48,829 nucleotides of DNA. Source: Rhizaria sp. SCN 62-66. Lineage: Eukaryota. Made by a program: the position numbers and the translations under genes. Numbering within the stretch: position 1 is the first letter of the stretch; every line of letters begins with the position of its first letter. The notes beneath the pieces were generated by a model. The model searched no databases. It worked only from the letters and a program-made list of their open reading frames with translations, and was not told where the DNA came from. This document shows positions 1 through 48,829 of the stretch, in pieces. The DNA lies in NCBI GenBank assembly GCA_001724265.1, contig MEDY01000218.1, positions 1 to 48,829 of the forward strand, in the 5' to 3' direction.

Positions 1-280
1 CGATCATCCGCCCGTCGCGCGAGAAGGCGATGCCCTGCGCCCAGGCGCCGACCGGCGCGCGGGCCACTTCGTGCAGGCGTCCGCGCTCGATGCGCAGGAT
101 CACCAGTTGCGCCTGCCCGCGCAGCGGATCGCCGTCCCGCCGGGCCGACCCGTTGTGGATCGTCACCGCGACGTGGCGATTGTCAGGGCTGACCTGGATC
201 CCTTCGGGGGTCGCCCCGACGCTGACCGTGTCCACGGTGAGGAACGGCTCGCGCTGGAGGTTGATGAGGGAGACGGTGTC
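1..280 (-). CDS. Fragment of a bacterial-like YncE/YVTN-type beta-propeller gene, in frame with the H-protein gene and running off the window edge
   Basis: Manual translation gives DTVSLINLQREPFLTVDTVSVGATPEGIQVSPDNRHVAVTIHNGS...VARAPVGAWAQGIAFSRDGRMI. It contains two 'VG..PEG/QGI..SPD/SRD' propeller-blade motifs. Codon style (GGG, CGG, GAA) differs from the adjacent H-protein exon. Confidence 0.7.
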
Positions 281-723
281 AGCGAGCGCCTCGTTGATCT
301 TGAGGACCTCGCCGTTGACGGGAGAGTAGACGTCACTGGCAGACTTGGTCGACTCGACGGCACCGAAGGAGCTGCCCTTGGTGACCTCAGCGCCCTATAA
401 AAAAAGGTAGAACGGGTATTGAATACGGTGAGTTGTGAGAGATTAGGAATGAGATCGTCTAGGAGAGCGGTGGTGGAAAGCGACAAAGTTTGAAAAAACA
501 AACGTACAACGGCAGGAAGGTCGCAGTAGACGAGCTCGCCGAGGGCCTCCTGAGCGTAATTGGAGATGCCAACAACACCGCTCTTCTTGTCACCGGAAAC
601 CTTGATGTACTCGTGGTCCTTAGAGTAGAAGGTAGCCATGGAACGCTGGGAAACAACGTTCACGAGGCCAGCGCGGGAAACGGTGGAGGCGGCCTTAACA
701 GCAGAGCGACGGACAGCGAACAT
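260..723 (-). CDS. GCSH: Glycine cleavage system H protein, mitochondrial; exons 723-508 and 394-~260; native C-terminus missing
   Basis: Mitochondrial-type presequence, then YSKDHEYI, VGISNYAQEALGELVYCDLP and, after a GTACGT...TAG intron (507-395), the lipoyl motif FGAVESTKSASDVYSPVNGEV..INEAL (lipoyl Lys at ~344-346). Confidence 0.93.
395..507 (-). other. Spliceosomal intron (113 nt) in GCSH
   Basis: GTACGT donor, T-rich tract and TAG acceptor; removal restores LPAV|GAEV. Confidence 0.9.
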
Positions 724-1349
724 ATCTACTGTAGAACATTACAAACAAAAACAACAAGCATGGAAAATTAAGTAAGAATGAGATCGGTGCAATACAATCC
801 CAATAAGTTTAAACAGAACAAAATCATTGTCTCTACACCCTCAAACAATGGCAGACTTTCGGGCTCGTCATGCGGGCCCTGTCCCCACCCCCTTACCACA
901 CACCACAGACCGTGGGCAGCCACTCGCCAATCCTACCAAACACGAATACAGGCGAGCGAGAAAAACGTTATAAAACTGTCAGAATAGGCTACATTGCAAG
1001 TAGAATTGCTCAGTTCAAGGACGACAATGTAGTGTAGTGAATATAGAATCTATTGAAAAAATAATATAACTTGAAACAGGTCAAAAACAAACAGCAAAAC
1101 AAACATCTACAAGAAAGGCTTGGTATCCAAAAGTGTTTCAAAGAGCCTCGCACGCCACCGGCCGAGGCCAGCAACGACGAAGCAGGACCCTGTGGCGCAA
1201 CAACGGGCGCGACAAGATTTAAATCAGACATAAAGCAACACCGAGAGCTGTTTTCGCTTCAATGTGCAAAGTTAAGACGAAAACACATGACATGAGTTTC
1301 CACAATCAAAAATTGCTCCCAAAGCAAGAGATACCCGGCGCGATCGCCC

Positions 1350-4300
1350 TTAGACGGCGCCCGCGAGCGCGAGCAGCGCGGCGGCGACGGCAAACAGGGC
1401 GGCGCCGGCGGCCGGCGCGGCGCCGCGCGCGGCGGCATTGCTCTCGCTCACGCCCGCGCAGTGCTGCGGCGGAACGGAGTAGCAGTAGGGCTTGGTGAAG
1501 TCCGGCTCGACGACGGAGCGTGCGTGGCAGCTGAGGAACTTGTCGAAGCCCGGGAGCGCGCCGACAAACATGTCCTCCAGGTCCTGCAGCACGGCCTGCG
1601 TGGCGGCCGCGGAGCCGGGCTCCAGGTCCGCGGGCGGCGGTGCCACGGCCTGCATGCCGCCATTGTTGTTGAGCAGAGCCAACAGCGGCGGGTTGAGGTT
1701 CAGCGAGCGCAGCGTGGCGGCCAGCGCGACGCGGCCCGCGGCCGTCAGCGAATTGGGCCGCACCATGAACACGGACCCGGGCGCCGTGGTGCGGCCGGCG
1801 ACGGAGGACGTGGTGAGCTGCGAGACCGTGCCCAAGCGCGCGGCGGGGAGCAGGTCGCACCACGAGGGCCGCACGCCCGCGACGACGATGTCGCCCACGC
1901 GGCCTGCCTTGCTGTACGGCGTGTTCGCGCCCGTGCCGCAAATGTTGTCGTAGGTCGTGTTGCGCACGAAAGCGACCTCGCACGCGCGCTCGGCGAGCCC
2001 GCGGAGGGCGCCGATCTCGCCCGCGTAGCGGTTGTAGCGGGAGCACGTGAGGACGGGTGTCGTCGTCGACGCCGGGACAGACACCACGGGGCCCGTCGCT
2101 GGGCTCTTGACCGTGATGAAGGACGAGTTGAACGTCGCGGGGCCCGCCTCGGAGAAGCACAGGTCGCACAGCCCCGTGTCCCGGTCGTTGTCGGGCGGCG
2201 CGCACGACGCCTTGAAGAAGCCGCGCATGGCCGCGACGAGCGGGCTGTGGCACGCGTCCACGACGGTTTGGCTCGCGTCGGTGACGGGCGCCGTGTCGAC
2301 GTCGAAGCCGGTGTCGGTGCTCTCGCTGCGCGCCCACGCCATCGCGAGCAGCGACGCTGAGGCCGAGAAAGAGGCGTGGCAGGACCGGAGCCCGCGTAGG
2401 TCGGCGAAGGTCGTCGTCGCCGGGTTGGTCGGGAACGGGCCCGCGACGTCCACGCCCGTGGGGTCCGTGGTGCGGTACAATGCCACCGTGTGCACGATCT
2501 CGTCCTGCGCGGACGACAGCAGCGAGTCGTCCAGTGCGGCCAGCTTCGCCGTGGCCGTGAACGCGGCCTTGGCGCCACCGGCCAGCGCGGCCGCGGCCGC
2601 GGCTTCGTAGCGCGCCCACCCCGCGTCGGCGCGGCGCTGGGCGCGCGTGAGGCTCATCACGGCGTCCGCGACGGCCGCCACAGGCGCAGCCGGCATCGCC
2701 GTGGCCGGGGCAGCCGCGCGAGACTCGGAGGCGGCGCTCGCAGAGGTAGCGAAGCCCGAGGGGTCGATGTCGGCGACTGCGCCGACGATGCTCGCGCGGT
2801 CGTTGACGGTGTCGGAGTAGGCCTCGGAGCCCTCGAGCGCGAAGACGGTGAGGCCGAGGCGCAGCGCGGCCAGCACGGCGGTGCCCGAGTCGACGGCGAC
2901 GACGTCGGTGAGTCCGCGGTACACGTCCAGGAAGGACGCCGAGAGCGCCGAGGCGCCGCCGACCGAGGCCTCCTCGGAGATGGTCTGCGGCACCGCGGCC
3001 TCGAGCGTGACGAGCGCGTTGGTCGAGGCGAGGAACTGGCCCAGGAGCAGCGCCTGCGACGGCAGCAGCGAGCGCGCGACGCCGAACCGGATCGGGTCGG
3101 CAGACGTGCCGATGCGCGTGTTGGCGCAGTCGGTGGGCGGGTAGTTGCCGGTGACCGTGTTGCCGTCGCCCCACACGCACGCGCCCTCGGCCGCGCAGGC
3201 CACGGTGGCGTTGACGCCCGCCATGGTCTGCACGCGCGTGTAGTAGCTGCCCACGGAGAGGTGCGTGTACATCGCCTGCTGCAGTCCCGTGAATGCGTTG
3301 GAGCCGAAGTTAGCGCTGCCCATGCTCGTGATGGAGCCCGCGGCCGAGCCGTCGGGCGTGGCCATGCCCGTCGCCAGCGGCTCATACCGCCGAAGCATTG
3401 CCATGTAGGTCCCGTTACCCGAAGACCAGAAGCTCGTGAGCGCGATCTGCAGCTGCGCCGCCAGCGCCGCGCCGAACGAGTCGGTGCGAATCAAGAAGCC
3501 CGCTGAGGGCACCACGGGCGCGGGCTTCTGCGCGTCGGCAAAGAACTCGGCCAGCGGGACCACGTTGCGCCACGACACGCCGTTGGCGCACCACGTGGGC
3601 GCCGTGTAGCCCGTTCGCGGCTGGCACGCGCGCGCCAGAGCGGTACGCTCGGCGACAGCGACGTCGCACACGCCGTCGAGCAGCCCGCGCAGTGCGCCTT
3701 GCGTCGACGCGTAGCCGTTGCGCGCGGAGCAGTCTTGGCGGCCGACGGCGGGGCAGATAGAGCAGCGGCCCACGTTGCCGGTCTCGCGCGGCGGCGAGCA
3801 GGTGCGGAAGAAGAGCCCGTCGACCATGGCCTGGTAGGGGCTCGTGCACGAGTCGGCGGGCTGGCCGGTGGGGTAGGCCGCGTTGCCGCCGGCCTCTTCA
3901 AACGCGAGCTGCAAGCGCAGACTGGCCGTGGAGAGCGTGCGCCCCCACTCGAGCGCGGCCGTGGTGGGCGCCGAGAGCAGCTCGCCGGTGCACGCGCGGA
4001 AGCCGGCGAGCTGGTTGAGCGTGGTGAAGCCCGACGCCGCGCGCACAAACGCGACCACCTCGCTCTGTGGCTTCGACGCGGGCTGCAGCGCCGCCGCCAC
4101 GTCGTAGTCGGTCGTCTGCGACAGCGCGGCGACCGAGAGCATGACGGCGCCCTGGAGGCGCCAACCGAGGTAGCCTGCGAAGGCGTCTCCCCAGACGACG
4201 TCGGCGGCATAGGTCTGGAGCGCCACGAGCGGGGTCGACGACGCGCGCACGGCGCGCAGCCGCAGCGTCGAGCTGGGTGTCGAGCTGCCGGGCGCGGCCA

Positions 4301-7300
4301 CGGTGTCGAAAAAGTCCTGGTAGGCCGCGAGCTGCTCGTCCGTGGTGAGCTCGGGGACGCCCACGCGGATCTCGCCCTGCAGCACGACGATCGACAGCGA
4401 CGTGGTGACCGAGCCACCGGTGTTAGCGCCAGTGATGGTGTAGGTCACGGCCGTCTGCGAGCGGCGCGGCGTGCCGGCGATGACGCCCGTGGTCGCGTTG
4501 AGAGTGAGCCCCGTGGGCAGCGCGGGCAAGACCGAGTACTCGCGGATGGGCCCGCCAGTGGTGTCGACGACGGGCACCAGCGCGGTGATCGCGGAGCCGG
4601 TATAGTACGTCGCCTGCGGGATCGTCTCGGCCGCCGCGAAGGCCGCAGTCATGCGGCCCACGGAGGCCGGCAGCAGTGACAGCAGGCCAGCCCCCACGGC
4701 CGCGGCCGCGGTCGACGCCGCGGCAGCGAAGCCGCCGCTGCCGAAAACGTCGCCGGCGCCGTGCACCTCGAGCGCCGAGTCAGCAGCCGCTGCAACGGCC
4801 GCGGGTGAGACGGAGGAGGGCGCGGAGGCGCGCGTGGCGCGCGGCGCGGCGGCGGCCTGGAGCGCGAGCGCGTCGGCGGGCAGCACGTAGTAGAAGCCCG
4901 CGGGCGGGCGGTCCAGAATGGTGATGTTGACCGTCTGTGTGTAGGTCCCGCCGCCGTTGCGGCACGTCACGGTGTAGGTTGTGAGGGTCTGCGCCACAGT
5001 GGGGTGGCCACGGAAGGCACCGGTGGTGGTGTCGAAGGTGACGCCCGCGGCCAGCGTCGAGGCCAGCGGCGTGATAGCGCAGGAGCGGATCGGGCCTGCG
5101 GTCGGCATGGGCAACGCGACGGGCGCGTTGGTCACCATGCGCGTGCCGTCGGCGATCGCGTAGTAGTCGGGGTACGCGTACGTGAAGGACGGCGGCGTCT
5201 CGGTGGTGAAGGGCCACGCGTTGGCGACGAGTCCCGGGAAAAAGTTGCCGGCCAGGTCGACGATGGCGTAGGGGTCGACGACGACGTAGACCTGCGTGGC
5301 GGCGGGCAGGTCCCACGGCGGCCAGATGTCGAGCGTGTCTGCCGCGGGCTGTTCCACGTTAGCCGTCACTGTGAGGTCGATGCGCGAGATGAGCACGTTG
5401 TCCGCCGCGCGGTACACCGTCACGAAGCGGCGCGTCGAGTTGGCGGGCGTCGAGCCGGGCAGCGAGGGCTGCGCCGCGCGCGCCTGAGCGTCGGTCGCGG
5501 GCAACACGGCCTCCGAGAAGACCATGATGAGCGATGTGAAGATGTCGACGTGCGTGGCGTTGACGGCGGGCGACAGTGTCAGCGCAGAGGGCGGCGTAAA
5601 GTCGCCGACTGTGAAGTTCCAGCCGCTGTGCGCGTAGGCCACGCCCGTGCCGAAGCCCTTGAATGTGTTGCCGGCGAGGTCCGCGAAGGCGTAGACGGTG
5701 GGGCCCGCCGAGACGGTGATGCGCACAAAGGTGAGCTCGGGCAGCAACGTGGTGACCGACACGGAGACGCTCTTAGTGCCGTTGCCGGTCACCAGCGACG
5801 AGTTGCCCAGAGAGACCGTGGCGAGCGTGGCGCCAGTCGCGCCCGTGCCGGTGACGAGCGAGACCGTGAGCTCGCCGGCCGTGTTGACCAAGACCGGCTC
5901 GTCGAAGGTCAGCACCAGCACGGGCTGCTGCGGCGCGTTGGTGGACCGTGTGGCGGGCACCAGCGCCGTGATCTGCGGCGGCGTCAGGTCCACGGTGGTG
6001 AAGCTCCACGCGGCGCACGTGGTGACGGCCTCGAAGGTGTTGCCGACGGCGTCGCGCACCACGCCGGCGTCGATGAGCACGCAGAAGACGGTGCTGTCGG
6101 TCAGCGGCTCGTTGCCGTAGTTGGCCGTGATCAGCGTGATCTGCAGCGTGGTCGAGCCAAAGCCCGAGGCCGCGGCGGCCGCGATGGCGCGCACGACAAT
6201 GCCGTCGCTCTGGCGCACGACGCGGTAGTAGGCCGACACCGCCGAGGTCGAGTACACCACCTCGGTGAAGGTGATGGTCAGGTTGGTGTTGACGGCGACC
6301 TGCACAGCCGCGTTCGCGGGCACGGTGACCGAGAGCTGCGGCGGCGTGAAGTCACCGGTGCGGAACGCCCAGTCCGTGGTGGCGCTGTAGCCGGCCCACG
6401 CGTTGCCGGCCAGGTCCGTGACGCAGCCGCTGTCGGCGAGCACGTAGTACTGGGTCAGGTCGAGCAGACGCGTGTTGAGCAGAAAGCCCAGCGTGGCGGT
6501 GCCCTGGCCCGAGATCGAGGGCGAGAGCGCCGTGCACTGCACCGAGTCCGCGAGCGAGTTGTCGCTGGCCAGGTAGAAGCGCACCGAGCCCGTGGCCGAG
6601 GCGGGCACGGTGACCAGCTCGGAGAAGACGAGGAAGTACGAGCCTGACACGGGCGCGGCCTGCGAGCCCGAGGCCGGAACCTGAGTGATGACGTACGGTG
6701 GCGTCGTGTCCACCGTGGTAAAGTACCACTGCCCCGACGTCGTGCCCAGGTAGCCGTTGCCGTACGCGTCCTGCCAGGTCCCCGCCGCGATCACAACGGT
6801 CAGCACCGCCGAGTCTGGCCACAGCGCGGGCGAGTTGCTCACCGTGATCTCGGTCGTGCCCGACCCCGTCACCGCCGCAGACGGCACCGCGATTGCGGCC
6901 AGCAGCGCGCCAGTCGCGTTGTTGAACACGCGCACCGAGCCCGACGCGTCGTTGACCAGCTTGTTGAAGGTAAGCAGCAGCGTGGCGTTGAGCGCGATGT
7001 TCACGGCGCCGATGGGCGGCACGTAGGTCACGACCGCGGGGGGGGTGAAGTAGCCCGTGGTGAACTTCCAGCTGGTCGACGAGAGGAAGCCGGCGAAGTA
7101 GTTGTTGGAGGCGTCGCTGATGGCCGAGGAGGGGACCGTGACGTAGAATAGCGTGCCCTCGGCCAGCGTGCCCGAGAGCGGCACCGACAGCGTCGCCGAG
7201 CCCGTGCCCGTGGCCGTGGACAACTGGATCGTCTGCACTGCCGCGCCCGAGGACGCGAGGAAGATGGTCAGCACGCCGCCGCGCGTGTACACGGGCTCGT

Positions 7301-10300
7301 CGAAGGTCAGCACCAGCGGCGCCGTGGTCGAGGCCCCCGTGGAGGCGTTGGCCGGCGTCAGCGATGTGATCACGGGCGGGGTGTTGTCCTGCACCGTCCA
7401 GTACCACGTCGTGGTCGCGGTGACGCCCGCGAAGGCGTTGCCGGCCAGGTCCACGACGGCGCCCGGCGAGATGAGCACGTAGTACTTGGTGAGATCCGCG
7501 AGCGACACGGTCATCTGCACCATGAGCTGCGTGCCAGAGTTGGTGCTCGACTGCGCGGCACCAACGAGAGTGACCGCCGAGGACGCGACCAAGAAGGTCT
7601 CGATGACTGCGCTGTCGTTGGCGCGGTAGACGGTGATGACGGGCCCCGTGGCGTTGGTCGCGTCGGTGGTCTTGACGACGGCCTCGCTGAAGGTCATCAG
7701 CAGCGTCGGCAGCGGGCCCACAGTGGTGGACGCCACCGTGGGCTGCACCGAGGTCAGCGTCGGCGGCGTGAAGTCGCCCGTGCGGAACGGCCACGCCGTG
7801 GCGCCCAGCAGCCCGGGGAAGACGTTGCCCGAGGCGTCGGCGAGCGCAGCAGAGGAGACGGTGATGTAGTACTTGGTCTGCTCCAGCAGCGTCGAGTGCG
7901 CGATGCGCAGCGTGTCGTTGGTTAGCGTCGTCGTCGCGAGCGTCAGCGACGGCGAGGGCACGGTGAAAGCGTTGACCGTAGCGCCCGTGGCCTGGAGGAA
8001 CACGGTCACCACGCCGCCCGTGCGCAGCACGATCAGCTCATCGAACACCAGCGTCGCGGGCCCGCCCGTGGACGCGGAGGTCGCGCCCACCGCGGGCAGG
8101 TAGACGATGACGCGCGGCGGCGTGAAGTCGCCCGTGGAGAAGGGCCAGCGCTCCTTGCTGGCGATGCCGGCGAACCAGTTGCCGGCCATGTCGGCGAAGG
8201 CGTCGGCATCGATGAGCACGTAGTACTTGGTCGAGTCAGCCAGCAGCATGTTGGGGTTGATGTCCACCGTGTGTGTGCCCGCGTACGTCGTCTGCGTCAC
8301 CAGCGGCGAGTCGGCGCGGATCTGCGTCACCAGCGTGTTGTTGTTGTACGTGTACAGCTTGATGTACCCCGTGCCGTACGTGACGGGCTCGTTGAACACG
8401 ATGACCAAGTGTGTGTCGACGGCGTTCCCGGTCGAGTTCTCCCGCGGCACAACCTCGATAATCACCGGCGGGTCCGTGTCGATCGTGGTGAAGTACCACT
8501 GCGACGCCGTCGTCGTGCCCACGTAGTAGTTGCCGCTGGCGTCCGCGAACGAGTCCGAGGACACGAGCACGTACAGCCGCGTCGACGACGGCAGCGCCGC
8601 GGAGGGCGTGATCACCACGGTCATCGACCCGGAGCCCGTGACCGCGCTGGACGCGGTCTGGATCGTCTCGACGAGCGCGTTGGTGTCGCTCTTGTAAATG
8701 GCGATCTTGCCGGTCGAGTTCGCGTGGACGTACACGACCTCGTTGAACGCGATCGACAGCGTCGCGTTGACGGCGACGCCGGTGGCGGCAACCGCGGGCG
8801 TGAAGGTCGTCACCAGCGGCGGCGTCGTGTCGATCGTGGTGAACGTCCACTCGGTCGTGTTGGTGATGCCCGCGAAGGGCCGGCCGAGCGAGTCCTCAAA
8901 GGCGTTAGGGGACACGAGCACGTACAGCGTGGCCAGCTCCGGCAGCGCTGTCGCGGGCGTAAGCGTGATCACGGCCGTGCCAGACCCGGTGACCTGGCTC
9001 GACGCCACGTCGATGCGCTGGACGAGCGTGCCGGCTAAGGCCCCCGTGGCGTAGTAGATGGACGTGTACAGCCCGCCCGTCGCACGCGGCCGCACGACCT
9101 TGCTGAAGGTGATGCGGAGCACCGAGCCCTTCTGGACGTCGGTGGCGCCGGGTACGGGGTAGAGCGCGGTATAGTAGGGCGGCGTCTTGTCGCCCGTGGT
9201 GAAGGACCATGTCGCGACCGAGGTGACACCCGCGAAGGCGTTGCCCGAGAGGTCGAGCACGGTGCCCGCCGAGATGAGCACGGAGTACTGCGTCAGGTCC
9301 ACGAGAGCCACGCTGCGCGGGACCGTCACGGTCGCGGTGCCCCAGCCGGTGGCGTTGACCGTGGCCAGGTTGATGGTCTCGACCAGGACCTCGTCGCTTC
9401 GGCGGACGATGCGCAGCGTGCCCGCCGTGGAGGGCCCCGCCACGACGGGCTCGCTGAAGGTCATCACCAGAGGGTCCAGCAGCGCGACGTCGACGGCGCC
9501 CGCAGCGGGGACCGTGGCCACCAGCACGGGCGGCGTCGTGTCCACCGTCAGGAACGTCCAGGCAGTCGCAGTCAGGAAACCCGGGTGGTAGTTGTTGGCG
9601 GCGTCGCGGAACACCGTGGAGCCGAAGTTGACGTAGTACCGCGTCGCCTGCAGCAGGTCCGCCGAGAGGCCGATGGGCAGCGAGAGGATCTGCGTGCCCT
9701 GGCCCTGCACGGCAACTGTGGCGACGTCGACCGAGGCAACCACGGAGCTGTCCGAGGCGCGGCGCAGGTAGATGAGTCCCGTGCCCACCCAGACGGGCTC
9801 GTCGAAGGTGATGGCGTAGGTGCGGATGGTGATGTCCACGTTGACGCCGTTGAGCGGCGGGGAGGCCGAGACTATCACGGGCGGGTCGTCGTCGCGAGTC
9901 GTGAAGGTCCACGCCGTGGGCACAGACAGCCCCGCGAAGGCGTTGCCGGCCAAGTCCGTGAAGGCGTCGGCCGCGACCAGCACGTAGACCTTGGTGAGCG
10001 AAGGCAGGCGCACCGAGGGCTGCACGGTCAGCGTGGACGTGTTGGCGCCCGCGAAGTAGCGCGCCTCGATCGTGTACAGCAGCGAGTTGTTAGCGAAGGT
10101 GTAGACCGAGACGAGGCCGGTGCCGTTGTTCGCGGCCCGCGCGAGCACGGGCTCCGAGAAGATCATCGTGAGGCGCGTGGCCGTGGGGACCGAGGTCGAC
10201 AGCGACGCCGGGTCCGTCGCGATCAGCGTCGGCGGCGTCGCGTCGGCCGTGCGGAACCGCCACGTGCCGTTGCCGGTGAAGCCCGCGAACACGTTGCCTG

Positions 10301-13256
10301 AGGGGTCCGTGATGGCGCCGGCGGGGATCGTGACGTAGTACCACGAGTCGCCGAGCAGCGGCGCCGGCGGGTGCAGGGTGACCGTGGCCGTGAGCGCGCC
10401 GGAGACCTGGGCCGTGTTGGTCACGTCAAGCGAGTACACAAGCTCGTTCGTGGCGTACAAGTAGATGCTGATGAGGCCGGAGCCCATGATCACCGTCTCG
10501 TTGAACGTCACCGCGGGCTGCACCGTGACCGCGGCGCCGGTGCTTAGATGCGGCGGCGAGAGCGCCGTCACGACGGGCGGGTACCAGTCGCCGGTGGTCC
10601 AGGTCCAGCCCGTCGAGGTGGTGAAGCCGGGGAAGTAGTTCGGCCCCACGGCCGTGGCCAGGTCGGCGATCGCGGTGGGCGAGATGAGGCAGTACACCAG
10701 CGTGTTGATCGGCAGCGGCGTCGCCGTCATGGCAACCGTGAGCGAGTACGTGCCCGAACCCGTGATCGCGGGCGAGGACATGACGAAGGACCGCAGCGCC
10801 GTGTTGTCGCTTGCGCGGTAGATGGTCAGCGTGCCCGCCGCGAAGGTCTGCACCGGCTCGTTGAAGGTGAGCACGAGCGACGCGTTGGGGTACGCACCCA
10901 GCGAGGCGTTGACTGGGATCAGACTCACAATCACGGGCGGCAGCGTGTCGATCGTGGAGAAGTTCCAGTGTTTGAAGTCCTGGTACCCCGCGAACGGGTT
11001 GGCGTTGGTCGTGGTGTCCTTGAGCGCGCCCTGCGTGATGAGTACGGCGACGATCGTGTCGGTCGGCAGCGCCGTGGGCGGCGTGAAGGTCACCGTGGCG
11101 GCCGCGGCGTCGGTCGTCACCACCGAGGTGTTGGTGATGGCAAAGCTGTAGAGCAGTTGCGATAAAGTGGCGTCGGCGCGCCACGACTCGTAGACCAGCG
11201 GCAAACCCCAGATGTTGACCTGGCCGCCCGCGGCCGCGACCACGGGCTTGTCGAAGGTCATGACCAGCAGGCTCGCGACGGGCACCTCGCGCTGCAGCAG
11301 CGCGGGGGCCAGGGAGAGCACTACGGGCGCCGCGTAATCGCTCGTGGTGAAGGTCCAGGTGACGCCCGAACCTAGGCCGACGCCGATGAAGGCGTTGCCT
11401 GCCAGGTCGTAGAAGGTCGGCGAGGGAATCTCCACGAAGACCTTCGTCAGCGACGGTAGCGTGTCGTGGGGTACAGTGATTGTGGTCGTCCCGTTGCCCG
11501 TGATGGCCGCGAGGGAGGTGTTGGTGGTGGACAGCAGCGTCGAGTCGTTGCTGCGGCGGATCGTGATGAGGCGGCTCAGCGTCACCACCACGGGCTCGTT
11601 GAAGGTGAGCCCCAGCGCCGCGGCGGGGTCCACGTTTACGGCGTTGAACGCGGGGACGTAGACGACAACTTGCGGCGGCGTGAAGTCGCCCGTGGTGAAG
11701 GACCAGTCGCTCTTGCTCAGCAGCCCGGGGAAGACGTTGCCGGAGACGTCGATGATGGACGCAGAAGGCAGCAGCACGTACACCTGGGTCGAGTCCGGTA
11801 GCAGTCCAGGCGGGGTGATGCGCAGGATAGCCGTGTTCCAGCCCTGGACCGAGGACGTCGACACCGGGATGGTCTGCAGGATCGCGTCGGTGGCGTAATT
11901 TCGGATGGTGATGCTGCCAGGGCTGCTCGCGCGCAGCACGGGCTCGTCGAACAGCACCACCAGGTCGCCCAGCAGCGCCACGCCCACCGCGCCGTTGGCC
12001 GGCGTCAGCGTCGAGACCTTGGGCGGCGACAGGTCCACCGTGGTGAAGGTCCACGCCGAGCCGGACGTGCCTGCGAAGAAGTTCCCGTTGGCGTCCTTGA
12101 TGGCGGTGGCGGGGATCTGGACCAGGAGCCGCGTGCCGTCGGGCATCGAGGCCGTGGGCGTGAGCTGCAGCTGCGCGGTGCCCCAGCCCTGGATGGCGGA
12201 GCTGGCGGCGTCGACGGAGAGCACGACGCTGTTGTCACTCACGCGGCGCAGCTCCAGCGCGCCCGTGCCGGCGTATACGACCTCGTTGAAGCCCAACGCG
12301 AAGACCTGCGTGAGAGGGACGTTGGTGGCCAGGTTCTGCGGCGTGCGCGAAGTCAGCAGCGGGGCCGTGTAGTCGCCCGTGGTGAAGCCCCAGGCGGGCG
12401 CCAGCGAGGGGTCGAAGGCGTTGCCGCTCATGTCGGAGATGCACAGCGCGGGGATGTCGACGAACACCTTGGTCAGGTCCGGCAGCGCGGTGGTGCAGCT
12501 AAACGTCAGCTGCGTCGTGCCCGCGCCCTGGAAGCCGGAGCCCGCGGCGCAGGCGATGCCGCACAGGATCTCGTTGTCCGAAACGCGGAGCACGCGGATC
12601 TGCGCGGTCGAGCCCGGCATGGCCCGCACGGGCTCGTTGAAGGTGGCCTTGAGCACGGCGCTGCCATCGACGTTGGTCGCGTTGTTCGCGGGGACGACCG
12701 AGACGAGCGAGGGCGAGGTGAAGTCGGCCGTCGTCCAGCGCCACGTGCTCACCGTCTGGATGCCTGCGAAGGCGAGCCCCGTGGTGCGGCCCAGAAAGCA
12801 GTCGGCGGCCACGTTGACGTAGTAGACCGTGTTTTCGGCGCGCGCGACTTGCGGCGACGCCAAGATGGTCGCCGTCCCGTTCCCGGCAACGAGGCTGCCC
12901 GCGCACGAAAACGTCTCGTACGCGGTCTGGGTCGACGCGGTGTAGATAGTGATGTTGCCGCCGCCTGAGATGACGTTGACAGACTCCGAGAAGGTCATCG
13001 TGAGCTGCTCGAGCAGCCCCACGCCCGTGATGCCAGTCACGGGCGACAGCAACAGCACCGTCGGCTGCGCGGCCGCCAGCGGGGCCAGCGCCAGCAGCAC
13101 CGTCGCGACGGCGAGCAGCAGCTGCCACAGGGGCGGCGGCAGCAGTCTGCGGCGGCCACGAGATGACAGCGGTCGCTGCCGAGAGACAAAAGCATCCTCA
13201 TAACCAGGGTCGAAGCCTGGGGCAGGCGCCACAGCGGCGAGCGCTGCTGCGGACAT
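1350..13256 (-). CDS. Giant (~3968 aa) secreted, probably GPI-anchored surface protein: 22 Big_5/SbsA Ig-like repeats, 2 He_PIG Ig domains, 2 transferrin-like lobes
   Basis: Single open frame (ORF 1350..13565; likely start ATG 13256). Hydrophobic signal LWQLLLAVATVLLALAPLAAA. Repeats of D.TPP.V....P.....V......F.E.V...D..GN.F.G....W.FTT. LPTGLTLNATTGVIAGTP (He_PIG-like). Transferrin motifs DLRGLRSCH, FFKASCAP, LCDLC, YAGEIGALRGL..CEVAFV. C-terminal SNAA plus hydrophobic tail; TAA stop. Confidence 0.88.
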   Translation of the reverse strand: MSAAALAAVAPAPGFDPGYEDAFVSRQRPLSSRGRRRLLPPPLWQLLLAVATVLLALAPLAAAQPTVLLLSPVTGITGVGLLEQLTMTFSESVNVISGGGNITIYTASTQTAYETFSCAGSLVAGNGTATILASPQVARAENTVYYVNVAADCFLGRTTGLAFAGIQTVSTWRWTTADFTSPSLVSVVPANNATNVDGSAVLKATFNEPVRAMPGSTAQIRVLRVSDNEILCGIACAAGSGFQGAGTTQLTFSCTTALPDLTKVFVDIPALCISDMSGNAFDPSLAPAWGFTTGDYTAPLLTSRTPQNLATNVPLTQVFALGFNEVVYAGTGALELRRVSDNSVVLSVDAASSAIQGWGTAQLQLTPTASMPDGTRLLVQIPATAIKDANGNFFAGTSGSAWTFTTVDLSPPKVSTLTPANGAVGVALLGDLVVLFDEPVLRASSPGSITIRNYATDAILQTIPVSTSSVQGWNTAILRITPPGLLPDSTQVYVLLPSASIIDVSGNVFPGLLSKSDWSFTTGDFTPPQVVVYVPAFNAVNVDPAAALGLTFNEPVVVTLSRLITIRRSNDSTLLSTTNTSLAAITGNGTTTITVPHDTLPSLTKVFVEIPSPTFYDLAGNAFIGVGLGSGVTWTFTTSDYAAPVVLSLAPALLQREVPVASLLVMTFDKPVVAAAGGQVNIWGLPLVYESWRADATLSQLLYSFAITNTSVVTTDAAAATVTFTPPTALPTDTIVAVLITQGALKDTTTNANPFAGYQDFKHWNFSTIDTLPPVIVSLIPVNASLGAYPNASLVLTFNEPVQTFAAGTLTIYRASDNTALRSFVMSSPAITGSGTYSLTVAMTATPLPINTLVYCLISPTAIADLATAVGPNYFPGFTTSTGWTWTTGDWYPPVVTALSPPHLSTGAAVTVQPAVTFNETVIMGSGLISIYLYATNELVYSLDVTNTAQVSGALTATVTLHPPAPLLGDSWYYVTIPAGAITDPSGNVFAGFTGNGTWRFRTADATPPTLIATDPASLSTSVPTATRLTMIFSEPVLARAANNGTGLVSVYTFANNSLLYTIEARYFAGANTSTLTVQPSVRLPSLTKVYVLVAADAFTDLAGNAFAGLSVPTAWTFTTRDDDPPVIVSASPPLNGVNVDITIRTYAITFDEPVWVGTGLIYLRRASDSSVVASVDVATVAVQGQGTQILSLPIGLSADLLQATRYYVNFGSTVFRDAANNYHPGFLTATAWTFLTVDTTPPVLVATVPAAGAVDVALLDPLVMTFSEPVVAGPSTAGTLRIVRRSDEVLVETINLATVNATGWGTATVTVPRSVALVDLTQYSVLISAGTVLDLSGNAFAGVTSVATWSFTTGDKTPPYYTALYPVPGATDVQKGSVLRITFSKVVRPRATGGLYTSIYYATGALAGTLVQRIDVASSQVTGSGTAVITLTPATALPELATLYVLVSPNAFEDSLGRPFAGITNTTEWTFTTIDTTPPLVTTFTPAVAATGVAVNATLSIAFNEVVYVHANSTGKIAIYKSDTNALVETIQTASSAVTGSGSMTVVITPSAALPSSTRLYVLVSSDSFADASGNYYVGTTTASQWYFTTIDTDPPVIIEVVPRENSTGNAVDTHLVIVFNEPVTYGTGYIKLYTYNNNTLVTQIRADSPLVTQTTYAGTHTVDINPNMLLADSTKYYVLIDADAFADMAGNWFAGIASKERWPFSTGDFTPPRVIVYLPAVGATSASTGGPATLVFDELIVLRTGGVVTVFLQATGATVNAFTVPSPSLTLATTTLTNDTLRIAHSTLLEQTKYYITVSSAALADASGNVFPGLLGATAWPFRTGDFTPPTLTSVQPTVASTTVGPLPTLLMTFSEAVVKTTDATNATGPVITVYRANDSAVIETFLVASSAVTLVGAAQSSTNSGTQLMVQMTVSLADLTKYYVLISPGAVVDLAGNAFAGVTATTTWYWTVQDNTPPVITSLTPANASTGASTTAPLVLTFDEPVYTRGGVLTIFLASSGAAVQTIQLSTATGTGSATLSVPLSGTLAEGTLFYVTVPSSAISDASNNYFAGFLSSTSWKFTTGYFTPPAVVTYVPPIGAVNIALNATLLLTFNKLVNDASGSVRVFNNATGALLAAIAVPSAAVTGSGTTEITVSNSPALWPDSAVLTVVIAAGTWQDAYGNGYLGTTSGQWYFTTVDTTPPYVITQVPASGSQAAPVSGSYFLVFSELVTVPASATGSVRFYLASDNSLADSVQCTALSPSISGQGTATLGFLLNTRLLDLTQYYVLADSGCVTDLAGNAWAGYSATTDWAFRTGDFTPPQLSVTVPANAAVQVAVNTNLTITFTEVVYSTSAVSAYYRVVRQSDGIVVRAIAAAAASGFGSTTLQITLITANYGNEPLTDSTVFCVLIDAGVVRDAVGNTFEAVTTCAAWSFTTVDLTPPQITALVPATRSTNAPQQPVLVLTFDEPVLVNTAGELTVSLVTGTGATGATLATVSLGNSSLVTGNGTKSVSVSVTTLLPELTFVRITVSAGPTVYAFADLAGNTFKGFGTGVAYAHSGWNFTVGDFTPPSALTLSPAVNATHVDIFTSLIMVFSEAVLPATDAQARAAQPSLPGSTPANSTRRFVTVYRAADNVLISRIDLTVTANVEQPAADTLDIWPPWDLPAATQVYVVVDPYAIVDLAGNFFPGLVANAWPFTTETPPSFTYAYPDYYAIADGTRMVTNAPVALPMPTAGPIRSCAITPLASTLAAGVTFDTTTGAFRGHPTVAQTLTTYTVTCRNGGGTYTQTVNITILDRPPAGFYYVLPADALALQAAAAPRATRASAPSSVSPAAVAAAADSALEVHGAGDVFGSGGFAAAASTAAAAVGAGLLSLLPASVGRMTAAFAAAETIPQATYYTGSAITALVPVVDTTGGPIREYSVLPALPTGLTLNATTGVIAGTPRRSQTAVTYTITGANTGGSVTTSLSIVVLQGEIRVGVPELTTDEQLAAYQDFFDTVAAPGSSTPSSTLRLRAVRASSTPLVALQTYAADVVWGDAFAGYLGWRLQGAVMLSVAALSQTTDYDVAAALQPASKPQSEVVAFVRAASGFTTLNQLAGFRACTGELLSAPTTAALEWGRTLSTASLRLQLAFEEAGGNAAYPTGQPADSCTSPYQAMVDGLFFRTCSPPRETGNVGRCSICPAVGRQDCSARNGYASTQGALRGLLDGVCDVAVAERTALARACQPRTGYTAPTWCANGVSWRNVVPLAEFFADAQKPAPVVPSAGFLIRTDSFGAALAAQLQIALTSFWSSGNGTYMAMLRRYEPLATGMATPDGSAAGSITSMGSANFGSNAFTGLQQAMYTHLSVGSYYTRVQTMAGVNATVACAAEGACVWGDGNTVTGNYPPTDCANTRIGTSADPIRFGVARSLLPSQALLLGQFLASTNALVTLEAAVPQTISEEASVGGASALSASFLDVYRGLTDVVAVDSGTAVLAALRLGLTVFALEGSEAYSDTVNDRASIVGAVADIDPSGFATSASAASESRAAAPATAMPAAPVAAVADAVMSLTRAQRRADAGWARYEAAAAAALAGGAKAAFTATAKLAALDDSLLSSAQDEIVHTVALYRTTDPTGVDVAGPFPTNPATTTFADLRGLRSCHASFSASASLLAMAWARSESTDTGFDVDTAPVTDASQTVVDACHSPLVAAMRGFFKASCAPPDNDRDTGLCDLCFSEAGPATFNSSFITVKSPATGPVVSVPASTTTPVLTCSRYNRYAGEIGALRGLAERACEVAFVRNTTYDNICGTGANTPYSKAGRVGDIVVAGVRPSWCDLLPAARLGTVSQLTTSSVAGRTTAPGSVFMVRPNSLTAAGRVALAATLRSLNLNPPLLALLNNNGGMQAVAPPPADLEPGSAAATQAVLQDLEDMFVGALPGFDKFLSCHARSVVEPDFTKPYCYSVPPQHCAGVSESNAAARGAAPAAGAALFAVAAALLALAGAV
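5200..13066 (-). repeat. Tandem array of 22 diverged Big_5 (SbsA-type) Ig-like domains, about 115-125 aa each
   Basis: Counted by the recurring junction W-x-F/W-T-T-x-D-x-T-P-P and the internal F.E.V and D.xGN.F.G motifs. Confidence 0.85.
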
Positions 13257-14184
13257 CGTTGGCAGTCGGTCTGTCGCCGTCACGTTGTCTGTGTCAATGT
13301 GTGTGTTTCTCTGCAGTGGGTGCAGTGTGTTGTGTGCAGTGTGCAGTGACTGGCTGCAGGGAGCGGGCAGTCGCTGGGGCAGAGCCGCGCCGACGCGGGG
13401 GGTTGCTGGAACGCAAGTGCGGGACGGGGCGTGTGTCGGAGGCGCCGCAAGGGCGGCTTCAGCGCGCGGGAGAACGGTCAGCAGGGAGGGGCGGTGCCCG
13501 AGGGATTCAAACGCGAACGGGCGCTGTGCGAAAGCGGCGCAGAGCGGGGGGCATTTGAGTGGCATGGCAACAGAAGCGGGGTGTGTGTACGTTTAATGAG
13601 CGTTAAGCGCGTTGAGGCAACGAAAAAATGGGTTATGGTAAGTATGCAGCAGGGAACGTTCAAGAATTGTCAAGTTGGGAGATCGCCACTGCACTCCAGT
13701 TTGGGTGAGGGCACGCGAGGAGTTGTATCGGCATCAGACGCAAGATTCAAAAAGAACAATTTTGATTTCAAGTAATTCGCTATGAGATCAAGTGGTTCTG
13801 GTCATTTTTCATGCAAGTGACGGTTCAGGTCCCGCGTAAGTTTGAATTTCAGTGAGAGCAAAGTTGCCTCTCGACCCACATTTTTCGGTCCTGCTGTGCT
13901 GCCTTGAACTTCTGGCTCAGAATGGGACAAAGGAACCGAGATCTATATCACTGATTTGGCACGTATCATGTTCGTCTGAGAACGTGTTGTTGTTTTTTCA
14001 GTCAAAGCTTACTATAATTTATCTTATTTGTGCATTTTATTTGCCTTAGTTAGTTGTAACACTTGTAGAGCAACCCCGGTAGTTCCCGCTTTTGACCAGA
14101 GCAAAAAGGTTTGTTCCCCTGACTCTAGCCCTCTGGGCGTCTTGATTGCACTCGTCGTTCGGTTCTGCGTCTGCGCGCGCACCG

Positions 14185-17018
14185 ATGGACTCGACCCGCG
14201 GTTCCGGCGACGGCGGCCGCGCCGCGATGGACAACTCGTTCAGCGGCGCGAGTGGCCTCGGCATGTCCGACGGCGTTGATTACGAAACGGCTGCCCGCTT
14301 CTTCGGCGGCGGCGACGACGCCGCGCCGCCTGCGGTTAGCGCTATCCCGGAGTCTGTGGCGAACCAACTTTCGTCTTTGAGCGACTTCCGCATCTCTTTC
14401 GCGCTAACGGACGTGGCGAGCGTGCTCAAGTACGTCATCAGCGAGCTCAACCTGACCAAGGCCCACATGGCCATGCTGGGCGCGCGCGCAGGCGACACGG
14501 CCGACGTGCTCGCGCGTGCCAAAGACCTTGACGTGTCCACAGCAAAGCTCTCCGACGACGTCGCCGTCTTGCGCGCGCCCGACGGCCCGCTCGCCGCGCT
14601 CGAGTCCCGCATGGAGGCCAAGGACGGCGAGATCGCTGCTCTCAAGGCTGCGCTCGCAGAGGCCACCGCGACTGCCGCTGCGGCCGCCGCGAGCGCGCAG
14701 CAAAGCGCAGAGTCGGCGAACGCTGCCACGGCGGCGCTGCAGGAACTCAGCGCGCGCCACGACGCCCTCGCGCAGCGCCAGGCCGCGCTTGAGGCCGACT
14801 CGGCCTCCGCGTCCTCCTCCTTTGCGACGCTGGCCGTGCCGCGCGGGCTCGCGTCGCCGCGGGCCTCGAACGCGTCCGTGCCGGTCAACGACGGCGACGG
14901 CGTTCCGCTCTCCCCCGCGGGCTCCTCAGTTGGCGGCTCGGGCGCGGCCTACATCCGTGCTGGGTCCGCGCGCCGCGAAGACGACCTGCAGCGACAGATC
15001 TCGAGCCAGCTGACCGCCTTTAACACCGCGCACGCTAAGCAGCAGGAGTTTAACACCAAGGCGCTCCACTCTCAGCTCGACCTTGACCGCAGGCTCGACG
15101 CGCTCTCCTCGCGCCTCGCCGCCTCCACCGCGGACCGCGCCGGCGCCCCGCGCGCGGCCGACGACGGCGAGGGCGGCCTGCTTCCCGGCCCCAGCAGCAG
15201 CAGCGGCAACACTGGCAGCGGGCTGGGCTTCTCGCGCGAGGAGGCCGAGGCATACCTGCGTGAAGCAGCCCAGGGCGCTGCGGCCGCCGCGCTGGCTGCC
15301 GCCGCGGGTCCCGGCTCCCCCACCGCTGGCGGGGCCCGTAGACACAACAAGCGCAGCAGCGCCTCTGTGCCCGCGCCGGCGGCGACCGCTGCGAGCGTGG
15401 CCGCCGTCGCCGCCGCCGCGGCCGACGCGTCTGCGCGCGACGTGATGTCGTTCGCGCAGTCGGAGTTTGCGGCCGTGAAGCGGCGCCTGCACGACGCCGA
15501 GACGCTGCTGGACGACTTGCGCGGCGCGGCGCTGGCGAGCACGCGCAAGGAGGAGCAGTGGGCGCGCGCGGAGCAGTTCCACATGCTCGTGGCTCAGATC
15601 ACGGGGCTGCTGACGAAGCAGGGCCGGCACGAGGACGAGCTGGGCGCGCTGCGGCAGCGCGTCGACGGCGAGCTCCAGCTCAGCGGGCCCCTGGACATGT
15701 CGGCGATGCGGCGCAACCTGATCGCCATCAACGCCAAGCAGCGGCAGACGGCGGACAAGGTGGACACGCTGTCTGCGCTGGTGATGACGACGCGCAAGCA
15801 GGTTGCGCAACAGGGCAGCTTTGAGACGTCGCCGCTCGTCAAGTCCCTCAACCTGCGGCTGTACGAGTTCGAGATGAAGTTCAACGAGCTCGAGGACAAG
15901 CTCACTCTGCTGGCGCACTACGTCGCCAAGCTCAAGCCCTCACTGGCGACGGCCACGGTCGCCGTTGTGCCGCAGGGCCACTCGGCCGTCGGTGCAATCG
16001 TCACCTCGGCCGCAGGCGCGGGCGCGGGCTTCGCGGCGCACCCCGGCGGCGGCGCGGGCGGTGGGACCATGATCTCCGGCCTGGCCCCGGGGTCCGCACT
16101 GGGCAAGGGCTCCATGGACGCGCGCCTGCTCGACTCGGACGACCCCGACGCCGTTGAGGGCATCCACCTCAAGCTGCTCTCGCGCTTCACCGTCCGCGGC
16201 GATGGCGCCGCCAATGGCAGCGGCAGCGCGCAGGGCGGGGCTGGCAACGCTGGCGCTGGCGCGGACGCCAACTCTGCGAGCGTGCACCGCAGTCTGACGG
16301 ACTTGGCGCGCGACATCGGCGCTCTCTCTGACCTGCAGTCGAAGCTGCATGACGCGCGCGCGCTGCTGGCGCGACTCGACGACCTGAGCTCGCTCGAGGG
16401 CCGCGTGCAGTCGCTGCTCGACCTGGACGTCCCACAGCGCCTCTCATACCTGGAGCGCAAGTTCAACACCGAGGTCTCGTTCCTCAAGGCGCACCTCGCC
16501 GCCAAGGTCGACCAGGGCAACGTGCAGATCCTGCTTGCGCGCGTCGACGCGCTCGTCAGCCGCGCGCGCCCCGCGCTGCTGCCCCAGGCGCAGCCGCATC
16601 AGGGCCAAGGACAGGGACAGACCGGCGCCGGCACAGCGCAGCGGGGTGCGGGCGCTGCGGTGCCCGACTCGATCTTCGCGGGCGCGGACGGCAGCATGGA
16701 CCCCGCGCTGTCGGCGGCCATCCAGCGCGGCCGCGCCTACGCAGTTGCGCCGCGGCCGCAGGCGGGCGCCGCGCCACGGGGCGCGCAGTCGCTCGCCCAG
16801 TCCGCCGGGCTTAACAGCACTGGCGCTGGCGCCGCGGGCGTGAGCGGCGAGGACGCGCTGGACCCGGCGATGCAGCGCCTGTTCGCACTGCTCTCGCTGA
16901 AGGCCGGCACGGACACCGTGGACAAGGTCGAGGAGTTGGCGCGCGCGTTTGACCGGCAGAACCGCGACGGGCTGCTGCGCGTCATCGCGGAGCTGCAGGA
17001 GCTGCGCCACGCCGTCAT

Positions 17019-17049
<31 letters not shown>

Positions 17050-18183
17050 GGGCAACAGGGCCAGCAGCAGCAGGGTCAGCAGCAGGGCCAGCAGCGGCCC
17101 GGGACGTCCGGCCCGGAGCAGGGCTCAAATGCGCTCACTGTGGCGGGCCCGCCCAAGGCCTCAGGCGGCTCGCCCGCGAACGGCGGCGCTGCGGCGGGCG
17201 GCGCGAGCGCGGGCCCGTCGTCGGCGATGGACTTCCTGGCGGGCCCGATCGAGCGGCTGCAGCAACAGCTCGAGTTCGTGTCGGTGACGCTGGCGGCGCA
17301 CGACGCCGCGCTCGCCAAGAAGTGCGATGTCGAGACGGTCGAGGACGTTCAGCACACGATGCTGCAGAAGGTGCTCGAGATGTGCGAGCTTAAGGACGCG
17401 CCCTCGGCCTCTGCGCGCCGCACTGCCGCTGCCGACACCGACGCGGCCGCGACCGGGCTCAGAGACGGCGTGTCGCTCGAGGTCGTGGCGCGCCTGCACA
17501 CGCACGTCGAGGACCTCTCGGCGCGGTTGCGCTCGCACAAGGAGTGGATCATGCGCAACGCGCAGGACGTGCAGTCGCTGCGCGACTGGGTGCGGTACGC
17601 GCACGACGTGCTGCAGACGCAGGCGCAGGCGCACCCGGCCATCAAGCAGCTCGAGGGCCAGCTCGCGCAACTCAAGCGCCGCGTCGGCAATAACACCAAC
17701 GGCGGCGCGGGAGGCGTTGAGCGGATGGCGACCGCGTCGAGTGGATTTTCTGCGTCGCCGCGCACGTCGCTGCAGACGCCTCTGGCCGCGGGCGGGCGCG
17801 CGGGCACAGCGGCGGGCGGCTCCACGCACCACTCGCACACGCACTCGTTCCAGCACTCTGTCAGCGTGAACCACGTCAACTTCATGGCGAACCGGCACTC
17901 GATGCTGTCGTCCAAGCCGCTCGACGGGTTCAAATGCATGAGCTGCGACCGGCCGCTGGAGACGCTGGAGAAGACGGCGCCGCCGCCGCTGCCCACGCAG
18001 CAGCTGCCACGCCACCTCACCTCCGTGGTGCCCGCGGGCGGAGTCGCCGGGGACGCCGTGCGCGTGCGCATCGCCGCATCGCACTCGCCCGAGCGCGTGA
18101 AAGACACCGAGGCGCCGGCCAAACCTGCGGGTGCGGCGGTCAAGCAGGGGTCTGCGGCCCCGTCGCGGCTCCCGCAAATCTAA
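14185..18183 (+). CDS. Large coiled-coil protein with C-terminal CxxCDRP motif (QRICH2/C16orf96/DUF4795-like, possibly flagellar)
   Basis: 1332-aa open frame from ATG 14185 with heptad-rich segments separated by Gly/Ala linkers, a polyQ tract, and MLSSKPLDGFKCMSCDRPL near the C-terminus; TAA stop. Family call is from motif resemblance only. Confidence 0.6.
17020..17094 (+). repeat. Coding CAG-rich polyglutamine tract
   Basis: caa(cag)n interrupted by Gly codons, encoding QQQQQQQQQQGQQGQQQQGQQQGQQ. Confidence 0.9.
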
Positions 18184-18476
18184 GTTGATGTCACTTTGTG
18201 TCTTTCTGGCTACAAACAAACGAAAACCAAGTGTAATTCACAATTTATGAATGACACAATCTTGCTACCTAAATTAGAACCTATATCACCACCTATAACC
18301 CCTATACTCGTATTAAAACTTGTGATAAAGAACCAGAAATAAAAATGTATTTCAACTCTACGTCTAATGTGAATTGACATGAGATGGTTGAATATCGTTG
18401 CTGTATTGATAGTGCGTCATTAATCTATGTAGCTCGGACACGCCGCAGCGTGGTCAAATTGTCTTAACCAAGTCGT

Positions 18477-21400
18477 TTACGCGATAACGCAACCGCTGGT
18501 ATCCTCCTCATCTCCTGTAGGAATCACGAGCGGTGCGTCGGCCGCCTCCTTCGCAGCAGCCGCGGTGGCCTTCTCTTGCCGCGCGCGCTGCCATTCGAGG
18601 GCGGCCTTGGACGGCGCGCCCACGGCGGCCCCGTCGCCGTCGCCGTCAAGCTTCATCTCGGGCTCGCCGCTGTGCGCGTTGCCGCTGCCGCCGCCGCCGC
18701 CACCAACGACGCTGCCGCCGCCGAACGCGGGCATAGTCGCGCCCGTGACCGCGGCCGTGGGCTCCGCCGCCGCGGCCGCCGCAGCCGTGTCGGCAGTGTC
18801 GGCGGGCATGGTCACGGGCACATCGAGCCAGGGGTCGTCTTCGGCGGCGGGCGCGTCAAGGATGTCTGTGACGGGGGACAGGATCGAGGACATGGAGCAA
18901 ATGCAGCGGAAGCGGTCCTTAGCCTCGCGCGCCTTACGCTCCTCCTCCGTCTCGACGCTTCCGTAGAAGTCGTCGTAGTACAGGTCGTCCGCGCCCGCCG
19001 CCTCGACGCCGCCCTCATGCCGCGCGCGCCCGCGCGAGCGCGAGCGCGAGCGGGAGCCGGAGCGCACGAGGTCCGACCGCTCGCGCCCGTAGTCGTCGTC
19101 GTCGTCGTCGTCGTCGCCGCGGCGGCGCCGTGAGCGCGACCGCGACCGCGACGGGTGGCGCGAGCGTGACTTGGACGCGCCGCGCGAGCGCGAGCGCTGT
19201 CGGGCGCCATCTTTGCCGCCGTCCTCGTCGTCGTGCCCGTCGCGCGCGTCGGCGCCGCCGTCCTCGTCGTCGCGCGCGTCGTCGTGCTCGCGGTCGTCGC
19301 CACGGTCGCGGTCGCGGGCGCGCGGCTTGCGAGGCTTGCGCGGGACGCGCAGCGAGGCCTTGATCTGGTCCGTGATGGGCGTCACCAGCGGCTGCACCAC
19401 GGGCGGCAGCGGCGGCAGCTTCACCTTGGCGGCGCGCGCGCGGAAATGTACAAGTGCGAGCGCGCGCAGCAGCGCCTGATGAACGGTCAAACGCACGGGG
19501 ACCTCACCGTTGGCGCCGCGACCGCGCTCCTCGTCGCTCTCGTCGCCGTCGATCAGCGCCAGGTCGGCGGCCAGCGTCGCGGCGGGTGCGCGCGCGGCCG
19601 CGTCGGCGGGCGACAGTGAGGTGAGCCCCGAGGCCATGAGCGGCGGCGGCACGAGCCGCTGCGCGAGCGCGTACGCGGCCAGCAGCGTCTTGAAGGTGAA
19701 CGCGTGGTCAAGGATGGCGACGTCGTCGTCGTCGATCTCGGCGTCGAGGAAGAAGCCGAACGCGCGCGGGCGCATGACGCGGCGGCCCTCGCTCTCGCGC
19801 ATCTGCGGCCCACGGTCGCGCGGGTTCACCGAGCACGCCAGGAACTCGCTCTCGGCCGCGCGCACCGCCGGGTCGGCCTGCAGCAGCAACGCCACGCACT
19901 CGACCGCGCCCGCGCGCACAGCGTGCATGAGCGCCGTGTGCCGCGCCGCGTCCTGCTGGTGCAGGTCCGCGCGCGCGATCAGCAGCGCCGCCGTGCACGC
20001 CGGCGACCGCGCCGTCACGGCCACCATGAGCGGCGTCGCGCCCAGATTCACGCCCGCGGCGCCGCCGCCCGCGCCCGTGGGCGCCGCCGCGGCCGCGTTG
20101 ACGTTGGCGCCCGCGGCGATTAGCGCGTTGACGCACGCGGGCGCGACGTGGCGCGCGGCGATGTGCAGCGGCGTGAGTCCGTTGGCATCCCACGTCACGG
20201 GCGTCGCGCCCGCCTCGAGCAGCCGCGACACGCACTCCTCGGCTCCCGCCGCAGCTGCCACGGCCAGGGCAGTCAGCTGCTGCAGGTTGCCCGCATCCAG
20301 CACCGCGGCCTGCGGCGCCGCCAGCGCGGGCGCGCCGCGGCCGCCAGCGCGCGCAGAGTTGGCGGAAACAGCGGCGGGCGCGTGCTGCGTGGCGATGAGC
20401 GCGGCCAGCACGGCGAGCAGCGCGTCGGTGTCGCCGCGCGCGCAGGCGAGGTGCAGCAGGGTGTTGCCCGCCAAGTCCGGCGCGGCGATGACGCTGCGCA
20501 CGCGGTCCTTGTGCGCCGCGGGCGCCGAGGCCGAGCACACGAGCGCGCGCCGCAGCCCCTGCAGCGAGCCCGACTGCAGCAGCGAGCGTGCCTGCTCGGC
20601 CGCCGCCGCCACCGCCGCGGGCGCGGACGCTGCCGCCGCCGCCGCGGGGGTCTTAGCCGCGGGCGCGGGCGTTGCACCGGCGGCACCGGCGAACATGGAC
20701 AGCGCCGACGGGTGCACGTCCGCGCTGGCCGCGGCCGACACGGCGAGGTCCAGCGGGTCCAGGCGCGCCGAGCGCGCGCGCACCGCGGCGGCCGAGGCGG
20801 AGCCCGCGGAGACGCCCAGGCGCGACATGAGCTCGTCCTCGTCGTCCTCGTCCTCGTCTTCGTCTTCGTCCTCGTCCTCGTCGCCAGCGCCCTTCCCCTT
20901 GCCCATGCCCTTGCTGCTGCTGCGGCCCTGCTTCGACGCCGACCGAGACCCCGCGCGCGAGCCTGTGCGAGACCCCGCGCGCGAGCCGGCCGCCGAGCCA
21001 GTGCCAGGGCCGGCCAGAGGCGCGGAGACTCGGGAGCGCCCGCGGGCGGCGGCGGCACCGTCCTCGTCCTCCGTGCCCGTCGCCGTGGTCGTCGAGTCGT
21101 CGCCCGTGTCGTCTGTGCCGCCGCCGCTGCCGCTGCCGCCGCCGCCGCGGCCTTCCTCGCCAGAGTCATTCTCGATGAAGGCCAGCACGCCGCCGCGCGA
21201 GAGCTTGCGCGCGCGGCGCCGCTCGCGCCGCCGTCGCCGCTCCGCGGCAGCCTCCTCGCTCTCGTCCCGCTACTCCTCCTCCTCTTCTTCCTCATCGTCG
21301 CCGGCGCGGCCCTTCTTGCCCTTCTTGCCCTTCCCGCGCTTGCGGCCCGCGTCGCTCGCCGGCTCCAATCCCGCGGCCTCGGCCACGGCCGCGTCGTCCG

Positions 21401-23782
21401 CCTTGCGCGCGGCGTCGCGCGCCTCCTTGGCCCTGCGCGCGCCCGCGAGCGTGACGCCCAGGTCGCCCGCGCCGACGCCGAGCAGTGCGCACTCGCCGTC
21501 AGCGAAGGTCACGCACGTCACGTCCGCGGCCGCCGCCTGCTGCAGCGCCGCCGCGCGCGCCGACTGCAGCGCGCTCGTCTCGAGTACCAGCAGCGGGCGC
21601 GGCCGCAGCGGCGCCAGCGCCGTGAGCACCGAGTCCACCGCGCCCGCGGGCTGCGGCGCCCCGCCCATGGCCGCCACGTCGTCCTCGTCTTCCTCCTCTT
21701 CCTCCTCTCCCAGCGCGCCGCCGCTGCCGCTTGCGCGGTGGCGCGGCGGCGTCAGGAAAAGGTGCGAGACGAGCCCGCCGTGGACGACCGCCGCGAAGTC
21801 GGACGACAGCAGCAGCTCGCCCGCGCCCTTGCCGCCTGCGCGCGCGCCCACGTCGCCGCTGGAGCCCGGCCCGCAGTCGACGTACACCAGGAAGCGCGGC
21901 TGCCCCGCGCCGGCTGCGATGGCGCGCAGGCGCAGCTGCAGCGCGCGCGCGGCGGCCTCGCGCGCGCGGTACTCGGCGCTCGTGTCCTGCGAGGTCGCGC
22001 GGCGGGCGGCGGCGCGCGCGATGACCCGCGTGAGCGCGTCGGCGTCGTGCTCGTCAAAGGAGCCCTCGGCGCCGTCGTCGCGGCTGCCGAAGATGTTGTT
22101 CCCGTCGTCGCTGTCGTCCGCGTTGTTCTGGCTGTTCAGCATGTCGCGCTCGCGGGGCCCCGCCAGCGCGCGCGCCGCGGCCTCCTCCTCGGCGGCGGCG
22201 TCGAGCTCGGGGTCGAGCCCGCCGCCCGCGCCGACGCCGGTGGCCTCGCCGCGCGCCGAGGCAAGCGCGCGCGCGGTGGCGCGGCCATGGCGGACCAGCT
22301 CGAGCACCCACTCGGCCATGTCGCGGCGGAAGGGCAGCCCCGTCTGCACGTTCCGGTTCGCCGTCGCCGCCGCGGCGCGCGCGTCAGAGAAGTCGGGCTC
22401 AAAGTGCGCGTATGCGTCCAGGTCCGTAAGCAGCACACCATCGAAGCCCGCGCGCAGCAGCGAGTCCAGGTGTGACAGCGCGGCGGCCTGGTAGTCGCGC
22501 GACCAGAAGCGGCACACGTACCGCCGCGACGCCGCCGCGGGCAGCGCGGGGGCCGCGGCGCCGGCGTCGTCGCCGTCGCCCTCGGCGGACTCTGGGACCA
22601 GGGAGGCGGGCGCGGTGGTGAGGGCGGCTTTGTTGAGCGCGGGCCGCCAGAGCGAGCCGCCGAGCATGCTAGCGCACGGCGCAGCGGTGCGCGCGGGCGG
22701 CGGGAAGGCCGAGGAGGAGACGGCGACCGACACGGCGTCGTCGTCGTCGTCGCCGGGCGGGTCGCACAGCCACGCCGGGCGCAGGCGCGACAGCAGCGCC
22801 GAGGCTGCGCGCGGGGGGACGGAAGACATAAAGGACGGGTGAAAAGAATAGCGGATTGAATGAGTTGACAAATGTTGTTGCAAATGTGAATCTAAAGCAG
22901 TGCATTCAATGTGTTGCATGGTAAGAAAAGACACTGAGTTGCTCGTTCACTGGCACTGACACGTACTGGTGGTCTTGTTCGCGAGGCAGCGCGAGTACTC
23001 CGCGTGGAAGGGGTCCAGGTCCGGCTCCCAGGCGGGGCCCGAGGGACCCGTGAGGCCCGCGGAGAAGGTGCAGAGCACGCGCCTCGCGGGGTGCCCGCGC
23101 TTGATCGCGGCCAGGTCTGCGTAAGATATGTGCGCAGAGCAGTGCGAAAGGAAGTGAAAAGAAAGAAAAAAAAAAGCATGCGATGTGTAATGTGAGTGAT
23201 TAAAAGCGCTGAAGTGTACTGTGAACATGGTGGCAGTCTGTAAATGTATCTTGACTCTTGTTACGCGATCCCCGTACCTCTTTCTGTCCACTTGTCGGCC
23301 GGGTCCTCGGGATTAGGCCCGGGACCGAGGATGATGAGGTCCCTGCCGCAGCCGGCGAGCTGCTTGAGCAGCCGCGCACGCGCCTCGCGCAGGGCCAGCG
23401 TGGACCCGGGCTTCGCCCCGCCCGCGGGCGCCGCGGAGGGCGGCGGGTTGAGCACGACCGCGAACGAGGCCGGCACCCACGCGGCGGCGGCGCGCGCGGC
23501 CGCCAGCATCGACGCCGTCTCGCGCGTCACACCCACGGCCAAGTGGCCGCCGGCGCCCGCGCCCGCGCCTGTGCCTGCAGAGGAGAACTGCAGGGGGTGC
23601 GAGGGCATCCCGCGCGAGGCGCCGAATGACGACGACGAGGACGAAGACGAGGATGTGTATGCGGCGGCGGAAGACGAGGCTGCCGAGTAGCCGCCGCCGC
23701 CGATGCCACCAGCGCCGTAGGGCGACAACGCGCTGGGATGGTTAAACGGCGACGCCGCCGCGATTCCCTGCTTAGGGGGCAT
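18477..23782 (-). CDS. GH114/MJ1477-TM1410-like TIM-barrel domain, ankyrin repeats and CaaX box; exons 23782-23278, 23116-22967, 22804-18477; one in-frame TAG at 21270-21272
   Basis: Two phase-compatible GTACG...CAG introns. Spliced product contains DLIILGP...KWTERDLAAIKRG..RRVLCTFSAG, RPAWL, YVCRFWSRDYQ...LDSLLRAGFDGVLLTDLDAY and RRDMAEWVLEL. Ankyrin motifs GNTLLHLAC, GLTPLHIAA, GATPLMVAV, HTALMHAV; ends CVIA-TAA. ORFs 21270..22934 and 18477..21188 share one frame. Confidence 0.72.
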
Positions 23783-24420
23783 CGCGTTCTGTGGATAACA
23801 AAAATTGGGGAAGGAGATAAATTGGAATGTGTAAGCAGGAGTGGAGAGAGTGGGTCTGCAGTGCGGGTGTGCCATGGAAAGAACGGAACGTGGAATGGAA
23901 TCTGCGAGATGATACTTCACTCGTGCAAAACAGTAGTGCAGGGTGTCCTCAAATTGATATATCTCGGATGAATACTAGTCTGACCTAAAGGTAATGTACC
24001 TAAAGTTTGTAGGGGGAGTGGCTTGGAGGAAGGTGTGGAAGTCTGTGTGGTCTGTTGCAGAGAACTAGCGGTGATGATAGAGGAGACAAAATGGTGGCGA
24101 GAGTGAGTCAGCGGAAAGAGAGATACGAGCAAACATCAACCTTGCATGAAATTGTTGAAATTAAACTATTAAACTAAAGCACATCTAATACGCAGTCACA
24201 CAGTCCATCTTGTATTTGACGACGTATTGAGCGCAGGAGCAATAGATTTCAAAGCAGCTGACCGGCCTGTGGTCCCTCAGCGAACCAAGCAAGTGCGGTT
24301 CGCAAAAAAGCACATCGACTTCCGTCCGTCCGTCCGACCGAAACTAACAGTCAAAACGAGGCAATGAAAAACATGTGATTGCTCATCTGCTAACGCGGCA
24401 CTGATATACTACGTGTCACC

Positions 24421-26068
24421 ATGAATGAGAGTACGTCAAGAAAGATTCGAATCATTAATACGCTGTCATTTCGCCCACGCGTTGTTTCCCACCAGTATGC
24501 CTGATCTTGTGCTCTGTGTACAGGGGCGTAACGGCCACCAAGCCCTTCTGTCCAGACGTCCTGCGCCCTTATACTGCTTCTGTTTCTCACCGCACCAACC
24601 TGAACATATCCATTGCATGTGTTGTCACCCTTTGCCCTTGCTTTTTGCAGACTTTGAGAGTGCCAAGGCCTTCCTGCAGAAGGTGGACCCCAGTGGCCGC
24701 ACCCTGTACGACCACCTGACGTCCGTCATCCTCGACGTCGTCAAGGAGAAGCCCGAGAACCCGCTGGCGGCGTTCGAGAGCATCTCCGTGCGCGTCAAGA
24801 ACGCGGCCACGGACCCGACGGTGTACAAGGAGATCCCCTCTCTGGCCGAGGACGCGCCCGCGTTCAAGCGCCTGCAGGCCTCCGTCAAGGCGACGGCGCA
24901 GCTTATCTCGCCGCAGTACGACGAGGACGAGGACGAGCCCGAGCCGATGCTGATCCCCGACCTGGTCGCCGAGGCGCAGCTGCTTGAGAGCGCGGGCGTG
25001 TCGCTGGGCGCCGAGGAAATGTACAAGCTCACGCTGTCGATCCAGCGCTTCGCGTCGGCCGAGGCTATCGAGGAGGTCCGCTTCGTCGGCAAGGTCCTGG
25101 GCACGCACGCCGACTACTACATCATCGAGGGCCGCCCTGTGGAGTTCCCCGAGGAGGTCGAGGAGACGGACGCCAACAAGACGGTCGAGCCCTGGGGCGA
25201 GGGTGCCAACGAGCTGGTCTACTACGCCACCAACTCCGCCGAGGACCCCTGGGTCGCGCTGCCGCAGCTGCACCCGGCCTGGGTCACCGTGGCCCGCTCC
25301 GCGCGTCGCTTCTTCACCGGCAACCTCGCCGCGCCCGTCCCCGGCTTCCCGCACTTCATCGACAACGAGGCGGCTTACCTGCGCGCGCAGATCCAGCGCA
25401 TCGTGTCGGCGACGTGGGTCGCGCCGCAGGGCTACTACGTGCCCGACGACGCGGCCAACGAGCTTAACGACGTGCTGCGCCGCGACGACGACTTCGCGGG
25501 GCTGGAACCCGCCGAGCTGGCCACGCCCGAGGGTTGGGCGCACCACCGCGCGCTGCTGCTGCGCCAGGGCCGCGTGACGGCGTGGGTGGACCCCGACGCC
25601 GACGAGGAGGACGACGAGGCCGAGCCCGCCGAGGAGCCCGAGGAGCCGGTGGCGAAGCTGCGCGCGGTCGCCGAGGACGACCACGGCTTCGGCCCGCTCC
25701 ACCGCGACTCGGACCAGACGGGCTCGTGGACCTTCCGCGTGCTGCCCGCGGCGCACAACCCGTACGCGAGCGCCGTGGCCGTTTCGCTGGCGTGGCCGGG
25801 TGCAGTGACCGTGGCCAAGGGCAAGCAGGTCGTGTCGGTGTACGTGGGCTGGGGGCAGAAGCACCTGGGCAAGACGTACACTCCGCCCGCGCCGCCGCAG
25901 ATTCAGAGCGAGTACGTGGCGACGTTCAACGAGGAGGAGGGCGAGAGCAACCCGCTGGAGGAGCAGGCGGACCCCGAGCCGCCCAAGGACGCGGCCGAGG
26001 AGGAGGACGGCGAGGACTTCGACGAGGGCGACGAGGGCGACGACCTCGACGACGACTACAACAACTAA
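24421..26068 (+). CDS. RSPH4A: Flagellar radial spoke head protein RSP4/6 family; exons 24421-24430 and 24651-26068 (~475 aa)
   Basis: ATG AAT GAG A|gtacgt...ttttgcag|AC gives MNENFESAKAFLQK..LYDHL. Family motifs RFVGKVLGTHADYYIIE, EPWGEGANELVYY, WVALP, RRFFTGNL.APV..FP.F..NEAAYLRAQI.RI, SLAWPGA, YVGWGQK; acidic tail. Confidence 0.92.
24431..24650 (+). other. Spliceosomal intron (220 nt) after a 10-nt coding first exon of RSP4/6
   Basis: GTACGT donor, polypyrimidine tract and GCAG acceptor; restores the frame from ATG 24421. Confidence 0.8.
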
Positions 26069-26649
26069 GCGCACTACAGCTGCCTGCGCTCGCGAGAGGT
26101 CTGTCCAGATTGACCCGTCCAAATATAGCGATAAGAAAGAAAAACAGAACACAACAACAGCACAAAAAGATAACAAACACACACGACTACACACTTTGTT
26201 TTGAAAGATAAAGCTGCTCTGCGTTGGTATGCGGGCGGCGTGACTGAGAAAAACTGTTACTCTGTATTATACGATACACTAGCATATATTCATACTTTCA
26301 ACCACTTCATCCTTCGTTGCTATAATCGTCATGAACATATCGTGACACGCTTATGTTACGCTGCACCTGTCACAACATAGTGGTCGACTCTGAGGACTCC
26401 CCAACAGGCAGTCGTTACTTTTCAGATGGAGACAAAAAGAGCGTCATTTCAAAATGATGTTGTATTTCTGAAATTTTTATATTGATAAATGTATGTTCAT
26501 TTTATTAGAACTTCCTGATCGCTCATTGATGCCTTCATATCCCTTCATGAACTTCCCTCCAATGCAGCCTCACCTCAGTCAAAGTCGTCGTCGCGCGCAG
26601 CTCCAGCCTTCTCATCAGCCAACACTAGCACACGCATCACTCAAGAACG

Positions 26650-28470
26650 ATGCCTCCCCAACCCGTGGCGAGCGGCCGCGGCCACGCCCCGCTCTCGTCC
26701 GCGCGCATGGCGTCCTCGCCGTCCAGCTCGACCTCGTCCCTCACCGGCACGACCCCCGCGTCTGCGGGCGGGCCCGGCTCGCTGTCTGCCGCGTCCTCGA
26801 CCTCGGGCCTGCTGCCCGCCCCCGCGGCGGGCGCGGCGACGGCGAACGCGCCCTACGAGCCCGCGCCGCCGGCGAAGCAGTCGCACGTGACTGTGACGCT
26901 GGGCGCCGTGCACCGGCTCGTGTGCAACACCGAGTGCCGTAACGAGGCCTTCGTCGCGCTCCTCGAGCGCGCCGCCGCCGCCGCGCTGCGCTCCGCTTTT
27001 GCCGCCAAGGAGGCCGAGTTTGTCGCCGCGCTTGCGCGCCTGGATGCCGAGGACGCCGACGCCGCCGCGCTGCTGGCCGCGCGCGAAGACGCGGAGGCCA
27101 AGCGCCTGGCCGCGCTCGCCGCCGAGCAGGCCGCCGCCGCCGCCGCCGCCGCCGCCAACGGGGGCTCCGCGGGGCCCTCGTCGCCCGCGAACGGCGCGGC
27201 CGCCAGTGGGGCCGGCGCCACCCCCGCGCGCGGGCGGCCCAGCCGCGCCTCCCTCGTCCAGGGGGAGGCCTCCGGCATGCTCGGCGCTAACGCCAGCAGC
27301 AGCAGCAGCAGCAGCGCCGCCGCCGCCGCCGCGTCGACGCCCGAGGCGGAGCTTGCGTCGCTGCGGCTGCGGCTGCGCGCTGAGGAGGACGCGCGCGCCG
27401 CGCGTCGGCTGGCGCTGGCCGAGGCCGCCGAGGCGCTGCTGCGCGAGAAGATGCAGCTGCGCGCGCTCGCCGGCGGCGCCGACATCCGGCACCCAGCCAC
27501 GGGCGCGCCGCTGGGGCTCGCGCAGCGACCCGCCGAGCTCACCGCGCACGCCGTGGCGGCGCTGGGCGCGGGCGCGCAGCGGACGTACCCCGCCGCCTTC
27601 GCCGTCGACACAGCCGCGCTCGCAGCCGCGGTCGCCGACGCCAACGCCGCGCTCGCGGCAGCCAAGGCGGCCGCGTTGGCCGAAGCGCTCGCGGCGGAGA
27701 CCGCCGCCGCCGAGGCTGCCGCCGCTGCCGCCGCTGCCGCCGCAGCCGCCGCCCCCGCTGCGGCTCACGAGGCCAACCCCCAGGCTGCCGCGGCTGCTGC
27801 TCCCGTAGCTGCCGCTGCCGCTGCCGCTGCGCCGACATCGAGCAGCAAGGGCAGCGCGGCCGGCAAGCCCGCCGCGTCGTCCCTGGCGGCCGCCGTGGTT
27901 GCGGCGGGCGGCGCGGGCGCGGGCACGGGCGCGGGCTCGCCAGCCGCCCTGGCCGCCGCGGCCGCTGCGGCCGCGGGACTGGGCCCGGCCTCGCCCGCGG
28001 CGCACGCGGCCGCCGTGGCCCGCGCCGCGGTCACCACGCTGCAGCGCCACCCCTCGACGCCCTTCGTCGCCGCGCCCGCCACCCCCGCTGGCCCCGCCAG
28101 CGCCGCGAGTGCAAGTGCGAATGCCGGTGCGGGTGCAGCGGGCTCCGCGAGCGCGGGCGCCGCCTCCTCCAGCCCGAGAGCGGGCTCGAGAACCATCTCC
28201 AGCGCTGGCTCTGCCGCCGCTGCCGCTGCGCCCTCTTCTCCGACTCCTGCGGCCGCTGCTGCCGCCGCCGCTGCCACTGCTGCTGCCGCTGCTGCGGGCG
28301 CGAGTCTGGGTGGTTCGCGCGTGCTCGCGTCGCTGGAGCTGGCCGTGCTGGCGCTGCCTGTGGCGACACTGCTGGCCGCCGCCGTGCCCGCGACCGCGCC
28401 CGCGCAGGCGCAGGCCGCCAAGCCGCGCACCAGCGGCGGCAGCGGCAGCGGCAGGCACTCGCTCGTGTGA
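26650..28470 (+). CDS. Ala-rich hypothetical protein, possibly with a split CXorf65/C22orf15-like domain
   Basis: 606-aa GC-rich frame flanked by AT-rich spacers. The only complex segments are HVTVTLGAVHRLVCNTECRNEAFVALLER and ADIRHPATGAPLGLAQRP...RTY. TGA stop. Family resemblance is weak. Confidence 0.6.
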   Translation: MPPQPVASGRGHAPLSSARMASSPSSSTSSLTGTTPASAGGPGSLSAASSTSGLLPAPAAGAATANAPYEPAPPAKQSHVTVTLGAVHRLVCNTECRNEAFVALLERAAAAALRSAFAAKEAEFVAALARLDAEDADAAALLAAREDAEAKRLAALAAEQAAAAAAAAANGGSAGPSSPANGAAASGAGATPARGRPSRASLVQGEASGMLGANASSSSSSSAAAAAASTPEAELASLRLRLRAEEDARAARRLALAEAAEALLREKMQLRALAGGADIRHPATGAPLGLAQRPAELTAHAVAALGAGAQRTYPAAFAVDTAALAAAVADANAALAAAKAAALAEALAAETAAAEAAAAAAAAAAAAAPAAAHEANPQAAAAAAPVAAAAAAAAPTSSSKGSAAGKPAASSLAAAVVAAGGAGAGTGAGSPAALAAAAAAAAGLGPASPAAHAAAVARAAVTTLQRHPSTPFVAAPATPAGPASAASASANAGAGAAGSASAGAASSSPRAGSRTISSAGSAAAAAAPSSPTPAAAAAAAAATAAAAAAGASLGGSRVLASLELAVLALPVATLLAAAVPATAPAQAQAAKPRTSGGSGSGRHSLV

Positions 28471-28885
28471 GCGGCGCGATCTGGGTGACTGAAGCACCGT
28501 CGGTCATATTATAGTAAGAAGAACTATCAACGAATACGCAAAGTGAGAAAGCGCTTTGCGGTGATTAATGACTATTTTCTACTGGGAGTGCACTTGTCAG
28601 AGTGCCTTATGTATTGTTATGTTGTTATTTCAATGAATTATGTTCCACATGTTGTTGTTGTCGAATATTTACGTGCCGTCTAAGCATCTCCGTCGATAGA
28701 AGCAGAAGATGCATGACGTAATACAACAGGGCCAGCCTCTTATTTTCATTATGATCGGAACATTATATAACCAGTAATTAACGATGAATCCATGTTTTTC
28801 TTCTTCTCGGCTTTCTCATCCTCACCGTCACCGAGTGCAGAGCGCGCAGCAGTGGGGTTGCGCGTGTAGCGCGATCGATCGCCCC

Positions 28886-29731
28886 TCAGAGCTTCGCGAC
28901 TGGCCGGCCCATCTCCTCGGCGCGCTCGGTCGCGGCGACGACTGCGCCGATAACTGCGGCGCGGAGCCCGCCGCGCTCGAGCGCGTGGACGCCTGCGATG
29001 GTGGTGCCGCCGGGCGAGGCGACCTGATCCTTAAGCACGGCGGGGTGCGCGCCGGTGCGCTGGACCATGAGCGCCGAGCCCAGCACCGTCTGCACGGCCA
29101 GCGCGGAGGCCGTCGCGCGCGGCAGCCCCGCGCGGACGCCGCCGTCGGCCAGCGCCTCGATGAACTGGAATACGAAGGCGGGGCCCGACGCTGAGAGGCC
29201 CGTCACGGCGTCCAGGTCCTTCTCGCCGACCTCGACGGCGAGCCCCACGGCCGAGAGCAGGCGCAAGACCAGCGCCAGGTCCGCGCGCGAGGCGTGCGCG
29301 CCGGGCGCAAAGGCCGCGGCGCCCGCGCCGACGAGCGAGGGCGTGTTGGGCATAACGCGCACGACGCGCGCGCCCGCGGGGAGGCCCGCCGCGAGCGAGG
29401 CGCACGTGACGCCCGCGCACACCGACACGACGAGGTGGCGCGCGACGTCGAGCGCGGGCGCCAGCTCCGCCAGCACGGCCGGCACGCCCGCGGGCTTGAC
29501 GGCGATGAAGACGACGTCGGCGAAAGCCGCCACGGCGGCGGTGCTCTGCGTCGTCCGGATCTTGAGCGCGGCCTCGTGCTTGGCCAGCAGCGGCGCGAAC
29601 GTGTCAGAGGCGATCACGCGGTCCGCCGAGACAACCTTCTTCGCGATCATGCCCTCAAACAGCGCGGTCGCCATGTTGCCCGCGCCAATGAACCCCACGG
29701 TGGGCTGCGCAGCGGCAGAAGAGTCAGACAT
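28886..29731 (-). CDS. proC: Pyrroline-5-carboxylate reductase
   Basis: GFIGAGNMA Rossmann motif, IAVKP, RVMPNTP, DAVTGLSASGPAFVF..IEALADGG, LKDQVASPGGTTIAG; TGA stop. Confidence 0.96.
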   Translation of the reverse strand: MSDSSAAAQPTVGFIGAGNMATALFEGMIAKKVVSADRVIASDTFAPLLAKHEAALKIRTTQSTAAVAAFADVVFIAVKPAGVPAVLAELAPALDVARHLVVSVCAGVTCASLAAGLPAGARVVRVMPNTPSLVGAGAAAFAPGAHASRADLALVLRLLSAVGLAVEVGEKDLDAVTGLSASGPAFVFQFIEALADGGVRAGLPRATASALAVQTVLGSALMVQRTGAHPAVLKDQVASPGGTTIAGVHALERGGLRAAVIGAVVAATERAEEMGRPVAKL

Positions 29732-30175
29732 CGGCTTGTTACCTGTGTATGGATGGGAGGGGTGGCAAAGATCCGGACGGTGAGATGAGGGTCGAGATTG
29801 GAAGCTTTAAGATTAATGCTAATTAAATAATGGGCAAACCAAGTATCTCTAAGTGTGCACCGTTGTTTTAAATGCGCTGACGGTGACTGCACGCATAGGC
29901 ACACAGCTTTTCTTTGTGCATCCTGTCCGCAGCCGAACAGCCGATGGATCGAGGGCCCGGAGCACGTGAACTGGTCGGTTTTTTGCGAGACATGAAGAAG
30001 CGTGTATAGTTCGTCATTCGAGTGTTTTTGTTATAATCTGTCACTCAAACTTATATAGTACCTCATTCTACTTTGATTTTTTCTTTGTGACTTGTTATAG
30101 CGCAGCAGAAGCGCCTCTTCGTTCGTCGAACTCCCGTTGCGCACCTCATTCGTCGGCTGGAGCGACAAATATCGA

Positions 30176-33100
30176 ATGCTTCTTGCCGCCTTGCTCCGCT
30201 CGCGCCCCAGCGCGGGTGCCCGCAGTGCTGCTGTTGTGCTAAACGCGCCCGCACCGTCGCACTTGCGCTCGCTGCTCACCGTGCCGCGCCTCTTCTCGTC
30301 GGCCGCCTCTGCCGCCTCTGCTTCTGCAAGTGCGCCTGCCGAGTCTGTGTCTCCCTACGCGTCGTCGCTGCTGCTGCCGCAGACCTCGTACCCGCTGCGT
30401 CCCGCGGGCGGCTCCGTCGCGCTGGAGGCCCGCACGCGCGCGCGCATCACGGACGTGGTGTACGCGTGGCAGGCATCCCCCGCGGCCGACGCGGTCCGCG
30501 GCGCGCTTAAGGGCGTCGACCCGCGCGCCCGCCGCGCGCCCGGCGAGCCCTGCGACGGCGAGTACTCGGAGAGCGAGGGCGAGCTTGTCTCGCTCGACGT
30601 CGCCGCCGCTGCTGCGCGCGGGGCCGCGCCCGAGCTGACGCCCGGCGCGGCGCAGCGCCCGCTGCGGTCCTACGTGCTGCACGACGGCCCGCCCTTCGCC
30701 AACGGCGCGCTGCACACGGGCCACTTTCTCAACAAGACGCTCAAGGACGTGTTCAACCGCTACAAGCTGCTGCGCGGCTACCGGCTGCGCTTCTACCCCG
30801 GCTGGGACTGCCACGGGCTGCCCATCGAGCTCCGCGCGCTCACCCAGCTCCGGGCCGAGGCCAACAAGGACGGCAAAGCTGCCGCCGCCACTTCTGACAA
30901 GAAGGTCAAGGACGGCAAGGACGCCACCGCCGCCGCCGCGGGCAGCACCGCGGGCGGCGTGACCGAAGACGGCCGCGGCGCGCTGAGTGCGGGCGAGGTC
31001 CGCGAGCTAGCCGCTGCCTTCGCTGCGGGCGCCATCGAGACGCAGCAGCAGGACATGCGCGCCTGGGGGCTCATCGGCGACTACGCGCGGCGCTACGTGA
31101 CCATGGCGCCCGGCTTTGAGGCGCGGCAACTGGACCTGTTCCTGCAGCTTGTGCGCAAGGGGCTTATCTTCCGCGCGCTGCTGCCGGTCCACTGGTCGCC
31201 CTCGTCGCGCACCGCGCTGGCCGAGTCAGAGCTCGAGTACGACACTGTCACTTCGGTCGCCGTCCACGTCGCCTTCCCGTTCTCGCACCCCGCACCCGCG
31301 CTGGCCGCCGCGCTGGGCGCCGCGGTGGCCGCGGACCCGGGGCTGGCGCTGCTGGCCTGGACCACGACCCCCTGGACGCTGCCGGCCAACCGCGCCGTGG
31401 CCTTCGCACCGGGCGCGGAGTACGTCGCCGTGCGCGCCGTGCCGCGCGACGCCGCCGCCACGGCCCCGCGCGTGTTTGTGCTGGCCGCGGCGACGCTGCC
31501 CGAGGCCGCGGCGGCGCTGTGCGGCGAGGCCGGGCTCTGGGCCGCGCTGGAGCCCGTCTGCGCGCCGTTCCCCGGCTCCGCGCTCGCGGGCTCGCTCTAC
31601 ACGCACCCGCTCACGGCCGCGCTGCCCTACGTTGCCGGCGCCAACGAGCGCCAGGCGCGCGCCGCCGAGGAGGCCGCGCGCGCGGGCCGGCCGCAGCCCG
31701 CCGGCGCGCCGACGGCCGCGCGCGCGCCGGGCGTGTTCCCGCTGATCCCGGCGGCGCACGTGACCACGGACTCGGGCACGGGGCTCGTGCACACGGCTCC
31801 CGGCCACGGCGTCGACGACCACCACGCCGCGGCGGCCGCGGCAGTCGCGGACCCGGCCGTGGCGGGCGCGGGCGGCATCGAGGTCGCGTGCCCGGTCGGC
31901 GAGGACGGCGCCTATACTGACGAGGCGGGGCCAGAGCTGGCGGGGCTCAGCGTTGCTAACAAAGGCAACTTCCGCGCGCTGGCGCTGCTCGCCGCGGCGG
32001 GCGCTGTCGCGCACAAGGCCAAGCTGGCGCACCGGTATCCCCTCGACTGGCGCACGAAGCAGCCCGTGATCTTCCGCGCCACGCACCAGTGGTTCTGTTC
32101 GCTGCACGGCGTGCGCGAGGACGCGCTGGCCGCCGTGGAGCAGCTCGACATCGTCCCCGCCACGGGCCGCGCGCGGCTGTCGGCCTTTGTTGCGGGCCGG
32201 CGGCAGTGGTGCATCTCGCGGCAGCGCTCGTGGGGCGTGCCGATCCCGGTCTTTTACCACCAGCGCACGCGCGAGCCGCTGCTGACGCCCGAGACGGTGG
32301 CCTTCGCGCGCGACGTCGTGGCACGCGAGGGCACGCAGGCCTGGTGGACGCTGCCGCCTGCGCTGCTGCTGCCGCCCGCGCTGCGCGGCGCGCCCGCCGC
32401 CGACGGCTCGTTCCCCGACTGCGAGTACGAGCCCGGGCGCGAGACCATGGACGTGTGGCTCGACTCGGGCTCCTCCTGGTTCGCCGCGCTGGGCGCGCGC
32501 GGCGTCGCGCGGCCCGCGGACCTGTACCTGGAGGGCTCGGACCAGCACCGCGGCTGGTTCCAGTCGTCGCTGCTGACGTCAATGGCGGTGCGCGGGCGGC
32601 CGCCGTACAAGACGGTGCTCACTCACGGCTTTGTGCTCGACGAGGACGGGCAGAAGATGTCTAAGTCGCTCGGCAACGGGCTCGAGCCCAACGCGCTTAT
32701 TCGCGGCGCCGCCGCCGTGGGCCTCAGCACGGCGGGCAAGACCAAGGCCGAGCAGCTCTACCGCAAGTTCAGCGGCGGCATCGGCGCCGACGCGCTGCGC
32801 ATGTGGGTCGCCGCCGTGGACTCGACCCACGACGTCGTCATCGGCCCCGCCGTGCTGACTGTCGCCGTCGACACCGTCCGCAAGCTCCGCGCGCTGCTTC
32901 GCTTCACGCTCGGCAGCCTCCAGGCCACCGCCAACGGCGCCACCGGCGCGGCCGCCCCCGGAGCGACCGCCTCCGGAGCGGCGGCTGCGGACGACGAGGC
33001 GAGCGAGCTGCCGCTGGCGTTCGACCCGGCGCGCGACGGTGCGAGCGCGGCCGAGCTGACCGCGCTCGACCGCTACCTGCTGCTGCAGCTGTCGCAGCTG

Positions 33101-34288
33101 CGCGCGGGCGTGACCGAGGCCTACGAGGCGCACAACCTCGTCCGCGTTTTCACGCTCGCGCGCAACTTCATGGCCACGACCTTCTCCGCGCTCTACGCCG
33201 ACGCGAGCAAGGACCGGCTGTACGCCGACGCGCAGGACTCGGCCTCGCGCCGTGCGTGCGCCACCGTGCTCTTCCACGCGCTCGAGACGCTGCTCAAGGT
33301 CTTCGCGCCCATCGCGCCGCACCTCACCGACGACGCCTTCGCGCGCCTGCCCGCGCTGCACCGTGCGGCGCTGGCCTTCGAGCACCCCGCCGCCGCGCCC
33401 ACTGGGGCCGCCGCCGCGCCCGCGACGCTCTTCGCGGCCGGCTGGTTCGCGCCGCTGCCCGCAGACTGTGTGGCCGCGCCCGCGGAGGCCGCGCGCATCG
33501 AGGCCGCGCTCGCCGTGCGCGCGGCCGTCACGCAGGCTATCGAGCGCGCGCGCGGCAGCGGCGCCGCGGCGGCTCCGGCTCCCGCTGCGACTGCTGGCGC
33601 CACTGAGAATGCCGGCGCTGCTGCTGCTGCTGCTGCTGCTGATGGTAGTGGCAAGCATAGTCGCAAGGCCCGCAAGGCTGCGGCTACCGGCAGCGCCGCT
33701 ACGGCCGATGCTCCCGTTGCCGCCTCTGCCCCTGCGACCGCTCCTGCTGCGAATGCGAGTGCCGAGGGCCCGCGCATCCGCAGTAGCCTCGAGGCGCAGG
33801 TCTCGGTGGCGGTCGTGGTTCCCCCCGGCGCGGGCGCCGACGCAGCCGCGGCCGCCGCGCTCGTGCGCGCGCTCACCGCGCTGGCGCCCGAGCTCCCGGG
33901 GCTCTTCATCGTCTCCGCGGCCGAAGTCGCGGCCGTCGATGCCGCCACCGCAGACGCCGCGCTGGCCGCCGCCGCCGCCGCAGACGCCGCCGTCACTGCC
34001 AGCGAGGTCACTGTGCCCGTGCCCGCGCTCCTGATGGACACTGAGGCTGCTGCGGCTGCTGTTGCGAACAACGCGGCGAGCGGCAGTGCTCGCGTGGTCG
34101 TGACCGTGCGCCGCTCGGAGGGCTGCAAGTGCCCGCGCTGCTGGCGCCTGCACTCGGCCCAGTCGCCCTTCTCTGCCCACGGCCACGCGCACAGTCAGAT
34201 GGCGCAGGAGTTCGTGCAGTCGTGCGCGACGGGCGGGGACCTGTGTGCGCGCTGCGCCGACGTCACCACCGCACTCGCGCATGCGTGA
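30176..34288 (+). CDS. IARS2: Isoleucyl-tRNA synthetase, bacterial/mitochondrial type, with N-terminal targeting peptide
   Basis: LHDGPPFANGALHTGH (HIGH), PGWDCHGLPIE, WTTTPWTLPAN, GTGLVHTAPGHG.DD, WCISRQRSWGVPIP, EGSDQHRGWFQS, KMSKSLGN, C-terminal CPRCW...LCARC zinc finger. Arg/Ser/Ala-rich presequence from ATG 30176. Confidence 0.96.
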   Translation: MLLAALLRSRPSAGARSAAVVLNAPAPSHLRSLLTVPRLFSSAASAASASASAPAESVSPYASSLLLPQTSYPLRPAGGSVALEARTRARITDVVYAWQASPAADAVRGALKGVDPRARRAPGEPCDGEYSESEGELVSLDVAAAAARGAAPELTPGAAQRPLRSYVLHDGPPFANGALHTGHFLNKTLKDVFNRYKLLRGYRLRFYPGWDCHGLPIELRALTQLRAEANKDGKAAAATSDKKVKDGKDATAAAAGSTAGGVTEDGRGALSAGEVRELAAAFAAGAIETQQQDMRAWGLIGDYARRYVTMAPGFEARQLDLFLQLVRKGLIFRALLPVHWSPSSRTALAESELEYDTVTSVAVHVAFPFSHPAPALAAALGAAVAADPGLALLAWTTTPWTLPANRAVAFAPGAEYVAVRAVPRDAAATAPRVFVLAAATLPEAAAALCGEAGLWAALEPVCAPFPGSALAGSLYTHPLTAALPYVAGANERQARAAEEAARAGRPQPAGAPTAARAPGVFPLIPAAHVTTDSGTGLVHTAPGHGVDDHHAAAAAAVADPAVAGAGGIEVACPVGEDGAYTDEAGPELAGLSVANKGNFRALALLAAAGAVAHKAKLAHRYPLDWRTKQPVIFRATHQWFCSLHGVREDALAAVEQLDIVPATGRARLSAFVAGRRQWCISRQRSWGVPIPVFYHQRTREPLLTPETVAFARDVVAREGTQAWWTLPPALLLPPALRGAPAADGSFPDCEYEPGRETMDVWLDSGSSWFAALGARGVARPADLYLEGSDQHRGWFQSSLLTSMAVRGRPPYKTVLTHGFVLDEDGQKMSKSLGNGLEPNALIRGAAAVGLSTAGKTKAEQLYRKFSGGIGADALRMWVAAVDSTHDVVIGPAVLTVAVDTVRKLRALLRFTLGSLQATANGATGAAAPGATASGAAAADDEASELPLAFDPARDGASAAELTALDRYLLLQLSQLRAGVTEAYEAHNLVRVFTLARNFMATTFSALYADASKDRLYADAQDSASRRACATVLFHALETLLKVFAPIAPHLTDDAFARLPALHRAALAFEHPAAAPTGAAAAPATLFAAGWFAPLPADCVAAPAEAARIEAALAVRAAVTQAIERARGSGAAAAPAPAATAGATENAGAAAAAAAADGSGKHSRKARKAAATGSAATADAPVAASAPATAPAANASAEGPRIRSSLEAQVSVAVVVPPGAGADAAAAAALVRALTALAPELPGLFIVSAAEVAAVDAATADAALAAAAAADAAVTASEVTVPVPALLMDTEAAAAAVANNAASGSARVVVTVRRSEGCKCPRCWRLHSAQSPFSAHGHAHSQMAQEFVQSCATGGDLCARCADVTTALAHA

Positions 34289-34924
34289 GGCGCGTGAGCA
34301 CGCGTGAGCGCGAGCAACTTGTGTGTGATTGGGGCGAGCTTTGGCGTTTGTTCGTGGGGTATTTATGAAACATAAAAAATATTAATTTATTGTAGTCTAC
34401 ATAGTTGTACAATGTATCTTTGATAATAAAACAACATTGACACCAAAAATAATCAAAGAACGCTAACAGCTGCTTACGAATATGGTCTAATCCGTTTAGA
34501 TTGTATTCTTCATAATTATCATTCAATTAGACGTATATATAACCACTCTAATTCAGCTATTAATAATACAACAACTTCCTCCCGCCATCGTCACCCTCGC
34601 CCTTCTCGCTGCACAATGAGTCATATTACGCTGCCCACGGTGAAGCCGCCCACCCGCAACACGCACAGAGCCCCCTTGCAGAGCAGAACTCATCACGAAC
34701 ACAGGTCAAGGCAGCCAAGCAGACAGTCGCATGGTACTCCCGCACGCTGGCACGGCGGTCACTGCAATTCTGAGTCATGGGTGCTAGTCTGAATAATATA
34801 CATGCTTGTTGCGCTGCTTGCTTTAGTTGGCGATTGCTAGCCAGTTTGCTCGCTCGCCTCTCTGCCTGCTCGTTTTCGCTTCGTTTGCGTGCTCACGTCG
34901 TTAGTGAGATCATAGCTTACGCGC

Positions 34925-35836
34925 TTACGCGACGACGCCGTTGGCGATGGTGGCGGCGGTGAGCGGGCCCTTGGAGGTCATGAGCACGGCGTTCTGGGAC
35001 ATGGCCTCGCGGTCGCCGTTGGTCACGAAGTCCTTGAGGACCTTGTGGAAGCGCTTGGCGGCCAGCGGCTCGTCGAACTCGAGCTTGCCATCGTAGCCGC
35101 GGTAGGTGAGCACCTCGCCCACCACAGCGCCCGCGGGCACCGTGAGCATCTCCTTCTTGCCGTCGGCGGCCGTGGCGACAAGGCAGCGGCCCGAGGAGAG
35201 GACTCCCTGCACCTCGCCGGCCTTGAGGTTGGTGATCACAGGCACCAGCGAGCCCTGGAACTGCTCCAGCGGCAGCCACGTCGCGACGCCGCAGACGACC
35301 GTGAGCGGCTCGGGGGTGCCGATGTCGATCGAAGCAACGTACAGGCGCGGCTCGGAGGCGTGAACCTCGGCCTTGAGGACCTTGCCGACCTGGACCTTCA
35401 TGCGGAGGACGTCGACGCCGAGCGTGGTCTTGGCCTCGGCGGCCTTAGCGGCATTGTCCTGCTTGTTGCGCGCCATCTTCTCCTGCTGGGCCTTGGCGAA
35501 GGCGGCCTCGTCAAAGGCAAAGTCCTGCGCGAAGATGCCCGACGCGGGCACGGCCACGGCGGCGGCGTCGAGGCCAAGCGAGGCGACGACGTAGTTGAAG
35601 TAGCGCACGACATGGGGCACGGCCGCGGCGTCGAGGGTCTTGGTGGAGAGCTGGCCCGCGGCATAGGCATCGGCGTCAGACGCGTCGACAGAGCCGGCAG
35701 CAAGAACAGTCTGAGAGGAGAGAAGCTCGTTGAGCTTGGCGAGGTCGGCAACGGCGGCGACGAGCTGGGCAGCGTCGGCCGAGAGAGCGGACACATCGCC
35801 GGAAACACCAGCAGCAAAAGCGGTCTTAGAGCTCAT
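34925..35836 (-). CDS. Arc1/AIMP1(EMAPII)-like aminoacyl-tRNA synthetase cofactor: GST-C-like N-domain plus OB-fold tRNA-binding domain
   Basis: LNELLSSQTVLAAGSVDASDADAY...PHVVRYFNYV (GST-C-like), then MKVQVGKVLKAEVH...LYVASIDIG..EPLTVVCGV..VITNLKAGEVQGVLSSG..VPAGAVVGE; TAA stop. Confidence 0.82.
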   Translation of the reverse strand: MSSKTAFAAGVSGDVSALSADAAQLVAAVADLAKLNELLSSQTVLAAGSVDASDADAYAAGQLSTKTLDAAAVPHVVRYFNYVVASLGLDAAAVAVPASGIFAQDFAFDEAAFAKAQQEKMARNKQDNAAKAAEAKTTLGVDVLRMKVQVGKVLKAEVHASEPRLYVASIDIGTPEPLTVVCGVATWLPLEQFQGSLVPVITNLKAGEVQGVLSSGRCLVATAADGKKEMLTVPAGAVVGEVLTYRGYDGKLEFDEPLAAKRFHKVLKDFVTNGDREAMSQNAVLMTSKGPLTAATIANGVVA

Positions 35837-36224
35837 TTATCTACAGAAAAACAACAAAATACGCGAAAAAGAATAATATGAGACAATAATATAAACCATT
35901 TTCAAAACAAATTCGCTTTCGCACCCCTAAAAACCTTTTATTAGAGCCAGTAAAAGGTTGATAAACCTCGCATTTGTCATGAGCCTCAGCGATATAAATT
36001 CTGCCACCACCACCAACCACCAGCCACCAGCCAAAATGAAGCCGCAGCGAGTTGTGGTCAGACTCGAAATTGGATGCATACGGCGCTCAAGTCAAGGGCT
36101 TTTGCGATAAATTTGTGATATAATGTGTGAACAAAAATGTTGTATGATGTGACTGCGATATTATCAGCCTTAAATAGGTTTAACGCAAGATACCCGCGCT
36201 TAATAAATAGTTGTCTGCATGTAC

Positions 36225-39200
36225 TCAGTCGTACTCGGGATACCCGTGCGCATGCATGCCGTCCTCGTACACCGCGCTCCCAAAGCCGCCCGAGTAGGAC
36301 AGCCCCAGTCCGTCGTCGTCCTCGTCATCTTCCTCGGCGCCACCGCCGCCGCCGCGCAGCAGAGCGTCGCGCCCGCCTCTGCCGCCACCGCCACCATCCC
36401 GCAAGCCATCACGACCAGTGTCGCGGCCGATGTCGCGGCCGGCGTCGCTCCAGCCGCTGCCGCTCACGCCGCTGCCGCTAACGTCGCTGTAGCGGCGCCG
36501 CAGCCCGGGCGCGGGCCCCCGCGCGGCCCAGCCCTCGCCCCAGCCCTCGCCCGCGGCCGACGCAGAGGCAGACAGGTCGCGAGCGGTCGACGGCGCAGGT
36601 GCAGTCGAGCGCTGCTCGCGGGCCGCCGTCGCAGCGGCCGCAGCAGCCACGGCCGCGGCAGCCGCAGCGGCCGCCGCGGCCGCGGCAGCCGCGGCGGCCC
36701 CGGGGGGCACCACGTAGCGACTGTAATACCCTGGCGTCGCCGTTCCCACCGCGGCGCTCACGCCGGCGCCTGAGGCCGCGGTCGGGGCGCGGCCTGAGGC
36801 GGAGCCGGCGACCGAGGCGGCGGCGCTGAGGGCGGGGGCCACGGAGCCCGCGGCCACGGAGCCCGCGACGGAGACGCCGGGCCGGTAGTGGTGGCTGCGG
36901 CCCACGCTGCGCGCCACGCTCGGCGCAACACTTGGCGCGACACCGGGGGCGCCAGCGACGGCGCCGTAGCCGTTGTGGCCGTTGTAGCCGTTGTAGCCGT
37001 TGTAGCCGTTGTAGCCGTTGTAGCCGTTGCCGTTGCCGTTGTACGGGGGCGCGTAGCTGCGGACGCTGGCGGCGGCGCTAGCTGCGACCGCGGCGGCCTC
37101 GGCGGCGTCGGGCCCCGCGGGGGCGTAACGTCGGCCGCCCGCGACAGAGCCCGCGACAGAGCCCGCGACAGAGCCGGCGCCCGCGACAGCGCCAGCGACG
37201 GCGCTAGCTCCAGCGCGCGAGGCGGCGACGGAGGCGGAGGATGAGCCGCGGAGTCCACTCACAGTGCCGTTGGCAGCATGCGTCTGGAAGGCCGAGGGCG
37301 CGGCGGCGGCGGCGGCGACGAAGTGGGTGACGAGGAGCTGGATCTCGCCGTCGGTGAGGTCGGCGCGGCACACGGCGCACGCGAAGTCCACGAAACCAGA
37401 CAGCGTCACCGGCTAAAGCAGAACAAGAGCGAAATATGACAGAAGATCCAAAAATGGCATGTAAGAGATAAGAGTACATCAATAAAGTGGAAATTGAATA
37501 ATGATAGGACATTTGAAGAAAAAAGACTGTCACGTACCGCGTCCTTGTCGATTTTGCGGAACTGCGCCGCGGTGGGCGCCTTGCGCATCGCGCTCCACAC
37601 TGACACCGCGAACGCGCGCTCCGCCGCCGCCACAGACGCCGCGGACGCGGGCGCTGGAGAGGCGGGCGCTTTGGCAGCCGCTGCCGTCGTCGTCGCTGCT
37701 GTTGACGTAGCCGTTGATGTCGCACTCGTCGGGGGCGTTTGTTGCTGCTTACCTTGCTGTTGCGCCAGCTGCCGCTGCTGCTGTTGTTGCAGCCGCTGCT
37801 GCTGCTGCCTCTGCTTGGCCTCCTTGGCGGCAAAGGCCGCGGCCGCCAGCACGGCCCCCGCGGCGACGCCCAGGCCTTCGTCGCCCGCGTCCAGCAGGAC
37901 TACGCTCACAGTGCCAGGCGCAGTCAAAGCGCCGGTAGCGCCAGTGCCAGGAGCTGCAGCCGTCGCCGTCGCACTGCGTGAGGGCGCAAGGCCGTGGCCG
38001 GCGGGGACGAAGGGCAGGCCGAGCGCGAACGCGGTGGCCCTCGCCAGGGCGTCCAGCGTCGCCGTCACGGACGCATTCATGTGCGTCGTCATCTGCGTTG
38101 CCAGCTTGGCGGATACCGTCGCCCGCGGAACCAACGCCTGCGCCTGCGCCTGTGTCTTTGTCTGAGTCTGGGTCTGGGCCTCTGATTGTGACCGCGGCTG
38201 TGTCTTGGCGTGACCCTGCGGCTGAGAATGCGAGTGCTGAGACGTCGCCGGCGTCGCGGGGGCCGCGTTGAGGGGGTGGCGGCCCAGCCTCCTGAAGGCC
38301 GGCAGCATCGCGACGGCGTCGTGGGCGACCCAGTAGCCCCAGACGGCGGCCTCCACGGCGTCGCGCGGCCGCCACCCGCACCGGTGCCCGCGCGCGCGCT
38401 GGCGACGACGGCGCTGACTCGCTGGGCCGAGTGGGCTCAGGGGGCTAGCGTCTGCGTCTGCGTCTGAGCCAGAGTCGGAGTCGGAGCAAGAGCATGACAG
38501 TGCGTCGCTTTCGTCCCCAGCGCCAGCGCCAGTGTCAGAAGCAGAGCCAGAGTCGTCAGACCCCGTCTCAGAGCTGGAGCCGGAGCCCGACTCCGAGTCC
38601 GAGTCTGAGTCTGAGTAGCCGAGTCCTAGTCCGTGGCCCGCGGTGGGCGCGCCGCCGGGAGCGCCGGGCGCGCGCAGCGCCGCCGCAACCAGGCTGCCCG
38701 TCGCGCTGCCTCTTCCTCTGCCCGCGCCACCACTGCCGCTGCCGCTGCCGCTGCTTCTGCTCGCGCCGTTCGCATTGACACTATTGGCGGCAGCGCCGAC
38801 GCGGACGCCGCCGTCGCGGACGCCGCCGCCCCGGAGGCTGCCGCTGCCGTACCCGAGGCCGCCGGCGTTGTTGTGGTGGCTGCCGCCGGCGTAGCTCGCG
38901 CCGCTGTAGACGGGGCCGCTGGAGACGGGGCCGCCGCGGACGCTGCCGCCGCGCACGGAGCCGCCGCGGACGGACCCCGACGCAGCAGCAGCGGCCGCAG
39001 CGGCAGGGGCAGTGGGAGAAGCGGCGTTGGCGTGGGACGCACTGAGCGACGGCTGAGCGGGCGACGGCAGAGCGGGCCCGTAGGGCTGGTGTTGGCCTGT
39101 GTAATGCTGGCTGTGACTAGGGCCGGAGTGCTGCTGGTGCCTGTGACCGTGGCCGTGCGTTACCGAGTGCGCGACGGAGTGCGCCACGGAGTGCGCGCGT

Positions 39201-39858
39201 GAGGGCGCAGGAGCCGCGGGGGCCGCAGAGGAGCGGGCCGCGGTGCCGGCAAGCGGGGGCGGCGCCGGCGTCGACACCGGCAGCGGCAGCGGCATGTGCG
39301 ATGACAGGGAGAGCGAGCGGAAGGCTCCAGCCAGCGCCAGCGCCGACACGGAGCGCGAGATGACGCCCAAGTTGTCGCTGTGAACGACGAAATAAAGGAA
39401 TGCATGACACAAATAAAGCACGTGAGAAATATAACAATGAACTGAGAGAACTACGTATTATTTAAATGCCATACTAAGATATTAACTTGATTTCATCCAT
39501 TTTACGCGAGGTGCGCATTCGTACCTGTCGATGCAGGAGAAAATGAGCGCGAAGGCGACGCGTTTGCGGGCCGTGGCTTGCGCGACGTGCAAGTCCAGGT
39601 CCGTCACCGTGCGCTCCAGCGCGCTCGCACGGGCTGTAAAAGGGCAACAAGCAAGGGGAAGTTGGGGGGAAGTGAGTGAGGATGGAGAACAGGAGATATA
39701 GATGAGCAAAATGAAGCGCAACAGTGGAATGACGAATGTTGCGGCTACGGACCTTCGACTGCCAGGACGCGCTGCTCGAGGCGTTTGGCAAGCGTCGATG
39801 CACCGAGACCCCAAGCAGTGGCCAGCAGTGCAATGCCCCACGGCAGCATGGTGGTCAT
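36225..39858 (-). CDS. Low-complexity protein with N-terminal hydrophobic helix, coiled coil and degenerate EF-hand-like motifs; exons 39858-39753, 39633-39525, 39377-37538, 37412-36225
   Basis: Three GT-AG introns (GTCCGT, GTACGA, GTACGT donors) give a phase-consistent frame: MTTMLPWGIALLATAWGLG..LEQRVLAVEARASALERTV..IFSCIDSDNLGVISRS...FRKIDKDAPVTLSGFVDFACAVCRADLTDGEIQLL...; TGA stop. Confidence 0.72.
36965..37042 (-). repeat. Coding 9-bp tandem repeat (AACGGCTAC)n encoding Asn-Gly-Tyr
   Basis: About 7 copies of gtagccgtt on the + strand, translating YNGNGNGYNGYNGYNGYNGYNGHNGYG. Confidence 0.9.
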
Positions 39859-40192
39859 GAGCGGGGCGGCGGCGCGGCGGGCGCGAACGAGGTTGCGGCA
39901 ATCGCGGGCGTGCGGGGGAGGGTGAGCACGTTGCTATTGAAGTCTCCGACGCGCGCTATAGAGGTAATATTCACAGTTATTCAGTGGTTGACAAGCAAAA
40001 TGGACTGGTAAGACTCGCTCAATTCGTTGCGATAAGAGATATAAAGCTAAGATGCACTATGTACGCGAACAACGGCCAATTTGCAAACTGGCCCACGCGA
40101 GGAGAAAATCCGCTGCGCTTGTTAGCGGAATTTGCCCTTGATAGCACGGCGAAACGCGACCGTCGTTGTGACTGCCGATACGATAACCATAC

Positions 40193-40272
40193 GTAATTTT
40201 AACTTTTTCTTCTTAACTAAAACTAATATAACTTCCCAAATTCCGTCCTTACTCTAATCACTTCTTGCGCAG
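40193..40272 (+). other. Probable 5'-UTR intron (~80 nt)
   Basis: GTAATT donor, AT-rich body, CTAAT branch-like motif at ~40254, CTTCTTGCGCAG acceptor ~55 nt before ATG 40327. Confidence 0.55.
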
Positions 40273-40326
40273 AATCGCCCCAGGTTGGTGGGTTGTGGCC
40301 GACTCTCGCTCTCCCAGTCTTCCGCG

Positions 40327-43300
40327 ATGCCATCATTCAGCCTGCCTTTTGTGAGCGCCAACACGCTCTCCAGCGGTTCCACTTTCGGTTTTGCTGCGGC
40401 CTGTGCCGACGACGTTGCCGTCTTCTTCGCCCCGCAGCTGTTGCCCGACCCCGCGCCTCTCCCGCTGGCAGAGCACAGCCATGGCGCGCAGTCACTCCCA
40501 GCTTCCCAGCACGCGCAGCAGCTCTCTTCAGCTGCAACACAGTGTTCGCCGCCTGCGCATGGCGCTTTGACGCTCTCTGCGACTGCGTTGACACCCGCGC
40601 TGGCGCAGTATGGCCCGCAGCGCGCGCCGCCCGCGCCGCTGGACGAGGTGCTTGCTGTGGCCGCGGCGGGGCGAGTCCTCGCCGTCGTCCGCGGCGCGCG
40701 CTGCGAGCTCTACGCCGCGCCCGCATCCGGCGACGCCGCCGCGGCCGCCGGGGACGTGCCGCGGCTGTTTTGCGTGCTGCCCGCGGCCACAGCGCCCCGC
40801 TGCGTCGCGCTCTCCACGCCCCTCACACTGCCGCCCCCTCCAGATACTGATGCCGCTACGAGTAACGCGTCGGCAGCGGTCGCTTCAGCGGCGACAGACG
40901 CAGCAGATGCTGCCGCCGAGAACACCAGCGTGCGCGGCGTGCTGCTGGCGCTGGGCTCGGCGGACGGGGTGACAGTCTGGGCCCTTCCTCTGCCGCAGGC
41001 TCTGCTGCCGTGCACAGGCGTGCAGTCGTCCTAGTCGCACTCGCCGTCGCAGTTGCCGCTGCCGCGACCGTGGCGCCTCGGCTCCTGCTGCCGACTGCGG
41101 CTTGTCGTCGCGCTCTCCTTCGCCGCGCGCGCCCCCTGGGCCGGCAGCGAAGCCGAGACGACGCGCACCGGGGCTGACTCTGGCCTCAAGGCTGCACGCA
41201 CGGCTGCGCACCAGGCCGCTCACAATGCCACTTACAGTCACTGCTCCGGGCTCGATCAGTTGGCGCGCGCGCAGGCGGGGCTGCTGGCCGTGGCCTGCGG
41301 CGACGGACGCGTGTGCGTGGTCGACGCGCTTGCGGCCCCCTTGGCCGCGGACGCCACCGAGCACCACAGGCCCTCTGACCGCCTCACTTGTGCGGTGTCG
41401 CCCGTCGCAGCTAGAGCGCCACCAGCTGTCGGCGTATCGCCTCTTGTCGGCACGGCGCCTGCGGTGGTGTGGTGCTCCCAGGACCCCGCGCTGCCGCCCA
41501 CGGTCACCGAGCTCACGGTCTCCGTCAGCGCCGTCTGTGCCGTTGCTGCGCCTGCCGCTGGCGGCAACTGCAGCAGCAGCAACAGCAACTGCAGAGACGA
41601 CAACAACGCTGACTCTGATTCTTTGTCTGCGAAAGCTGCTCCGACAAGTGTGATCGCGAGCGCTCGCATCGCTGCCGTGCCCGCAGGCCTCGCCCCCGCA
41701 GCCGCGACCAGCTCCACTGGCGCCGCCGCGGCCGCCGCTGTGGCCGCCGCCGCAGCGGCACCCGCGCCGCCGCCGCCCGCCGCGGCCCTGCAGCGGCTGC
41801 TGCGCCTCTCAGTCCCCGATCCGGACTCGGACTCCGCGCTTCTGGACGCCGACGCGGGCAGCGGTGGCGGCGGCAGCGGCACAGCGGCGCAGGCGGCGCG
41901 CGCGCTGCGGGCGCTGGCACTGTCGGCCGCCGCGGCAGCCGCGGGCGCCGCTGGCTTCACGGCGGCGGCCGATGCCTATACCGCTCCGCCGTCAGCGCCA
42001 GAGGCTGCGCCTCCGCTGCTGCCGACGCCGCCGGACGCACTGGCGCCGCTGCCATCCTCGGCGTTGCCCGTGGCCGTGGCGCTCTACGTCGACTGCCCGC
42101 GGCCGCGCGCGACGGCGCCCGCGGTGACGCTGCTGGCAGCGTGCAGCGAGGGCGGCGTCCGCGCGTTCGGCTCCTGCGGCCTCGGCCACGGGCACGGACA
42201 TGGCAGCGACGACGTGGACGGCCTGACCGCGCTGGAGCGGGCGCACGCGTCGCGCCGCGCGCTGCAGCTCTGCGCCCTCGTGCGGCCCCTGCTGCCCCTG
42301 CGGCCCGCGGCCTCGCGCGGCGCCGCTGCGGGCGCGCCGGCGCTCAGTCTGATGGCGCACCGGCCGTGGGGCGTCTGCTCGCACGCGCCCTGTCGCGTTG
42401 TCATCGCCCATGACGCCGACGCCGACGCCGGCTGCGACACCGATGCGAAGCTATGGCTGTCTCGTCGCGGCAGCGCCCGCGGCACTGCGCCTGCAGCCAC
42501 AGCCACAAGTGCCGTCACGAGTGGCAGCGCGGACTGCGGCTCTGCGGTGGCCGCCCTGCTCAGCGCCCTCGCACCCGCGCCCTCCGCCCTCGCGCCCGCG
42601 CTGGCGCCCGCGCGCCCCCGCTGCGCCCCGCTCTCCGCCCAGCGCGCTGCCGCGACCTCACAACAGTACGCGGCGCCCGTGCCCGCGGCCGAGGCGCTAC
42701 CCGCGCGCGTGCTGCTCGCGCCTTCGGGCCGCGCCGCCGCCATCGCGCTCACCACGCTCACGCGGCCCCCGCGCAGGCGCTGCAGGCGGCTGTGTGCGCA
42801 GACCGGCGCAGAGATGACACCTGAGACCGCGACAGAGACCGAGACGGAGACCGAGACCGTGAGCGCAGAGGTGCTGGCCGCGGCTGCAGCCGCGCTGCGC
42901 GCGCACCGGCCCTGGCTCGACGCCGCCGCCGCTGCCGCAGCTACTGGCTCTGGCACCGGCGCCGGCATCGGCTCTGGCACCGGCGCTGGCGCTGGCGCGA
43001 CTACAAGCAGCGCTACGGTTGAAGCTGAAGCAGAGGCGGCGGTCGCGGCTGCGCTGGCTGCGGCGGCGGCGCGCGCGGCCGAGCCAGGTTCTCTCGCGGC
43101 CTCCGCTGCCTCTGCCGCGGCCGTGGCCGCCGCCTCGGCCGCTGCAGCCGCTGCCGCAGCTGCGGGGCCCGCTGCTGTGGCTACGCGCGCGTCTCAACTC
43201 AGCTGTGGAGCCAACGGCGATGGCGGCAACTGCGACTGCTCCCCTGACGGCGACGGCGACGGCGACGACGACGGCGACGGCGACGGGAGGCCGCAGCACT

Positions 43301-43590
43301 GGGTCATCGTGCGCCGCGCCCCCGCCCTCTCCCTCGCCGGCCTCGCTGCCAGCGCTGCGCAGACCGCGGCCGCGGCTGAGAGCGCGGCCGCGGTCTGGCT
43401 GGGTCCCTTCGCGTCCGCGGTCGTCGGGATCGCCACGCTGCCGCTCCCGCTGGCGCAGCTGCGGCCCAGCCGCGGCGGCGGCGGCGCGGCGGAGCGCAGT
43501 CTGCCTGCGGAGAGCAGCGTGCCGGTGCTGGTGGTGGCCGACGCGGGCGGCCGCGTGAGTCTGCACGCATGGCCGCGCAACGCGTGGTGA
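40327..43590 (+). CDS. Ala-rich protein with degenerate WD40/beta-propeller-like strands; one in-frame TAG at 41032-41034
   Basis: ORFs 40285..41034 and 41053..43590 share a frame, separated only by the TAG and 6 sense codons. Propeller-like segments LLALGSADGVTVWAL, LLAVACGDGRVCVVD, LLAACSEGGVRAF, LVVADAGGRVSLHAW; TGA stop. Confidence 0.62.
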
Positions 43591-44319
43591 CAACGTGGGC
43601 TCAGTCTTGGCGTGGGCTCAGTCTTAGTCTTGGACAAGTACACGCTCGTATGCATTTAACCAGGAGTGTGATGCGACCGTGCTCTGAATGTTACTTATTT
43701 GAACTAAAATAACCTAGATTATTAATAAATATGAACCATCTCATGTTTAACAGTGCTCATGCTCATCAGTTGTACTCTTTATCAACCTCGAGATAACTGC
43801 ATCTGAAAGAACAATACGATGCACGAATAGTTCGCGGAAAGTGTATTGTTGATCGATGTTTTAATATAAGTAGCGTCCTGAGGGACCAGCAGTGCATCGC
43901 CGTCAGATGATCTCGTGAGTTGCTAAGACTCTACAAAGACAGGCTGACTGCCACAGTCAGCCATGCGGAACAAGATGAGACAAAGATGCAAACAAACGCA
44001 AAAACAATACAAAATAGACGTAATTAAAATACTAATGTAACGGAATATCAACAAAAAGTGCCTGCCTTCGGGATTGAATCGGAGCTAGAGCTACAACGCA
44101 GGAGGCGTCACTCACTTCACACAGCACGCCGTAGTGTATCAGTGCGCAATCAGAGTAAAAAGCAGCAACCCTCCCGCGGAGCTCCTAGCCCAGTCCAACC
44201 CAGAGCTTAGAGCGCACTCGCAGCCCTCACCTCAAAGCTCAAACGCGCGCGTGTACCCCCCAAAGCGGCTCAGGTCTTCGCTCCAGCGCAGAGCTCGAGG
44301 GTCTCAGCTCACCAAGATC

Positions 44320-44397
44320 TCATAGCTCGGAGCGGAGCAGCGCGGCGACGTCGGCGTCGTCGATCGCCTGCGCCGCGGGCACACTCGCAGGCGCCGC

Positions 44398-44463
<66 letters not shown>

Positions 44464-44994
44464 CTCGCCCGCAGTGGCAGCGGCAGCGGCCGTGGTGGTG
44501 GCCGCGGCCGTGACCGCAGCGGTTGCGGCCGAGAGGACGGCGGTCTGCGTCGAGGGGAAATAGCGCACGAGCAGGCCCAGCGCCTCGCGCGTGTGCCAGC
44601 CGTAGGCAAGCCCGGCCATGTGGAGCGAGGCGTAGAGCACGCCGACGGTGATGGTCGCGAAGGGGATGAAGCGCGTGGTGAACTTGGTCGAGTTGAAGAG
44701 CAGCACGCCGCTGAGCCCCAGCGCGAGGACCAGGGACGGCAGCGGCTGTGCGTGCCAGCGGATCACCAGCACGGCGATCACGACGCTCTGCAGCAGCGAG
44801 GGCCGCAGGAAGAAGTGCTTGGAGAAGCGGAGCAGCTGCGGGCCCTCCTCACGCTCGGGCACGGGCGTGCCGTACATGGCACGCAGCTTCTCGCGCCGCG
44901 CGTCGAACGGGGACATCTTCAGGCCCAGCAGCCCGAAAAGAATAAAGCACGCCGCGTACAGCGCGGAGAAGGAGAACAACGTCTCTGTGTACAT
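44320..44994 (-). CDS. Small multi-pass membrane protein with poly-Ala tail; 5' end uncertain (possible upstream exon)
   Basis: About 4 hydrophobic segments (FSFSALYAACFILFGLLGL, SLLQSVVIAVLVI, LPSLVLALGLSGVLLF, FIPFATITVGVLYASL). Acceptor-like CCTGCAG just upstream of ATG 44994; TGA stop. Confidence 0.65.
44399..44462 (-). repeat. Perfect (GCT)~21 trinucleotide microsatellite encoding poly-Ala
   Basis: Uninterrupted (agc)n on the + strand. Confidence 0.95.
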
Positions 44995-45846
44995 CCCAGA
45001 AGGGCTGTCGCTGCAGGCGGGCACGGCACACAGGGTAGAGAAAGCGGTTGTGGTTAGAAAAACAAACAAGGTCATTGTGGGACTATTTGCGCGGCTTGAA
45101 TAAAATGGCAATAATATATTATACTAAACAAATGTTTCTATCTATATTGCGTAGTAAGTGTCTATTTTGACGATTACAGCAAGAAATAACTGACTTCCGT
45201 TGAAAATGCTCGGTCAGGGTTGGCAAGACGACTCCAACCCCGCACGAGCTAGGGGGCGACGAATGCATCGTATTTGAGCGAACACCGTTGCTGTGCTGGC
45301 ACCGTGATACGCTTAATCCGTGTAACCGAGATGCCTTAACATGTTTCCTTTTTAATATCTTGTGGAAGCGTTGTTGCCGCGCTCTGGCGCCTCCGACAGT
45401 CTTCCCTGGTTTCGCTTGAGTGGCGCTTCGTCACAGACGTCCTGCCGCGCGATATCACGCTCCAAACTGAATGTTGGATTGTGAAAACGTCTAAATTGGC
45501 TTGACCCATGTGTGTTTTCCTGTCCTCTTTTCTGGCACAACATGGCAGCGTGCGTTGCTTGTGCACCAAATCCCCGTTTGCTCGCGGCATTGGTGCTCGT
45601 TTTTTCATGCTCGTTTTTGATGACGTACACCGCTACTCTTCCGTTGCGCAGCACCTTTTAACGACTGGAATGGGCGTTCTTAAGAAGTTTTCTTGATACC
45701 CGTGTTGTATGCCACCCTATTTCAGGCTTTATTTTTCCCGCACTCATGTTTACTCTCCGTTTTCCGTCCCTTTCATCTCTGTCCCTCCTTGTCTCCGTCG
45801 TCGTTGCTTGGCTCTCACCCGTTTGCTGCGCAGCTTGCTGCCCCCC

Positions 45847-46404
45847 ATGGCGACGGACTACACGGACGAGGACAAGGAAATCATCCGCTTTACGCAGGAG
45901 CACATCGAGTCCCTCAAGGCCGGCTCGACGCCCAACATCGTCTTCCACATCGCGCGCTCGAAGAACCGCAACATCGTGATGTACGAGGCCAAGCTCGACG
46001 CGGCGGACCCGGCCAAGTTCGCGGCCGAGCCCATCGACGGGTACTGGCACGACATGGAGCCGTCCTACCAGGCGATCTCGCGCAAGAAGGGCATCATGCA
46101 CGACCGCGTCGAGATCTCCTGGATCGAGCACAAGATGGCCTACGGCTTCGCGCCCACGCTCGTCGAGGACGGCGCCGAGGTCGACCTGGCGCTCGTCGCG
46201 CTGCCCTCGCGCGTGATGCGCCTCAGCCTGCGCGACGGCAAGCCCGTGGGCGTGGCTGAGGTCTCGGGTAAGCGCTGCACCGTGCAGTTCATCTTCGTAA
46301 AGTCGGTCGAGCGCACGCTGCTGCCGCCTAAGTGCATCTACGTCGACCTCTACGGCACCGACCTCACCACCGGCGAGACCGTCGTCGAGCGCATCACCCC
46401 CTAA
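45847..46404 (+). CDS. DUF4833-like protein (185 aa)
   Basis: Strong codon bias from ATG 45847; VFHIARSKNRNIVMYEA...PIDGYW...EISWIEHKMAYG...IFVKS...P.CIYVDLYG.D..TG..V.ERI matches my recollection of the DUF4833 pattern; TAA stop. Confidence 0.75.
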   Translation: MATDYTDEDKEIIRFTQEHIESLKAGSTPNIVFHIARSKNRNIVMYEAKLDAADPAKFAAEPIDGYWHDMEPSYQAISRKKGIMHDRVEISWIEHKMAYGFAPTLVEDGAEVDLALVALPSRVMRLSLRDGKPVGVAEVSGKRCTVQFIFVKSVERTLLPPKCIYVDLYGTDLTTGETVVERITP

Positions 46405-47195
46405 GCCGGCCAGCGCGTCCCCATCGCTCAGCTAAGTAGATTGCAGCTGAAAGAAAAGATTTTGTTTTTTGTGTCGTGATTTTCGTCGTCGGACGTCACT
46501 GTCGTGTTCGTTAAGAACCAACAGGCGTGCGCTTTATGATTCGTATCCAATAGTATTTTTACAACGTACTATCGCAATAAATAACTGTAATATATAGACT
46601 ATTTGTTTCACTTGTTGATAAGCAAGACGAAATAGTTTGGTTAACGTGTGAAGTTGACTTCGATTCTTTTTGTCTTTCGTCTCCTGTGTGATAAGCTTTA
46701 GGAATAATGTATTCTTGATGAAGATAAGTTGTTTGATGATAAAGATAGTGAACACGTCTAAATGCAAACATATAGCGACTATACAGCGTTCGACGTGGCG
46801 TGTGTGAGCGTGCACTCAGTGAGCGCTCAGTGAGCGCTCAGAGAGCACACAGAGCATGGCGCAGGATGAGTTATGAGTTTTGGCGCGGGACGGGTTCAGT
46901 GTGGGTGCTTGAACGAACAATATGGACACGCGGACGCATGCACCGAAACAAATAGATGTAGTGATCATTACATGACAGACGGACACATCAACACCACACG
47001 CAATCAATCAATAGCTATATATGATGCGTGCAAATGCTCGGTTGTGGAAACACACAACTAAAATGTTAATAGACTACGTATTCGTAAAATATGACTAGAC
47101 AAAACAGATACAAAAAAGGGAGTCTTCTCGGCCCGATAGAGAAGTACACTCTCCAAAGTCTACAACGAAATCAATAAAAGTCCCATTTCTCTTCG

Positions 47196-48385
47196 TCACG
47201 CGCCGGTGTCGCCGGCGACGTCCTCGGGGACGAAGAAGACCTGGACGACGTTGTCTTGTCGCACACGCATGTCGGCGAGCGTCAGTGCGTCGTCGTGGGC
47301 CGCGTAGCCGCGCACGACGACGCGCTGGCGGTGCGGCGGCACGCCGAACTTGGCCCGCACAAGCCGGGTGAGGTCCCGCCTCGTCGTCGCCGCGGGCGCC
47401 TCCACGGTCAGGCGGCCGCCCGAGGAGGCCAGCACAGTGAAGCGGACCAGCGGGCCGGCGGGCACGGCGACGGCGCTCGCGGGCACGCACGCGGGGGCCG
47501 GGGCCACCGTCGCGGCGGGGGCAGCAGCGGCGGCAGCAGTCTGGCCGTGGAGGCGGCCGTAACTGCTGTTGTAGTCGGGGGGTGGTGCCGAGGGATGGCC
47601 GGTCTCGGCGGAGGCGCCAGCGGGCGCGCCGCGGGCCGGGGAGGGCGCCACGGACGCCATGCTATGGCTCGACGGGAAGCCAGCAGCAACAGCAGCTGCA
47701 GTATTGGTGGGAGCAGCAGAGACGGGCGAGGACACTGAGTCAGGGCCGCTGCCGCTGCCGTTGCCGTTGGTGGGCGAGCTGGACGAGAGGACGCCGTCGA
47801 GCGGGATGGCGTTGGAGGGGTAGGCGACGATGACCCAGGGCACGTCGTAGCGCGCGCCGCGGGCGTCGTAGCAGAAGAATCCTGTCTCGGAGGGCAGCAG
47901 GGGCGTTGCGCCGATGCTGTTGAGCACGAGTCCACGCGTGACGTCGTCGTGGCACGTCACGGCGAGCTGCAGCCCGCTCCAGAACTGGCGGACGCCTGCG
48001 CGGGGAGCAGCGGGATAACGGAAGCAGCGAGAGGCGAGAGGCGAGGCGAGGCGAGGCGAGGGTGAGCGATTGGACTTGAACTAAAGGAGGAGGGAGGAGA
48101 CAATGCAGGAGACAATGCAGGGGCGACTAAAGACGGACCTTGTGTGCGCGTATCCCAGAACGTCTCACGCTCCCGGTCGAGCATGGCAATCGAGAGCACG
48201 GGGCAGCGCGCGTCCCAGCCCAGCGGCGGGGTCGGGATCGAGACAGGCGTGTCGACGGGCACGGGCGCCAGTCCGCCGACGTGAGGGCCAGGCGGCTGTG
48301 CAGATCGGGCCGGAGATCCCCCGTGGTGATGCGGACTGCGTTCCTGAGGAGCAGTAACGTTAGCCGATGAGCTAGAACACCCCAT
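47196..48385 (-). CDS. UBTD2: Ubiquitin domain-containing protein (UBTD1/2, DC-UbP family); exons 48385-48139 and 47995-47196
   Basis: MGCSSS acylation motif; LDRERETFWDTRTQG|VRQFWSGLQLA; CYDARGARYDVPWVIVAYPSN; C-terminal ubiquitin-like domain (GVPPHRQRVVVRG...DDALTLAD). GTCCGT...GCAG intron 48138-47996 is phase-consistent. Confidence 0.85.
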
Positions 48386-48829
48386 GATGGGAAGGTCTAA
48401 TCGCTACACGGAGCTTTGAGCCTGAAACAACAACCCAACTTTGCTTGCTTCTTCGTGTTGTCACTGGGCTTCCAGCCACACACGGAGGAACGCTCAAACG
48501 GGTCGCGTTTTAAGATAAAACAGGCGCAGATCAGCATTTTTGTCGATAAAAATGTTGTTTCAAGATACTATTCATGTATTTGTGGCTATATATGCTTTGC
48601 TTTAGTTCTTGGCCTTAAGTTATCAGCCGCGTTGCGTGAAAATGTGGATCCCACCACGAACGCGAAAGAAGGCTGGCGTATCCGTTTCACGTCCATAGCT
48701 GAGTGCTCCGCGCTTCCGCTGCGTCTGCAGCTGTTACCGCCGACATTTAGCATAAAATACCAAGTCTCACAGGCTCAGACTGGGGCAAACACCACCCACG
48801 GTCGTTTCGGGGCGGGTATATAAAGGTGG

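What the first reader, a model, noticed from the sequence alone, without database searches (positions are those of the whole stretch)
1350..48385. Stop-codon pattern suggests UAG may not be a stop in this organism
Seen: the 13 complete gene models end in TAA (1350, 18183, 18477, 26068, 34925, 46404) or TGA (28470, 28886, 34288, 36225, 43590, 44320, 47196) and never TAG. The two long frames that break without an intron both break at a single TAG (21270, 41032), and I saw no equivalent in-frame TAA or TGA. Known: UAG-only reassignment is rare but documented in nuclear codes (Leu in a rhizarian, Gln in Iotanema, some ciliates). Inference: a variant code with UAG as a rare sense codon, suppressed by GC bias. 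Caveats: 13 stops is a small sample, both TAGs lie in non-conserved linkers so the amino acid cannot be read off, and both could be single base errors or nonsense alleles (GAG>TAG; TCG or CAG>TAG).
Basis: partly seen in the sequence, partly recalled or inferred. Interest (0 to 1): 0.78.

Follow-up and report, generated by a model that had tools for sequence, protein, structure and literature searches.

The report
Possible non-stop UAG in wastewater eukaryote
In this stretch of an uncultured, GC-rich flagellated eukaryote no gene ends in TAG, and two genes carry a TAG in the middle of clean coding sequence, which fits either a rare change of the genetic code or two young nonsense mutations, and this window cannot tell which.

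Summary
All 13 listed terminators are as stated, and I found a 14th gene ending in TAA, giving 7 TAA, 7 TGA and 0 TAG. In 12,975 in-frame codons the only stops are the two TAGs at 21270 and 41032. Both lie in unbroken coding signal, far from any AT-rich spacer or intron.

They are not sequencing errors. Another run's contig reproduces site 1 exactly. Protein fragments ending at each TAG occur on 3 and 6 contigs, and in slightly different strain variants.

About 71% of random nonsense changes here would give TAG. GC bias predicts roughly 30 TAGs if TAG meant Gln, not 2. Known UAG-reassigned eukaryotes carry internal UAG in most genes (PMC5304391, PMC11687900).

By intergenic composition, 0 of 14 TAG terminators has p of about 0.03.

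No genome, tRNA, eRF1, close relative or RNA across the sites could be obtained.

My odds: about 0.5 that UAG is translated and not used as a stop, at a rare-use stage. About 0.38 that these are two fixed young nonsense mutations under the standard code.

The parts
21270..21272 (-). In-frame TAG no. 1. It follows a run of seven Glu codons (GAG GAG GAG TAG CGG GAC) and is codon 520 of a 1,450-codon frame.
   Evidence: Searches show the sequence and frame. GC3 of 0.88-0.99 runs unbroken from 18520 to 22840. A contig of runs X2/X3 covers 21153-22969 with 0 differences. The 519-aa fragment ending here is on 6 contigs, and a variant (518 of 519 identical) has the same length.
18477..22829 (-). Gene 4: an N-terminal part with no known family (519 codons), then the TAG, then 930 codons with ankyrin repeats. 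It ends in TAA at 18477.
   Evidence: Pfam finds Ank_2 at 3.5e-20 in the downstream part and nothing in the upstream part. GC3 is 0.94 upstream and 0.91 downstream. The first ATG after the TAG is 121 codons on, at 20906.
41032..41034 (+). In-frame TAG no. 2 (TCG TCC TAG TCG CAC), codon 236 of a 1,087-codon frame.
   Evidence: Searches show the sequence and frame. The codon log-odds favour the same frame on both sides. The 235-aa fragment ending here (P0003) is on 3 contigs, and a variant (231 of 235 identical) has the same length.
40327..43590 (+). Gene 12: an Ala-rich, low-complexity orphan that ends in TGA at 43590. There is no ATG, only GTG or TTG, in the first 200 codons after the TAG.
   Evidence: No Pfam family. 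The only hits among 1.84 billion representatives are its own N-terminal piece and a 121-aa protein 47% identical to residues 988-1084. GC3 is 0.76 upstream and 0.82 downstream.
1350..13565 (-). Gene ending in TAA (giant protein with 22 Big_5 repeats).
14185..18183 (+). Gene ending in TAA.
   Evidence: The exact protein is on 6 contigs.
23261..23782 (-).
   Evidence: GC3 0.86.
24425..26068 (+). Radial spoke head gene ending in TAA.
   Evidence: PF04712, 1.7e-101.
26650..28470 (+). Gene ending in TGA.
28886..29731 (-). Pyrroline-5-carboxylate reductase gene ending in TGA.
30176..34288 (+). Class I aminoacyl-tRNA synthetase gene ending in TGA.
34925..35836 (-). tRNA-binding domain gene ending in TAA.
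36225..39295 (-). Two-exon gene ending in TGA. Its intron (37413-37537) is 125 nt, GC 0.34, and runs GTACGT...TTTAG.
44320..45075 (-). Gene ending in TGA.
45709..46404 (+). DUF4833 gene ending in TAA.
47196..48080 (-). Ubiquitin-like gene ending in TGA.

Best explanation
In this uncultured eukaryote, UAG is not used to end genes, and the two internal UAGs are translated. The organism is 68% GC, flagellated and found in wastewater and bioreactors. Translation would come either from a tRNA that reads UAG (a CUA anticodon, or an efficient near-cognate such as tRNA-Gln or tRNA-Glu) or from a release factor that recognises UAG poorly. Genes 4 and 12 would then be made as full-length proteins of 1,450 and 1,087 residues. 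UAG use is very rare, at 2 in 12,975 codons and only in unconstrained linkers. If this is a reassignment it is therefore at an early or low-efficiency stage: UAG has been lost from terminators and is only starting to reappear inside genes. Shown: the stop census, the coding continuity across both TAGs, and their recurrence across assemblies and strains. Inferred: that ribosomes pass these codons. Unknown: the amino acid inserted. Site 1 lies in a Glu run; site 2 lies among Ser and Gln codons.
For: (1) 0 of 14 terminators are TAG, where 22.3% would be expected from intergenic composition; P = 0.029.
(2) The only in-frame stops in 12,975 codons are two TAGs.
(3) Both lie in continuous coding signal. 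GC3 is 0.88-0.99 from 18520 to 22840, and the same frame scores best on both sides of 41032. Intergenic spacers in this window are 430-1,060 nt at 44-54% GC, and none lies near either TAG. The one clear intron is 125 nt at GC 0.34.
(4) The downstream parts cannot be separate genes with ordinary starts. The first ATG is 121 codons after TAG 1, and there is none in the first 200 codons after TAG 2.
(5) They are not errors or rare alleles. The X2/X3 contig is identical over site 1. The fragments ending at the TAGs are on 6 and 3 contigs. Variant strains (518 of 519 and 231 of 235 residues identical) end at the same residue. For gene 12, no longer, read-through version exists among the 1.84 billion representatives.
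(6) The base after the stop is G or A in 11 of 14 real terminators, but C and T after the two TAGs.
(7) Precedent: UAG-only reassignment with UAA and UGA kept as stops is documented (PMC5304391, passages read; PMC11687900, abstract and section 10 read).
Against: Only 2 of 15 genes carry an internal TAG. There is none in about 10,000 codons of the other 13 genes, which include the conserved ones. In known UAG-reassigned eukaryotes 78-91% of genes hold one (PMC11687900, section 10), and counts are 384 in 71 genes or 204 in 126 genes (PMC5304391). GC bias does not explain the rarity: a TTG/CTG ratio of 0.09 applied to 355 CAG predicts about 30 TAG for Gln, and the rarest G-ending sense codon, AGG, has 15. 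Both sites are in non-conserved, low-complexity sequence, so no amino acid can be read off. 71-72% of random nonsense hits would be TAG anyway. A sample of 14 terminators is small. No tRNA or other RNA family lies in the window. No eRF1 and no whole genome are available. No RNA contig across either TAG was listed.
Confidence: 0.5

Rival explanations
1. The code is standard. Both TAGs are real, fixed and young nonsense mutations (for example GAG>TAG and TCG or CAG>TAG) in two fast-evolving, low-complexity, dispensable genes. The genes are now truncated or young pseudogenes. The downstream frames are still open only because stops arise slowly in such GC-rich sequence. The lack of TAG terminators among 14 genes is chance.
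For: 71-72% of single-base nonsense changes of this codon set give TAG, so two TAGs are unremarkable. After a nonsense hit the downstream frames stay open with P = 0.64 at 1% neutral divergence and 0.41-0.43 at 2%. Both genes are orphans with no Pfam family in the interrupted regions and no homologues. Gene 12 has the weakest codon bias of the set (GC3 0.76 and 0.82), and its N-terminal piece differs at 4 of 235 residues between strains. The P5CR variant differs at 1 of 281 residues, the last one, which the BLASTP alignment leaves out (280 of 280 aligned residues identical; change at 28890). TAG density is far below every documented reassignment (PMC11687900, PMC5304391). P(0 of 14) = 0.029 is not extreme.
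Against: It needs two independent recent knock-outs among 15 neighbouring genes of a compact genome. Each must be old enough to be shared by variant strains and by every assembly seen, yet young enough to have no second lesion. It also needs the 0-of-14 coincidence. Gene 4 has full-strength codon bias on both sides of its TAG (GC3 0.94 and 0.91).
Confidence: 0.38
2. The code is standard, but these two codons are bypassed at the RNA or ribosome level. Possibilities are site-specific programmed read-through or RNA editing of UAG to a sense codon. The example of A-to-I editing UAG>UGG in some fungi is recalled, not checked here.
For: The sites lie in continuous coding sequence and are conserved across strains. 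The base after each TAG is a pyrimidine, which is generally a weaker termination context (for the bases; the effect on termination is general knowledge).
Against: The 123 nt starting at each TAG fold no better than shuffled sequence (z = -1.07 and -0.59). The contexts TAG-CGG-GAC and TAG-TCG-CAC do not match the read-through motifs I recall. This explanation does not account for 0 of 14 TAG terminators. No RNA evidence at the sites could be obtained.
Confidence: 0.08
3. Artefact: sequencing or assembly error, a hidden intron removing each TAG, or wrong gene models (two genes abutting at each TAG).
For: By eye, a 15-nt in-frame GT..AG segment can be drawn over each TAG. The gene models come from sequence signals only.
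Against: The same stops occur in other runs' contigs and in variant strains. The only clear intron is 125 nt, AT-rich and starts GTACGT, and no AT-rich dip lies near either TAG. All other gene boundaries have spacers at 44-54% GC. The frames have no ATG soon after the TAGs.
Confidence: 0.04

Closest known systems
UAG-only stop-to-sense nuclear codes: rhizarian exLh (UAG=Leu) and Iotanema spirale (UAG=Gln) (PMC5304391, passages read)
   Same: Terminators are only UAA and UGA (56/15 and 104/15 there; 7/7 here). In-frame stops are UAG only. These are non-ciliate flagellate or amoeboid protists.
   Different: Those organisms have 384 UAG in 71 genes and 204 in 126 genes, many at conserved Leu or Gln positions, supported by transcript reads. 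Here there are 2 in 15 genes, none at a conserved position, and no transcript evidence. No tRNA or eRF1 data are available here.
UAG reassignments in phyllopharyngean ciliates (UAG=Leu or Gln) (PMC11687900, abstract and section 10 read)
   Same: UAG alone is changed. Some cases were discovered in metagenome-derived genomes.
   Different: There, 78-91% of genes hold an internal UAG and suppressor tRNA genes were found. Those genomes use UAA as the main stop (92-98% in four of the five reassigned species). Here the genome is 68% GC, TAA and TGA are used equally, and TAG is about as rare as the rarest sense codon (ATA, 2).
Young unitary pseudogenes or nonsense alleles under the standard code
   Same: A single premature stop, one base change away from common codons (GAG, TCG, CAG), in poorly conserved genes.
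   Different: There are two in 15 adjacent genes. Both are fixed in every assembly and strain variant seen. No second lesion is present, and TAG is absent from all 14 terminators.

Membership tests
Nuclear code with UAG reassigned to sense (UAA and UGA kept as stops) | UAG is absent from bona fide terminators | tested here: met
   0 of 14 terminators are TAG (7 TAA, 7 TGA). The sample is small: P = 0.029 under a 22.3% share.
Nuclear code with UAG reassigned to sense (UAA and UGA kept as stops) | In-frame UAG is widespread in coding sequences, including conserved genes | tested here: not met
   2 of 15 genes and 2 of 12,975 codons. There is none in the Big_5, aaRS, radial spoke, P5CR, tRNA_bind or DUF4833 genes.
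Nuclear code with UAG reassigned to sense (UAA and UGA kept as stops) | UAG positions align with one amino acid in homologues | tested here: inconclusive
   No homologue spans either site. Both sites lie in low-complexity linkers.
Nuclear code with UAG reassigned to sense (UAA and UGA kept as stops) | The in-frame UAGs are real in DNA and in transcripts | tested here: inconclusive
   DNA: met.
Nuclear code with UAG reassigned to sense (UAA and UGA kept as stops) | A cognate tRNA(CUA) and/or altered eRF1 | not testable with these tools
   No tRNA or Rfam hit in the window. No genome is held. Neither eRF1 family was among the Pfam hits of the 16 long frames scanned.
Pseudogene or nonsense allele | The lesion is polymorphic or accompanied by further disabling changes | tested here: not met
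   The same stop is present in every contig and variant seen. There are no other in-frame stops, and the frame is kept downstream. A very young fixed lesion is not excluded.
Programmed stop-codon read-through | A stimulatory downstream context or RNA structure | tested here: not met
   Folds of the 123 nt starting at each TAG give z = -1.07 and -0.59 against shuffles. No recalled read-through motif follows either TAG.
Spliceosomal intron covering the TAG | Resembles this organism's introns | tested here: not met
   The only clear intron is 125 nt, GC 0.34, GTACGT..TTTAG. No low-GC dip lies at either TAG.

The most novel reading that the evidence does not exclude
This may be a natural snapshot of an early stage of stop-codon reassignment in a GC-rich, non-ciliate flagellate. 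UAG would already have been purged from terminators and would no longer be read as stop. It would so far have re-entered coding sequence only at a handful of unconstrained positions, about 15 times rarer than mutation bias alone would allow. That is the 'codon disappearance then capture' intermediate that theory predicts. I found no report of such a stage for a eukaryotic nuclear code in the listings of the three searches on genetic codes.
Probability: 0.3. Interest if true: 0.85.

Novelty: new member of a known kind. Interest (0 to 1): 0.5.

Why it matters
UAG-only changes of the nuclear code are known from very few lineages, mostly ciliates. A case in an uncultured, GC-rich flagellate from engineered water systems would add an independent origin. 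Because UAG use is so sparse, it could show what the early phase of a reassignment looks like, which bears on the codon-capture versus ambiguous-intermediate debate. On the practical side, gene callers already split both genes at the TAG (P0003 and P0006 in public protein collections). If the code differs, this organism's proteome is mis-annotated. If the rival explanation is right, the finding is ordinary: two young nonsense mutations and a small-sample coincidence.

Tried and rejected
The whole genome is not held.

Homologues spanning the TAGs: three word-index searches gave nothing at E <= 0.001; each reported that only the roughly 8,000 candidates sharing most words with the query were scored. 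I suspect low-complexity words crowded out true relatives. The exhaustive search for gene 12 found only its own N-terminal piece and one 121-aa C-terminal relative.

Relatives' loci: the metagenome scan with the aaRS returned 29 loci. One is the same organism (L001, 99.97% identical to 33184-36842). The other 28 are 33-41% identical and not usable. Two scans of prokaryote genome contigs for a mis-binned copy found nothing.

A shared intergenic motif to fish for other contigs: no 12-mer or longer is shared by 3 or more spacers.

Reads: over site 2, and in the RNA runs over both sites, no covering piece was listed, so nothing can be said.

Exact look-up of the downstream piece of gene 4 from its three ATG starts: none is in the collection.

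AlphaFold2 of gene 12 with X at the TAG gave mean pLDDT 32, which is unusable. My impression of WD40-like blades on both sides of the TAG is unsupported, and Pfam finds no WD40.

Atlas look-ups gave no useful taxonomy. Earlier findings of this scan: none.

The idea of a 15-nt mini-intron was rejected.
Full report
WHAT THE WINDOW IS

The window is 67.5% G+C. Coding blocks of 65-78% GC alternate with spacers of 430-1,060 nt at 44-54% GC. It carries eukaryotic genes:
- a radial spoke head protein (PF04712, 1.7e-101)
- pyrroline-5-carboxylate reductase
- a class I aminoacyl-tRNA synthetase
- an Arc1p/EMAP-like tRNA-binding protein
- an ankyrin protein
- a 4,071-residue protein with 22 Big_5 repeats

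One clear spliceosomal intron is present: 37413-37537, 125 nt, GC 0.34, GTACGT...TTTAG. The DNA occurs in bioreactor, wastewater and activated-sludge runs, including a poly(A) RNA library. No whole genome is held. I therefore read it as a contig of an uncultured, flagellated, intron-poor, GC-rich eukaryote. Its lineage could not be placed.

CHECKING THE OBSERVATION

A 14th gene (23264-23782, minus strand, GC3 0.86) ends in TAA at 23261. The census is 7 TAA, 7 TGA, 0 TAG. TAG stands at 21270-21272 (minus) and 41032-41034 (plus). Across 12,975 in-frame codons of 15 gene models these two TAGs are the only in-frame stops.

ARE THE TWO TAGS INSIDE GENES?

Yes.

Site 1. Third-position GC of 0.88-0.99 runs without a break from 18520 to 22840, in the frame and strand of the ORF. 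The phase pattern is typical of the minus strand. GC3 is 0.94 upstream and 0.91 downstream of the TAG.

Site 2. The signal is weaker (GC3 0.76 and 0.82). Even so, a codon log-odds score trained on the other genes favours the same frame on both sides, with no frame switch.

Other points that apply to both sites:
- No low-GC spacer or intron-like dip lies near either site, while every other gene boundary has one.
- The first ATG is 121 codons after TAG 1. There is no ATG in the first 200 codons after TAG 2.
- The base after the stop is G or A in 11 of 14 true terminators, but C and T after the two TAGs.

These are therefore interruptions of single coding regions, not gene ends.

ARE THEY ERRORS?

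No.
- A 1,847-nt contig from runs X2 and X3 covers 21153-22969 with no difference. X2 and X3 come from other samples than the probable source X1. Their contigs are identical to each other, so they may be one data set.
- The 519-aa product ending at TAG 1 is on 6 contigs. A variant differing at 1 of 519 residues, from another source, has the same length.
- The 235-aa product ending at TAG 2 is on 3 contigs. A variant differing at 4 of 235 residues has the same length.
- For gene 12, no longer read-through version exists among 1.84 billion cluster representatives.

The stop triplet of the variants was not seen directly, only their identical ends. For site 2, and for the RNA runs at both sites, no covering contig was listed, so RNA support is unknown.

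(a) No TAG terminators. TAG is 22.3% of stop triplets in the window's intergenic DNA, so 0 of 14 has P = 0.029. That is suggestive only.

(b) Both breaks are TAG and none is TAA or TGA. With GC3 near 0.9, the codons one step from a stop are mostly GAG, CAG, TCG, AAG, TAC and TGG. As a result 71-72% of random nonsense substitutions give TAG. Two TAGs have probability of about 0.5 under plain mutation, so this argument is weak.

(c) TAG is a rare sense codon suppressed by GC bias. This does not fit the numbers. TAG ends in G, the favoured kind of third base. T-first and A-first synonyms are used at 9-13% of their C-first partners (TTG 56 against CTG 611; AGG 15 against CGG 112). TAG=Gln would therefore predict about 30 TAG beside 355 CAG, and only 2 are seen. 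Only ATA (2) is as rare.

(d) Comparison with known cases. Rhizarian exLh has 384 UAG in 71 genes, and Iotanema has 204 in 126 genes (PMC5304391, passages read). In the reassigned ciliates 78-91% of genes hold an internal UAG (PMC11687900, section 10 read). Here the figure is 2 of 15 genes, with none in a conserved domain. A mature reassignment is thus excluded. Only a rare-use, early or inefficient form remains possible.

WEIGHING THE TWO MAIN READINGS

Standard code plus two nonsense mutations. This needs three things:
- two independent knock-outs among 15 neighbouring genes
- each old enough to be shared by all assemblies and strain variants, yet young enough to carry no second lesion
- the 0-of-14 coincidence

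Simulation shows the downstream frames stay open with P = 0.64 at 1% neutral divergence, 0.41-0.43 at 2% and about 0.1 at 5%. The open frames therefore only limit the age of the mutations. Taking 0.3-1% of genes as carrying such a young lesion (my assumption, not measured), the joint probability is of the order of 1e-6 to 1e-4.

UAG translated and unused as a stop. This explains all three features at once, but requires an unprecedentedly low UAG usage and has a low prior.

My estimate is about 0.5 for translation of UAG and about 0.38 for nonsense mutations. About 0.08 goes to site-specific read-through or editing. The downstream folds are unremarkable (z = -1.07 and -0.59), and neither mechanism explains the terminator census. 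About 0.04 goes to artefact or a hidden intron.

The neighbouring genes are under purifying selection between strains: 19 synonymous, 10 non-synonymous and 7 non-coding differences. None of the laid stretch lay usefully downstream of a TAG, so the key test of constraint downstream could not be made.

WHAT COULD NOT BE DONE

- The window has no tRNA and no Rfam match.
- eRF1 and the rest of the genome are out of reach.
- No homologue spans either TAG.
- The AlphaFold2 model of gene 12 is unusable, with pLDDT 32.
- Earlier notes of this scan hold nothing on this genome.

VERDICT

Error is ruled out. The genetic-code reading is plausible but unproven, and in its 'GC-suppressed ordinary sense codon' form it does not fit the numbers. 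A census of terminators and a tRNA and eRF1 search on the organism's other contigs would settle it.

Noticed in passing
window 1353-13565 (-): A single uninterrupted 4,071-codon gene encodes 22 Big_5 (bacterial Ig-like) repeats (6.3e-203), with a weak transferrin-like match near the C-terminus (9.7e-08). This architecture is unusual for a eukaryote.
   Followed up: no
window 30688-30730 and 32845-32860: Contigs of the poly(A) RNA run X4 differ from the window in tight clusters of mostly third-position, synonymous changes within the aaRS gene. This suggests that a more diverged relative or strain is expressed in activated sludge.
   Followed up: partly
window, the 14 terminators: There is a strong preference for G directly after the stop codon (10 G, 1 A, 3 C), in the pattern TAA-G / TGA-G.
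   Followed up: partly
window 37413-37537 (-): The filter found only one clear internal intron in about 39 kb of coding sequence: 125 nt, GC 0.34, GTACGT..TTTAG. A second candidate (22805-22966, minus strand, 162 nt, GTACGT..CAG) lies at the 5' end of gene 4.
   Followed up: partly
window 30176-34285 (+); loci L002-L029: The class I aaRS begins with an Arg/Ala/Ser-rich N-terminal stretch that looks to me like an organelle presequence. Apart from the organism's own copy (L001), the matches in the metagenome collection are only 33-41% identical, so the organism has no close relatives there.
   Followed up: no
window 43288-43578 (+), residues 988-1084 of gene 12: The C-terminal ~100 residues of the orphan gene 12 are 47% identical to a 121-aa 'hypothetical protein' on a 16-kb JGI contig (P0004). 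This is the only sign of a relative for this gene.
   Followed up: no
window 45709-46401 (+): A DUF4833 domain protein (2.5e-23) sits in a eukaryotic context. I recall this family as mainly bacterial, but I did not check that.
   Followed up: no
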